Below, piece by piece: positions 1 to 57,907 of a DNA stretch of 57,907 nt. This stretch comes from an uncultured Nitrososphaeraceae archaeon. GTDB lineage: Archaea; Thermoproteota; Nitrososphaeria; Nitrososphaerales; Nitrososphaeraceae. Within the stretch, counting starts at the first letter, position 1; the number at the start of each line of letters is the position of its first letter. Location of the stretch: NCBI GenBank assembly GCA_963825865.1, contig CAWGVG010000052.1, positions 1 to 57,907 of the forward strand, given 5' to 3'. The position numbers were made by a program, and so were the translations under genes. The notes under the pieces are model-generated. The model worked only from the letters and a program-made list of their open reading frames with translations. It was not told the DNA's origin and did no database searches.

Positions 1-334
1 TTAAGGCTTGACCGATAACCTCTAAATCTGCATCGACAGCCTTTTGCCAGGTGTCATAGAGAATTGCTGCATTGTTGACAAGTATATCTAGCCGTCCAAA
101 TTGTTGCTCTATTTGAAGTGCTATCCTACTAATATTACTTTGACTTGATACATCAAGCTGGTAAAATAATACGTCCAATCCTCTATCAGCTAATTGTTTT
201 GCAGCTACTTGGCCTTTGATAAGATCTCGAGCGGTCAATATTACAGTAAGACCTATTTGCGCTAACTGAAGGCAGGTTTCAAATCCAAGGCCTTTATTGG
301 CTCCTGTTACAAGAGCGATTTTCTTTTTTTTCAT
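1..334 (-). CDS. SDR family oxidoreductase (carbonyl reductase-like), N-terminal part; runs off the window edge
   Basis: Manual translation MKKKKIALVTGANKGLGFETC...GRLDILVNNAAI shows the TGxxxGxG and NNA motifs. Not in the ORF track. Confidence 0.9.
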   Translation of the reverse strand, partial: MKKKKIALVTGANKGLGFETCLQLAQIGLTVILTARDLIKGQVAAKQLADRGLDVLFYQLDVSSQSNISRIALQIEQQFGRLDILVNNAAILYDTWQKAVDADLEVIGQAL

Positions 335-607
335 TGGGACTGTATATCCTGGATTTAGATAAGGGATAAAGATTCAAAGTCGAAGACAATGTAGGATTAC
401 TCTGCAAAAGCAGGAGACTCGCCTGTATTTGACCTGAGGTGAATAACGCCATGACTTGTTTCCTGGCATAGTGCTACAATAATTATGGTCTAGCTATAAG
501 AATTGCGCTGCAATCTACAGTTTACTGTATAAAAATTTGGACGGTTAGGATTATCTCACTATAAACACTAAGTATCCTTGCTAATACTTTCTTTAACGTT
601 CTTCTTG

Positions 608-838
608 TCATTCGATTACCATCATTGTTTGTGTTGCTTTAACTTTCTCAATTCTTCTGATACAACTAATAACTTTTCTTAATTTCTCTGTTGGTTCGGC
701 TGTGAATTTTGCAATTATATCATACGAAGAGCCATATATTTTAGAAGCTTCTATAGTTTGAGGCATAGCCTTTAGTTCATCTATAATAATATCTTCATAT
801 CCTAATTCACAGTAAACCAAAACATATGCTGTAGGCAT
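608..838 (-). CDS. Lrp/AsnC ligand-binding (RAM) domain protein
   Basis: MPTAYVLVYCELGYE...IYGSSYDIIAK...IRRIEKVKATQTMMV is the typical stand-alone archaeal AsnC domain. Start moved to the ATG at 838. Confidence 0.85.
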   Translation of the reverse strand: MPTAYVLVYCELGYEDIIIDELKAMPQTIEASKIYGSSYDIIAKFTAEPTEKLRKVISCIRRIEKVKATQTMMVIE

Positions 839-1437
839 ACATACTATATTAGATTGGTAATTATTATTATTAACAATCCTAAGCCGTTTATGAAAATCCA
901 AGTGAATTGGTACTAGAAGACGTTTTTGTTTTTACTTGTTGTGCTCAAGTATAAAGTAAATAATTTAGCTGCCTGCATAATTCAGTTGCTTATGTTGGTC
1001 AGATCAGACTCTATGTTTTATTCCTATATAGAAGGAAAACAAGAAAGTTTTGGCAAGAGATATTATAATACCCATCTGACATGTTTGAGGATTAAATGTC
1101 CAATCGCTAGAGTTAAAATAAAAATTTCCCTTCTCTCTCCATAGAAGAGAAGTCTGTGGATGTAGTTATTTATGACACCTCCCTTGGTTACTGGTATACA
1201 TCCAGATAATAGGTTGCAGTGCTAATCATAAGTTGGTATAAATGCAAAATGCTAACAACAAGAAACAAGAAGAAAAAGACATGACTGTAATCAAAAGAGA
1301 AGAATACAAGTACACTCCCAAAGAAGGCTTTATCATCGCACACTTCTTGTCCGACTCCATTATACTTCTCAGGAATGGGGAAAAACGAAATTTTAAAAAT
1401 CCATTTTAAATATCTATAGGGAGATACAACTTCCTTT

Positions 1438-1716
1438 CTAGCCAAAGAATGTTATTCAATGAAGCTGGATTTGCTTACAAATGCAACGGTAGTTGATGAT
1501 GCCATCAGGTTTGTATCAGAATCTGAAAAGCCCAAAGATAAAGATAAAAAAGAGCAAGTAAAAAGTTCACCTTCTTCTTCAGATAGTAGCGGCAATGAAG
1601 ATGACAAAGAATCTAGGGAGCCTGATCATAATGATGATGAAAACTCAGATAAAGAAGGAGAAGAAAACCAAGAACATGACACTGGTGGAATAACAACAGT
1701 AAATCAAGTTTTCTGA
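1438..1716 (+). pseudogene. 3' fragment of a Nitrososphaeraceae hypothetical protein (LAKECYSMKLDLLTNATVVDDAIRFV...TTVNQVF), possibly small terminase-like
   Basis: The motif and acidic tail are seen directly and the 5' part is absent. The family link is from memory and from the similar TTNTVF tail overlapping the terminase-like ORF at 9837. Confidence 0.5.
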
Positions 1717-1849
1717 TTATTGCTATGAAGTTTTGATTTCTTGCCATAGTATTTAAAAGAAGGTGAAAGCAATGGTTCTCACTAATGCATTTGCATTTCC
1801 TCCTAAAACAAAAACCTTTGTTATCAGTACAACAGCAACGACTACTACC

Positions 1850-2510
1850 TATTGCTTTAAGCATTTTATTCTGTAGACGAGTGTTAGCAGTTCTCTATAT
1901 AGGAGATATAATATATTGGACTCTTCAATCTTAGGGACATTTGACTGGCCTGTAAAGTTAGGGACATTTTGTGTTAACATAGGGACATTTTGTGTTAACA
2001 TAGGGACATGACCAACTGTTAACTTAGGTACATGATAATACTTATCATATTCAAACTGCTTTGCTTTGTGCGTGATAGCTACACTCTTAAATCATCCATG
2101 TTAAAGCCTGTAATTTCTAAGGTGTCCTTTACCTTGTTAGGTGATGAATCAAATCCGGCCCAATTTCAAACCAGATTAGATATTCATAAAGTGCCGATTC
2201 GATGTTGGCTTTCTTCTTGTTAAACCTCTGTTTGAGAAGTTCCTCTTCGGTCTTTTCGTTGTATGGTAATCTGAAGAAATATATTTTAAAACCTAAACCT
2301 GCTAGTAATTTGTATACATTATATGAAATGTCCACGGCTCCCCTGTCCATACAAACATTTTATCACCATATTCTCTATGGCCGTGTGCACCACTATCACT
2401 TCCGTAACCATGACCATCTGCTATCCTGGTTATAGCCCCCAACATCTTCTGTTGTGAAGATTGGAGCAAGTTCGGGTGTTAAGAAGAAACTATCTGTGTA
2501 AAGTTTACTT
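1850..2510 (-). pseudogene. Degraded fragment of an element-associated AAA+/helicase-like protein
   Basis: Across frameshifts it reads YTDSF-FLTPELAPIFT...ITRIADGHGYGSDSGAHGHREY...VDISYNVYKLLAGLGFKIYFFRLP. The family assignment is recalled, not searched. Confidence 0.4.
1932..2033. repeat. Five TAGG(G/T)ACAT boxes including two perfect 21-bp tandem units
   Basis: TAGGGACAT at 1932, 1959, 1980 and 2001, TAGGTACAT at 2025. TAGGGACATTTTGTGTTAACA at 1959-1979 and 1980-2000. Confidence 0.9.
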
Positions 2511-2979
2511 TTCTAGTTAGGATTTCAGATGTCCGTACCCTGCAGGAAACGATGACTCCTGAATAGGTCGTATTTGCATCCTAGTCAGTTTATCCTTCAT
2601 TTTTAATATCTACTAATCTAGTATGGAAATAGCAAAACCAATCAACAGTAGAAACAACTTGTTATCGAAGGCATCTGAAGGAATTCCAGACCATTGGCGA
2701 TGAAAAATAACAATAGTAAACCTCCGCAATTTTCGCCGTAGTGTCAGGCAGAAATAGGGCGATGGAAATGGAGTCCTAAGAGGCCACGAACAAAAAAGCC
2801 AACCCAATGTCGCGGCATTACACCTGCTTCCTTCGTATTTGCTTCTCAACCAACACCATGGATCTAACCTGAATTATCGAAGGAGATGGTCTGAAAATCT
2901 CCTCAATAAGAGTTTTCTCGCAAGAGTGGCAGAAGAAAATAAGTTGAACTGGTCATATTTGTCGCCCCTATAATTTCCG

Positions 2980-4314
2980 TCAAGTGTCTAAATCGGCCAG
3001 CCAACGTAAGGCGCGTATGCCTGGCATGAAACAATATTCACCACCGCGTGTGACGACGAACCGAGGAAGGTTGTAGAAGGATCTTCGGACTGGTTTGCGT
3101 GGGACGATAAACTTTCCTGTCCCATCGCCGGCTCCTGCAATGGGGTCTTTGTCGCCAGCCTGCCCCAATAAATATACCGTTGTTTACCCATTCTGATTGG
3201 ACAAACTCGAACTGGCGACCAAGATGCGCTCCTATGAAGACGAACATTAATCCTCGATCCGCTCCATCATCCTCCAATACTCCGTCCGGCAGAGGTGGGC
3301 CGTAATTGGTGCCGCGTCGGATCATCCTGTGAAGATTAACTTTGGTAGTGTCTCCGAGAGTGTCGCGTGGATTCGTTCGTCGAATGTGTGATCCGAGTGG
3401 CGTAATGAATCCTTTTGGATCCGTATCTTGGAAAAGGAAATTGTTGTTGCGTTGAGGGTCGGCTCCAAGTTCAGGGTCATCACGTTCAGGGCAGAGGGCT
3501 AATGGGGCGCCACTGCTCCAGCGTCCCATCATCTTTGCAGCTAGCAATTGCTCTTCTTCTGGGCTGGAGGAATTTGCTTTCAAGTATTTCCGGAAAGCCG
3601 CCACGCGTTGGTGGAGTTTACGGAACACAGCGTAGGTTCCGTTTCGGCCGAGTGCATCTGGTTTCGGCATAGCAGGAAACATTGCCAGTCTCGTCGCGGT
3701 AGCCTAATACGAACTCTCCAGCTTTGAGAGGTGGATCTCTTGGGTTGGTGCCTGGAATTCCACTCCCCTCTACTGCCGGATGACTGATCCCGTCCCTGAA
3801 ACCAAAAGGCTCCTTCCCAGTCGCCGACGCGTAGCAATCCTGACGCCAGATAGCTTTGATACCCTGCAATTCCTGGTATGCTTTCCTAGCACGCTCCATT
3901 ACTGGTTCAAGTTTCTGCTCATTTGGAGATAGGGCCGTCAGGACGACGTGCACGTCTTTTGTCCCGAGTGGTTTCTCCCAATTCTCAGGAGAGCTCTCTC
4001 CTGTGTCCCCAAGTTCATGTGCTCGTGCAGCCATTCCCTGCTGAAATTCAGGCGGGAAACTGTCCAGTGATTCTTGCGGAACACCCAAGGCTTTAAGACC
4101 TTGGAAGGTCAAGGAAACGCTTACCCAAGCATCGCCTGCTGGGCTTGTCTGATGCCCTGACGGACGCAACAACTGTACTCAGCTTCTGCATCAGCTCTCG
4201 TCCTACCTTACGGTCATCAATGCGGAGTAGGATGTAGGTTGCCACATAAGGCGAAGGTCGGGGAGAAAGAACCCCACTCTGTATGTCTTCCAATTCGAGC
4301 ACGGTCTTTGACAT
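2980..4314 (-). CDS. DyP-type (dye-decolorizing) heme peroxidase, split by three frameshifts
   Basis: LELEDIQSG N-terminus, EPFGFRDGISHP (GxxDG), GSHIRRTNPR (proximal His), HRMIRRG (distal Arg), QFEFVQSEW and FVVTRGGEYCFMPG C-terminus, spread over four ORFs. Confidence 0.92.
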
Positions 4315-4368
4315 CTCAGTCAACTCCACCCATTAGTCCCTGAACTTTTCGAGGTCTTGGCTGGGACT

Positions 4369-5356
4369 TCAGCCAAATAGATTCTTCCATAATCGTCGTA
4401 GGCTTGATTCACCGCCAAACGTGTAGGACCAAAGAGTGGCGTCTCCTATCAACACGTCACCGGCACGCTTTCCGTTGGGAGGTAACCATAGAAAGGCGTT
4501 GAATTCGCGGTTTCCCGCGTCAGTGAAGGGGTGTGGGCGTGCCATATTGATTGGTTGTTTCGCTAGAACTTTTACATGTTTCTCGTCATTTGTAGTTAAC
4601 GCGAAGTGTGGAAGATGTGGATGCAGGTTGAATGTTGTCACGCCTTGAAGCCAGCCAGGATCGTCCAAGTCTTTCGCGACGGACAAGGGAGCGGGCTCCT
4701 TGTTATCAGCGGTTCGTCCAGGATTGAGACCAAATCGATTCTCGACTGGAATACCCAAAGCATTCATGAGGGCACGCCCGAATCCGCCGAAACGTTGCTG
4801 GCGTCCCACTAAGCGGTCTGCCATGGTGCCGGTACTCTTTCTCGCGCACCGCCGGATCTTCTGAGGCACCGACTTCATGGTGTGGACATAGGATCAGGCG
4901 AGTTCCGTCTCGTCTCAACCATTTCTGAACCGCATTAACTTCCTCCGGCGTGGGTGATTGATTGGTGAGTTGATGATCGAGGCTTAGCAAGAGCAGTGTA
5001 TCTACGTCTGCGAGCATTCGGTCGTCGATCGTAAAGCTGTGTCCTCCTGGATCGATACGTTCAAAGTACGGGACCGGATGCCCTGAGAGCTCGCTGACCA
5101 TCTCACGGAAAGGTTCCCAATCTCGATGAAACAATTCTAGCGTCCCATCAATTCCCTGCATATACGTTTTCGGATTACCCGCCATCTCCTCGTATTTTGG
5201 GTAAGCGACTCGACGAACCTCCCACATGGCTGAATAACGGTTGTTCAACTCGTAGAGTTCCCTGCCTGCTTCAGCCGGGTAACTCCAGGGAACATACATG
5301 CTGACGCGGCGACGAGAGCCTTCTCGTTTGCGTGGTGCTATAGTCGTCTCAGTCAT
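4369..5356 (-). CDS. Conserved hypothetical protein of DyP-associated operons (possible GATase/ThuA-like fold), one frameshift near 4830
   Basis: ORFs 4706..5416 and 4369..4878 join at EYRHHG-D-RLVGRQQRFGG. Same strand as, and tightly linked to, the DyP gene, with the same high GC. Confidence 0.75.
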
Positions 5357-5381
5357 GGTCTCACGCTGCCCTACATCGGCT

Positions 5382-5849
5382 TTACTGCATTTCATCGAGC
5401 ATATTGCTGAATGCATTGCGAACTCTCAACGCCTTCTTGATCTCTTCGACTGTAACACCAGGATAACCCTCGAATTGGAAGAAGCTCTCTACCCCGGTTT
5501 CCCTCAGAAACTTCCTGTAAGCCTCTGGGTCACCTGTGGCAGCCTGGTCATCAGGAAATCCCTCTAGATCCGGAAAGAACCCTGCAGCCCCAGATGCAGC
5601 AAAGATCCTGGCTGCGTCGTCAAGGTACTTGTCCAAGTCCGTGTCAAACGAAGCATAATAGATGAATCGCGTATCATTATCAAAGAGAAGCCACCGCGCG
5701 TAGTGGAGCGTAAGCGGCCTCAATAACTTGTCCATCTCTTCCCACGGTATTTTAGCCCGTTCAGCTGCCTTGGCACGAATATTTTTGCCCCTTCCGGGTT
5801 TTACCTTCGAAACAAATGTGAAGTGTTGGGTAGTCCGCTGTTTTTCCAT
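5382..5849 (-). CDS. Small conserved hypothetical protein of DyP-associated operons (possible dimeric alpha-beta barrel)
   Basis: Intact 155-aa ORF containing LTLHYARWLLFDNDTRFIYYASFDTDLDKYLDDA...LEGFP...YPGVTVEEIKKAL. First gene of the operon. Confidence 0.8.
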   Translation of the reverse strand: MEKQRTTQHFTFVSKVKPGRGKNIRAKAAERAKIPWEEMDKLLRPLTLHYARWLLFDNDTRFIYYASFDTDLDKYLDDAARIFAASGAAGFFPDLEGFPDDQAATGDPEAYRKFLRETGVESFFQFEGYPGVTVEEIKKALRVRNAFSNMLDEMQ

Positions 5850-5879
5850 GATGCATTTTCTCAGGACCCAGTTAATAAA

Positions 5880-5887
5880 TATATAAA
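5880..5887 (-). promoter_or_regulatory. Candidate archaeal TATA box for the DyP operon
   Basis: TTTATATA on the minus strand, ending 31 bp before the ATG at 5849, in a short AT-rich divergent spacer. Confidence 0.5.
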
Positions 5888-5945
5888 CAGACAATGTGTG
5901 CAATTCAATATGTTAGCCTCCTACAGGAAAGATTAGCCATGACTG

Positions 5946-7300
5946 GTGAGCTACGATTTAGTGGTGCTCGGAGCAGGCCACGCAGGTGAAAGTGCTGCGG
6001 AGTTGGCTGCGTTTTTTGGACGTAGCGTGGTGATAGTTGAGAAGAATAAACCAGGTGGAGTGGTCACTACGACCGGAGGGGCGCCTACGAAAACGTTGCG
6101 TGAGTCTATGTTGGCGTTGACAGGTTTTCACGACCGTGAGGTGTATGGAATCACAGTGTCTGCTCGTCCTCGGCTAGCTGTTGAGAAGTAGCTGGACGAA
6201 CAAGACACGTGGTCGAATTGTTGCAGGACGTCACTGCACAGAATATCGCCAGAAATGGCGTCGAATACGTGCAAGGGACGGCAAAAGTCGGTTCTGATCG
6301 AAGAGTTCTCGTTACTTCTCCTGGAGGCGAACATCATGTGCTGTTAGCCAAGAATATTTTAGTGGCTACTGGATCGCGACCATCTCATCCAGACAACATT
6401 CCTTTCGAAGACCCTGATGTATGGGACTCAGAGGAGTTCTTTTCACCAGGACGACGGCTGCCTAAGAGCATCTTCATAGTCGGAGGCGGCCCGGTCGGCG
6501 TTGAATTCGTCACCATCTTCGCCGGGTTAGGTGTTCCAACGACGATATCTGATTCAGTCGATCGACTCATTCACAGTATGGACGCGGAGATGTCGAAACT
6601 CATAGCGAAACATCTCAAACGCATTGGCGTAGATGTTATCCTTGGATCCACGACCAGAGCGATCAGACGAGTTAATCGCAGGCTAGGGGTCACGTTGACG
6701 AACGGAAGATCACTTCATCCTGATGCTGTGCTCTTTGCTGCAGGCCGCAGCGTTAACACAGACGGATTAGGACTGGAGGCAGCAGGCGTTGAGTTGGATG
6801 ATCGTGGACGAATCAAAGTTGACCGCGACTACAAAACCACTGCTGACGGGATCTACGGTGCGGGCGACGTGTTGGGTCCAAGTTTGGCGTCGGTTGCGAT
6901 GGAGCAGGGACGAATCGCAGCTTGCAGGATCTTCGGCATCAAATTAAAAGGCATCGTTGACCCTACGCCTGTTTCCGCCGTGTACTCTATGCCGGAAGTC
7001 GCGGGGGTAGGCTTGACTGAGGAACAGTGTCGATCGCAGGGACTGGATTACGCGGTCGGGCGTTCAGATTTGTCGCTCATCCCACGTGGAGTCATAGCTG
7101 GACACGGAGGAATATTGAAGTTGATTTTCAGCAAGAAAGATCGCCGACTGATAGGGGTACATTGTTTCGGAGACATAGCTTGCAGAGCTAGTCGGCATAG
7201 GACAGATGGTTCGCTTAACACTCCAACCTACACATATGCCTACAAGTATGCGGCTGTAGACGGAATCCGAAAACTAGGCAACTTCAAACAAAAGCATTGA
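5946..7300 (+). CDS. SthA-like pyridine nucleotide-disulfide oxidoreductase (soluble transhydrogenase-like); frameshift near 6190 and apparent short deletion near 7215
   Basis: YDLVVLGAGHAG (FAD), LVATGSRP, IVGGGPVGVE (NAD), FAAGR, YGAGDV, AVYSMPEVAGVG and SthA-like tail NTPTYTYAYKYAA. Confidence 0.85.
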
Positions 7301-7689
7301 AGATTTTCATTAAAACTTCCTTGCTGGTCCGATAATTCGCGGTGCTCACAAGATGTGTACCGTGATTCACAGGTACGAGCAACGAATCGTATTTTTCGCG
7401 CCTATTATTGTAGATATATATTCATGCTTACATCTTTGGATAAAGTCTTGCACTTTTATGTCTGTATCAGCATTGAAAAATGTCGAATCAGTAAAGCCAA
7501 ACACAATCCTCCATTTGTTTATGGATACGTCTACCCTCAGTCTGTTATACATTCAGCAACCTGATAATTGGCAAATTCAAAATACTCATTTCCGAACAGG
7601 CCAAAGCCAGCATTAACGAAAAGTTTGGCACCGAGTTGATGTGTCTGATATTCTTCTATTGACTTTGAATCACAATTGGGTTTTTCCTT

Positions 7690-8170
7690 TTCCTCTTTTA
7701 ACAAAACCAAATATTTGTTACGATCAGATGGTTGTTTGTTCTAGTACTTTGGGAAAGGCGCCGTTTCTTTGCTGACATACCCAGTATCTATCCACCTTAC
7801 GAGGAATATCGTTTTCTTGCAGCTGTTCATTGTGTCTATTGTTTCCATGCATTTTCATTATCTTTCCAGCAGTTACAGTTCAAAGTGTCAAATGAAAAAT
7901 TATTATTTATTACGATACTAGGATACTGACCTTTTAGATCAAGTTCATAGATTTTTGTCACTACAAAAAATGTCCACCACCCATCGCCTGTCTATCTAAC
8001 TTGTAGTTTGGTGTATAGGAAATAGTACATTTCGCCCGATTCTAACATCTTCCTGTATCGAGTAGCATACCATGTACCTAATCTCAGTATGACAGACCAA
8101 CGAATAATCCATCTTTGCATAGGCGAGCGAAAATTTTCATGATTCTTAAGGCAAGACAGTTATGTATCAA
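7690..8170 (-). pseudogene. Family-B DNA polymerase internal (palm, motif A) fragment
   Basis: Manual translation ...QAMGGGH...KIYELDLKGQYPSIVINNNFSFDTLNCNC...YWVCQQRNGAFPKVL. DxxxxYPSI motif A lies at 7914-7940. Several frameshifts and deletions. Confidence 0.8.
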
Positions 8171-8476
8171 GTTCAGAATAGTATGTCCCCGATTTATTAT
8201 AGTATGTGTTATATAGATTGGATGTTAAGCTTGCGTGCGCGGAATTCGCGCTGCTAGTTAAAAGAAATTAGGTTGCCAAAATGTCTGTCCAATATGAGAA
8301 AAATACAGAGCAAATGAATTCTCTGTCTGAAAGGCCTAATCGTTCAACTTACTAATCGACTAACGTGGAATAGTTAAATAACCGAATTGAATTCATTGCT
8401 AACAGTCCTAAATTTGGTTAAGACTGGGAAAGAAGATAGTCCGAAGGAAGGTCATCAGAATCCCTCTGGTAAATTG

Positions 8477-8834
8477 ATGTCAACCTCGATATTGACATCT
8501 TTTTCCGGCATACTCTTTGCGTTTCTGCTAAATATAGGTACTAGGACTCCTGAAGATTTTAGCCTCTTCAGTCGTTTTATCCTTCTTATTGCATTATACT
8601 CCAGTTGCATAGCTATATGTTGCTTTATAATGCCGATTCTTTCTATTAAATTAGGCTTCGAGAGGTATGTGGAACGCATGGAGAATGCTATGAAGGTGGG
8701 CGCCATTGGCAGCAATGATCGCAGTCTTCCTTAGCCTCGGAATAGCCTTAAATGGGTTGTTAAATAAAGAAATGGCATATGCATTTTCGGCTTTGCCATT
8801 CATAATAATAGGTCTGGTTATCTGGAGAAAATAA
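8477..8834 (+). CDS. Small four-helix membrane protein (DUF6328-like), frameshift near 8710
   Basis: Hydrophobic ORF ILTSFSGILFAFLLNI...; the other frame continues AAMIAVFLSLGIAL...LPFIIIGLVIWRK*. Confidence 0.55.
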
Positions 8835-9394
8835 CTCGGGGTAGGTATGACGAGTCTCAATATTTGCCTCGACGTAAAGCTCAAGCCTGAGAAGCAAGTA
8901 GCAATCCAACGCTAGATAGTATATTCGTCTGTCATTTACGGCTATTTGGGTCACAAGCGAATGGTTGAAAATTAGGACACAGCAAGCAAGAATCGAGTAG
9001 AGTATTAAATATATTTAGTCAGAAATATACGTATTACAGAAATGCGACAGTAATGACCGAAAACAGGGGGAATTAGTAGTGCACTATCAGAATGCATGCA
9101 AAAATACACTACACAGCACGAGTTGATGATTAGCGAAGTGATAAACCCTTCTTCTAAGGAAAAATGGATTACCGGAGATAGCGGTGTCCGAGAGTCCCAT
9201 GTCTAAAGTCATCTTATTTAATTAATGCGATCTAATTTTGCCCTTTACCTTAGCGAAACTTTTAATCTCTTCAATATCCTGTGGCGTCATGATCAATTCC
9301 TGTATCTTGTGCATTATCTCAGATAGGAGTGTGCATAGTGTTTTGAAGAATTGCATATGTAATGCAGGATTGAAAGAAGTTTAATATAGATTCT

Positions 9395-9700
9395 ATAGAA
9401 GTTGAAGCATTTCCAGTAGACCATTCCCTTCCCGGTGCTTGTGGTTTCGTATTGCATACTTCAACTGGGTCTATAGGTTATACCGGAGATATTCGTTTTC
9501 ACGGTAGAAAGGTGCGGAAATTCAGATCTTGATATTTTGTTGTGTGAGGGAACTCGGATCCATGAAGATTATTCGGAAACAGAACTAGATGTTGAAGCAG
9601 ATGTCATAAAAATAGTTAATAACACTGAAGATCTTGTTGTATGCTCATATCCTACGAGGGATCTAGATAGATTTCTGTCGTTTTATAATGCCGCAAAATT
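9395..9700 (+). pseudogene. MBL-fold / RNase J-like metallo-hydrolase internal fragment
   Basis: IEVEAFPVDHSLPGACGFVLHTSTGSIGYTGDIRFHG...LLCEGT...RDLDRFLSFY; both ends missing. Confidence 0.75.
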
Positions 9701-9819
9701 ATTCCATTGCATTTTCACTGTAAAGATATTTTGTCCCGCCTGGTGAAAAGCATTGGCATGACCTACACATCCGTTGAACCAGTATCAGAAAAATATAAAA
9801 TTGAAAATACTGTTACTAT

Positions 9820-9901
9820 AGATAAGAATCATACTGATGACATTCAAAGATCTGAAGAAGAGGATAAACAACAATCAAAAACAACAAACACAGTATTTTG
9901 A
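9820..9901 (+). pseudogene. Extreme 3' tail (…EEEDKQQSKTTNTVF*) of the protein family also seen at 1438-1716
   Basis: Acidic tail ending TTNxVF*, overlapping the start of the next gene in another frame. Confidence 0.4.
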
Positions 9902-10150
9902 CAAGTTACAGAACAAACCATTCTGGATCTGGGACATAGAAGAGCATAAGCTGGAAGACATAAGGACAAAAGGAGAGTGCTGTTTTAATCACATAATTGG
10001 CTTACCAATAAAAGAGGTATTAGAAAAACCGATTTTCGATTACCAGGAATTACTGTACGAGGCATTGCTTTCACCGGATTTTTGCAATCCTCTGAATCAT
10101 GATTTCAAAGACAAGCATCTGTGGATAAAGAAGGCAACAGGATTAGGGGC
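9837..10150 (+). pseudogene. Terminase large subunit-like ATPase, N-terminal fragment
   Basis: KPIFDYQELL resembles the adenine-binding Q motif and HLWIKKATGLG resembles the terminase Walker A. The sequence breaks immediately after GLG. Confidence 0.55.
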
Positions 10151-10504
10151 AGATAGTGTTATCTCATTTTTTTTGTTAAACATCATACCAAAAGACTTTT
10201 CATTACATTTAAAAGTTCGTATTATAAAATTAAATTCGCTATAGACGATATTGACAAGTTAGAAAAGAGTGTAAAATCAGCTAAAACTTTGATAGGCCTT
10301 TTTTGTACTTCAGAGATATGCCTCTCTAACACTAATGACTGTAGATTTACGGCTAAATGTATTAAAAACACAAAATTCTCTGACATAGTTACTGTTGATA
10401 TTCCAGCGTACTCGAGAACCATACCTGATGTTAAAAGTATTGTAATTCGTTTTATTCATAGTTATGAAAAATTAATCTAGTTTGATGAGGAAATATTATA
10501 TAGT

Positions 10505-11551
10505 AGATCTCTTGCGTAATTAGCAGCTATAGTCTAACACCCTACTTGTTTTAGCCGTCTTCTTAGATTGAAATGCTGTCAGACTGTATAACTCTGAAGT
10601 TCAGGAGACCGGATATTATATCAGATACGTTATTGTACTTCCTTAATCTGTTTCTAAATTTAATACCCATTATTCCAAACTTTTTGATCTTACATATGGT
10701 ATGTTCTACTATGATCCTTAGCCTAGAATGATTCTTGTTGTAAGTTCTTTCATCACATGAAAGCAATGTACCCTTTTTCTTTTTGATACGAAGTACAGAC
10801 TTTACAGTGGGAAAGTCCTTTTCAATGCCAAGATAACCAAGATCAACTATGTTTTCAACTTGTGATGGAGTTATAGAATGATTGTGTTTGTAAATGTCAT
10901 AATCATGTTTTCTTCCACTTCTGTGACCTGTCTTATGCAGTATCAATCCTTCACTGTTTACCATCAATTGTGTCTTGACAGTATGTTTCTTCTTTCTACC
11001 TGAATAGTAACTCTTCCTTCTTCTTTTGTTCTTAGGTCTTGGAATTTCTTGTTCTGTAGAGTCTATGAAAGCCTTGAATCCAGGAAAGTACTCTTCTACT
11101 TCATCTATAGTTCTTAATCTCCTAGTAACGTTTGTATATCTTCTTTGGCAATGGAATACACTCCTTGATAAGTGGTTCCATCATTGATATATCTCTACAA
11201 ACATTGCTTTGATCAAGGTCAAACAGAAATCCTGATAATGTATATGTAATGTATAATCTGTAGTATACTAGAAGCATAACGAATCTTTCTTTAACTTTAA
11301 GCTTAAATGGTCTACCAGCACCTATATCCCGTATTCTCGTCCTTGATAGAAGACGTCTTCTTTCGTGCTCTTCGTAGTTATGTTCAATTTCGTTACAAAT
11401 GGATTCAAATTCAGATACAGTTACTCCGGTAAATGACCTGAATATCAAAGGTTTCTTACATAATTTGCTATAGGACATCAAAGAGCTTGTCAGATAGATA
11501 TCCTATGTGAAGAGGAATATAGCTCTAAGCTTCTAATTACACAAGAGATCT
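10505..11551 (-). mobile_element. IS5-family (ISL2-like) insertion sequence
   Basis: Terminal IR AGATCTCTTGCGTAATTAG / CTAATTACACAAGAGATCT (1 mismatch), AGT on both flanks (10502-10504, 11552-11554), internal transposase. Confidence 0.9.
10563..11478 (-). CDS. Transposase (HTH_Tnp_4 + DDE_Tnp_4), frameshift near 11128
   Basis: FRSFTG, GAGRPFKL, IDSTEQEIPRP, YSGRKKKHTVKTQ, DLGYLG, RIIVEHTI. Confidence 0.9.
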
Positions 11552-12274
11552 AGTAAGAAATTGATTATGACTGAACGAGAATATATCGAAGGCTATCCAT
11601 TGTTGTATTCACCGCTCTGTATTGCTTTGATGGCATCATTGAGTAGTACTTTTGTCATTTGAATTTAAAAGATTGGGCTAAGGAGACGAGCTTCAAAATT
11701 CTCATTCATCCAATATTATAATAGCATCAGTCTTAAAGAAGTCTTACAAAAAGTTTCTCTGGGATCAAATTCAGTTAACAGGCCGCGCGAACTACTTACT
11801 GAATCCCAAGCAGATCATATTAAGCACATAGCCAGGCAGAAAAAATCTAGAGCTATAACGGAGTTAGTAGAAAAGCTTTCATTCAGAATGGACGGAGTTA
11901 GTCTTTCTGGCTATTTCTTTTCTTTGATTTTATTACATGGATTTAGCGTGTGCTCTTATTAATAATAAATATCTAAATAAGTACTAAACTGCTCGCTTGC
12001 AGTGCTTCTTGTGTGTGGAGGAATGATGCATGTACACGAGTAGATTAAATAGAGATAGATGTCATAGGAGATAATTACCATATAATGGTAACTATGCTTG
12101 CTTTCACAACCGAACAAGCTTTAGCAACACATATAGATTCTGATCTCACTACATGCTGAGGTATTCTAATCTAATGTAATAATAGAATATAATACAAATG
12201 TTGTGTAAAAGATAAAATCTGTTTTAAAACCTGTTTTAGAGTATATGCATCAGTAAAATATTCCTAGATCGTTA

Positions 12275-13174
12275 TCATTCGATATCAATTTCCTTCTCGT
12301 TATAAGTAATGATATTACCGACATTTTCTGATTTATCGTATATTATCAGAAGTGCGTTGCATTTTGATCCTTTGATATTAGTAGGAACGAAGATATTAAA
12401 TGAAATTGAAAGTTCTTTATTTTTTACTAATTCCTGCCCATAGCTAATTAGCCCACAGGTAAAATCATATTCTTTACCATCAGAATTGGTTATTAATAGC
12501 TTGATAAATCCTTTCATTTGTGATGCTTCAATCGTGGTATTTACCTGCACTGCCTGTTCTGTTTTTATTTTATCAGATATCACGAAGTCTAGGATTTTCA
12601 CCTTGCCTTTTATGGCCCTATCCATAAACCACTTCTCATTAAGTACAAAATATGCATCGAAATATTCCTTTAACATAGGAGAAATCCCACTCTCAAAAAA
12701 GATTCCGAATACCCGTTTTCCTGTGTTTTTCACTGCGTCTACTACTGGCATATGGTCTTCATCTCCAGACAACAAAATCGCAATATCGTAATGATTTTCA
12801 TATGCCTTTGATAACATATCAACAGCAATTAGAGTGTCTACACGTTTTTGTTCATATCCCCGTTTTTTGGTAAACTTGAGATTTCCTATTCTATCTTCAA
12901 ATCCAGGTAGGTTTCTTATCCTCTGTATATGTATGTCCTGCATTTTTTCTTTTTTATCAGGAACTGCTAAAGTCGCATCGTAATAATAGACTCTAACAAT
13001 ATCAAACAGAAAGTAAGGCAAAGATAGCTCCATCTTTACTGCGTCTACAAAGCTTTTATAATCTATAATATCCTCAGAGAATAAACGTTTTAAATTTTCC
13101 CTCAAATGTCCTGCATCAATAAAAATCATCACTCGCAAAGTGCCGAAAACTTGAGAATTAATTTGAGCACTCAA
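12275..13174 (-). CDS. NYN (LabA/DUF88, PIN-like) domain protein with an extra beta-rich C-terminal domain
   Basis: IFIDAGHL, RVYYYDA, EQKRVDTLIAVDML, ILLSGDEDHMPVVDAVKNTGKRV. Confidence 0.88.
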   Translation of the reverse strand: MSAQINSQVFGTLRVMIFIDAGHLRENLKRLFSEDIIDYKSFVDAVKMELSLPYFLFDIVRVYYYDATLAVPDKKEKMQDIHIQRIRNLPGFEDRIGNLKFTKKRGYEQKRVDTLIAVDMLSKAYENHYDIAILLSGDEDHMPVVDAVKNTGKRVFGIFFESGISPMLKEYFDAYFVLNEKWFMDRAIKGKVKILDFVISDKIKTEQAVQVNTTIEASQMKGFIKLLITNSDGKEYDFTCGLISYGQELVKNKELSISFNIFVPTNIKGSKCNALLIIYDKSENVGNIITYNEKEIDIE

Positions 13175-13283
13175 TATCTGACCATGATTAATGATATTGA
13201 TAAAAATATTTAGCTTATCATTATTTCTTTATGGTCTATCAAAAACAAATAATTTTATACTGTAGATAAACTTTGCAAAATAT

Positions 13284-13724
13284 ATGCATCATCAAGTAAT
13301 TAGATATAGGATTCTTTTTACCTTATATTTGAAACATTATAGCGATCAATTAAGTCAACCGCAACTCACGGATAATGTAATCAAAGAAGCAGGATTAGAA
13401 TACGTTGAAAGGAATATGGTATATGGAGATATAGTTTACCTTAAAGAAAGTAACCTCATTAAAGGTATGGACATTATTGGTCAATCATATCCTTATGCTC
13501 TAATTATTACAGGCAAGGGCATTGATAAGGTAGAAAACGTGATAGATAGGTTCACACAATTTTTAAAAAGTCATAGCAACGAAGAACTACGGATAGAATA
13601 TAAGACTTTGGAAGCAATGGGCATATCTTCTGGCCTGTCTACTCCAATATTACAGGAGATCAAAAGAATAATTGAAAAATACGATAAAGAATTTGCAGTA
13701 TTCATAACTACACCGCAAGCATAG
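13284..13724 (+). CDS. Hypothetical protein, probable winged-helix
   Basis: Intact 146-aa ORF; DIVYLKESNLIKG...IITGKGIDKVE is a wHTH-like ending. Confidence 0.6.
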   Translation: MHHQVIRYRILFTLYLKHYSDQLSQPQLTDNVIKEAGLEYVERNMVYGDIVYLKESNLIKGMDIIGQSYPYALIITGKGIDKVENVIDRFTQFLKSHSNEELRIEYKTLEAMGISSGLSTPILQEIKRIIEKYDKEFAVFITTPQA

Positions 13725-13924
13725 TGCATGGATACACTGCTACCGTTGTTCCATACATAGGGTTTGCAACACCGAGTACGCAAAAGACAAGGATCTAACT
13801 TAACTTGTGCGTCTGCTCTTTTATTAGAGTCATTTTATTTGTATTGCGTAGTTAACTTTATCTTATTCTAGAAGAGGACATAATTGATGAAGCATAAATA
13901 TTGGATACCTTCAACAATACTATG

Positions 13925-14130
13925 TCCTGCTAAAGGGTGAATATCAAGTCCTATGATTAAGGCTCTTACAAATTATATCAAGGGCGTCTTGTGGGCTGAT
14001 CCTATTTTGTTCTGCTGCATGTAGAAATCTTTTCAATGCTTCAATAATGAATGTACCAGATCCACATGCAGGATCATTATAATCAGGTCTTCTATACTCC
14101 TCTGCATGCAATATCTGTACAATTCCATCA
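13925..14130 (-). pseudogene. N6-adenine DNA methyltransferase fragment (restriction-modification relic)
   Basis: DPACGSGTF (motif I) at 14049-14075, followed by IIEALKRFL...IGLDIHPLA. Confidence 0.8.
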
Positions 14131-14790
14131 GCCCATTACGTTACTACTATACCCCTACCTATTATGGCTCATCTAGATTCTCCAGAACGAAAAGCGAGAG
14201 AAGAAGCTTTGAAGGAAGTCGAACGACCAAGTGCACTGGTAAAGTATTTTGATCCATAGTGAGATTCCTTTCTTCTTCTACGAAATAGTCATTCATAATT
14301 TAGCTAAATTATTAATGGTTGAACTTTAATTTTCTTCTAAAAAATCAAATATTTAGGTAATATATTTGGGTAAACCCTAAACTATGGTCTGCCCGTTAGT
14401 TTAGAAATTATCTTTTGTAATGCAATGATATAAAGGATAAGCATGTGTTGTCTTGAGATATGCTCTATAAGAGCATAATCGTCTTTGGCTGAATATTAAT
14501 GGCCATTATCAAATATAGTAAAATGTCCAAATTCGGTCATATTATTATGTTCCCTTTCTAACGCTCTTGCTATTACTTTATCAATCCCAAGCAGAATTGC
14601 AGCTTCTTTCCATTCTGGACTTAATAAACAATCAAAGCATCTTTAGCGTAATTTGGATTCTTTCTATGTTCCATTAGTTCCAGACCTGATGTAGTTTCAA
14701 CTAGCTCGACAATCCCGGTACCTGTTATACAATTATTCAAACAAAAAAGATATAGCTGATGTTAATATAATATAAACAACAACAAGTAAA

Positions 14791-15062
14791 ATGAATAACT
14801 CGTTCTCATCATCTCCCTCATCAAGAGTAAACGAAACTTACAGTAAAGATCCTGTTAATCTTGTTACAATTAATGAAAAAGTAAAGCTAACGAAAGATTA
14901 ACACGAAGTTTTGAATATTATTTGTAAGACATATCAAATATCTATTTCAGAATACATGCAAGAAGCACTAGTTGAAGCAATGAAGTTTGATCTAGAGGAA
15001 GGGAATTTCTGTGATGTTCTATTAGGTAAGATAATAGACGAGGACGATGATAAGAAAAAGGT
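14791..15062 (+). pseudogene. Small hypothetical protein (possibly ribbon-helix-helix-like) with an internal stop, truncated
   Basis: VTINEKVKLTKD*HEVLNIICKTYQISISEYMQEALVEAM; abuts the broken 3' end of the TPR gene. Confidence 0.4.
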
Positions 15063-15064
15063 CT

Positions 15065-16226
15065 GTATGTGTTTGCTTAACTTTCTCGCATTTTCATAAC
15101 ACTCTATTGCTTCTTCATACCTTTCCAACTTAGCATAAATTCGTCCTTTGTCATACCAGGCTAATGGAAATTTTGGATTTATTTGCAACGATATATCATA
15201 GGTTTTTAGAGCTTTGTCATACTGTCTTAAACCAATATAACACACACGGCCCTTATAATACCATGATTGATAAAGACGTAGTTCTATTTTTATCGCTTGA
15301 TCAAAATATTTTATAGCTTCATGGTACATTTCTTCAATTTGTTCATAGTTGGCACGGCGACCGCTCTTACTTTCCAATTCTGTTGCCAAATAATAATTCG
15401 AATATCCTATGTTATGTCGCGGTATGGCAAGTGGTGATTTTTCCGTGTGTATGGCTTCTTCAAAATGAACCAGGGCTAATCTGTATTGATAGAACATTGC
15501 TAGAACATGACCCCATGTATTGTAGCACTAAATCGAAGCTACGATTCTATATCAGCGGCTTCCTTAAAGCATTTGAAGATTTTAACGAAGTTGTCCTCTT
15601 CTCCATTGAACTCTTTTAGAACATGACCCCATGTATTGTACATTAACTCAAAGTTAGAAGGTCTTGGCATAGCTTGGCTAGAGGCTTTTTCCTTATCGTA
15701 TGCTTGTTCAAGGTAGTCAAGGAAGACACTTTTTTGTATTTGTGGATTTTGCTCTTTAAGCATAGTCTGCCATGACATATGCTTTGATTCTCAAAGTATC
15801 AGCATATTCTATTTTATATCTGGTTATGTCCTTCTTTTTGTCATTGGCTTTTTTGAAATAACTTATAGCTTTATCTAAACATTCGAGAGCTAGCTTGTAT
15901 TGGTTATCATTACCAAGAGTATAGCCTTTGTTATGATAGACCATAGCAAAGCCTGCATCTAATTCAGACATATCCTTGGCGTCCTCGTTATTCTCTGGGA
16001 TGTGGCTAAGCTCCGCTAGTGCACTTTCGAAACATACTAATGCCGTCTTATAGTCCAGTAATGAGTCAAGAGCAACGCCTTTGCCATTATACCCTAACAC
16101 GCGTTTCCACTTTTCATCAATGTTTGAGATGGCATTCGCACGATCAAAGCTTTTTAATGCATCAGTATATTTATCTAACTCACAAAACAGTTTTCCCTTG
16201 TACAGATATTCATCAACGGTAGTCAT
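15065..16226 (-). CDS. Tetratricopeptide-repeat protein, two frameshifts, 3' end truncated
   Basis: Repeated (W/Y)xxKG...Y..A...(F/Y)D.A motifs across ORFs 15756..16253, 15539..15778 and 14934..15497. Confidence 0.85.
15501..15640. repeat. Perfect 24-bp direct repeat inside the TPR gene
   Basis: TAGAACATGACCCCATGTATTGTA at 15501-15524 and 15617-15640 (YNTWGHVL on the minus strand). Confidence 0.9.
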
Positions 16227-16549
16227 TAACCAAACTACGCCTATCGCTTGCACAATTGTTTGATTGTTTTACTAAACATCATGCCTGACTTATGATAATT
16301 CACGCTTAAATGTAAAAGATACGGTACAAATGCATATAAAAACGCCATTCTTGAAAAGAAAAAGCATTTAATTCCATTAATATTCAATATTATTGTTAAA
16401 ACCCTGTTAATTAAATACTTTATCGTTTGATATAACTGAAATTGTTCTAGGCGAGAGTCACCGTTGGTGAAATGCATTAATAAAAATTAACTTTTGACTG
16501 TAAAAGATGCATTAATAAAATGAAATGTTATAGATACATATCATTCAAA

Positions 16550-18031
16550 ATGAACTTAAAACAATGGTGTGAATTAGATGAACTCATATATGTATCACAA
16601 ACCGATGAAGAATACAAGCGCTATGCAGGTCTCAATTATAATGAAAAAATGATAGAACGGCTTGCGGAAATGAAAATAAGTAATTCAAACATATTCATCG
16701 ATTTTTTTTCGCAGCCCAAACCTGTTCTGCTTGGAGCAATAGAAGATATTGCCTATTCTAAGACTAAGAAACTGGAACTAGAGCTGCACAATACAAGAAA
16801 CACGAATATTACCTCCTCAAGACATATGTTCAAGGATTCTCCAGTAAACTGGAGTACATGGCGCCAATTCAATAGCTTTGAAAAAGAACCAAAAAATCGA
16901 AAGGAGGTATTTGATGAATTTATTGAAAAATCCAAATACATCGCACCAATCGTAGAGAATAGGTTTTCGAAAATAAAACAAGTCTACGAGGAAAATAGAC
17001 ACAGCAAAGATGATAAAGAAATGAATAATCAGCTAGATCCAGTCTCTGCTTACTTAGAGCAAGAAAATATTTCATATGAAAAATTAATTGACTTTATAAA
17101 ATACATGGGACAAAGAGCAAAGAAACCATTCAAAGATGCAGTGGCTGATATTGGTAAGATGGTTCTTGGTAAAGAACCGGAATATTACGATGATTTTTAC
17201 TTTTTTAGAAACAAAATATATTCTGACATAGACAGCAATTTCTTAACTATAGATCCACTCAGCGAGGTCAAAAAAATACTAACTAATATGGAATTTGATT
17301 TGTCTAAAATCTATTTTGATACTGAAGATAGAGGGAACAAATATCCATCACCCATATGCTTCTTTGTAAAGATACCTACTGATATACGAATACTCTATAA
17401 GAGGGAGAGCCCATATTTTGACCTTCAGGCTTGTTTTCATGAAACAGGACATGCCATGCATGCTAGTTCTGTCGATGCAGAAAATGAGTATTGGGATAAA
17501 TATAGAATTCCAATGGGGATAGCAGAAGTATTTTCTACATTTTTAGAACGACTAACAAAAAACAGCAGGTATATAGAATCATTGTTTAGTTCAAAAGAAA
17601 ATCAAAACATGATCAGCAAACTCATATCAAGAACCCATTTTATGGAATTATTTTTTATCACGTTTTATGCAGCAAATTCGTTAATGAAGTTGGCATATTG
17701 GAAGGAAAACTTGTCAATACACCAAACATCTGAACTTTACTACAGGTTAATAAAAGAATATACAGGATTTGAGATGCCCGGAGAATATTGGTTACTACAT
17801 CACATTCTTCCCGAATCAATAATGTATGTACCAAGTTACCTGCTTGCGGCTGTAAGGGCAGCAGAACTAGAGATACATATTAGAAATAAACATAGCGATA
17901 AATGGTGGAAAGAAAAACAAGCAGGGAAAGATCTTAGGGAAATAATGAAATCCGGAGCAAAAATCGACCTATCTATATTTTCAAAACTTGATAGCAATGC
18001 ATTTTTGCAAGAGATAACACAGCAAGTATAG
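16550..18031 (+). CDS. M3/M32-like gluzincin metallopeptidase (oligopeptidase-like)
   Basis: FHETGHAMH (HExxH) with downstream GIAEVFS third ligand and YVPSYLLA; intact ~493 aa. Confidence 0.8.
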   Translation: MNLKQWCELDELIYVSQTDEEYKRYAGLNYNEKMIERLAEMKISNSNIFIDFFSQPKPVLLGAIEDIAYSKTKKLELELHNTRNTNITSSRHMFKDSPVNWSTWRQFNSFEKEPKNRKEVFDEFIEKSKYIAPIVENRFSKIKQVYEENRHSKDDKEMNNQLDPVSAYLEQENISYEKLIDFIKYMGQRAKKPFKDAVADIGKMVLGKEPEYYDDFYFFRNKIYSDIDSNFLTIDPLSEVKKILTNMEFDLSKIYFDTEDRGNKYPSPICFFVKIPTDIRILYKRESPYFDLQACFHETGHAMHASSVDAENEYWDKYRIPMGIAEVFSTFLERLTKNSRYIESLFSSKENQNMISKLISRTHFMELFFITFYAANSLMKLAYWKENLSIHQTSELYYRLIKEYTGFEMPGEYWLLHHILPESIMYVPSYLLAAVRAAELEIHIRNKHSDKWWKEKQAGKDLREIMKSGAKIDLSIFSKLDSNAFLQEITQQV

Positions 18032-18138
18032 ATATGAGTAAGGATCCTGTGTCTACTTCTTCTTCTACCTCATCTTCTCGTCTAAAAAAATCACACTCAT
18101 TCTTGATGTACTTCAATACCTTCTCTAGACTCCAATCT

Positions 18139-18583
18139 TTATGATAAACCCATGTGTTGGGTAAAACAGGGTGATCTCAGCTCTTTTTCTTCAATTTCGT
18201 GCATCCGTCGCATTCTAATAGTATTGTCATTTTTTAAAACCAAATGCACAAGATAATATAGTGGTAAATTTTCATTAAAAATCTCACTTTCAGTATATTC
18301 AGTCGTATCTGGATAACCATAAGGGAGCTTTCCCTTATCAAACATTAGCTTTGGACATTACCTCTTGATTTATTATTGCGTCCATCTCGTTTCCATTTGG
18401 GCTTCTAAGATAGTCATCTAATTCTAAAGCATTCTCGTATAACTTTCGCTCAATTTCTTTATTATCAGTTATGTATTCCGATATTTCTTGATGTAATTGA
18501 TGTAGCATTACGGGGCGATCCTTTAAAACCGTCTGTATAAAATCTTCGACTTTTTCTATCAGAGTCATCATCAAGTTGTACAT
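18139..18583 (-). CDS. Hypothetical protein(s), probably one frameshifted gene
   Basis: Two overlapping ORFs with protein-like composition and no recognisable motif. Confidence 0.4.
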
Positions 18584-18735
18584 TGAATAAACCTTATCTT
18601 TTTTTGATCAAAAGACAATTACTAAAATGTGCTATAAATAAAAGAAAAATATTGAGTGCATGCAGTTGCCATTTAGCATATATCAACAAAGAGCGCATTG
18701 AGTTGATTTAATTATTTTACTTTTATTAGAAACAG

Positions 18736-19858
18736 TACTATACTCACTAACATTAATTCGCTAACTCATATTTCTCGATAGATACTTGGCTATGTGTAGT
18801 TTGAAACGCTTTGTTCTATAGTAGTTAGCTATAGCACATGTTAGATCTTGAAATCTAGGATAGTATTTTGATACAAGCAGATTATATTTTCCCTGTCTCC
18901 AGCACTCTTCGACGGCATTGAATTCAGACGAACCTTTTGGAAAGTATATCACTTTTAATACATCTCTTCTGTCTTTATGTACTTTCTTACCATCTTGGAG
19001 CGATGATGTTGACGTGCTCTATCTATAAACAATATCAGTCGGCCAAATCTGTTTTGCATATGTTTGATATAATCCAGAAAAGTGTATTGGTTAAAGCTAT
19101 CATATTGTCGGAAGAATTGTCTACCGTCTATACATAGGGCACCAAATACACAAGTCCTTTGATGTGATCCAGTCATTGTTACAATTGGTCTTATTCTATC
19201 TGCCGTCCACATCTTCCTTCGAATCAAAGAATCATGTATAAAGATGGATTCATCAGCAACAGCGACAGTGAATCCTTCAGGTATATGCGAGATTATCTGT
19301 TTAGCCTTTTTCGAAATTTATCTTTCTCTTGCTTTGATGCAGCATTAACAAATCTCATTCTGGGTACTTTAGGACTGAAACCCCATCTATGTAATAGTCG
19401 ATAGATGTGAACTTCATGATATTTGACTCCTGTTATTTCATATATCAAATTCATCACTTCTTTAGCCATCCATCCTGACTGATTTTTTGACAATTCTCTT
19501 CTTATCCCAGTAGATGTTTCTTTTGATACTTCTGGAGGTCTACCGCTCCTATGCTTATTCTTTAGTCCTTTCAAACCAGCATTATCAAATCTCTTGAGCC
19601 ATTTGTAAGCCCACCATCTAGATCTATGGAATTCTTTCTCAGATACACTGGCTGCTTCTTTCTTATCCATTCTGACACGTCTTACAAGCAAAATCCTTTC
19701 TCGAATATTCGCATCCTTTTCATTTCTATAAGCATCGTTTAAAACTGCAACAGACATCAAAGTGAATACTCTGAGTATATTCATAACATATTCAAGCTAA
19801 ATTGATATTGAACTAGATCGTTAGACAGTTGTATCAAATTATGTTAGGCAGTCTAGTA
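18736..19858 (-). mobile_element. IS630-family insertion sequence
   Basis: Imperfect IR TACTATACTCACTAACATTAATTCG (18736-18760) versus reverse complement TACTAGACTGCCTAACATAATTTG (19835-19858), TA ends, internal transposase. Confidence 0.8.
18761..19757 (-). CDS. IS630 transposase in three frames (HTH + DDE_3)
   Basis: WAYKWLKRF...RSGRPP...LHRWGFSPKVP, then ADESIF, IDRARQH and EFNAVEECWRQ. Confidence 0.88.
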
Positions 19859-20204
19859 TTAGTGTAATATTATTAAGTACTAACCTTAAGACATGAATTT
19901 CATAGTATAGAAAATAAGAGGGTGACTAAAGCAAAATCCAAGGATGTGTCAGACATTTTTAACTATATGATCCTTACCATCCTTAGGATCCTTCCATATA
20001 GACAGATCTTGATTTCTGATAATAGAATTACTGCTTGGGTTAATCGATAATGGTCGTAAGCATAGTAAGAGTGGTGTGATCTAAAGTTTCTAGACATCAA
20101 TGCCAAGTAGTTATAAACCATCTCACACAGGACCCATTATGTACAAAGGAAAATATGCTATAGTCAAACCTCTAATTCCATTATTTTATATTGAACAGAA
20201 TGTT

Positions 20205-20870
20205 ACGCAAGAAGAATTTGGCATGATGATTGATATTTAGCTAACGATTCATCCCTTTGAATATTGTTTGCCTTGTTATTAATATCATTTTTCTTGTTTG
20301 CCCTGCTAGTGTAAATAGTATCAAATACTGTTACATCATCATCTTCAATAATTGTTGGGAATATCTGGTCTTCCAACTTTTGTATATCACAAGCCAGTAA
20401 TCTTAGGACTTCTTTTACAAGCTTCCAAAGTTCTACTTTATAGACATCAATATTAAGATCCTGATAGTTTGTTGAATATCCCTTATAGCCATCTTCTTGC
20501 TAGCCAGTTTTGTAATATTTGATTAAGCTACCAGATTCTTTGTTTAGCGATTTACCTATTTTGTGTTGTGGTGTATAAGATTGGTAGTTATCAGGATCTT
20601 TATTCAAAATAATCGAATATGCCAAGAGAGATGGATCAACTTCTGCTGCTTCTAATTGTTTGAATGCTCTTAGTACATTGAAAGTCAAATCAGGTTTATT
20701 ATTTTTATAATCATCAACCAGCTGGTTGAATACCAGATTGAAGAATGGAGGTCTATCTCTTTTCTTACCTTCCATCCCCTTTATGATCACTTTACCATCT
20801 GCTTGAATGCCTATGTAATGTTTTTTGCTAAGCAATATGCTTCTAACGAAGGTATTCTGATGTCGACTGT
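20205..20870 (-). pseudogene. Family-B DNA polymerase C-terminal (thumb) fragment, copy 1
   Basis: KKHYIGIQADGKVIIKGMEGKKRDRPPFF corresponds to the KKxY / KGxExxRxD motifs. There is an in-frame TAG at 20500, after which the frame continues QEDGYKGYSTNYQDL. Confidence 0.85.
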
Positions 20871-21230
20871 AAACACATCGTAATTTAAGTAGTTATTGGA
20901 TTACTCATTTTTTCATAATATTTTCTTGTATGTTGTTGTTTCAAGTTATTGTTAATAAATTAGGCAAGGTTCCGCAGATGATCATATGCTGCAGTCTGGA
21001 TACAGCTTATATTTACTTATGAAACAGCAATAGCGACAGGAATAATGAAACTACGAAGAAGTACTATATGTTTCTGTTATTTCCCCTATTATCCCTGTAA
21101 TAAGACCCGATTGGCATTCGTAGTGGATGAGTATTTTGTCTTCTAACTATACTTATATAATTCTGTTTACCAGTACATAATTGGCACGATAAACGTCTCG
21201 GTCCCAGGAAAGAGAGTATTTGCACAATAC

Positions 21231-24200
21231 ATGCAGCCGATAAGTTTGGCATTTGCCGTCGTATGCGTTATGCTTCTTGTTCTTAATCCTTTTCAGTTAA
21301 TATGGTCGCACCCTGCTGCTTCTACACGTTCCGTTCAACACGCAATTGCAAGAAGAATTGATAAGGCTGCTGCGGAACAAGAAATAGAAAACGTTATTTC
21401 AGCACTTAACGGAGTGCAAGCTTTTGGCTTTGGAGGCAAAGATTCCTTTGGCAAACCCATCACTCCCATTCTTGATGGACCTATTGGGTAGCGGCGTGAT
21501 TTACACACAACTTTTTCAGTTTTCAGATGGCAGTTATACTAACCCCTACAAAAATTCTGTCGAGAAGATAAGGAATACTGATGGTACTTCATGTTTTTAT
21601 GTTGCATATACAGATCCTAAAAGCCCGTACTGGTATGACAATTGGAATACAGTAGAAACTGATGACGCGAATTACGGTGTAGTATCAAAGGGTAGTTCTT
21701 TCAGGTTTTGGGCGGGTGACTCCAGACCCCTCTCTGATATGTTAAGTGGAAATCCTAGCGGCTATGCTACTAATTGGAATCCTTATTCATCAGGCATAGC
21801 TGAAGCAGGGCCTTGGGAACACTTACAGAAACCCTTCGTTGTTCTTAAACCAGGCACATCAGATACATTTGGAGCTACTTTCCCTCTTGGTAGAGGACCT
21901 GCTCCACACTGGTTCAAGGTATGTTTAGATCAAAATGGTCAACCGACAATTGATCGCACACACAATTCTGCATTGTTGCCGGTCAACCAAACAACAAAGG
22001 ATCCAGGTTGGTGGCAGAATTACCGTGGACTTTGTAGTAATTTCTTAGGCTGTGAATGGGCACCGGGAGAAGAATGGGTCTGTAATACAGCTGATCCTAA
22101 TAGCTGCCGAGACCAGTTTCCTCCAGGAGGAACACGGCTGATATGCACTAATCCTCAAAATGATACTAACCAAGATCCTCATACTAATCCTAATTGTGTT
22201 CGTACTTATTATCGGCTAAATAACGATTACAATCAGTTGGACAATCCCCAATGCAGTGATGGGTGCATTGCTTGGCCTTCTGGAGTTGCGACTGGAGTTA
22301 TTACTCAAGGGTGGAGATCTGGACAGGACGGTTCAGGAACCCATTATACTCCGTGGTCTGATAATTACCATGGAAACTTCCCGCCAGAACGGTCAATAAA
22401 GGACACGTCTGAATGCAGCGACCTGTTGTCTTTTGGCTTTGCAAAGGCTTATTGCAATGATGTGGAATTTGGTTTGTGGCCAGATTCTCAATCGAGGAAT
22501 CTTGCCTCAAATTTTTCATCAACTTTATGTAACTATGATCCGGTACATGGATCTCCTCACCCTGATAACCCATGTCCAACACATTCTGGCTTAGGTGCGA
22601 ATGTATGGACAGAGATTGAACAATGGCAAGTTCCACTGGGATATAGGCCAGATCCTGGAGACAGAGGTACCCTTATCGGAAGAAAGATTGTGGACATGGC
22701 TCATGATGACGACCATTTCGAATTGCATCCTATAGAGGCAGCAGAGAGTACCTTTTTGCAGACTGGGCCACTTCAACGATATGAACCATACGTGGCGATT
22801 TCGCCCGATCAAAAATACGAACCAAATCAATTTTCCCCATTCACCATTAGCAGCGACGCTGCTTTTCCATCAATAGCCAATTACACTGTAAATGGCTACG
22901 CTAGATTGTACATGGCTTGGCTTGGTACAGACTCTGCAATTCACTTCAGCTCCTATGATGGAAATACCTGGACACCAGACCAACAGGCTACAACAACTGG
23001 AGTCGGTGTGGGTCCATCTTTGGCCACATACAATGGTAGATTATATTTAGCTTGGAAAGATCAGGACAAAGGGATTCATGTTAGCTCATGTTCTACTCCT
23101 TGTCTTGACATGAATAGCTGGACACAAGCGTCGACGTTGGTACCAAACATCGGCAGCAGCGTTGGTCCCTCATTAGCTGTTTACAATGGCAAATTATATA
23201 TGGCCTGGAAAGGGATCGGATTAGATAATAGAATTTGGTTTAGTAGTTATGATAGTTCTTCATCAATACCATTAACAGATCAATTACAGCGGCAGCAACC
23301 AACCACTTTTGCCATTCATGCTGACACTATCCCATCGTTAGTTGGATATAATGGTTTATTGTACATGGCTTGGGAATATACAGACAATTCAATTCATTTT
23401 AGCTCATATGACGGAAGTAATTGGACAACTGAACAAACTGGTTCAGATACTAATACAGTCTTCACAACTGGCGTAGGACCATCATTCAGCTACTTTCAAG
23501 GACAAATTGTACATGACTTGGAAAGATCAAGCTGCAGGGATATGGTATAGCTCGTATGATGGAAATAGCAATAAATGGTCAACCGAGACGATGGCGCCAG
23601 GGCATGGTGTAACTTTTGCGACCGCTGATCTCCCATCATTAGCTACGTTCAACAACAAATTGTACATGACTTGGAGAGATTCGTTGACCTGTAACTCTGG
23701 ACCTATTACTATCTGTGTGCCAGCACACATTTACTATAGTTCATTTGACGGGCAGAACTGGCAGACGGGTATGGGAAATCTTCCAACTATATCAGAGCAT
23801 TGGAATGCTTATACCCATGGAAACAATGCAGCAGTAACAAAACTTGTCGTGACTCAGGATTGGCAAGGTAACCCGCTAGAGTTTGACGTCTGGCCTCCTG
23901 CTAGGCCCGATGCCAGCTCCAAGATGCACTGGCAACATGATGAAGTATATCATCCGATTAATCCCGCCGATCATCAACCTTACATCAATGTCACAATCAC
24001 TGAATTTCCAGATCATCTTCATGTAAAAATAACTCCTAATATTGCATTGGATGCATTTTACTTTGATACTGACGTTCCAGATGGTGTACACCTAGACTGC
24101 AACTGTATTAGCAGAGAAGTAGTTTACTCTTTCATGTTATGGTGGGAGGCACCCTATTCATATTCTTCACAATTTGGCTCTTTAGGGTACTGGTAATGGC

Positions 24201-25097
24201 CAATTTGGTAACAATTCGGCTTATCATACCAAAGGTCCATTTAGTGTTGCATTTGACCATTCTGATCCTGTTGATGGTTCTGTGCTGTATGTGACCGATC
24301 CTGCTAACAATAGAACACAAAAATTTACTACCGCAGGTACATTTGTTAAGAGAATGGGGCAAGGCCGGTAGCGGAGTCGCTGACATGAGTCATCCCTTTG
24401 GTGTACTGTCAATCCTGTTACACATAATGTTTACGTGACTGATGATGATCATCATCGCGTTCAGGAATTTACAGACGTTGGAACCTGGATCAGAAACTGG
24501 GGTGGATACGGAAATGCCACAGAAAATGGAAAATTCGATCACCCTGAAGGCATTGCTGTAGATCCATCCGGTCAGTTTGTTTACGTCGCGGACGATAATA
24601 AGCATATACAAAAGTTTACTTCCGATGGTCAGTTCGTAATGAAATTCGGTTCTCCTGGAGAAATCAATGGGAGTTTCTATTCTGTTCCTAAGGGTTTGGC
24701 TGTTGATTCCTCTGGCAACATTTATGTTTCAGACACTCACGACTTTCGTGTCCAAAAGTTTAATAGCAATGGAAATTTCATCGTGACAAAATGGACCAAA
24801 CAAGGTGGGCAACCAGGCTCTGGCGACGGAGAATTTGCTCCGAGTAGTGTAGACGGTGGAGGTCCGCACGGGATTGCTGTTGACCATGAAGGTAATGTGT
24901 ATGTTGCAGATACAGGTAATAATCGAATACAAAAGTTTTCAAGTGATGGGACTTTTTTGGCAAAATGGGGTTCTTACGGCACAGCCGAAGGCCAATTAAA
25001 TGAACCTATGGGTGTTGTAGTTGATCAATCTGGTAACGTTTACGTAGCTGATTCCTGGAATTTTCGTATTCAGATATTTGTACCGTCTTCTCCTTGA
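21231..25097 (+). CDS. Large secreted multidomain protein (~1290 aa if frameshifts are repaired): signal peptide, Cys-rich region, five GPSLAxYNGxLYxAW propeller repeats, C-terminal NHL propeller
   Basis: ORFs 21231, 21424, 23507 and 24435 join by single-base shifts, e.g. QFGSLG|TGNGQF at ~24185. NHL motifs PxGIAVD..GNVYVADxxNxRIQKF are present. Confidence 0.75.
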
Positions 25098-25833
25098 AAC
25101 ACACTACAGTCATGGTCGGCTCAGCTTCAATCTATCGATATAATCGTGGCTCATCAACACACAATACCATCGCCGATGTTTGTTACAATGGTGCAGGATT
25201 GCAGGTTTCAGTCGAATCTAACAACATGATTAATGTTTGCGATCGGTGGCTCTCGTAGTCGTAACATGGTAAAGGCAAATTTGCATAATCATTTTTTGAA
25301 AATCTAACTGATAGACGCACGTAGACAAGGCTGGTTAATTCTTTCTAGGTTAGAGTCATTTCCACCTTATAGCAAAAAAAAGAATATTTATTGCATGTAA
25401 CGGGAAAGTCTTAACCATACTATCGCAGGAGACAACAAATTACAAGATTCTCCGAAGTGCTCTTCGATAGATTATGTTGTACAGATATTTTCTAACAAAG
25501 ATTTGAAGACAGGGATTTATCACTGCCGTCGCTACTGAGAAAGCACACGCTGCATTCATCAGAGGGGGAATACCAATGCATATCGCTTGATTTTCAACCA
25601 CAACCGTTGTATTCCCATTATTTTTTTATTGCATTTATTGCATCGCCTAATCCTGTAGCAACGAGATCCTTTGTAAAAATCAATCGCTTCGGTAGTTAAA
25701 GCCCTGTTCGCCAACTGGTTTGTGATTTTTGTGTTAACATTTTCGGATTGTATCTTTAACACTTCAATTAGTATTGCATTATTGATATTTGAAGCAACAA
25801 TCGCCAGAATGTGCTATTAGTCTGAAGAGGTTA

Positions 25834-26946
25834 TTACGGAGGAGCACAAGCTATAACAACAGATGGACATTTCTCAAATGCCACCCTGTGTATAAGATGA
25901 CCCGGTCTTGACCCTGACAGACTTTTATAAAATATGTGAAAGTCAGCGTTAAAAGTATTGGGGTCTCCTACATTGTCATAAAACAGAGCATAGGGACGAC
26001 TATCTAAATTACCACCTAAATCTTCATTAGCTAAATTTTGTTTCCCCGTTTTGGCGTCGAATACTGCATGCCATAAATGATGATTTAGCCCTGCATAGAA
26101 TATATCAACGCCACGATGAGCGTCTACAACAGGAGCTGAAGAAAGGTCCAGCTGTAAATCTGTGAGTTTACCCGGAGGCGAACCGCCTGGCAATTCATAT
26201 TGGTAAAGGACATACGGGCAGGCTGGAGATCCTATTGTTCCATGTGGACAGCCTGGAGCCGGCCCGGCAAAATATATATCAATCCCATTTGACCCCTGCA
26301 CAACAGACGGTCTTGACCAAGGCGCTTGATCCAACAAAATGTTTCCTAAATCTTGCTTGATGGGAACCCATCCGTTTTCTAAAGACCACGTTGTACGCCA
26401 CAGATGACCGTCAGTACCACCATAGTAAATGTCAAAACCGTTACCATGAAGAATACATACTGCTGTAGGCGGCGTTCCAACTCCCTCACCTAGATCTTTT
26501 ACACTAGTAGGGTTATTTCCCCAATGCCAAAGATGGTTGTCAGTACCCTCATAAAAAAGATTAAGGTGATTGGGAACACCGCAAGAAACAGCTGAAGCAC
26601 CTGTGCCCTGAAAAGATGAAGTTTTTATGGGAGCTGGGCCTACCCAACAATGACAACTATTGGCATTCGAAGGATTCCATTCAAAGATTTTATCAAATAA
26701 AGTGCCCCCTGGACCTTGATAAATTACATCAAGTCCACCTCGGTCTTCTGAGTGAGCAGGAGATTCTACTGATACAGTAGGAGATGAAGTCATTTCGCCA
26801 CCAAGGTCTTCTTCGTTAGTAACACTAAGAAATGCTTTTACATTTTGCAAAATGGGCAAGTTCAAAATTATTACAACTAACGCTAATAAAATCAAAGAAA
26901 ATGTGAAAACTTTTGACAAACCTCTCATAGTATGAGGTTTTTCCAT
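25834..26946 (-). CDS. Secreted beta-propeller protein resembling PLL/fucose-binding lectins
   Basis: Signal peptide ending VKA; repeats LNLFYEGTDNHLWHW, FDIYYGGTDGHLWRTTW, VDIFYAGLNHHLWHAVF with (E/Q)DLG linkers. Confidence 0.7.
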   Translation of the reverse strand: MEKPHTMRGLSKVFTFSLILLALVVIILNLPILQNVKAFLSVTNEEDLGGEMTSSPTVSVESPAHSEDRGGLDVIYQGPGGTLFDKIFEWNPSNANSCHCWVGPAPIKTSSFQGTGASAVSCGVPNHLNLFYEGTDNHLWHWGNNPTSVKDLGEGVGTPPTAVCILHGNGFDIYYGGTDGHLWRTTWSLENGWVPIKQDLGNILLDQAPWSRPSVVQGSNGIDIYFAGPAPGCPHGTIGSPACPYVLYQYELPGGSPPGKLTDLQLDLSSAPVVDAHRGVDIFYAGLNHHLWHAVFDAKTGKQNLANEDLGGNLDSRPYALFYDNVGDPNTFNADFHIFYKSLSGSRPGHLIHRVAFEKCPSVVIACAPP

Positions 26947-28120
26947 ATACGATAAAAGTATTAGTTATTTATAAGTGTTGAATCTTATAAACTAATCACG
27001 GAACACATTGACATAGTTAACAAAAAAAGGGGCAGATCAAGAAATAAGGAAGTTTGACAATTCTTAATCCTGTCCTATTCCTAATCCTGTCAAGGACTAT
27101 TCCATTTGCAAAGATAAGGTGCATGCTATGAAAGCTACGGGTCTAGCAATGTACATTATTCGATTTGAATGAATATAGAAAAGACGCTGAACACAAACGT
27201 CACTATAACAGGCTTTGCAATGTTCCTAATTACACCATTATTCTATAGTATATGTATATCTTTGATCGTTGCTGCTATTGCGATTGTTCTTTGATTTGTT
27301 GTGATGAGTGTATCAATTGTTGGCCTCGTGCCGTTCTCTTTACAAAGTGACGCCAACTCGCTAGAATATAATATGGAACCATAGTTATCATTATTGTTAA
27401 TAGATTTATTGCTGTGGGTATGGAACCTATGATATCTGCCTAAGCGTTTTGTATTGCTCAAACATTGTTATTATAAGTTACATACACTAATGAAAATGTC
27501 TCTGGTAGCATAGTTCATCCTTTTTTTAACTATCTATTTTGACGGTTATTAGTAATTTGAGGAATTATTAGATCTCTAATAATAGGAAAAGTATCATCAA
27601 CTGAAATACACGTGCTGCAGGACAGCAAAAGTATTCTTTCAGATCAGATATCAGATTAAGTGTCCTTCAGCAATAGAAAAATTATGTATACGCGAATAAT
27701 AGTTTATTGAGCAATTTATTAGATACGTGGGTGGTTTCTGAAAATATTATAATCAAATCAAGTAACTACAGATTTAAGACTATTGGTTCAGCCGGCACAT
27801 CGAATTTTGTGTTAAATAGATATCAATTTGTCAAATATGCATTAAAGGCGGTTATTAATTGGATGCTCTACGGATACACACTTTTACCATTTCGTCGAGG
27901 ATGAATTATCCTCACAGTGGGGTTTAGACCATTCTGTAATGATGTTAAATTATATGTTTGGGGTACTCTCATCATACAATGTTTGAATGTTGGAAAGTGA
28001 TATGGATCACATTTATTTTCAGAAAGAAATTTCATGGAAAAAATTAGGAATTCTGTAAATAGGCTTGTTGAAACCATTAATCAGAGAAGGAAGAAAAAAG
28101 CACAAGTCGCAGTCAGGGCT

Positions 28121-28672
28121 GATGATCGATACTTATCTAAGGATTCATTCCTTTGAATATTACTTGCTTTTCCATCATTGTTATTAATGTCGTGGCAATC
28201 TCAGACCGTTGGAAATATCTGACCTTCTAGTTTTTGGATATTGCAATCCAGTAGTCTTAAAAGATCTTTTATCAGCTTCCAGAGTTCTATTTTATAGATA
28301 TCGATATCAAGGTCCTGATAGTTTGTAGAATATCCTTTGTACCCATCTTCTTGCTGTCCAGTTTTATAATAGTTAATTAAGATACCTTGTACTTTTTTTA
28401 GTGATTTACCTATTTTGTGTTGTGGTGTATAAGATTGGTAGTTATCAGGATCTTTATTCAAAATAATCGAATATGCCAAGAGAGATGGATCAACTTCTGC
28501 TGCATCTAATTGTTTGAATGCTCTTAGTACATTGAAAGTCAAATCAGGTTTATTATTTTTATAATCGTCAATCAGCTGGCAGAATACCTGATTGAAAAAT
28601 GGAGGCCTATCTCTTTTTTTGCCTTCCATTCCCTTTACGATCACTTTACCATTTGATTGAATACCTATGTAA
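28121..28672 (-). pseudogene. Family-B DNA polymerase C-terminal fragment, copy 2 (direct repeat of 20225-20820)
   Basis: YIGIQSNGKVIVKGMEGKKRDRPPFF; 28403-28566 matches 20549-20712 at 163 of 164 bases. Confidence 0.85.
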
Positions 28673-28707
28673 CTTATTATATTGTCATTCTGCAGCATAA
28701 AATATCT

Positions 28708-28900
28708 TTAAACTCTCTGATTATTGTCGTTGAATTCATCCTTTAATTCTTTGTTTTCTGGCATACGACTACCGATGTATTTTTTCTTTAGTTTCTTGCT
28801 TTCAGTATCTTTCCAGTATGCATAGTAGTAAGGCCCATGTTTTTGTTCACACATCTGCTTACCGCACTTAATGTATTCCTTTCTCACTGTTGCCGCTGAT
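28708..28900 (-). pseudogene. DUF6788-like Cys/His protein, C-terminal part
   Basis: ATVRKEYIKCGKQMCEQKHGPYYYAYWKDTESKKLKKKYIG; the upstream part is frameshifted. Confidence 0.65.
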
Positions 28901-29530
28901 TTGGCTCTATTAGCACAAGCAAGCTGTCTTGATTTTATTTTATTTATGAACTTGGTCGCTCTATCTGTATGGCCACATTGAACGTAAGAAGGCTATTTTT
29001 TCCTGTTACCATTTTGCTCTTACTCTATGGCAGCAGCTAAAATATCTCCACCACCTCCACTACCTCCACGTTCGCTTGTCAATAGGAGCGAGATTTGAGC
29101 TTCTTTTAGTGGAGTTATTGTAATTAGATATCTCCATCAATAATGAGAGATTATTTAAATTCTATTCAGCTAACGATGATGGCATATCGATGTATGACAA
29201 TAATCCTGTTTTATTCTACACTGCTGTAGTATATTATATGTAATGTCTGTAATGTAATCAAATCCAATTATGTCCATCAGGTATGCAATCCACCTTTGAC
29301 GTGGATCTCTTTCACGAATTTGATACCGTCTGCAAGAGAACTGCTTTCTACGTTGTGTAGATTTTGGATGCTCGCTAGACTTTCATTTAGTAATTGTTTA
29401 GGACTATTATTATGCCATTTTTTGAAATCCCGATGATCAACTGTTATTTGTTTTATTGAGGGTCAAATAGAATCAAAGATGCATAATATAAAATAAAGGG
29501 AATTTAGCTATATTCTTTAGAGTTAATGTC

Positions 29531-29591
29531 CTGTACTAGCAAATGCTGCCGCACGGATCATGTGTCTGTCCAACTGTACTAGCAAATGCTG
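29531..29591. repeat. 18-bp direct repeat with a 25-bp spacer
   Basis: CTGTACTAGCAAATGCTG at 29531-29548 and 29574-29591. Confidence 0.9.
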
Positions 29592-29712
29592 TGTGCGTTT
29601 CAAACATTCCTAATGCTGCTCCAACTGCTATACTCAGTCCCAATCCTATACCAATTATGACTAGTTTTGGATGTGTGGATATTGCATTTAGAAGTTTTTG
29701 TTTTATTAACAT
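29536..29712 (-). CDS. 58-aa precursor-like peptide: HPKL-type leader ending AFA plus a 14-aa core
   Basis: MLIKQKLLNAISTHPKLVIIGIGLGLSIAVGAALGMFETHTAFA-STVGQTHDPCGSIC*. Below the ORF-track size cutoff; a TATA-like TTATATA lies upstream. Confidence 0.7.
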   Translation of the reverse strand: MLIKQKLLNAISTHPKLVIIGIGLGLSIAVGAALGMFETHTAFASTVGQTHDPCGSIC

Positions 29713-29821
29713 ATTTGTATCACATGAACCTTGCGTAGTATATAATGCGGTGTAGACAATAACTATTATTTTTCAGTTGCATAGCTTAGCAATTTCTATA
29801 TAAGCCATTATGTAACAATGA

Positions 29822-30898
29822 GACATAATTCTATGTTAGGTGACAGTCCGGATAAAAGCTACGCTGGGTATGCGGCCTGTAAATTGATTCGAGCCTTGTC
29901 CATTATATCCACCGTGAGTCCTCTCATACACCAGCTTGATTCATAAAAAACCATTCTCGCTTGTCAAATTGATATATTTATTCTGGAGGTACCCTTAAGT
30001 CTAATTCGTGTTGAGTGAGCTCGTGCGCACATTATTTATAATTCAGTGTGTTAGAGATCATGTGATGATAGAAGATTTTTATTCTCAGTTATATTAGGCA
30101 GTTAAATCGATTGCGGTCATCATATCCAGAATCAGCAGCCATGTAATGTACTCCTTGTGGAAGTGAGGATGTTATTGTGGGATATATCTGATTATCTTGT
30201 ACATTAGCTCGTGTAAAGTCTGCTGATAGAGGTACTATGAGCGAACCAGTACTTGCTGTTATGTGGAGTTTATAACCAAATATCCAACCTTTGGTGTGAC
30301 TGAATCCCCATCTAGCATCTGTATCTATACCTAAACGTGGGACTATTCCTTTATTCATAGATGATTTGTGCCAGAGATGTCCTTTGGCTCTAAGCAATGT
30401 ACTATCTATTGCAACAATGTATGGGTCAACCAATCTTTCATTTACAAATAGATTTCCCATAGTTGATATCCTTTCTTTGGTGTCTACAGATATTGTCGAA
30501 AGTCTTCTGTCAAATGTCCTTCTGTCAGGAAGACTGGTTAATCCACATGCTTTCAACACCTTTCTGTTATATGGATAACAATCCATGGAAAGATAATCAT
30601 GTAATGCTCTGTTAGAATCAAATCTCAGCCATATCCTAACTACAAAACAACGTAGTATTACAGTTGGAGGATATACAAATGGTCTACCTCTTCTCTTTCT
30701 CTGAGATTCTGGCCAACGTATCAACCCTATCAAATATAGAATGCTAATTAAGATGGATTCTGATGATGTAATATTTGTTGTAGCTAGCCTTTGTGACTGT
30801 TTGAAGGTTTGTCACCACAAAACATCAGATATCCTGAGGTTAGCTTTATACCAAATCATCAATGGAAATTGGCAAAACTATGAACAGGGAATTATGCC
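29822..30898 (-). mobile_element. Degraded IS with a DDE_Tnp_1-type transposase (IS4/IS5 superfamily)
   Basis: Imperfect IR GACATAATTCTATGTT (29822-29837) / AACAGGGAATTATGCC (30883-30898) around a truncated transposase. Confidence 0.55.
30089..30733 (-). pseudogene. DDE_Tnp_1 transposase, truncated after the second Asp
   Basis: RGRPFVYP, LPDRRTFDRR, VAIDSTLL, DTDARWG...FGYKLH and ADSGYD, then unrelated sequence. Confidence 0.85.
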
Positions 30899-31396
30899 CC
30901 AGCCTCAACTAACTAACTAACTATATGTGCCACAGCGATACGTATTGTGAAGCTTATACGCGCGCGTACCGCGATCAGTGGGCAGTTTTAGAAAACAGTG
31001 GAAATGTACATAACAACAGCTTTGCTAGTAGGTACAGATCAGAATGAAGCCGCTTCTGTAAATATACAAGGAAATAATAATAATAATAAAGTGAACATAT
31101 GACAAGCTGAATAATCGCATCAAAGCTTTGCTAGCGGCGAGTTAGATTTTACACCGGGACATATGGTTTTAGGTTCTCCTAGTGGTAGTAATAGTGGCGC
31201 AGATAATCCGAGGTGCGTCTTACTTTATGCCTCTATAAAGTAAATAATTTTCCTTCTTTTTTAGGTTGCTTATGTTGGTCAGCTTAAATGAGCTACATTT
31301 TCATTTAGCCTGCCAATAACTAAATAACAGAGCAGACAACATTAGGGGAAATTAATCATCACTAATAGCGCCCAAGGATAAAAAAATAAAAATATC

Positions 31397-31714
31397 TTAA
31401 ATTAAATGATTTTCGCTTATCTTAAGCCATTCTATCTTTTCTTGGTAATTGGGCATGTATCTACGCACATGATCCCAATAATGATAAGAATGCTCCTTTA
31501 TTTTCAAATGACATATCTCATGCAATATTATATAATCAACAACCTCTTCGGGAGCCTTTAGAAGGTTTAAGTTGAGGTTAATTGAGCCTTCTTTTGTCAT
31601 ACTGCCCCATCTATTTTTCAAGTTCTTTATAACAATCCTTTCTGCTTTAACGCCAAGTTTTTTTGAATATTCTTCTACTTTGTGTTTGAATATGGATTGC
31701 GCCTTTTCTATCAA
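31397..31714 (-). pseudogene. YgjP/DUF45 (SprT/M48-like) zinc metallopeptidase, C-terminal half
   Basis: KNRWGS...NLNLLKAPEEVVDYIILHEICHLKIKEHS..YW; the N-terminal half is absent. Confidence 0.8.
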
Positions 31715-32121
31715 CCAATCTTCGTAGAGTTTTTTGATTGACGTGTATATACGGTTGTCTTAAAGGTATGACCATAGCGAATGAAATCTGCAGTATACTC
31801 TGCAGCTGCCCCTACTTTGCTCTCTCCTTCCCTCTTTCTTTGACTTTCAATCTCGCGCTTCTTTCGTAGAAATAGAATTAGTGCCGTAACATGGTCACAA
31901 TTATTGCCATCGCCGGCTTCACATGTACAGCCAATAGTTACGTCCAATTCCATAGCACCAGATTGTGTTAAGGCACCAGATTGTGTTAAGGCACCAGATT
32001 GTGTTAAGTTTACTGTATAGAGGTTTGAATCTTCCTTATAGCGATACAGAGTTAGATGGTGACACACGCCGTCTCCACCGATATCCGATATAAAATGTTG
32101 GGCATCAAATGTTATCTGCAC
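31711..32121 (-). CDS. SWIM zinc-finger-containing protein, probably chimeric or partial
   Basis: CTCEAGDGNNCDHVTALIL fits CxC-xn-CxH. Confidence 0.6.
   Translation of the reverse strand: MQITFDAQHFISDIGGDGVCHHLTLYRYKEDSNLYTVNLTQSGALTQSGALTQSGAMELDVTIGCTCEAGDGNNCDHVTALILFLRKKREIESQRKREGESKVGAAAEYTADFIRYGHTFKTTVYTRQSKNSTKIG
31955..32008. repeat. Perfect 18-bp tandem repeat x3 (LTQSGA)
   Basis: GCACCAGATTGTGTTAAG at 31955, 31973 and 31991. Confidence 0.95.
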
Positions 32122-32158
32122 TCATCCGCATGACGAGTGTGTAAGTGAAGGCGACTAG
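32102..32158 (+). pseudogene. 3' remnant of an ICTHP-motif secreted protein gene
   Basis: ASNVICTHPHDECVSEGD* matches QNLICTHPSSTCVSEG of 33539-33877 and is followed by the same downstream element. Confidence 0.7.
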
Positions 32159-32190
32159 AATAGCAGACTGTAGCTGCTACTACGTGGTAA

Positions 32191-32233
32191 GGTAGTTCTT
32201 TATTACTACTACCATGGCCTTTTTTCTTTTTTT
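32191..32233 (+). terminator. Conserved hairpin plus T-tract after the ICTHP remnant
   Basis: GGTAGTTCTTTATTACTACTACCA, identical to 33898-33921, followed by an oligo-T run. Confidence 0.6.
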
Positions 32234-32542
32234 GTTTCTACACAAAATAAAAATCTATCTGCAAACGCTTTTGCTTGTTTTAACTTGGTTTCAGGATAAC
32301 TTTTATTCGCTTAACACGCTGACACCAACAGTGTAAGTATTGGAGGATTGGAATGTAATAGTGTCATGCTGTGTTCGGTACACCATCTCTTTTTATTTCA
32401 ATGTGCAACTCAACGCTCTAAAACCACAATATGAGTGTATAGAAAGAACAAACTTATGACATAACAGGTTCAGAAACCAATTGCAAGATATCAAAAGACG
32501 TAAGAAAGCTATCCTACTTGCTACTACGTTTAGTCTGTTGTA

Positions 32543-33013
32543 TTAATCGAATAAATGTAGTAGATCATTGGATAGGCTCCCAGTTGAATTCAATGATGAA
32601 GTGTCGTGACTTGTAATTGATGTCGAGCTATGGAAGTTATGGTGTTTTAATTTTGATGATGGGGGAGATGTCAATGTTAACGATGATGCGGGAGACTGTG
32701 TTAATTTTGATGATGGCGAGGATGGATGAGATGAAGATGGATCAGGTAATAATGATTGAGGTGCAAATATAGATGCTGGAGAGGGTACTAATTTTGATGA
32801 TGACGCTGAATAAGGCGAGGATGTTAATTTTGAAGACGGTATACTTGAATTAGTTATTGAAGTATCGCATAGCTGATTCTCTACACATGATGGAGAGCTA
32901 CTTTCAGAAACCCTCAAGGCTTGAGTTTGTTGCGGCTGCTGCCATACAAATGCTGTGACCATAAATGCAGCGGTCATTATTACTGCAACCATTGTTAAAG
33001 CTGTGCTGTTCAT
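32543..33013 (-). CDS. Secreted Ser/Pro-rich low-complexity protein
   Basis: Signal peptide, one Cys pair and four SSKL(T/V/K) repeats. Confidence 0.7.
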   Translation of the reverse strand: MNSTALTMVAVIMTAAFMVTAFVWQQPQQTQALRVSESSSPSCVENQLCDTSITNSSIPSSKLTSSPYSASSSKLVPSPASIFAPQSLLPDPSSSHPSSPSSKLTQSPASSLTLTSPPSSKLKHHNFHSSTSITSHDTSSLNSTGSLSNDLLHLFD

Positions 33014-33474
33014 GAAATTATAACCAGCATGTTGTTACTATAGTATATTTGATTTATTGCAAATCTTGCTATAATTTAAAACCAATATATTGAGCTGTAT
33101 GAGTTTTACAGTTTTATCAATTGTATCAACAATGTTATTACTACTCGTCATACTAGTATAATGTACTACATACATAGCTAAAAGGTTTTTGACAGCAAAT
33201 TGTTTAAGATTATTATGGTATTATATTGTGTATATCTTGATTAACTTTTCTCTGAATATATTAGAACAATATATCTATCGAATTGGAATGCATAACTGCT
33301 GATCAGAATCATACATTGAAATAGAATAATATTTTATACACTCACATTCTTTGTACTATATTACATAGTAAAAAGAGATTTCCATAATATACAGATAATA
33401 GTTATATGAATAATTGCACCTCAATTAATATTCTGAATAGTTATACGAAATAAGTCAGCATTAAATCATATTAG

Positions 33475-33515
33475 ATAAATCAGCATTAACCTACTCAAGT
33501 CAAATATACAGATGA
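33475..33515 (+). promoter_or_regulatory. 41-bp conserved upstream element, copy 1
   Basis: ATAAATCAGCATTAACCTACTCAAGTCAAATATACAGATGA; one mismatch to 34273-34313. Confidence 0.65.
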
Positions 33516-33538
33516 CATTGTACTGGTTGACGACGAAT

Positions 33539-33877
33539 ATGAACAACACAAAAACTTTAGCTATAGTTGCTGTCTTAATAGCGGCAACATTAGTAATAGT
33601 AGGAGTAACGTTCGCAGCTACAACACCAACAGCATCAGCAGCATATGGTCATAAGAAAGGAGGAAACGATAAGAAAGACAAGGAAAGAGATAATGGAAGT
33701 GCAAATGGTAATACAGATACCGTACAGATAGAAAAACAAAAAGCTTCAGTAAGTGGATTTGATAACACAGCAGAACAAGAGGCTCAAAACCTGATATGTA
33801 CTCATCCAAGCTCAACCTGTGTAAGTGAAGGCAGCGAATCTAACTCAACTGACACAACTGACAACGGCGGAGAATAG
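33539..33877 (+). CDS. Small secreted ICTHP-motif protein
   Basis: Signal peptide MNNTKTLAIVAVLIAATLV...ASA, a Lys-rich stretch, then SGFDN..EQEAQNLICTHP. Confidence 0.75.
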   Translation: MNNTKTLAIVAVLIAATLVIVGVTFAATTPTASAAYGHKKGGNDKKDKERDNGSANGNTDTVQIEKQKASVSGFDNTAEQEAQNLICTHPSSTCVSEGSESNSTDTTDNGGE

Positions 33878-33897
33878 AATAGCATCAGGCCATTAAG

Positions 33898-33935
33898 GGT
33901 AGTTCTTTATTACTACTACCAACTTACTTTTTTTT
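33898..33935 (+). terminator. Conserved hairpin plus T-tract
   Basis: Same 24-mer as 32191-32214 with GGTAGT/ACTACC arms, then oligo-T. Confidence 0.6.
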
Positions 33936-34272
33936 GTCCTTATGCAAAATACTGAATTTGTTATCGAGTATACCTATAATTATGTTATTTATTTTCTCTG
34001 TAATAACCTAATGAGTAATCGAAATCAAAAAATCCACAACTGTACAGCAGGTTAGTAGTCAGATTTTATACTAAATAAGTCAGTAATAACAAACAGTAAT
34101 AGCTCCATTGTATTTGATCTAAAACTTTAGAACCTATTATTATCTAACTGAACGCTTCGTTTCATCTATAACTTAGTAATAATTAATACTATTATCAATC
34201 GGTAAGTAAATACTTCACTAAATCTATATCGTCAATAGTTATACAAAATTATTTAGTAGTACATCATGTTAA

Positions 34273-34313
34273 ATAAATCAGCATTAACTTACTCAAGTCA
34301 AATATACAGATGA
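34273..34313 (+). promoter_or_regulatory. 41-bp conserved upstream element, copy 2
   Basis: ATAAATCAGCATTAACTTACTCAAGTCAAATATACAGATGA, 18 bp before the ATG at 34331. Confidence 0.65.
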
Positions 34314-34330
34314 TATCATATTGACAAAAT

Positions 34331-34849
34331 ATGAACAACATACTACAAAAAATCTAGCTGTAGCTGCTATTGTAGCGGCAATACTAGTAGTGGGAGGAAC
34401 ATTTGCAGCAACAGTAACGCAGTCAGCAGCAAGCATATGATCATAAGAAAGGAGGAGGAATCAAAGAAAATAGTAAAAATGGTAACACAGTTACCTTGCA
34501 GAAAGATAAACAAGACGGAACACAAAGTGGATTTGATACTTCATTTGAGGAAGAAGGTCAAAATCTGATATGTACTCATCCAGACAACAACGCGACTTGT
34601 TCACAAGAGGGAGCAGTGGCACCAGTAAAAAGAACTTGCGAACAATGTTTCACAACTATACTTAAACCAGAACAGATAACCACCGTTCTAGGTTCATCGG
34701 TATCAGTTGCACTGGCGTGCGCGACTTTTAATCAAGAAACAGAGGCTGACTTTAAAAACGGCCTAATTGTCTTAGGAATCCCCATGCAGACAGCAAATGA
34801 TCTAATCGCATGTCTATTAAAGGCTGGAATAGTGTTTAAACCTGCCTGA
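34331..34849 (+). CDS. ICTHP-motif secreted paralog with an extra Cys-containing C-terminal domain; 5' part frameshifted
   Basis: TKNLAVAAIVAAILVVGGTFAA...YDHKKGG...SGFDT..EEEGQNLICTHP then TCEQCF...ALACA...LIACL. Confidence 0.7.
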
Positions 34850-34961
34850 TGTTGTTGTTGTAAAGCTGCGAGATTAATTGTTGTATGCTCCCAACACACA
34901 TGTCTAATTTTTCCTTTTTATTGAGTATCTATCATCATATCGCCACCATCAATTAAAGTAC

Positions 34962-35093
34962 TATGTTACAATATTGTTATGTTACCAATTAATAGTAACA
35001 TAAATATGTATCATTCTAATTTTTCCTCTGTCAATGGCCTTACTGGAACCTGGTCCTTTCTTATCTTGAGTTTCTCAAATGTGTCTGCTTGTG
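34962..35093 (-). repeat. Dispersed repeat, copy A (gene tail KLKIRKDQVPVRPLTEEKLE* plus palindrome)
   Basis: Homologous to 36077-36240 (inverted) and 51238-51396; contains TTATGTTAC-N9-GTAACATAA. Confidence 0.8.
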
Positions 35094-35157
35094 TTTATTA
35101 AAAGGAAAGATACTATTATCCCTGTTACTGCTACAAAAGCAAACGGCCATCAACAGG

Positions 35158-35933
35158 TTGTAGATGTACTTTCCAAAGAAACAGGCCTCTCAATATCAAT
35201 TGATTATAACTACAAGTTTTTAGTGCTATTACCTATTGAAGCTGATGAAAACATAGAGGCACTCAAACATTACTATGGCGTTACTCAACAAGGCAAGTTG
35301 GTTGTCAGGGGTATAGAAATTAGTAGACATGATATTCCAAACTTTATAAAGCAATTTCAAACTGAATTGCTATACACGCTTTTTAATTGCAAAGATTCAG
35401 CTGAAGTGGAAAGCAAAGGATATGAAAATGCTCTTTTACTGGTCACCAAGGCAATAGATAAAATTATGACAGGTGAAGAGATTCAGCAACAAGATCTCGT
35501 GATTTCTAAATTACTTGGACAGGATATAGAAAAATACAAGAGTTTATTTCCCCATGTATCCGCTGCCATTCAATTAAGCAATACTGGGGGAGGTAAATAT
35601 CCAAGAAAAGGTGAAACTATTCAGTATATCTATACGGATTCACAGCACAAGAATCCCCTTTGCAGAGTTGTACCTTTAGAGATTTTACAAAAAGTAGGAG
35701 AAAAAGAGAAAGATGGTAAGGAGAATGGTAAAACTCTGAATTATTATGACAAGGATAAATACAGAGAAATGATACTTGATGCTGCAGAAACTGTATTAGG
35801 CTATTTTGGCTTTGATAAAACTGTTTATGAAAATCCTGGGAATAATAGAAAGAAAAAGAGAAAATGGTATAAGGAATTGCATGAAGAAAGAACAAAAGAT
35901 ATCCATGCAGAGATGATGATGGAAAAACATTAA
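35158..35933 (+). pseudogene. Family-B DNA polymerase C-terminal fragment of a second PolB lineage
   Basis: LKHYYGVTQQGKLVVRGIEISRHDIPNFIKQFQ, LVISK.L...Y...PHV.AA, GETIQYIYT, YDKDKY; no exonuclease domain or motif A. Confidence 0.85.
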
Positions 35934-36076
35934 GCTTAGTTGCCGGTCCAAAATATATAAGAATACTAAAAACCCATCTTACCAATAATTGCATAAGAAG
36001 GAACTACAGCTAAATTGTTCATAGCAATAACTAAACTTTTTAGCAATGTTATTCTCTATGAACAAGAGTTTTGAAG

Positions 36077-36240
36077 GGAAAAAAAGGATCAATCCCAGCA
36101 ATAATGCTTCACAAGCAGTATATATATTCAATAAACTCAAAGCAAGAAAAGATCAGATTCCAATAAGACCATTGACAGAAGGAAAATTATGATGATATAT
36201 GGTACTAATAATTGATATCTAACAGTGTTGCATTGCAACG
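36077..36240 (+). repeat. Dispersed repeat, copy B (ASQAVYIFNKLKARKDQIPIRPLTEGKL*)
   Basis: Only a few mismatches over ~100 bp to the reverse complement of 51238-51396; the palindrome is degenerate here. Confidence 0.85.
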
Positions 36241-36385
36241 CCTTGACTCTCGTTTCAATGCAAGCATTAAGGTACTATCCATTCTATTCTTGTATATGTG
36301 GCAGAAGTCTATAAATTTACTTTTAATGTCATTTAGGTGATAGAATGGAAATATTGTAGTTTGAATACAAAGAACAATCATATTA

Positions 36386-37959
36386 TTAAGCTGGTTCTGT
36401 ATGTACTATAATTCTGGAGGCTCCAGTATCTTTGATAATCTTATTTTGTATGTTTGTGGCTATTGTATGAGCCTCTTCTACTGTAGTAGTGGTTTTTTCT
36501 ATACCTGGTTTTATCTTTACTGTCAAAGTAATATGTCGTTCACCATTGACATCTACTACCCCAATATCACTACAATCAACTACTCGGTCAAAAGATAAAG
36601 CTATACTCATTATTTTCTCCATGTAGGGTTGATTGATTCTTTTTTTGAGTGCCTATTGCTACATATTCGCTAACCTCTGTTTCTATATGTGTAGTGGCTT
36701 TTCCTATTAAGGGAATCTCATCTTTAAGTCTTTTTTCAAAATTGTCTATGACTTTATGAGCAGTGTTAAGGTCAAGGCTAACGTCCATTTGTACATCAAG
36801 ATACAGATGCAGTAGTGATGGTTTGCTTTCCTTCTGAAGATCTGATAAATTCTTCTTAGAACTCGCTGTCACTCGTTTTTCCTTTTCGTCTCCACTTTCT
36901 CCTTCCGTAGCTTCTTCTTCTGATGATGACGGTATACCCGATAGATATATTGAATGAACATTCCTTATACCTTCTGTCTCTGCTGCAATAAGCCTGATTC
37001 TATCAGTTATTGTCTCGCCTGATGATTCTGTTGCATCTACATGCACTAATACATCAGAGTTTGGAAAGCTTTCTTTTACCTTTTCTTCAACAGCTGTCGC
37101 TACTCTATGAGTCTTTATCATGCGTATATGTTCTTGGAACTTCAATATGCATATCCACAAAGGTTTCTGATCCTACATTTCTAATGCGAACGTTGTGTGC
37201 TCTATCGACGCCCTCAAGTCCGGATACTGTTTCCAAAATTTGTTGTTGTGCTCCCTTAGGCGCCTTATCTAATAATACATTTAATGTTCTTCTTCCCAAT
37301 CCTAGTGATGTATATATTATCATTGCTGCTACAATAATTGCAGCAAAAGCATCAGCATTTGGTATTTTCAATAAGAATACTAAAATCAATCCCGCGATAA
37401 CAATGGCTGAGGATAGCATATCGGTTTTAAAATGCAAGGCATCTGCCTCTAACGCTTGACTACCATATTTTCTTGCAACCCTATATAATGACCTTGACCT
37501 TCCAAAATCGATAGCTATAGATACAAACATAATTGCAAACGAATACACTGTAATTTCTGGCTGAATGATTTTGAAGAATATCCTTTCTATGCCTTCATAA
37601 AATATCCACCCAGCTATTGCAAATAATAGAATTATCGCAGTTAAACTTGCTATACTTTCTATTTTAGCGTACCCATATGGATAGCTTAAATCTGGTGGCC
37701 TTATTGACATACGTATAGCATAAAGGGTCATCAATGCCGCTATAGTATCAAGCCCAGAATGAAAAGATTCAGATAAAATTCCAAGACTGTTTGTAGAAAA
37801 TCCTATAACAAGTTTTAGCATAGCAAGACTAATCGAAGCTGCAATAGAAATTGTAGCTACTTTGACCTTTTCGTTCTGTGCACTAGCTTTTGTTATGATT
37901 GATGCTCCTGCTTTTTGCTTATCTTCATGTACCTTATAGTAGTCACTATTATCTACCAC
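36386..37959 (-). CDS. Cation diffusion facilitator (FieF-like) with three C-terminal ZT_dimer domains, two frameshifts
   Basis: SESFHSGLD, YPYGYAKIE, ADALHFKTD, and three (V/T)H(V/I/T)(D/E) domain ends. Confidence 0.9.
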
Positions 37960-38507
37960 AATTGACTTTCAAATACTTACAATATCATATATGTCTTATC
38001 TAAACTTTATAGTTAACTTTTAATGAATATTACTACCCTGTTTGCTATATATTGTAATATGTCTCAACTTGTCATACTTTATACAAAAAGCATAACAGGC
38101 TTATTTCATCTGGACTGTATGGCTGACACATACCATCGAAGTAAACTTCTATTTTTTGTATTGCCAAATCTTTTCGACTATTGCCATCTCTTGTACTCTT
38201 TCATTACAACTAATATCGTGGATATGATAGCGATCACCTAATATTATATCATAAGAATAGGAAATGAATATGAAAGAGGCTCATCTATATCTTTAATTTA
38301 TATCTTTATTTATCCAAATACATAACATCAAACTCAATTGCTAATCTTCTCCAGATATAGATGTCAAATCTCGGTGATTGCACTTTAATATATCACTTAA
38401 TAGTGCTCTTTCTATTTTCTTTATCTTTCTTACAATTAGATAAATGGTTCATAATATAGTAATATGAAGATTTTTATATGAATAATTGACAATGAAAGAG
38501 TAAACTT

Positions 38508-38972
38508 TTGTCATCCGAAATAATTACTCCAGCTAAACAACCAGTTAAAACTAAAAGTGATTTGGTTGAACAGGTCTTTGAAGCGATTTTAAAAAGTGGT
38601 GAGGGCGGCATATTCCAGACTGAGCTCTGTAAAGTATTTTCTCTGGATAGCAGAGATGGTTCCAGACTAGTGAGCAATTTGGAAAAGCGTTCACTCATCT
38701 CACGTGAAAAAACATTGTATAAAGGAAGGTGGACATACAAAGTAGTTGGAAAAAAATCACCAACCTTTACAGAATTTTCAAAAAAACCTATAGAAATAAC
38801 AAGTGTAGAAGATGCTCCGTGTTTTAGTTGCAGTTATCAGCATTTATGCTCATCAGAAGATGAAACAAGTGAGTATAGTCCTGCCAAATGCATGTGGATT
38901 GAAGAATGGGTTTTGAATAGTCACATCCGAACGATGACCACAGAAAAAAACTCTGAAAATTCAGAGATATAG
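38508..38972 (+). CDS. TFE-beta / RPC34-like transcription factor (winged helix + Fe-S Cys cluster)
   Basis: GIFQTELCK...DSRDGSRLV..LEKR.LI.REK...GRWTY followed by PCFSC.....C...SPAKC.WIEEW. Confidence 0.75.
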   Translation: MSSEIITPAKQPVKTKSDLVEQVFEAILKSGEGGIFQTELCKVFSLDSRDGSRLVSNLEKRSLISREKTLYKGRWTYKVVGKKSPTFTEFSKKPIEITSVEDAPCFSCSYQHLCSSEDETSEYSPAKCMWIEEWVLNSHIRTMTTEKNSENSEI

Positions 38973-39466
38973 ATATATATAGATATATAATCAGCAGAGA
39001 ATACTTAATGCCAATGCATTTTGCAGTAGATCATCTGCTAAATAATGCATCTTTAGTATGAGAAACGGGTGGTGTAATGATATGCTTGTCCTTATTCTTA
39101 CATCTTTCTGCTATGCAAACTAAATAGTTCATCCTGATTGATAGGTTTTATAATATGTGCGTCAAATAAAATCAAAACATGTGAGCCTGTACATCACTAT
39201 TATAGGTTCTACGGTAAAAATCAACTTATTTCCTTATCTTGTAACATTGAGCAGATAATTCACGGCTAAAGCCAAAATGTAGTTATAATTTATCTCTACT
39301 ACTAATTCCTGTGGTAGTAGTATACCAAATTTATATTAGACATGTCTATATCTTCATTTACTATTTTAATGTTAGTAAATCGCCATTTTTCATTTCCGAA
39401 TACACACTCTATTTTTCTAAAAATAATTTACAATCGTGACGAAGGTCAATTGCTATTGGGATGGAG

Positions 39467-39985
39467 TTAAAGCTCGCTGCTAAATAGTTTTGGGTAAGAG
39501 CTAAATCCAGATTCTATCTGAGCTTCACCTTCGACTTTCCACTTTATCTGTTTTGCTGCTTGGGGGTTCTGTACCATTTTGTTGAACAGCTTGGCGTTAG
39601 AATTTGAGTAAATTACTTCGAATGGTGATTTCAATGTCGTTGTAGAATTATAATAAAGCTGAGGTCTTCCATTAAGTGGAATATCCTCATAGGACAAAGT
39701 CCAATTGCCTAATGGCGTACCATCTGCAAATAACTGGTAGTCAATCCTCGACGTTGTCAATGTCTGTTGAGTGGGATTATATACATCAAAATAGACATTT
39801 AACTGGGGTTTTTGACTATCGTTTGTAATGTCCTGGCGTACAGCTTCTACCTTTGAGAGATTTATGGTAAGCCTATTTAGATCAGGTGGAAGTGTAATAG
39901 TGAGAATCAGCGGAAGTAGAATAATTATGACTGCAATCGCTGCAATTACTCCAATAAGAATAATCCTGCGCTTGCTGAGAAACAT
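39467..39985 (-). CDS. Membrane-anchored LEA_2/WHy-like protein
   Basis: N-terminal TM helix; FDVYNPTQQTLTTSRIDYQLFADG is LEA_2-like. Confidence 0.65.
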   Translation of the reverse strand: MFLSKRRIILIGVIAAIAVIIILLPLILTITLPPDLNRLTINLSKVEAVRQDITNDSQKPQLNVYFDVYNPTQQTLTTSRIDYQLFADGTPLGNWTLSYEDIPLNGRPQLYYNSTTTLKSPFEVIYSNSNAKLFNKMVQNPQAAKQIKWKVEGEAQIESGFSSYPKLFSSEL

Positions 39986-40972
39986 GGTAATTGTTCAATG
40001 CTAGCTGAACAAATAGTGAATTAAAACCTTTCTTCATATCATCTTATAGTATTAATAAAAAACGTAAGAGTGGCATTATTAGGGGTTTAAGTTACTGCCC
40101 ATTATTGCTTTTGTGGAGGATTTTGATAGTCATCTTCCAGCCAAACCTTTGTCGAAAGCAGTGGCAGAGCCCGCAGCTATCGGCTGGGGGGTCTTAACAA
40201 ACCAAATAGTACCTGTTGATTAGTATCTTAAATTCAGGTTTTGCTCTTAATGCTATTTTAAAATATGTATAGTCATTAGATTATCATAATCAGAAGTGGA
40301 AATGGTTCAGAGCTAGAACTAGGTCATCATCACCATTTCTGCGTAGTAACAGTACTTTTTTTATAAAATGCAGTCACAGATAAATGTTAAGAGCCTAGTT
40401 AATCGACAAATAAAATTCAAGGCATCCGTTAATGTATGTGGTCTTAAGTAGTGATAATATTTAGTCATGGATAATTTTATTAATAAAATAAAACTGAAGG
40501 AATCGATCATGACATATACATTTATATCTATTAATAGATATATTCTTTCTTTCACACTTCTCAGACGAATAGTTTGAGAGCAATACGCCCAGTCGATTTA
40601 CAGAAAATCAGAGATCGGGTGGAGCAGTAGATCATGTAATACCTTAGTATTGGAGACGTTATTCTCGTTCCTAATCCTATTCGATTAGTCTTTGTCAGAG
40701 CGGCACCTCAGGAAGCTCCACTATGCCACTAAGGCATGTAGTGATCACTAGCCCAGCACTTTTCAATCCCATTTTGTTCCATTTTTATAATATCGCTTAA
40801 TAAACAGGATTTACCTGCTCGTGGGCTGCCAAAATACTCGATCTTAACATATATTATAACTCACTCTTTTTTTTGAGCTAAATAGGAAAAATATGATATC
40901 AAGGAAAGAATTACTATTGTTTTTTAATAGTATTTATTTATTATTTTACTCTTGTTATTGATGTTGCCTTTA

Positions 40973-41101
40973 TTAGTGAGTATGTTCTTTTAGTTCCTGG
41001 CGGGAGTTAAAGCTTTTTCCACACGTTTCGCAACTGAAGGATGCATTAACATCAGAGGTTGATTCATCAGATTTTTCACCTGTATCTTTATAATTACTCA
41101 T
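40973..41101 (-). CDS. Small C2H2-like zinc-finger protein (42 aa)
   Basis: MSNYKDTG...FSCETCGKSFNSRQELKEHTH*. Confidence 0.65.
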   Translation of the reverse strand: MSNYKDTGEKSDESTSDVNASFSCETCGKSFNSRQELKEHTH

Positions 41102-41832
41102 TGTTATTATTTAGATTATAATATATTTAACTGCTTACTATCCACTAGTTACTTATTAACAATGGTGAATCTAAATAAGATGAAATAATAAAGCCTAAAA
41201 GCTGATGAAATTCTTCTGAGGAATATGAATTAACGAGTTAACCTTCAGAGTTAAGAGGATTCCTTTATCATATTCCATAATCCAGAAAAAGCGATATTTT
41301 CTCATAAATCAACACCACATATTCATTTCATAGGATATGTCGGACACTGACATTCGCTCATAAGAGATAGATGTTATGAAATCTATGTTTATAGCAAAGA
41401 TTTATGATCGAGCAGGATGACAATAGAAAAAACTCTTGTAATAATGGAAATAATAAAAAAGTCTAATCAAAAATAGACAATAATAGATAGGCAAGGGGTT
41501 GCGTATAGTAAACATAAAGTAGAGTAACTCACCGATTTCCTACAAGGTAATTATTGTTTGGGATTAAATTGGGAGATGATATTATGCCTAATTATGAATG
41601 TTATAAAATAGTTTGCAATTCTTTTGTTTCTCGTGATATTTTAATAATTCGCCATGGTCATTTAACTCCTGCTCCTTGCCTCCATAACTGTGACCTCCAC
41701 CATCTAATCTGTGCAATCATATTACATTTATGTCTGTTCGAACTTTTTTCTTCTAATACTCACCTTTCCATTTCGAGAATGGGAAAACCACAAGTGTAAC
41801 ATCTGGTTTCTCTTCAGATATTTTCGCGCTTG

Positions 41833-43026
41833 TCATACTATCACTTTAAACATTCTCTTATCAAAAAAAAGATTTTGACTAAGTATAATTTTTTGCCAAT
41901 AATCTTTTTCCCTATACTGTTTAGCTTGCGTATGTATCCTTCCAACCCTTTTACTTCTTGTTAATTTGGATGAAGATGATGAAGATGATGACAGTAGCGA
42001 TTTGCTTGGTCTTGATTGTATATACTGTCTATATTCCTCATCTACTTCTACGGCAGTTGTCAGTATTTTACTTTTTATAGATTGAGACGATTGCAAGAAC
42101 ATTTTTGTATCCTTTGGCAAACAATGTCCTCCAATCCCTTCTCTTGGTTCTAGAATGTGCACATTCCATTTAGTATTCAGAGCATCTCGTAATTCTGGAA
42201 AGTTTATGTTATTTGCTTGGCAGTATAAGTAAAGATCTTCAGCGAATGCAATTTGCAAATATCTGTGAGCATTTTCAACAATCTTTGTTAATTCAGCAAT
42301 TTCTATTTCTGAAACTGGATGCATAGGAATTCCCAGGCTTTTTCTTCGGCAATGATGTGCTACTACTTAAGTACCTGTGGAGTTAGTGTCTTTGCTTTCA
42401 GAATCATGATTGCTAACGATAGTGTCATTATATGTAAAAGTTGTTGCCATATTTCATAATTAGCATCCCAATATTTATGCCAAAAGAGGTATTTCCATTA
42501 TAGAACTGCAATGCTGTTTCAAGACAACAATTAGTAAACTCCACCAACAATGCGTAGTTGATTTACACCATGCTCTTTTTCTTCTAAAGAATACCATCTA
42601 TGGGGAGCATGAGCGACATGCAGTCTGTGATTGAGAATTTCAAATACTTTCTTTGATGTTCCCTTTGGAATGGTAATTTCTATTGATAGAAGTGCTCCAT
42701 TTCTCTTTGCTTCCTTTGAAATTCTTTCTACTATAGATAATAGACCATCTACTTGTGGAGAGAATATATCGTCAGATTTATGAGTAGAGACGCATAAAAC
42801 ATAAACATCAAAATCACTAAATCGTATCATCAGCCTTTCTTTATTCCTGCTGTTTTTTCTGCACGATCCATCGCTTCAGGGCTTATATCGTATCCATAGA
42901 CGTCATCAAATCCTCCTCTTTCTTTACATATTTAGCTACAGGAAGCCCTAATTGACCAAGCCCAACTATCAGAACTTTATTGAATTGTGTCTGTCTGCGT
43001 TGTTTTTGTTCTGTATATTGTACCAT
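41833..43026 (-). CDS. UDP-glucose/GDP-mannose dehydrogenase-like protein lacking the C-terminal domain, several frameshifts
   Basis: VLIVGLGQLGLP, YVLCVST, AELTKIVENAHR, GIGGHCLPKD (catalytic Cys). Confidence 0.8.
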
Positions 43027-43406
43027 ATAATTAATGACGTAGTGATATACAAAATTGGTAATATAACCATCGGGTAAGATTATCAATTAATTTGATTAAG
43101 CAACATATTATCTGTAAAATTAAATTAATCAATGTTCGGATTCTAGCTTACTAATAAAATTATTATAAAAATATTACCAGCATTTTTGCTCTAGAATATT
43201 TCTTAGGTTGTTATGCATATATGTATGGCTTTGAACTTCAATAAATTGATGAGATTAATGTGACATTTTAAGAAGGTTCCAAATTCTTTAATATAATTTT
43301 ATGGAAGCATAACTGGAAAATATCCAGTTGCTATAAATTTATATCTGAATTCAAGTAATTTACATGTTTCACAATACTTGAAGCCAAAACCAAATTAAAA
43401 CACTTT

Positions 43407-44258
43407 CTATTGACCTTTTTCGTTATATAGCAGCTTTAATTCCTCAAAACTTAGCTTCGAGCCAGATGCTAGCTTTTTCTTTGCTGTTTCCTTTACCTTG
43501 AAGAGAGCATCATTAGGGAGCCCTTGCCCATATTCTTGACGTTGTTGTTTCCTCATTTCGGCCATAATGTTAAGGCGTGCATTTATAATGTCTAACTGAG
43601 TTATAGTTTCATTATATTTTTTTAAATACATTTCATGGTCAACAGCAAGCTGGCGTTTGGAGTCAAACAGTATATCAATTCTACTATTACATTCTGCAAT
43701 CTTTGTTTGTATGGATCGGCGTTCTTCATCAAGTAATTTTAAAGATTTGTTAATATTTTCTGATTGTATGCCAAATTGTAGTGATTGCTCTTTTATAGTC
43801 CGAATAGCTTTTATTGCTTCAAGCTTCATTGAAACCTCTTTTGTAGCAGTAAGAATTTCATCTTTTTCTCGTTCTTTTTTATAATTTTTTTGATCGATTA
43901 ATTTTTGATTGGCTTGTATAATTTGAAGTAAATGCTCTTCCGTTTCAGACGATACTCTAGATTCCATCATACTAAGGAAATTCTTGGACCGTGAAAGTTT
44001 TTCACTAATAGAATACAGTTGAGAATTATTAGATTGAATTTCCGTTTGGATCTCCTTTGACCTTTGTATCAACATATTAAGCATATTTTTCTCTTTATGA
44101 ACACTGTCATTTATAAGGCGAGACTGGTTCCTTTCGACCTCTATAAGATTACTGGTTAGTTCTTTTATATAACTAGATAATTTGCGTTTTAAGGAAACTA
44201 GTTCATCCCATCCCAATGATTCCAAATTATGGATTGGATTTTCATCTAAATTCGTCAA
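43407..44258 (-). CDS. Archaeal coiled-coil protein (COG1340-like)
   Basis: Long heptad-rich ORF ending AKKKLASGSKLSFEELKLL. Confidence 0.7.
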   Translation of the reverse strand: MTNLDENPIHNLESLGWDELVSLKRKLSSYIKELTSNLIEVERNQSRLINDSVHKEKNMLNMLIQRSKEIQTEIQSNNSQLYSISEKLSRSKNFLSMMESRVSSETEEHLLQIIQANQKLIDQKNYKKEREKDEILTATKEVSMKLEAIKAIRTIKEQSLQFGIQSENINKSLKLLDEERRSIQTKIAECNSRIDILFDSKRQLAVDHEMYLKKYNETITQLDIINARLNIMAEMRKQQRQEYGQGLPNDALFKVKETAKKKLASGSKLSFEELKLLYNEKGQ

Positions 44259-44834
44259 CTCAAATTATCCCTCTATACTTAAGAGCTATCATAACATAAA
44301 AATATACTGGGATAGCAAACATATCAATATTTTTAATATAGTACAATCCCGTCCATTAAAGCTTTAATGTGTACGACCTCGTTGTGTGAAAACATTCTTA
44401 CATTCTTTCTAAGAATGTGTATATTTATATAACAATGATTTACGGTGAACCATCATTGCAAATTATGAAAATAAATGGATAGGAAAATGCAATAACGAGT
44501 TACGCAAAAATATCCCTTAATGGGAGATATGAATTTAAAATGCGCTAAACATCAAAAACACAATTTGACTACCTTTCATATTCTTACCACATATGTATGA
44601 TATACTTTATTAATGAATGTTAGTGCTATTAAAAACTGATCGCTATAGATATAGAATCCTAATAAAGGAGTGATATTAGAGCGGGCTCGGTGGTTGCAGT
44701 TGTGTTAGTAATTCTAAAAAAGGATACGGTATTTACCATAAAATGAAAAGATATCGATTATGGCTACATAGACGATAACTCGAAATGCAAGCAAAGACTC
44801 TTTCAGGATTAAAGAAACCGCTTAACTCCAAAGA

Positions 44835-45916
44835 CTAATTAATAAATTTCTCTTCTGCTCCCTCTAAATTCTCCTTACTTCCACAACCAGTGAATCAACT
44901 GTCTTAATTTTTTCTCTGGTTTGCCCTGTTTTATGGCTGATCTGGCTATCTCAACTCCCTCACCAAGATCTTTTGCAGCATTTCCAATTACGAGCGCAGC
45001 AGAAGCATTCAAAACTACAATGTCTTCCTTCTCCCGACTTGCAATACCGTAGATAACCCGCAGAGTATCTCTTATTGACTCTTCCTTAGAATGTACAATC
45101 AATTGCTCTGATTTAGCAACTTGTATATTTACATCCTTTGGATGAAGCCGCACTCTTTTAATCTGTTTTCCATTCACCAGCAGAATATCATTTTCGCATG
45201 TATTGGAAAGCTCGTCAAAACCATCGTGAGCATGGACTACCATCACCTCATTTAGATCTGTGTTCTGCAAAGCATTCGCGATAGTTTCAATTAATGAAGG
45301 TTCAAAAACCCCTACCACTTGGCCGGAAATATTAGTACAAGGATTGCTTAACGGACCAACAATATTGAATGCACTTCTTATACCTATTGTTCTTCTTGCA
45401 GAAGCGACATTACGAATAGCAGGATGAAATTTAGGAGCATACAGAAAACCTATGCCTGTATTTTCAATTGCTTCAGAAACACTGGCAGGATTGGAATCTA
45501 AATCTAATCCAATATATTCAAGAAAGTCTGCACTACCGCAAAATCCGGAAAAGGACCTATTTCCATGTTTAGCTACTTTAATACCAGCAGCGCATGCGAC
45601 AACTGCAGCCGCAGGTACTGATATTAAACGATTTTATTATATCTCCTCCAGTTCCGCAGGTATCAATTAACGCTCCAGTGATTTTAGGTGTTATTTTTAT
45701 GGCATATTTCTTGACAGTTTGAAGAATTATTCTAATTTCTTGAGCCGTTTCGCCCTTCATCGCAAGTGCTACCAAGAATGCTGCAATTGACGCTTCAGAA
45801 GCTTTACCTTCAAGAATCAGATTAATTGACTGACAAATTTCACTTTCGGATAAATCTGTCCTAGAAACTAACTTAGGTATTACTAATCCTCAATCAGTAA
45901 TATGACTGCTGGTCAA
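44835..45916 (-). CDS. trpD: Anthranilate phosphoribosyltransferase, several frameshifts
   Basis: IDTCGTGGD...FNIST, AKHGNRS.SG..GSADFLE, FHPA...RSAFNIVGPLSNP, DGFDELS, VLNASAAL. Confidence 0.93.
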
Positions 45917-46504
45917 TCACCTCTTCACCAATGTGATAAAATTACGAAGTATTTTTGGACCTTCTCTAGTCAAAACAGATTCTGGATGAAATTGTACTCC
46001 TTCTATCAAATATTGCTTATGTCTCACTGCCATTACTTCACCATCGTCTAATGAGTGTGCTATAACTTTGAGACACTCAGGAATTTTCTTTGGATTGGCG
46101 ACTAGAGAATGGTAACGCGTAGCCTTGAATGGGTTACTAAGGCCTTCAAATAATTTATCAGATCTGTATTCAATATTACTCGTTTTTCCATGTCGCACTA
46201 TCTTGGCATTAACTACGTCACCACCAAAAGCATTAACTATTCCCTGATGACCAAGGCATACTCCTAGAATTGGTATCTTTGTTCCGAGGTCAGTTATTAT
46301 ATCAGTACAAATCCCAAAGTATTTGCGATCAGCTGGGTGACCGGGTCCTGGGGAAATAACCATTGCATCCGGATTCATTAATTGAATCTGTTGCAAAGTA
46401 ATTTTGTCGTTTCTAACTACTGTGGGAACGACTTTAAGCTCACCTAACAGATGTGCAATATTATATACAAATGAATCATAATTGTCTATTATGAGTACCT
46501 TCAT
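45917..46504 (-). CDS. trpG: Anthranilate synthase component II (glutamine amidotransferase)
   Basis: IDNYDSFVYN, ISPGPG, LGVCLGHQ, TRYHSL, GVQFHPES. Confidence 0.95.
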   Translation of the reverse strand: MKVLIIDNYDSFVYNIAHLLGELKVVPTVVRNDKITLQQIQLMNPDAMVISPGPGHPADRKYFGICTDIITDLGTKIPILGVCLGHQGIVNAFGGDVVNAKIVRHGKTSNIEYRSDKLFEGLSNPFKATRYHSLVANPKKIPECLKVIAHSLDDGEVMAVRHKQYLIEGVQFHPESVLTREGPKILRNFITLVKR

Positions 46505-46758
46505 TACTCGCTAGATAAGTGGTGTCTTCATCTCTATATATATTGCTAGATTTATATCGGATTCGAATTCGTATCCTCTGTAGATTAATATTTTATGATC
46601 CTCCTGCAGTTTTTCTCGATCGCCTTTGCTAGAGTGTCGCATTCTTTACTCGTTAATCTTATGGATAGATGATGGAAAAATAAACGAAAGAATGAATGAA
46701 GGATACATATATATAAAATATTGAAACTATTGTGAACTCAATTTAGCTCCAGTGATAA

Positions 46759-47805
46759 ATGTTGGTTAAGGTCTTCATAAATGGTTACGGCAACATTGGT
46801 CGCCGTCTTGCTGCTGCACTTTCAGCAGATAAAGAAATAGAACTTATCGGAGTTGCAAAGTATACTGCTGATGATAAAACTAAAGAAGCCTTGGAAAACA
46901 GATTTAATGTCTATGTTCCAAAAGCAATGGTAAAACAATTCAATGATAAATGCTATAATATAACTGGCACTATTCCAGAAGCTATCCAGCAAAGTGATCT
47001 TATAATAGATGCCGCCAAGGAAGGGGGTGGGTTTGATAATAAAAAAAATCTATATGAGCCGATGCAAAAGGCAGCTATTTTCCAAGGAGGAGAGGATAGA
47101 CATGGCGAACTCTCCGTAGCTGACATGATTCATAATTCAAGAGTAAATTATGACAAGGCAGCAGGTAAAACTTATGTTATCCAAGGTAGTTGTAACGTTT
47201 CCGGAATTGGAAGGATAATGCAGCCATTGATTGAAAAGTTTGGCAACAAGTTAAAAAGATATGATGTTACTCTTATAAGAAGATGGGCTGATCTTGAAGA
47301 TTCAAAAGTAGTAAAGGATTCTATTGAATGGGATAAAGACCCTCATCATCAAGACGACGTTAAAGATTTCATTCCATTATCAAATCTTTATGTTGAAGCC
47401 TACAAGGTTCCTTCTAGAATGATGCATTTGCATCAAATGTTAATCCGATTTGACGACAAAGCTCCAACCAAAGACCAGATAGTCGAAGCATTCCGTAATG
47501 AGTTTGGAGTCGCTATATTAAGTTCTGCCAAGGGAACTGCTGTTATTAGGGAAAAAGCCATGCAGCTTGGCTTTCCATATGGTGATACAAATATGGTGCA
47601 TATTCATCAAGAAGTACTTAGAGTTCAAGACGACACTATCAAGATTTCCTATTCCGACGATCAAACTGGCATGGTAATACCAGAAAACCATTTGCTATTG
47701 CAATCAATGATTTATAGGCGTCCTAGAAAAGAGGCAATCAAAAAAACTGATAACTTGTTTCATATCGAAAAGAAAAGAAAGATACTCGAAGAAGAATTCA
47801 AGTAG
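46759..47805 (+). CDS. gap: Archaeal type II glyceraldehyde-3-phosphate dehydrogenase
   Basis: INGYGNIGRR, AIFQGGE, GSCN (catalytic Cys), IRRWAD, HHQDDV, VIPEN. Confidence 0.93.
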   Translation: MLVKVFINGYGNIGRRLAAALSADKEIELIGVAKYTADDKTKEALENRFNVYVPKAMVKQFNDKCYNITGTIPEAIQQSDLIIDAAKEGGGFDNKKNLYEPMQKAAIFQGGEDRHGELSVADMIHNSRVNYDKAAGKTYVIQGSCNVSGIGRIMQPLIEKFGNKLKRYDVTLIRRWADLEDSKVVKDSIEWDKDPHHQDDVKDFIPLSNLYVEAYKVPSRMMHLHQMLIRFDDKAPTKDQIVEAFRNEFGVAILSSAKGTAVIREKAMQLGFPYGDTNMVHIHQEVLRVQDDTIKISYSDDQTGMVIPENHLLLQSMIYRRPRKEAIKKTDNLFHIEKKRKILEEEFK

Positions 47806-48015
47806 CGATATCCATACTTAAATACATAGCGTTGAGGAGAGTAAGCATAAACTAAGACTATCCATAGTGTTGTTATGGCTAGAAATGCCTTGAAGTTCAA
47901 GTAAACAAATGCCATTTGTTACCTGAAAAATGTGTGATAGTCTGGATGTTTTTCTCAATGGCCTTCAACTCTTTTTAACCTTATTATAATACTATATTGT
48001 CGAGGAGTAAAGCAT

Positions 48016-48147
48016 TTGAGTAATCAAGAAAAAAAGAAAAATGAAAAAGTCATAGAAGAATTAGAAGAGGCAGGAAAATTAAAGGAAGAAGATGAATCAG
48101 CAGAGGGAGGACCAGAATATGAAAATGAAGAGCCTCGACAAGGATAG
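48016..48147 (+). CDS. Small acidic hypothetical protein (43 aa)
   Basis: TTG-start ORF SNQEKKKNEKVIEELEEAGKLKEEDESAEGGPEYENEEPRQG*, with TTATTATAA and GAGGAG upstream. Confidence 0.45.
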   Translation: MSNQEKKKNEKVIEELEEAGKLKEEDESAEGGPEYENEEPRQG

Positions 48148-48244
48148 ATGGATAAAAGGTCACAAACACGATATGGATAATAACTGATTTAGCTTTAATA
48201 AGAAAAATAGCAAAGAAGCTAAATCAATTGAAATGAAATGTAGT

Positions 48245-48690
48245 TGTTCTACCTCACCTATGACTTTTCTATTCTACAAGTCTTGGCATTTTTCTTGCTT
48301 TAATAAAATTTTCACGAAGCATTGCTACAGTACCCATACGCGTGGATGGTTTGTTGCCTTCCACTCAACAGTATACGATGATTAAACCCTAATTCAGCTT
48401 TGACTCAACATCCATTATACGTGCTTGTAGATATCTTGAACAAAATTACGTATAAGGACAGCTTTTCAGCCTATGGTATTTCCGTTACCTGGTAATACCG
48501 CGGAATAAAGAAGACGACATTCTACCGATTCATTAAATGAAGGATCGTCCGTGTAAATACTATGTAATGCATTTGTCAAAGGATAAATTGAATTCATATT
48601 TTCATTAGCTTATTCTTTGCTGGGCTCATCTGATCTTACCATTGCAATATGACATTGCTGGATGTGAAATTCTCCTGTGCATGTATGTTT
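48245..48690 (-). pseudogene. Amidohydrolase-family internal fragment, heavily degraded
   Basis: Pieces read YPLTNALHSIY.DDPSF.ESVE, LYSAVLPG.GNTIG, PSTRMGTVAMLRENFIKARK, with many stops and shifts. Confidence 0.6.
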
Positions 48691-49128
48691 GCGTTTATTT
48701 TTAAGGTGCACGCATGAAACCATGTGCTACCAGTTAAAAAATAGTCACATGACCACTGTTAAGAAATATGTACGGTTGTTGTAAGATAAGCTTTTCTCGT
48801 AAATATGGTGTGAACGTCACGTCGGAAGATTAGAATTTGAATTATATTTTCAAAAGATTCTATATGTTAAAGAGCATACCATGCCATTTGCAGGAATAGC
48901 GGTTTAGATGTATTTTATATAATTAGACAATCTAAATTTAACTATTCTATATAGAATTCTATAGAGACTCATTTTATTCTACTGTAGATCATACGCAGTA
49001 GTGGGAGAGGGAGGAAGACATGCTACTAAAGATTTGTCGTCTATTGTTATTTCATAAATCAAAAGATTGAGGAAGAAAGTTTTTTTATTTACGATACTTT
49101 TTTATTTCAATATGGTTATAATTAATTT

Positions 49129-50964
49129 TTGAATGTAATGCTTTGGAATATCTTTTGTTCTTCTAAAAAGGCTTTTAAATTGATAGTAGTAGCAGCGGTT
49201 TTGTCTATTTTATTGATGGTAATTGCTGTTTTATTTAGTTATTCTTTTGCATCTGCGTCTGCTAGTTCATTTCCAGACATAGGACTTCGACTAACCCAAC
49301 AATTAGAAAATACAGCAATAACTGCAACAAGACAGTTGGATGTTTCTCAGAATAGTATATTTTCGAACATAAATCCATCTGTTACACAAGACAATAATGG
49401 TAGTAGTAGTACAGTATCATCAAACTCATTTAACTCAGATCTTGGGACAGAATCAAAAAACACGAATAACTGGATAACAGTCAATCATGACATCTATGGC
49501 ACTAGAAATAGCAATCAGACAATAATTAATAAGGAAAATGTAGCCACGTTGCAGATTAAATGGAGATTAATCAACGATGTTGAAATACAAGATCCCCCTA
49601 TAATTATAGGTAAAAAAGGCTACGTACAGGATTATGCTGGTACTGTTATAGCATTTGATGCTGATACCGGCGAAGTTCTATGGAAGATCAAAGCAGGAAA
49701 TGGCCCTACAATGGGATTGACGTTTAATAATGATACAATATATGCGACTACAGCATATAATGCTACTGTTGTTGCAATTAATGCGACAGACGGTGAAATT
49801 GTGTGGCAATCACCAGTACTTGGTAATCCAAAAATAGGTTATAATATTCCTTCTCCACCTATAGTATGGAAAGATTATGTAATAGTGGGTTCAGCAGGCG
49901 GCGATGTCCCCAATGGTGTTGGACTAGTACAAGGAAATATTACTGCACTCAACATTATTGATGGTAGCATAATATGGAATCTACATACTACCAAAGGAGA
50001 ATGGGTTAATCCACGCACAGCTCCTCCTTATAATGGTGACGCATCCGCCTGGTCTGGTGGCTCATTGGATCCGGAAACAGGAATCATATACATTCCGTTA
50101 GGAAGTCCATCCCCAAACTTTAACGCAACTACAAGACAAAGTCCTAATCTATATGCAAATCATATGATTGCTGTAAATGTCACTAACGGAAAAATAATAT
50201 GGGCTACACCGTTTATAGATTATGGAACTGTTCTAAATGCAAGGGTTCCTGACACACATGATTGGGATACGTCATGGGGAAGCAGTGTTAGCAAGGTTAC
50301 GTTTAACAATGGAACACATGCGAAAGTGGTCATAGGTCATGATAAGATGGGAAATGTCATTGCAATGGACGCATCTACAGGAAAAGAAATATGGTGGAAG
50401 ACGTTAGGAAAGCAGTACAATACAGATACAATTCCACTACCAAATGGCAGTGGCATGGTCTGGTCTTATGGAGTAGACGATTATCACGCAGTAGATAATA
50501 ATAGTAACACTCTCTTCATTACTGCTACAAATAGAGGTGTGAATTATTTCACAGATGGAATAGCTGGACATAAAATAGCTGCTCCACACACAATAAAACA
50601 AGGACATCTCAATGGAACAATAATTGCAATGGATTTAAGAACTGGGAATATTAAATGGAAATACCAGACAGCATTTCCACCAAGAGTTTCTCCATTAGTT
50701 ACCAACGGCATTGTGTTTACTGGTTATATCCCTTTTACAGAAAACGCAAAGAGTAGAACAAATCATGTGAAAACAACAAGTTCTGGCGTGATTTTGGCAT
50801 TAGATAAAGAAACCTGGGAAAAGCTATGGGAATATGATGTTAATGGTCCAATAGGTCAGGTCGGGCCTTCAATAGGAAATGGAATGCTTTTTGTACCAAC
50901 AGATGTATCTAAAGCGAAGGGTGGAGGAGGAGATGGAGCCATAGTTGCATTTGGACTGCGATAA
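49129..50964 (+). CDS. Secreted PQQ-binding-like beta-propeller protein (quinoprotein dehydrogenase-like)
   Basis: N-terminal TM/signal, repeated A(F/I/M/L)DxxTGxxxW blades, AWSGGSLDPETGIIYIPLGSPSP, DTHDWD. Confidence 0.85.
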   Translation: MNVMLWNIFCSSKKAFKLIVVAAVLSILLMVIAVLFSYSFASASASSFPDIGLRLTQQLENTAITATRQLDVSQNSIFSNINPSVTQDNNGSSSTVSSNSFNSDLGTESKNTNNWITVNHDIYGTRNSNQTIINKENVATLQIKWRLINDVEIQDPPIIIGKKGYVQDYAGTVIAFDADTGEVLWKIKAGNGPTMGLTFNNDTIYATTAYNATVVAINATDGEIVWQSPVLGNPKIGYNIPSPPIVWKDYVIVGSAGGDVPNGVGLVQGNITALNIIDGSIIWNLHTTKGEWVNPRTAPPYNGDASAWSGGSLDPETGIIYIPLGSPSPNFNATTRQSPNLYANHMIAVNVTNGKIIWATPFIDYGTVLNARVPDTHDWDTSWGSSVSKVTFNNGTHAKVVIGHDKMGNVIAMDASTGKEIWWKTLGKQYNTDTIPLPNGSGMVWSYGVDDYHAVDNNSNTLFITATNRGVNYFTDGIAGHKIAAPHTIKQGHLNGTIIAMDLRTGNIKWKYQTAFPPRVSPLVTNGIVFTGYIPFTENAKSRTNHVKTTSSGVILALDKETWEKLWEYDVNGPIGQVGPSIGNGMLFVPTDVSKAKGGGGDGAIVAFGLR

Positions 50965-51237
50965 ACAAATGGAAATAATAATAAGTACAAAACCCTACAT
51001 TAAACTAAACTAAATTTCGATTTGTTTGAGTTTAAGTATATTGTGGATTAACATACCTCTAGCACACTTCTAAAGTCACAATAATAAAAAAATGTAATCA
51101 TCATTGGAGGACATCTTTAAGGATCTTTCAATTACATACATCTCTCTCTTTCAATTTATCTGTCTAAATTAGCAGTATCATCAAGCAAAGAATATCTTGG
51201 AATCTAAAATCACACAGCAATACCAACAGTGAAAGTG

Positions 51238-51396
51238 CTGTTATACAATACTGTTATGTTACCATTATTAGTAACATATATCATCATAATGTTCCTTCTG
51301 TCAATGGTCTTATTGGAATCTGATCCTTTCTTGCTTTGAATTTATTGAATATATATACTGCTTGTGAAGGCTGCTGCTGAGATTGATCTTTTTCCT
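51238..51396 (-). repeat. Dispersed repeat, copy C
   Basis: Minus strand ASQAVYIFNKFKARKDQIPIRPLTEGTL* plus TATGTTAC-CATTATTA-GTAACATA palindrome. Confidence 0.85.
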
Positions 51397-51466
51397 CTAT
51401 TTCTATACTATGCCAATCTCGTCCTTTATTGCATCCCTTCCTTTCCTAGCACCAATTAGTATTATC

Positions 51467-52148
51467 GGCTCTGTTCACTTAATGATTTGTAATTCTTTAT
51501 TATGAAAGCCTACGAAAAGATTTAGCCAATTCTGTACATGCTTTAGTTTACAATTCTTTTTTTGTGCATGGAAAGTAATCACATCAAAGCTTTCGGTTCT
51601 ATCCTTAACATACTGCATAGTCCTTTCAATAATGCTTTTCTCATAAGAGGAATGAAGATGATGATGGATTATGTTCAAAAACTTACAAGCTGGTTGGTAC
51701 CAGTACCACCGTCTCTGTTGAGATGGGAGATGTTTGCCATGAATTTTGCATAGTTTTGAAATAAACTTTTCTGCAACAAACATATTTCGTTCCAAGGATA
51801 TACTAATTCCTAGAACCTCTTTTTTTGTTGGTTCTATGGCAATCCATAACCAAATATAGTTAGATTCCAACCTTGATGATGATGGTCTCATCAATTATAT
51901 ATGCCTCAATTTTTTTTCTTTTACTTGCTATTTTTTCTGGTTTGTATCTTTGTATCCAATTCCAGATAGAAACATGATTTCGTTTTATAAGGTAAGATAA
52001 TCTTTCAGATGCTCTTCTTAGTGATAGACCTGAAAAATACAAGTATAAGCCGTAGCATATATGTACTCTGAAGGTGTTCTTTTTCTGATATTCATAGTGT
52101 AAATAGAGCATCGTTAAGTGATAGATGTTCTGTTAAATGAACAGAGCC
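51467..52148 (-). mobile_element. IS6-family insertion sequence (682 bp) with 8-bp target duplication
   Basis: IR GGCTCTGTTCACTTAA / TTAAATGAACAGAGCC (15 of 16); GTATTATC at 51459-51466 and 52149-52156. Confidence 0.92.
51475..52111 (-). CDS. IS6 (DDE_Tnp_IS240) transposase, frameshifted
   Basis: GLSLRRAS...HVSIWNWIQ, IIDETIIKVG, WLWIAIEP, KSIIERTMQYVKDRTESFD. Confidence 0.88.
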
Positions 52149-52362
52149 GTATTATCTGTGCATTCTTATAAATGGAAAGACTGTAACCTGGTACAGGAAG
52201 AATAGCATGTCTATAGATGTAAAGTTACAAATATAGAAGTGCCTCCATTTAAGAAATAAGGATCCTACTATCAATAACCCACTTATAATCCTAAAATGAT
52301 AGTTTGAATGAATTATACCCTTATCTATTGTTAAACCAGAACAGCAAAAAAACTTTGCCAGG

Positions 52363-53206
52363 TTAGGGTATTCTCTTTGAAACCTGTGAAAAAAATATTT
52401 TGTCTGGAATATACTGTCGCATTTTAATTCCAATCTTTACTTTGGTAGAACCAACAATGTATCTATATTTTGGATTTGTTGAAGAAACAGCGTCTACAAT
52501 AACATTTGCAACAGAATTAGCTGGCAATCCCTGTGGTACGCTATACAAATATTTTCTGTATGCATCTGAAAACCTCGAAGACTTCTTTATCAAAGAGTCA
52601 GTCTTTGGTTTAGATACTGTAATGATATTAGTTTCAATTAAACCAGGATTAATATTAATAACTAGGATATTTGTATTCCATAGTTCAATCCTAAGAGCAT
52701 CAGATATTGCTTCTAATGCAAATTTTGTAGCTGAATATGCTCCAATTAATGGAAGCGATATTAATCCTGATATTGAGCTCACATTTATGATTCTACCTTT
52801 ATTTTTCAGCATTAATGGTAGAACTTTCTTTGTAAATCCAATAAGGCCGAAGAAATTTGTTTCAAATTGGTTTCTAAGATTCCGCCATAGTTATATCTTC
52901 AATTGCACCTGGTTCTACATAGCCTGCATTATTTACTATACCGAAGATTGTCTTTTCTTTAGCTTTTAAAATTATACTATTAACAATATCTTCGAATTTA
53001 TCAGGTTTAGCAATATCACATTCTATTGGAAAATAGTAATGATTGGCATTTTTTATATCTGTAGGTAATTCGGAGTATAGTCTATTCAATTGTTCATATC
53101 TTCTTGCTAATCCGAAAACTTGGTAGCCTGATTTGATAAGGTTTATAACAGCAGCTTTGCCAATTCCACTTGAAGCGCCTGTGACTATAATTGATTTCAA
53201 TAACAA
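52363..53206 (-). CDS. SDR family oxidoreductase, frameshift near 52875
   Basis: VTGASSGIG, VNNAG, NVSSISG, YSATKFA. Confidence 0.9.
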
Positions 53207-53480
53207 AAATCATCCAAAAATTAGATAAGAACTTTGTTGGCCTGTCATAAAGCCTACTATGAGAAGAAAAAGCATCATATGTTGTTGGAGTATCAAAATA
53301 AGAGGAACAGAAAGATGATTTTTTATTGAATACAACGTTTGAAGTCGTTATAAATCTTCATGTGGCATACATGTTAGCGCATTTCGATCCATGTCTTCTT
53401 GTAATACATTGAATCTGGTGGAGGAAGAACAGATACATCTAGCGATAAAATTTAAGTACTATCTAAATGCATTAATTGAT

Positions 53481-53863
53481 ATGCGCCGCATATTCAAATT
53501 TGGCGCCATTGGTGGAGTATCCTCAGCTACAGCTTTGATATTAATATTCGTTGTCTTTGCTATTCCGACAAAAGATTTTGCCATTGATATTGATCCTATG
53601 AAGGATAACCAGAACCTTTTTAGTACCTCTAGAGTAATGGTTGCAAATATTGGGAAAATGCCTCTTACAAACATAGTAGTGAACTATGCGGCGGCAACAA
53701 TGCAATTGAAAAAATTGCTTCTCTTTCACCAGGCGAGAAGGTGCTTCTTTCACCTCCTAGCAATTCTCCATTAAAATCAGTTACAGTTACTACAGATCAA
53801 GGCTTGAGTATAACTAAAGATTACAGAACTCCTATCAAACTTCCTGGTATGATGGGCTCGTAG
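53481..53863 (+). CDS. Membrane-anchored hypothetical protein with a small beta-sandwich domain, frameshift near 53688
   Basis: TM helix, then V.NIGKMPLTNIVVNY|GGNN..IASLSPGEK...PIKLPGMMGS*. Confidence 0.6.
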
Positions 53864-54468
53864 TCGCTCTGCTGCTCACCCTAAAAAAGGAGATTTTGTT
53901 ATCATTAATCCAAAAATGTTGTTCTATTCTATCTCTATATCCAATACCAAGTCCTATGAAACAAACTCGCCAATTGGAAAGCGTATTGAACGTTTGATTT
54001 TGTGACTTAGATTCTACATTTCAATGTTCCTTTATTGTGTGTATTCTCAAGTCCTTTTCATTATAGCAAATTTGATTACATAAATGGCATATGCTTTTAC
54101 TATATTTAGGATTTTTTCGTATTTTCAATTTCCTAAGGAAGCCTGCTAGATTTGTAAAACATCTCTCAATTCCTAGCATGTATTGATTTATGGATTACTG
54201 TATTATTTATTTTTTGATAGTCGATTAATTTTTCGTTTTCTATAGAGGCCTATTCTGTTTAAACGTTTACCTGCAACCTGCTGAGAGGTTGTGGTAACTT
54301 TGCCGCTTTATTATTATTTGATCGGGAAGTTATTTGCAATATACAAACATGATTTATGTAATGGATAAGATTTCTATATGTTGCAAAACTCCAAAATATG
54401 CCATTTTTGTACATATGCCTTATACCAAATGGGCTCTGTTAACTTACCGTCGGCAGATTTTATACAGT

Positions 54469-55520
54469 AGATGTATTGCGTAATTACGAAAGAAAATCTC
54501 TTTACGATGGTAAATCCTGATCTGTCTGCTTTTAGAGTAACATGCCATTAGTTCGCATCATTATTCTGAAATTTACCAATCCTGAAACAATGTCAGAAGC
54601 ATGATCATATCTTCCAAGCCTATTTCTAAATTTAGTACCCATTATTCCGAACTTTTTAATTCTGCTTACAGTATGCTCGACTATTATCCTTAGTTTGGAA
54701 TGCTTTCTATTATGTCTCTTTTCTCCATCTGTGAGTTCACTTTTCCTTTTCTTTCTAAATGGCAATACATACTTTACAGTGGGAAAATCATTCTGAACAC
54801 CCATGTAGCCAAGGTCAAGGATATTCTCAACTTGCGGTGGAGTCGTAGGATGTTTATTTTTGAAAATCTCATAATCATGTATTCTTCCCCTATCATGACC
54901 TGTTTTGTGCAGTATGGTACCTTCACCGTTTACCATATATTGTGTCTTGATAGTATGTTTCTTCTTTTTGCCAGAGTAATAGCTCTTTCTCTTTCTCTTG
55001 TTCTTTGGCCTTGGGATTTCTTGTTCGGAAGAGTCTATGAAAGCCTTGAAACCTGGGAAAGTACTCCTCTACTTCATCTATAGTCCTAAGCCTTCTGGAA
55101 CGTTTATACAACTTCTTTGGCAACGGGATACACCGTTTAACAAGAGGTTCTAACATGCATATATCCCTACAAACATTACTCTGGTCAAGGTCAAACAGAA
55201 ATCCTGAAAGTGTATACGTTATGTACAGCCTATAATACACTAAAAGTATCAAGAATCTTTCTTTAACTTTTAGTTTGAATGGTCTACCAGCACCTACTTT
55301 CCTTTCTCTCTTCCTTCTAGAAAGTCGCTTTCTTTCGTGTTCATCATATTTTGATTCTATATCTTTGGCAATAACATCAAATTCTGATACAGCCAGTCCA
55401 GTAAACGATCTAAATGAGAAAGGCCTCTTCGATAGTCTAGCATAAGACATCAAAATAGCATCGAGTATATGCATGACATTGTAGAATATAGCTGTAGGCT
55501 TTCAATTACGCAACAGGTCT
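54469..55520 (-). mobile_element. IS5-family (ISL2-like) insertion sequence, second copy
   Basis: Ends AGATGTATTGCGTAATT / AATTACGCAACAGGTCT; AGT on both flanks (54466-54468, 55521-55523); homologous to 10505-11551. Confidence 0.88.
54532..55450 (-). CDS. Transposase (HTH_Tnp_4 + DDE_Tnp_4), frameshift near 55055
   Basis: Same motifs as 10563-11478. Confidence 0.9.
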
Positions 55521-55562
55521 AGTGTGTTATTATAGAATGACAGCTTGTCTTTAATGAAATAA

Positions 55563-56198
55563 TCAAGTTTTTGCTCTTGGTAAATTCCAATTAAACTTCA
55601 TTGCTATAATGCGAAGGGATGTTGTTATTATTATACTCGGAATAGCTGCTATGCTTAAGTTAATATTTACTGATAACATGGCAAAGAGTGTTAAGATTCC
55701 GGCGAAACTTGCCGAGGCATAAAACTCCTTAACAAAAACTAGGGGAATTTCATTAACAAAAACATCCCTTAAAATGCCGCCGCCTATTGCGGTAAGTATC
55801 CCTGCAAAAGACATTGCAAGAAAATTCAAACCAAACAGGTTGTATGCGAAAGTAGATCCGATTACTGTGAATACTCCGAGACCAACTGCGTCAAATTTTA
55901 AAAATAAGTTCCAGTGCTTCTTCAATAAAGGATAAAGAAAGAAAATTACAACGCCCGTACTTGCTGTTATAGCAATATATAAAGAATTGATGACAGCAGT
56001 AGGTGGGAACTTTCCAAATATTATGTCTCGTATTACTCCTCCAGCGACTCCTGTAATGGTTGAGAGAATTATGATACCAACAATGTCCGATCCATGCTCA
56101 ATTGCCTTGAATGCCCCCGTTACTGCAAAAGCCATGGTACCAATAGATCCAAAATCTGAATAAGCAATGTCATTGACAGACTTGGATCTGACATCCAT
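55563..56198 (-). CDS. TRIC (UPF0126/YadS-like) membrane protein
   Basis: GTMAFAVTGA, GVAGGVIRD, DAVGLGVF, TAIGGGILRD, EFYA. Confidence 0.9.
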   Translation of the reverse strand: MDVRSKSVNDIAYSDFGSIGTMAFAVTGAFKAIEHGSDIVGIIILSTITGVAGGVIRDIIFGKFPPTAVINSLYIAITASTGVVIFFLYPLLKKHWNLFLKFDAVGLGVFTVIGSTFAYNLFGLNFLAMSFAGILTAIGGGILRDVFVNEIPLVFVKEFYASASFAGILTLFAMLSVNINLSIAAIPSIIITTSLRIIAMKFNWNLPRAKT

Positions 56199-56718
56199 AA
56201 ATAAGCATACATACCTAGATATTAAACTCTGTTTTGAGCTTCAAATCTATGTTGGTAGTTCGATCGGTATACAAAAGAATTTCTCCATTTCCTGATACAG
56301 ATGGTTTAATAATTGCGACTGAAATTGTACTAAATTCTATGAATTTGGAAAACGGTCTGCCAGATTGTCTATGGATGAAGTCGGCAAAGCAATAAAAAAT
56401 CTTGAATTTCGAACCGGTGAAAAATTGGAGACTGTTCGCTTTTGGTTTCTGTATGTTCTGATGCACATGTATCTATGCTTGGAATGATGGAAGCAATTCT
56501 TAACCCTTGGCTTAAATAATGTTAAAGTTCGAGGTCAATGAAGCAAAGCAATAATTTCAGTTTTACATGGAATACCTGTTGCAGACTCATCTATATGTTT
56601 GGAAAATAGTCCTTAATATTAATGACGAACTATTTGAAGACACTCTTGCTGTATAGGGTACGAATAATGAAGTAGTAGCTCACAAAACTTAAATTTGGAT
56701 ATTTTTTTCAACTAATGA

Positions 56719-56886
56719 ATGACAAATCCAGAGAGCCTCAGCAGTGTAACCTATGAGTGCATGCGATGTGGAACAGGTGTAACAGTTGAAGAATTGTCTA
56801 GGTTGCCGGAAATCAAATGCATTTGCGGATTCCGCGTTTTCCGTAAATCGAGGCAGCCAATCGTTAAGCAACTAAAGGCAATTTGA
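56719..56886 (+). CDS. rpo12: DNA-directed RNA polymerase subunit Rpo12 (RpoP)
   Basis: MTNPESLSSVTYECMRCGTGVTVEELSRLPEIKCICGFRVFRKSRQPIVKQLKAI*; missed by the ORF track. Confidence 0.92.
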   Translation: MTNPESLSSVTYECMRCGTGVTVEELSRLPEIKCICGFRVFRKSRQPIVKQLKAI

Positions 56887-57137
56887 TATCTACTCTTAAT
56901 ATTTCATGGGACATTTAGTAAGTGCGAGCGTGCTCCTTCGTATTGAATGTTACATGTAATATACTAATATCGTCTTTTCATAACAATTATGGACGATAAA
57001 AACTCCTTATCAATTTGAATTTTGCTGATTTTACATGCCGATACGATAGAAGGTGAATATACTAATTTCAGAATAAAAATTTAAAAAGTCAGTCAATATT
57101 GAAACCTTATTATATGTTCTTCATTGAATTACCTTCA

Positions 57138-57304
57138 ATGAAGATTATTTGCCCTGATTGCAAAGGTGAGCGGAGTTATCGGATGATTTTAGTTCTGTAA
57201 AGTGCTCTAAATGTTTAATAGATATGACATATGGCGAATATGTAAAATATGTCGCATACAAAGATAAAAGATATCGTGATATACTGAGTGATTACAAGCT
57301 TTAA
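57138..57304 (+). CDS. Small zinc-ribbon protein, frameshifted
   Basis: CPDCKG...DDFSSVKCSKC..DMTYGEYVKYVAYKDKRYRDILSDYKL*. Confidence 0.65.
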
Positions 57305-57568
57305 GTTTTACTAGATTATAGAAAAAAATCTGTTGCGTTGCTGCATTGAATTGTAGATTAATGAAATACGGTACTGGTCTAATGTTTATGTGTGATTAGA
57401 AATCGAAATAAATATGAAAATCAAGTAAACCTAGACAAAACTTTTTATAGTAATTGTAACTTTTTCGTCCTTAACAAATTATTGTTTTTTACAAAGTAAT
57501 AACAGTAGGAATGTAAACTATGACAAAGGGCTTTATCAGAAAACTGTAGACAAAAATCAGTTCATAAT

Positions 57569-57706
57569 TTAATATAAGATTAGTATCTTGTCACTTTCTT
57601 CTTCTTCTTCTTCTTCTTCTGATACATCATCATCTTCTAGATCTTCTTCAAACTCTTCTTCAACATCGTGACTATTGTCATCATCATTATGACTCGCTTC
57701 AGCCAT
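57569..57706 (-). CDS. Very acidic small protein (45 aa)
   Basis: MAEASHNDDDNSHDVEEEFEEDLEDDDVSEEEEEEEESDKILILY*; includes (GAA)8. Confidence 0.45.
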   Translation of the reverse strand: MAEASHNDDDNSHDVEEEFEEDLEDDDVSEEEEEEEESDKILILY

Positions 57707-57907
57707 GATAATATTAAATAAAACAGGTATTAATATAGTATTTCGATATCTGGTTTAATTTTCTTTATATAAATATTAAGAAGATAGTAGTAATACTTTG
57801 GAATTGTCATTCGTCTATAAAAATACTCAATTGGGGGTTGTACAAATGAATAAAAATATAGGGCACATTTCTTAATCAAAAAAAACAGACAGAGGGAGTA
57901 AAATCAT

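Follow-up and report, generated by a model that had tools for sequence, protein, structure and literature searches.

Probable remains of cargo-carrying, possibly satellite-like integrative elements in a Nitrososphaeraceae genome

Element pieces, cargo and insertion sequences

We analysed a stretch of 57,907 nucleotides (the window) from an uncultured member of the Nitrososphaeraceae, a soil ammonia-oxidising archaeon, whose genome is available as 62 contigs at 81.8% completeness. The following features were located in the window, with positions counted from its first nucleotide.

1438-1716 (+): TerS-like HTH protein, C-terminal 92 aa, with coiled-coil end and acidic tail ending NQVF
1924-2037 (+): five iteron-like direct repeats of ~21 nt, spacing 21-27 nt (repeat search)
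2144-2485 (-): MCM-like AAA+ helicase remnant, many stops in every frame
2930-7300: GC-rich cargo block (about 52%, by composition)
3038-4172 (-): DyP peroxidase (Pfam)
4369-5903 (-): unknown ORFs in the DyP block
6209-7300 (+): pyridine-nucleotide disulphide oxidoreductase (Pfam)
7421-7958 (-): degraded PolB palm-domain shard (motif A region), summed tblastn E 5.9e-15 against a relative's PolB
9689-9901 (+): second TerS-like tail (translation), ending TVF and overlapping the TerL start (9837)
9837-10175 (+): TerL-like N-terminal 113 aa, remainder of the gene missing
10481-11570 (-): IS element with DDE_Tnp_4 + HTH_Tnp_4 transposase (Pfam), up to 59 nucleotide copies
18730-19874 (-): IS630-like element (HTH_33/HTH_32), 10-15 copies
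20206-20892 (-): PolB C-terminal (thumb) shard of the 760-aa type, one in-frame stop
21424-26946: second cargo block, 41-45% GC, with a repeat-rich 708-aa ORF, an NHL-repeat propeller and a 370-aa unknown ORF
27312-27467 (-): DUF6788-family gene, N-terminal piece, 54% identical to aa 1-49 of a 159-aa paralogue (E 1.3e-11)
27826-28080 (-): linker-region piece of a PriX-containing replication protein, E 8.9e-9 to aa 624-698 of a PolB-PriX ORF on contig C31
28117-28707 (-): another C-terminal PolB shard, its residues those of the shard at 20206-20892
28711-28992 (-): DUF6788-like small zinc-ribbon gene, Pfam E 3.7e-4, 21.1 bits (cut-off 27.2)
30092-30924 (-): partial IS with DDE_Tnp_1 transposase (Pfam), up to 25 nucleotide copies
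35070-35933 (+): PolB C-terminal third (aa 557-837 of 839) of a different lineage, PF00136 E 1.5e-11, 44.2 bits
51478-52132: an element that, from the appearance of its sequence, we take to be IS6-like
54459-55542: second copy of the DDE_Tnp_4 IS

The two tails at 1438-1716 and 9689-9901, described earlier by a TTxxxVF motif, proved to be the C-termini of one family of HTH proteins of ~200 aa, in the alignment of which the terminal F is invariant. The first is 69% identical to aa 109-200 of a 201-aa paralogue (tblastn E 5.5e-26) and has 16 nucleotide-level copies in the genome, as has a nucleotide repeat at 9757-10149. The second runs into the terminase N-terminus, which we confirm at 9837-10175 (+) with 83% identity to aa 7-118 of an intact 513-aa paralogue (E 1.6e-56). 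This 513-aa parent matches PHROG phrog_2 'terminase large subunit' over residues 70-504 (E 1.8e-19). Its AF2 model (pLDDT 70) has an N-terminal ASCE ATPase and a C-terminal RNase H-like nuclease domain, the two-domain fold of TerL, and the top Foldseek matches are full-length T4 gp17, Sf6 gp2, HK97 and D6E TerL (E 1.9e-14 to 1e-11), with isolated nuclease and ATPase domains matching too. Against Pfam Terminase_6C the TerL of this genome scored 17.9 bits (cut-off 22.6); many homologues carry PF17289, and a PDB sequence profile search with the parent found no TerL. On the predicted fold together with the PHROG match we take the parent to be a true TerL, the sequence profiles agreeing in part. 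Intact TerL copies are under strong purifying selection (dN/dS 0.05-0.08 at dS 0.6-1.0), and such dS values indicate old independent lineages rather than a recent burst.

As the HTH protein overlaps the TerL start, it occupies the position expected of TerS. In relatives, an HTH ORF of 170-285 aa likewise overlaps or abuts the TerL start at loci L066, L070, L073, L074 and L078, and lies 0.9-1.4 kb upstream of TerL at L071 and L072. No PHROG or Pfam TerS family was matched by the HTH protein, sub-threshold HTH families being the only hits, and Foldseek gave 0 structures at E <= 0.001, the best rows not being terminase small subunits. The name TerS-like is thus used on the strength of gene position and the HTH.

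All four PolB pieces of the preliminary description are real after adjustment of their limits. The shards at 20206-20892 and 28117-28707 are respectively 73% identical to aa 531-746 and 65% identical to aa 546-746 of the PolB of a relative, G073, and resemble each other at 74% aa identity and at 87% nucleotide identity over 300 nt. A sub-range of the former, 20503-20892 (-), matches PF00136 with E 4.6e-9 and 36 bits, above the curated cut-off of 23 bits. Because the pieces share covered residues they do not tile a single provirus, and the earlier view that this is not one colinear provirus holds. The claim that they derive from one module fails for the piece at 35 kb, which is part of another repeat block, 7.3 kb or more in length, where a RadA-like gene is followed by PolB. 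Several copies of this block exist in the genome, most of them truncated and with variable 5′ ends; a near-full copy on contig C10 (81% identical to the 35-kb piece) has in-frame stops in both PolB and the RadA-like gene. PF00136 has 26 matches in the genome as a whole, and truncated and internally deleted PolB copies of similar kind are present in other genomes also.

Of the helicase-like piece proposed at 1850-2510 only 2144-2485 (-) is retained, as a call weaker than those of PolB and terminase. Its match, with 33% identity across 134 aa, is to residues 273-398 of a relative's 745-aa MCM-like protein (E 1e-10), which adjoins an integrase and TerS-TerL at L071 and has a sibling matching PF00493 MCM (E 1e-31). 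The proposed DUF6788 gene falls below the Pfam cut-off but is 75% identical to a paralogue on contig C15 and has 15 paralogous pieces in the genome. The PriX linker piece matches a relative's PriX protein as well (E 4.8e-8). The repeats at 1924-2037, the only such cluster in the genome, may have an iteron-like role. Five IS copies of four families, recognised by a transposase domain and many near-identical copies, are present in the window; all five had been overlooked, three of them within the span described earlier. A repeated gene tail with a palindrome was not located, two 10-nt inverted repeats after the PolB stop being all that was seen. The window does lack integrase, capsid and cas1 genes, as noted before, and it contains no att site, no tRNA and no att-like direct repeats of >=30 nt except gene-derived ones.

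Intact elements in related genomes

In relatives, intact TerS-TerL pairs mark elements of about 11-15 kb. TerL relatives were found in 64 of the 81 genomes of the family, often with more than 13 matches. A TerS-like gene adjoins TerL in 7 of 13 loci, and a tyrosine recombinase is present in at least 8. The replication module is variable: it consists of PolB with a p711-like ATPase, a PriX protein and DUF6788, of PrimPol-D5, or of an MCM-like helicase. The PriX protein was found at L066, L067 and L069, PrimPol-D5 at L074 and the MCM-like helicase at L070, L071 and L073, while at L078 a 1797-aa PolB fusion stands beside TerS-TerL. Small elements with integrase, replication and packaging genes and without a virion module were seen at L066-L074 and L078, and the elements of relatives also hold cargo genes; what the window retains of such elements is shards. 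Their gene order backs the earlier proposal of a multi-copy family of self-replicating, terminase-encoding elements in this archaeal family. It may be noted that the PolB element of G073 (L096) has an integrase but no TerS or TerL within 20 kb, a point against our reading of the region.

Alternatively, the pieces may be remains of ordinary head-tailed AOA proviruses whose structural genes are too divergent or deleted, TerL and TerS having survived or being detected best. The TerL fold is indeed of the tailed-virus terminase type, and TerL relatives at 35-46% identity are found on IMG/VR contigs of 34-100 kb, of which one shows a weak portal match (E 1.3e-4). However, in one genome two intact paralogous elements align collinearly for about 11.5-13 kb from the far end to the integrase, which leaves no space for a virion module. 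The neighbours of TerL are integrases, replication genes and defence genes, and among about 20 of them scanned in relatives no capsid or portal Pfam match was found. PF05065 and PF04860 have 0 matches in the genome under study, a count to be read with the caution that divergent archaeal virus proteins may escape profile searches. Also, of the ORFs from 8 viral contigs only TerL matches many loci of this genome (27-33), and the putative portal matches none. We consider a proviral origin unlikely.

Cargo blocks and their borders

Nucleotide copies of the DyP block occur at 80-91% in two other genera. In G137 the block is 90% identical, the same PolB shard abuts it (80% nucleotide match), and a PrimPol-p711 fusion and PriX lie ~4 kb away. 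Soil metagenome contigs of four runs from four studies cover 2586-9104; one contig spans 6531-7964 and so bridges the junction of cargo and PolB shard (7300/7421). DyP cargo and PolB shard have been passed on as a unit, both in another genus and in the four soil metagenomes; cargo that travelled inside an element would show this pattern. The block is common to the four soil populations, whereas its left border (about 2586) is not. At the DNA level the second cargo block was not found in 150 relatives, except for the NHL repeats.

In the preliminary description the shards were functional homology anchors, through which elements recombine with the chromosome and import or shuffle cargo as a dedicated plasticity or transfer system. 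In line with this, direct repeats bracket both higher-GC blocks (TerS tails at 1438/9689 and PolB shards at 20206/28117), the unshared left border places a breakpoint at a cargo border, and terminase genes would suit packaging-based transfer. The enrichment at GC shifts that it implied is present to a slight extent (mean flank |dGC| of element pieces 0.0297 against 0.0241 at random, a value reached in 0 of 200 shuffles), as would be expected of any horizontally acquired DNA. Yet the bracketing PolB shards, at 87% identity over 300 nt, make a poor substrate for homologous recombination. The junction of DyP cargo and PolB shard is kept across genera and soils, which fits shared descent and not repeated capture, and neither an empty site nor a circular form nor a recombinant junction was seen. 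The dS of the intact TerL copies speaks against recent exchange, and any decayed cargo-carrying element would leave the same picture. Anchors that import cargo are thus without direct support; we found no support for the broken pieces working as a gene-shuffling device and regard this explanation as very unlikely.

Much of the fragmentation might also stem from a metagenome assembly that is noisy or chimeric, through indel errors or repeat-induced misjoins. The completeness of 81.8% in 62 contigs and a single frameshift in trpD would agree with this. Against the contigs of all four soil runs the window has one extra base at each of 3681, 4158, 5369, 7372 and 7541, and against three of the four at 5896; of these, 3681 and 5369 fall where neighbouring cargo ORFs overlap, and 4158 and 5896 where a cargo ORF has its upstream end. 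The related populations of the four soil runs lack the frameshifts by which the DyP cargo is split, and these may be assembly errors. The earlier statement that none of the pieces is full length holds for the mobile-element genes. The element genes, in contrast, are cut to 50-290 aa and not frameshifted, and independent contigs built from short reads extend over 2586-9104 and take in the junction of cargo and PolB shard. The truncated and internally deleted PolB copies of other genomes, and multi-copy TerL pieces in a 99%-complete relative of 10 contigs, likewise argue against an artefact, which as an explanation of the fragmentation is extremely improbable.

Genome-wide distribution of the pieces

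The genome holds about 50 TerL and 52 TerS pieces, 176 element pieces and about 156 IS pieces (IS5-like 62, IS630-like 28, IS4/5-like 50 and IS6-like 16). One remnant, C7:21408-36717, has TerS, TerL, Int, p711, PolB, PriX and DUF6788 in one orientation. Most TerS/TerL pieces stand alone: 13.7% have a replication-type piece within 5 kb, no more than chance would give (14.5%), a point against our own reading as well as the earlier one. Within 10 kb the values are 29.4% and 23.7%, and 23 of 200 shuffles reach the observed one. Element pieces within 500 bp of an IS amount to 3.4% as compared to 6.7%, and this absence of enrichment makes no case for IS-driven truncation.

Discussion

We read the region, with a probability of roughly 0.6, as an accumulation of several decayed integrative elements that carried cargo and were possibly satellite-like, with the 35-kb PolB piece coming from a separate block. 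The part from 1.4 to 36 kb would be a zone of accretion and decay in which three or more copies of a family of small integrative elements have left remains. On this reading the elements would enter by site-specific recombination and replicate with their own module, and their own terminase would package them into head-tailed helper virus capsids in a satellite-like cycle. Erosion after integration by deletion, IS insertion and rearrangement would then leave backbone shards beside imported cargo. The window itself represents ordinary decay, and the interest resides in the family.

More tentatively, the family may comprise undescribed capsid-less integrative elements, often present as tens of copies or fragments per genome, that combine TerS-TerL and a tyrosine recombinase with interchangeable replication modules (PolB-PriX, PrimPol-D5, MCM-like). 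These could be archaeal counterparts of phage satellites, packaging themselves in the capsids of head-tailed AOA viruses and ferrying cargo between genera; this is possible rather than probable. If so, examples of ferried cargo would be the DyP/oxidoreductase block and the defence genes GmrSD and NurA-HerA, and repeated arrivals of this kind would have left their record in the window.

Among known systems, the PICI and P4-like phage satellites are likewise small and integrative: they combine an integrase with replication and packaging gene(s) of their own and lack a complete virion module. Defence genes or other cargo are often found in them, and most are known to encode only the small terminase subunit. 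These satellites are bacterial. For the present elements neither a helper virus nor a packaged form nor a gene for capsid redirection was seen, and the nearest IMG/VR TerL is 44-46% identical. By its described gene content NitKor-E1, a cryptic integrated element of Ca. Nitrosopumilus koreensis, is similar in having TerS directly upstream of TerL, a tyrosine integrase and no other tailed-virus genes, and its terminase was called 'enigmatic' (Krupovic et al. 2019, PMC6563490). As presented there, NitKor-E1 is a single element of a marine genus (PMC6563490). The present family differs in occurring in multiple copies in soil genera, with replication modules of the PolB/PriX, PrimPol-D5 or MCM-like kind attached. 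The repeat block of the 35-kb PolB recalls NitGar-E5, for which an operon of PolB, arCOG08101 and an inactivated RadA is described (PMC6563490), in having RadA-like genes ahead of PolB; it differs in being repeated in the genome, mostly as copies cut short at differing 5′ positions.

Like the head-tailed AOA provirus Nvie-Pro1, the present elements have a tailed-virus-type TerL, but loci of that type are described with capsid, portal and tail genes and no replication genes, the reverse of what we see (PMC6563490). A head-tailed provirus is disfavoured, as Pfam found no HK97-fold capsid or portal gene in this genome or among the TerL neighbours scanned in relatives, although divergent archaeal versions could escape. 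Casposons of Thaumarchaeota are PolB-encoding mobile elements of the same phylum, described as using Cas1 for integration where the elements of relatives use tyrosine recombinases (PMC6563490). The Cas1 integrase (PF01867) has 0 matches in this 81.8%-complete genome, and a casposon was set aside. Tycheposons integrate at tRNA genes and, to our knowledge, carry no terminase. A tycheposon-like island was rejected, neither a tRNA nor att-like repeats of the kind sought above being present in the window. Their host, Prochlorococcus, is unrelated to this archaeon; as far as they are described, tycheposons are likewise tyrosine-recombinase elements that bring cargo, in islands littered with remnants (bioRxiv 10.1101/2020.12.28.424599).

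Decay is general in this genome, 31% of the window being repeated elsewhere in it, and broken trpD, SDR and UDP-glucose dehydrogenase genes lie on the same contig (C52) as the window.

Setting of the window

The window makes up the entire contig C52. The genome to which it belongs comprises 4.98 Mb in 62 contigs at about 35% GC (completeness 81.8%, contamination 2.8%), and 31% of the window is repeated elsewhere in it (blastn, E 1e-10). Two blocks of higher GC are present in the window, one of about 52% at 3-7 kb and one of 41-45% at 21-27 kb. Every stretch named in the preliminary description was visible in six-frame translations, and five IS copies from four families had been overlooked there. 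As it stated, no integrase and no Cas1 was found in the window; we also found no tRNA. Other features are as follows.

1924-2037: five tandemly spaced repeats of about 21 nt (TGTTAAC-TAGGGACAT-type), between a TerS tail and an MCM-like remnant
33479-33874 and 34418-34846: small secreted-protein genes with the signal peptide MNNTK..., two members of a multigene family
41836-43014: UDP-glucose dehydrogenase, a broken ordinary gene
44875-45900: trpD, split by one frameshift, the trp neighbourhood being otherwise intact (TrpG at 45917-46504)
52366-53209: SDR, a broken ordinary gene

The breaks in trpD, SDR and UDP-glucose dehydrogenase reflect either general decay or assembly indels. The repeats at 33102-34681 were considered as an IS and rejected as such, being part of the small secreted-protein family, which has about 40-48 loci genome-wide and whose 33-34.7 kb repeat is present in about 60 copies. 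The cluster at 1924-2037 is the only one of its kind in the genome and could be an origin or a binding site for the terminase or a replication protein.

Terminase and TerS-like protein

The stretch at 9837-10175, described earlier as a terminase N-terminus, is one of about 50 pieces of its family in this genome, of which only three are uninterrupted ORFs of at least 500 aa (contigs C59, C4 and C48). In Pfam these ORFs gave a weak DEAD match and nothing else, and a PDB sequence profile search produced nothing beyond a fortuitous Walker-B match to RFC. The family is nevertheless settled as TerL-like (terminase large subunit), because many of its 3103 homologues carry Terminase_6C, PHROG returned a large terminase subunit (E 1.8e-19) and the top 12 matches of a fold search with the TerL model were all phage large terminases. 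The 'TTxxxVF' tails proved to be the C-termini of a protein of about 200 aa, in which an N-terminal HTH is combined with long helices and with an acidic, disordered tail whose final Phe is invariant, and whose frame overlaps the TerL start. As profile and fold searches gave no match to any TerS family or fold, we infer its TerS-like nature from position and architecture, which fit a small terminase subunit. The terminal Phe may be a TerL-docking motif.

The TerL gene of about 1.55 kb was also considered as an IS-like mobile unit, and nucleotide homology between its copies does end at the gene ends. This was rejected because the intact copies in this genome have long been diverging (dS 0.6-1.0) under purifying selection (dN/dS 0.05-0.08), and because larger elements exist in relatives. 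Intact TerL copies are therefore old, selected lineages and not a recent burst.

When TerS-like proteins from this genome and its relatives were aligned, the final residue was Phe in 9 of 9, the acidic tail varying in length and sequence. On contig C51 of the same genome (locus L004, 6144-7625) a 494-aa Prim-Pol ORF ends in about 90 residues that are the end of the TerS-like family, and is apparently a chimera formed from two genes of the elements.

Polymerase and helicase pieces

All four polymerase calls held. The pieces at 20206-20892(-) and 35070-35933(+) match Pfam DNA_pol_B above the cut-off, that at 28117-28707(-) has 74% protein identity to the 20206-20892 piece, and that at 7421-7958(-) represents the palm domain, as a badly broken shard (summed E 5.9e-15). 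The helicase-like stretch matches an MCM-like protein of a relative's terminase element (E 1e-10). The claim of one single module is wrong or lacks support. Two lineages, unrelated to each other, are represented among the four PolB pieces. That at 35 kb is the final third of an 839-aa PolB, has 80-90% identical copies on contigs C10, C9, C54, C57 and C47, and lies within a repeat at least 7.3 kb long, headed by RadA-like genes; a RadA-like/PolB-type operon is known from NitGar-E5 (PMC6563490). For the other three pieces the relatives' version is either a 760-aa protein (genome G073) or fused in a 1797-aa protein (genome G069). The same C-terminal stretch of about 215 residues is represented in the shards at 20 kb (aa 531-746) and 28 kb (aa 546-746), which therefore stem either from separate copies or from duplication of one fragment.

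A 13.5-kb circle integrated via the PolB gene was entertained, as the shard 7421-7958 seemed to end where 20206-20892 starts. It was dropped on account of a gap of tens of residues between the aligned shard parts (with the closest full-length PolB as reference) and of other breakpoints in the PolB copies of relatives.

Some further PolB variants were seen. On contig C10 (locus L007) the RadA-like gene and the 839-aa PolB of the RadA-like/PolB block are full-length except for single in-frame stops, TAG at 3484-3486 and TAA at 8987-8989, respectively. On contig C31 (locus L005, 3586-6072) an 829-aa ORF combines the polymerase domain of a PolB with a PriX (primase X) domain at the C-terminus, with no Pfam match to an exonuclease domain; relatives encode the PriX part on its own, in a gene of 365-388 aa. 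Two genomes of one genus share an internally deleted PolB (L098, G026:C254, ~3922-4543; L094, G059:C477, ~1358-1984) in which aa ~176-222 are fused to ~599-760, a variant that has been inherited or spread.

The parent element and its distribution

Of 13 loci taken around TerL in relatives, 7 carry the TerS-like gene and at least 8 a tyrosine recombinase; replication genes nearby are a PriX-domain protein (3), a PolB fusion (1), PrimPol-D5 (1) and an MCM-like helicase (3). In a 99%-complete genome, a pair of paralogues of the element shows collinearity over about 11.5-13 kb, terminating at the integrase. Capsid and portal families were found neither beside TerL in relatives nor anywhere in the present genome. 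The latter holds a collinear remnant (C7:21408-36717) with TerS, TerL, integrase, p711, PolB, PriX and DUF6788 on the same strand, and therefore the PolB, terminase, helicase-like and DUF6788 pieces of the preliminary description can share one kind of element. Its proposal of a multi-copy, self-replicating, terminase-bearing element family was right. Within 20 kb of the PolB element of G073, TerS and TerL were not found. In the present genome, the proximity of TerS/TerL pieces to replication pieces does not differ significantly from chance (13.7% against 14.5% by shuffling within 5 kb; 29.4% against 23.7% within 10 kb, reached in 23 of 200 shuffles). Integrases lie within 10 kb of 15.7% of TerS/TerL pieces against 9.0%, a value reached in 2 of 200 shuffles. 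For the 229-aa protein downstream of TerL the protein atlas gave no usable match, and for p711 leads only (ATP-binding protein, 0.91; PriCT_1 on 25% of one cluster, 0.89).

Directly 3′ of an intact TerS-TerL in one relative (locus L071, G013:C146, 9614-17999) are GmrSD/HEPN, NurA-like (E 7.6e-4, under the Pfam cut-off) and HerA-like genes and a ResIII helicase, a set that looks like defence-type element cargo.

Of 81 genomes of the family, 64 contained TerL relatives (62 of 79 when two unpublished genomes are left aside); 17 genomes, the present one included, had at least 13 matches, and one genus had none in its 7 genomes. The terminase-element architecture is thus widespread and multi-copy in this soil family, and under purifying selection when intact. 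The nearest IMG/VR TerL proteins are 44-46% identical and lie on contigs of about 55 kb. Among the ORFs of eight such contigs, TerL alone matches many loci of the present genome (27-33), and a putative portal matches none.

Relation to known elements

The mobile elements of ammonia-oxidising archaea (AOA), which play a key part in soil nitrification, are poorly known. The present family is a variant of the cryptic integrated element with a terminase, and may be satellite-like. Should the elements turn out to be virus satellites, they would provide a main route for gene flow, would help to account for the large genomes of soil AOA with their many repeats, and would extend satellite biology to archaeal tailed viruses. 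NitKor-E1, a terminase-bearing cryptic element termed enigmatic in 2019 (PMC6563490), has a related architecture, but here the elements are widespread and multi-copy in a soil family. Our literature search found no multi-copy TerS-TerL/PolB-PriX elements for this family, a result on which annotations in the supplement of PMC6563490 may bear.

Shards at cargo borders

The preliminary observation was largely right. The function given to the element pieces, as homology anchors that import and shuffle cargo, is improbable and has no support of its own, and the pattern is what would remain after several cargo-bearing elements had decayed. Over 300 nt, the PolB shards flanking the second island (21424-26946) share 87% identity. 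We saw neither a recombinant junction nor an empty site nor a circle. Against 150 relatives, the region 20000-29200 gave only PolB, DUF6788 and NHL-repeat matches and no DNA-level counterpart. Enrichment at GC shifts held to a slight degree, contrasts being 0.0297 against 0.0241 ± 0.0019 at random (reached in 0 of 200 shuffles). IS-mediated truncation was dropped as a general cause of the shards because, genome-wide, the surroundings of IS copies (0.5-2 kb) show no excess of element pieces; no continuation of TerL was found beyond the IS at 10481-11570. The window itself is ordinary decay, which explains the apparent shuffling machine, and the interest lies in the element family.

The DyP cargo block in other genomes and soils

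The GC-rich DyP block (about 2930-7300) has copies of 80-91% identity in two other genera. In one relative (G137) it adjoins a stretch 80% identical to the window's PolB shard, with a PrimPol-p711 fusion and a PriX gene about 4 kb away and a diverged oxidoreductase copy nearby. The terminase-element architecture is linked to cargo moving between genera. The stretch 2586-9104 is covered by contigs from four soil metagenome runs, each of a different study; one of these contigs bridges 6531-7964, and therefore the cargo-shard junction is real and common by descent. Left of 2586 other soil populations differ from the window. The scant or absent contig cover at about 9226-9826 and the small-share RNA runs carry no evidential weight. 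A joint 1521->9768 in one contig was considered as an excision and rejected, being an intact TerS-TerL copy elsewhere.

Relative to the window, one base is absent at 3681, 4158, 5369, 7372 and 7541 in all four soil runs and at 5896 in three of them, most of these sites being joins or ends of cargo ORFs; none lies at a long homopolymer. Those populations therefore probably have an intact DyP. In the window, the breaks of cargo ORFs are due either to strain differences or to errors in the consensus, and assembly error may account for part of the apparent breakage of genes. All four runs also have 40 and 30 extra letters relative to the window, at 7211/7212 and 7509/7510, respectively.

Follow-up and report, generated by a model that had tools for sequence, protein, structure and literature searches.

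The window, by which we mean the whole stretch of 57,907 nucleotides analysed here, holds two direct repeats that probably are the relic 3' ends of PolB genes, left behind by mobile elements that have since eroded and later joined in an episode of ectopic gene conversion; as a full account of the locus, we favour this reading with some confidence. Both repeats are C-terminal PolB fragments (A and B) on the minus strand, lying in the same orientation and 7.3 kb apart, and each contains one copy of a nearly identical core:

20224..20862, minus strand: PolB tail A, a 5'-truncated pseudogene covering residues ~521-736 of a 750-residue relative
28120..28672, minus strand: PolB tail B, a 5'-truncated pseudogene covering residues 536-736 of a 750-residue relative
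20549..20712, minus strand: core of copy A, identical to 28403-28566 at 163 of 164 positions, apparently of the donor type
28403..28566, minus strand: core of copy B, the putative converted tract

The direct-repeat search paired 20354-20653 with 28208-28507 (87%) and 20224-20289 with 28120-28185 (77%), the repeat spanning 595 bp in copy A (20224-20818) and 553 bp in copy B (28120-28672), with a spacer of 7301 bp. An earlier note on this DNA had described same-orientation PolB-tail repeats around some 7.3 kb with GC-richer genes, and both the repeat search and the base composition agree with it: the enclosed DNA (21000-26950) has 42.1% GC, against 35.4% for the genome (SD 1.9% in 5.95-kb windows), and only 0.9% of the genome windows are as GC-rich. 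Tail A matches the Pfam family PF00136 (34.3 bits, cut-off 23, profile positions 270-399) and is 73% identical to residues 521-736 of the PolB of the relative G073, and 82% identical to G064. Tail B, which has no Pfam match at E<=0.01, is 65% identical to residues 536-736 of the same 750-residue G073 protein (itself a PF00136 match of 132.8 bits). Neither tail is a complete PolB, with exonuclease, palm and the catalytic DTDS motif, both starting beyond the "YGDTDS" stretch of the relative's protein, and the DNA upstream of A and B has no similarity to the PolB N-terminus other than chance matches (E>1). Additionally, tail A is interrupted by an in-frame TAG (20497-20499) at a place where B reads CAG instead (the stop of the A open frame lies at 20203-20205). 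Tail B is ended early by an in-frame TGA (28201-28203) and, compared with A, lacks a net 42 nt, in frame, from its C-terminal extension. Since the two fragments are cut at different points (20862 and 28672) and their homology stops no more than ~20 nt from the PolB stop, they are two gene ends lying in different DNA, rather than one duplicated segment. Tail A resembles the relatives G064, G073 and G054; B belongs to a more divergent lineage, found also in contig C26 of the same genome (G000), whose fragment is 87-90% identical to B and 78% to A, so that two PolB-tail lineages coexist in this genome.

The case for gene conversion comes from the uneven divergence between the copies, an unevenness that the earlier note had pointed out. 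In ungapped register (offset 7854) A and B differ at 54 of 465 positions (20354-20818), without a single indel. The 3' flank of the core matches at 156 of 195 positions (80%) and the 5' flank at 92 of 106 (87%); within the core, as the note had stated, only one base differs (at 20650, a third codon position). When the mismatch positions were shuffled, a 164-base window with at most one mismatch arose in 0 of 200,000 trials, and an unbroken match of 101 bases or more in 4 of 200,000. Third-codon differences amount to 31 of 155 overall and to 1 of 54 in the core (hypergeometric P ~6e-6). By the Nei-Gojobori method, dS is 1.06 in the 3' flank (dN/dS 0.10, 64 codons) and 0.43 in the 5' flank (dN/dS 0.21, 35 codons), whereas the core has one non-synonymous change and no synonymous change at 33 synonymous sites (dS 0). 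The flank ratios indicate purifying selection, in keeping with the idea that the copies came from separately evolved, selected PolB alleles. The core is not unusually conserved in general, the relatives scoring 97-148 of 149-164 positions there and matching A or B at only 111-148, and this, together with the shuffles, identifies the tract, as far as comparison of the sequences can, as the product of recombination specific to this pair.

Which kind of recombination took place can be judged from the parentage of the flanks. At sites where A and B differ, the relatives side with A in the 3' flank (27:6, 27:4 and 23:9) and also in the 5' flank (9:5, 8:5 and 7:1, with at most 14 informative sites), so there is no switch of parentage across the core, a pattern that fits a patch conversion and not a crossover at the core. 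The earlier proposal of recombination within the PolB tail thus holds for gene conversion and lacks support for a crossover at the core: near-identity that extends to synonymous sites lies between diverged flanks of unchanged parentage. The core is 90% identical to G064, like the flanks of A (86-89%) and above those of B (75-85%), which suggests that A was the donor and B the recipient. The history may also have included a crossover where the homology ends on the distant side, with the patch added later.

An identical core could also be produced by the assembly or polishing of a long-read metagenome, and the assembly does have errors. The sequence differs from short-read contigs by single-base indels at 21488 and 23487 (the latter base is missing from contigs of the runs X1 and X2, the former from one X2 contig), and many housekeeping genes are split, such as trpD at 44878-45889. 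Moreover, the genome is 81.8% complete in 62 contigs, and the core of B is not clearly covered by independent contigs. The errors seen are, however, indels, against a 465-base register free of them and a tract with sharp edges; reads that diverge by 12-20% would probably not be misplaced by the usual mappers; and the A side, with its junction, is matched with 0 differences by short contigs of two runs (X1 at 20755-21006, X4 at 20740-20989). We therefore hold an artefactual core to be highly improbable.

The origin of the tails is indicated by an intact relative and by other copies in the same genome. In G073 (contig C279), the 750-residue PolB is preceded by an integrase (phrog_1, E 1.2e-10), a topoisomerase-like protein (phrog_6247) and a 968-aa protein. 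The order integrase, primase-helicase, PolB recurs, mostly broken, in contigs C15, C7, C21 and C3 of G000, a genome which has 22 PF00136 matches on 14 contigs and holds many decayed copies of this element. Truncated or internally deleted tails of the same lineage are found in G054, G029, G059, G026 and G030, as well as in C26. As to the replication module, what is left in the window is the PolB ends and some small similarities downstream of them. The window has no integrase, att repeat or tRNA, so that the status of the locus as an integrated element is read from relics only. The relative's integrase finds no match in contig C52 (tblastn, E<=1e-4) and matches more than 20 other contigs. No att pair was recognised in the relative, C15 or C7, where short att sites could escape recognition, no element borders were found in the relative, and no syntenic empty site was found in the relatives.

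Same-orientation copies of a gene's 3' end recall the way in which genomic islands carry tRNA 3' ends, and thaumarchaeal elements are described as integrating in the 3'-distal parts of protein genes, with the reading frame restored (PMC6563490). An integrase-borne element might thus have targeted the 3' part of a resident element's PolB for attachment, bringing a replacement tail with it. We consider this extremely improbable: in A as in B, the homology carries on for 106-150 bp beyond the upstream edge of the identical tract, whereas an att duplication would begin at the crossover; the att sites mentioned in the same text are short (13 bp in one example); and, besides the lack of an integrase in the window, B does not lead into a complete gene.

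The DNA that borders the tails is composed of insertion sequences, element remnants and a small multi-copy gene:

18736..19874, minus strand: IS630-like insertion sequence, adjacent to the 3' side of copy A
20863..21230, no strand: unique DNA that joins the truncated end of PolB A to the first enclosed gene
27312..27493, no strand: segment X, 72% identical to C15:145823-145994 and 70% to C7:21716-21848
27826..28053, minus strand: stretch downstream of B, like the C-terminal extension (residues 624-698) of an 829-aa PolB ORF of contig C31
28678..28992, minus strand: small gene Y, 94 aa, zinc-ribbon-like, resembling DUF6788 below the Pfam cut-off
30102..30924, minus strand: insertion sequence of DDE_Tnp_1 (IS4/IS5-like) type (PF01609, 52.4 bits), with more than 20 copies in G000

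The IS630-like element (ORFs 18955-19317 and 19293-19796, with DDE_3 at 32.1 bits plus HTH_33, HTH_32 and HTH_29) has many copies in G000, with identities up to 94%. The two flanking insertion sequences, DDE_3/IS630-like (18736-19874) and DDE_Tnp_1 (30102-30924), are of different families, and so do not make up a composite transposon. The junction beside A has no further copy in G000. On the B side, 27826-28053 matches the C31 ORF at 35.5% over 76 residues (tblastn, E 9e-9), and segment X lies elsewhere in G000 directly upstream of gene Y, downstream of element PolBs. This resemblance to the DNA behind other PolBs of the genome indicates that part of the interval regarded as cargo is the native 3' flank of B's own element. 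Gene Y (21.1 bits against PF20586, cut-off 27.2) belongs to a multi-copy unit with at least 8 more copies in G000. This unit is cut off right after the Y stop codon, where B starts, and in C15 and C7b it continues for ~400 bp past that stop; the joining of a truncated PolB to a cut-short Y unit points to a deletion-type breakpoint. Near B, X and Y stand in another order than in C15 and C7, which a simple array model leaves unexplained.

The remainder of the 7301-bp interval is occupied by the GC-richer genes:

21231..24196, plus strand: gene for a protein of ~987 aa that begins with a hydrophobic leader and has ~50-aa repeated blade-like units
24186..25097, plus strand: NHL-repeat coding region (six-bladed propeller type), with in-frame stops near 24369-24383
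25834..26946, minus strand: protein of 370 aa, its N-terminus a hydrophobic helix, with some six repeats of 45-50 aa

The 987-aa gene contains a 40-nt repeat family (D2) and is split in the window by the two single-base differences mentioned above; dropping bases 21488 and 23487 leaves one open frame of 987 codons' worth of protein, the N-terminal ~480 residues of which have no match in 150 family genomes. The NHL region, which may be either a gene of its own or the C-terminus of the preceding one, includes an ORF (24384-25097) with four stretches matching Pfam NHL (127.5 bits) and is 66-72% similar, at the DNA level, to NHL genes downstream of PolB in C15. The 370-aa protein is a candidate lectin-like propeller of the DUF346, PLL or fungal fucose lectin type: DUF346 or Fungal_lectin was found in 5 of the 11 distant relatives scanned (among 148 listed), and its closest true relative is 42% identical. 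It has no match in the 150 family genomes, a search against 5.8 billion proteins retrieved only its own fragment, and its AlphaFold model (mean pLDDT 40.4) is unusable. The description of these genes as secreted propellers in the earlier note is therefore borne out in part, by the NHL match and by the hydrophobic helix and repeats of the 370-aa protein. With the queries used, the enclosed genes were not found in the 150 family genomes.

The same note had proposed that a circular cargo carrier came in by homologous recombination and could leave in like manner. Spelled out, a carrier without integrase, bearing a PolB-tail fragment together with secreted-protein genes, would have entered a resident PolB tail by a single, reversible crossover. 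Several features are as such a carrier would leave them: the repeats are direct, diverged alleles that share a 164-bp tract, long enough for homologous recombination; the truncated 5' end of A directly adjoins the cargo, as would a carrier-borne fragment; and the cargo is foreign in both GC content and distribution. Nevertheless, the upstream copy B should then run into a whole PolB, and it stops at residue 536 against the truncated Y unit, which demands an extra deletion. The unswitched parentage across the core and the element-type DNA at 27826-28053 and in segment X also count against the carrier, as does the fact that, in the 150 family genomes searched, no other contig has cargo enclosed by two tails. 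No excision joint between A and B was seen in the contigs of 4 runs (depth ~0-7 outside insertion sequences), and two metagenome scans returned nothing; neither a circle nor an empty allele nor alternative cargo turned up, but these searches are low in power and do not by themselves refute the idea. Overall, the proposal is unsupported, and we regard it as very unlikely.

The tails might also have a more general role. In every tail comparison (A and B with G064, G073, G054, G059 and G026) homology ends within ~20 nt of the PolB stop, with unrelated DNA beyond, and in C15 a PolB of the same element type is followed by ~17 kb of opposite-strand NHL/PKD secreted-protein genes, as in the window. 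The conserved PolB 3' end could thus be a habitual recombination arm between a replication module and variable cargo, the A-type tract inside a B-type tail being the scar of an exchange. The B-type sequence on both sides of the patch, however, means that the tract itself moved no downstream DNA, and the pattern is a single case in which both genes are now dead fragments; such module swapping seems to us unlikely. That the PolB end is a standing arm for cargo exchange, with the 7.85-kb segment and its lectin-like genes still able to loop out as a circle and enter, by homologous recombination, any other PolB tail of the family, strikes us as quite unlikely.

Returning to erosion followed by gene conversion, the proposed history would begin with two related, distinct integrated elements, each with a tyrosine integrase, a topoisomerase-like pair, a primase-helicase and, as its last conserved gene, a PolB with variable DNA behind it. 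These elements would have landed side by side in the same orientation, by nested insertion or as a tandem array, such arrays of integrase-borne elements being described in Thaumarchaeota (PMC6563490). Deletions and insertion sequences would have stripped everything upstream of residue ~521 in A and residue 536 in B, and the GC-richer genes between the tails may be accessory DNA that rode in with such an element or that replaced an element body. A later non-crossover conversion would have copied ~164 bp of A-type sequence onto B. This is the order of events that we infer from the relics.

The locus is thus probably a product of ordinary genome erosion and repair, and gives no sign of a new mechanism of gene mobility. 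It provides, from an ammonia-oxidising archaeon of the soil, a clean and statistically solid case in which dead genes of mobile elements underwent ectopic gene conversion over a short tract. It also points to a family of PolB-bearing integrative elements whose copies have multiplied and decayed in a genome of unusual size (~5 Mb). It advises caution, both because gene-end repeats paired around foreign DNA may stem from the erosion of element arrays and because the frameshifts of assembly GCA_963825865.1 are partly artefacts (single-base indel errors).

Among known systems, Campbell-type insertion-duplication proceeds by a single homologous crossover, as in the pop-in and pop-out of suicide plasmids. 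Like it, the locus has direct repeats of a gene segment flanking inserted DNA, and reversal by the same recombination would be possible; unlike it, neither repeat is continuous with a whole target gene and there is no parental switch at the tract. Ectopic (non-allelic) gene conversion occurs between dispersed repeats or pseudogenes, and is matched here by a short tract with dS of 0 inside diverged paralogous sequence, the flanks not being exchanged. What sets the present case apart is that both partners are mobile-element relics without function and that the host is an archaeon, with A as the presumed donor to B. Casposons of families 1 and 2, some in tandem insertions, are PolB-bearing integrated elements of the same phylum (PMC6563490), but the intact relative carries a tyrosine integrase. 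A casposon was rejected here, Pfam scans having found no Cas1 (66 ORFs of the window, 10 of the relative) and the locus having no terminal inverted repeats around it; between 17000 and 31000 there is just one inverted repeat, two 30-nt arms at 73%. A further comparison is with the integrated mobile genetic elements of Thaumarchaeota (Krupovic et al. 2019, PMC6563490), among them cryptic elements that have a tyrosine integrase and replication genes of their own, and arrays of these. Unlike those elements, the locus consists of two dead PolB ends, without integrase or att site, and the set of integrase, topoisomerase-like pair, 968-aa protein and PolB was not seen named in the passages used from that study, whose supplementary annotation may list it. 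The likeness lies in the ammonia-oxidising archaeal host and in the combination of an integrase with a primase-helicase and, in some of the elements, PolB; tandem integration and accessory genes are also known for the elements described there.

The window carries two copies of a PolB tail, which lie as direct repeats separated by a spacer of 7301 bp and enclose genes for secreted proteins (the cargo):

20224-20818, minus strand: copy A as a repeat (PolB similarity extends to 20862)
20549-20712: near-identical core in copy A
27312-27493: segment X
28120-28672, minus strand: copy B
28403-28566: near-identical core in copy B
28678-28992: small multi-copy gene Y

In ungapped register (20354-20818), A and B differ at 54 of 465 bases, just one of them within the core, and a 164-base window with at most one mismatch arose in 0 of 200,000 shuffles, so that the direct repeats and core described in the earlier note are confirmed as a statistically strong observation. 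Of 155 third codon positions, 31 differ between A and B; within the core it is 1 of 54, with no synonymous change at 33 synonymous sites. The flanks have diverged under purifying selection (dS 1.06 and dN/dS 0.10 on the 3' side; dS 0.43 and dN/dS 0.21 on the 5' side), which agrees with the separately selected alleles that had been proposed. We considered whether the core could be a hyper-conserved stretch (an att site or RNA element inside PolB) and rejected this, since relatives are only 59-90% identical there. Four relatives cover all 164 positions, and they agree with A or B at 134-148 of them and with one another at 120-137; for two more, the agreement with A or B is 111-114 of 149-150 positions. 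Because the relatives are diverged across the core, the near-identity is specific to this pair and, with the lack of synonymous change, upholds the idea of a recombination patch.

Each copy is a dead PolB gene end, truncated on the 5' side. Copy A (a Pfam DNA_pol_B match at 34.3 bits) spans residues 521-736, and copy B residues 536-736, of the PolB protein from G073, a genome of the same family; upstream of either copy no PolB-like sequence was found, only chance matches (E>1). Copy A has TAG where copy B reads CAG; copy B is interrupted by a premature TGA, and its C-terminal extension has a net deletion that keeps the frame. The closest matches to the tail are in G064 (82% identity, with the frame still open at the end of the contig) and G073 (74%, a 750-aa gene), and a search of 151 family genomes gave a match at E<=1e-10 in 44, counting the genome studied here (G000) and one unpublished genome (G034). 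The homology between A and B, and that of each copy to the relatives, ends no more than about 20 nt from the PolB stop codon, which indicates two gene ends in different surroundings and not a duplicated segment. A third tail piece (residues 648-747, contig C26) matches B at 87-90% and A at 78%, and being closer to B it shows that two PolB-tail lineages coexist in this genome. A truncation hot-spot in PolB was rejected, since the relic end points (485, 499, 521, 536, 589, 636 and 648) are spread and cluster nowhere except for the two here; that PolB 3' ends seem to survive is a bias from using the tail as query.

In the earlier note, the repeats were attributed to a circular cargo carrier, integrated by homologous recombination in the PolB tail and able to excise likewise. 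After a single crossover between such a circle and a resident PolB, the upstream copy would continue into the whole gene and parentage would switch at the crossover. The carrier is not supported and is unlikely, since copy B is not joined to a whole PolB and the parentage runs without a switch. At sites differing between A and B, the relatives side with A over B by 27:6 (G064), 27:4 (G073) and 23:9 (G054) in the 3' flank, and by 9:5, 8:5 and 7:1 in the 5' flank, although these last counts are small, which weakens the case for A-side parentage on both flanks. The core itself is 90% identical to G064, nearer to the A flanks (86-89%) than to the B flanks (75-85%). Most simply, this reads as a patch conversion without crossover, from A onto B, between repeats already in place; a crossover at the edge of the A-B homology, instead of a patch alone, may also have taken place.

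For the history of the locus, we propose that two related elements would have come to lie side by side in the same orientation, as in an array, that the element bodies would then have been lost by deletions, that IS elements would have moved in, and that the patch conversion would have occurred once both repeats were in place. Against the two-element array stand a locus without integrase or att site and an order of X and Y that differs from the other loci. Among 150 family genomes, no other contig has two PolB tails around cargo, and G013, G015 and G014, which have orthologues of the neighbouring M3 peptidase, carry none of the window's genes downstream of it, so that synteny gave no empty site. 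The share of the window represented in public runs is at most 0.16; no A-B joint was seen in contigs of four of them (X1-X4), at a depth of about 0-7 outside IS, with copy B almost uncovered and no power for excision, and in metagenome contigs a protein-seeded scan and a 29-base core-pattern scan, with little power for excision, found nothing.

The 5' end of B (28672) lies 6 bp from the end of the multi-copy unit 28678-28992, which encodes Y (94 aa, zinc-ribbon-like; DUF6788-like at 21.1 bits, below cut-off) and continues about 400 bp beyond the Y stop in contigs C15 and C7b, being cut in the window; as both B and the Y unit are truncated where they meet, the breakpoint is of the deletion type. 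On the downstream side of B, 27826-28053 is similar to the C-terminal extension of a PolB ORF on contig C31, and segment X is found downstream of element PolBs and adjoining Y in C15 and C7; from these likenesses, the cargo interval begins, on the B side, with 0.8 kb or more of B's own element DNA. The 5' end of A adjoins unique DNA, a junction spanned by contigs of two runs with 0 differences, and 350 bp beyond the 3' end of A stands an IS630-like element, with host genes behind it. The IS at 30102-30924, on the other side of the segment, is of another family, which rules out a composite transposon.

Several further features were seen in these surroundings. The Y gene (about 90 aa, motif CxxC...HGPYYYAYWKD) occurs in at least eight other places in the genome, is preceded by about 230 bp of conserved sequence and often lies near element relics. 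A repeat of about 100 nt at 29035-29155 is found elsewhere in the genome as MITE-like inverted pairs 150-300 bp apart (C53, C15 twice, C21 and C55). Among IS elements lie an NYN-domain protein (12278-13228, minus strand) and a split YgjP-like metallopeptidase (31400-32121, minus strand), possibly defence or mobile-element leftovers.

The cargo consists of two or three genes:

first gene: 987-aa protein with a hydrophobic leader and blade-like repeats
second gene: NHL-repeat region
third gene, convergent: 370-aa protein with an N-terminal helix and about six repeats

With a GC content of 42.1%, in the top 0.9% of genome windows, this DNA is foreign or at least accessory. Neither the N-terminal 480 residues of the 987-aa protein nor the 370-aa protein has a match in 150 family genomes. 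For the latter, a word-indexed protein search returned only a 250-aa fragment of itself, on a 48-kb contig, and an exhaustive search one 42% relative and otherwise weak repeat matches, with DUF346 or Fungal_lectin in 5 of the 11 relatives scanned (11 of 148 listed); its single-sequence AlphaFold model has a mean pLDDT of 40.4, and its ESM Atlas matches, all below 0.9, are leads. Thus, of the secreted propeller genes described earlier, the propeller is established for the NHL part; elsewhere it is a reasonable lead.

The genome (4.98 Mb in 62 contigs, 35% GC, 81.8% complete), of which the window is the entire contig C52, encodes an archaeal AmoA (383 bits). ORFs in the window are short and housekeeping genes often split (trpD, a short-chain dehydrogenase SDR, UDP-glucose dehydrogenase and a cation efflux CDF transporter), in these regions:

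44878-45889 (trpD)
52366-53209
41836-42875
36591-37968

An alternative genetic code was rejected, as neither table 4 nor TAG=Q gave a general lengthening of ORFs, and single-base assembly errors together with real decay explain the short ORFs better than recoding. Single bases at 21488 and 23487 are missing in short-read contigs of public runs, and once they are dropped three ORFs become one 987-aa frame; the assembly therefore has indel errors, and frameshifts alone are no evidence of pseudogenes here. These are probably uncorrected long-read errors, which may have lowered the completeness estimate too.

The element family behind the tails is best seen in contig C279 of G073, where an intact PolB is last in a same-strand row: a 386-aa integrase (phrog_1, E 1.2e-10), a 612-aa protein, a 374-aa topoisomerase-like protein (phrog_6247; DUF2399 below cut-off), a 968-aa protein and PolB. 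Homologues in this order (integrase, a protein with a Prim-Pol domain, PolB) occur in C15 of G000, and also in C7, C21 and C3, with copies mostly in pieces; across the genome, 14 contigs carry 22 DNA_pol_B matches. No att repeats were found around the C15 and C7 elements or in the relative with exact seeds of 12-13 nt. PolB-lineage relics elsewhere are truncated at residue 485 (G054) and 499 (G029), or reduced to a short piece (G030), and an internal deletion of residues 211-588 is common to G059 and G026. In these two (contigs C477 and C254), residues ~165-212 are joined to 589-750 and the tails are 98% identical, the pseudogene being an inherited or transferred relic.

Other copies were also noted. 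The C15 locus (about 120.4-146.3 kb) is a decayed element of the same type, with integrase, Prim-Pol-domain protein and PolB, behind which come about 17 kb of PKD/NHL/Big_9 secreted-protein genes, an ORF with a caspase domain, TPR genes and then an X-Y unit; it could serve as a model for cargo regions in this family. In the window, a third PolB fragment (35070-35930, plus strand; PF00136, 44.2 bits), of another lineage than A and B, recurs in at least ten places in the genome at about 80-85% amino-acid identity (C10, C57, C47, C54, C9, C36 and others) and looks like a recently expanded PolB-bearing element. A fourth, mid-protein piece (7534-7958, minus strand), in a position unrelated to A and B, corresponds in three frame-shifted bits to residues 52-166 of a 421-aa ORF on C3.

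Krupovic et al. (2019, PMC6563490) describe cryptic, integrase-borne elements of Thaumarchaeota that have replication genes of their own, and arrays of elements arising by re-use of a site. The PolB elements and relics of this genome and its relatives agree with the integrated elements as described there, and the locus adds an instance of two known phenomena, ectopic gene conversion and the decay of integrative elements in ammonia-oxidising archaea.
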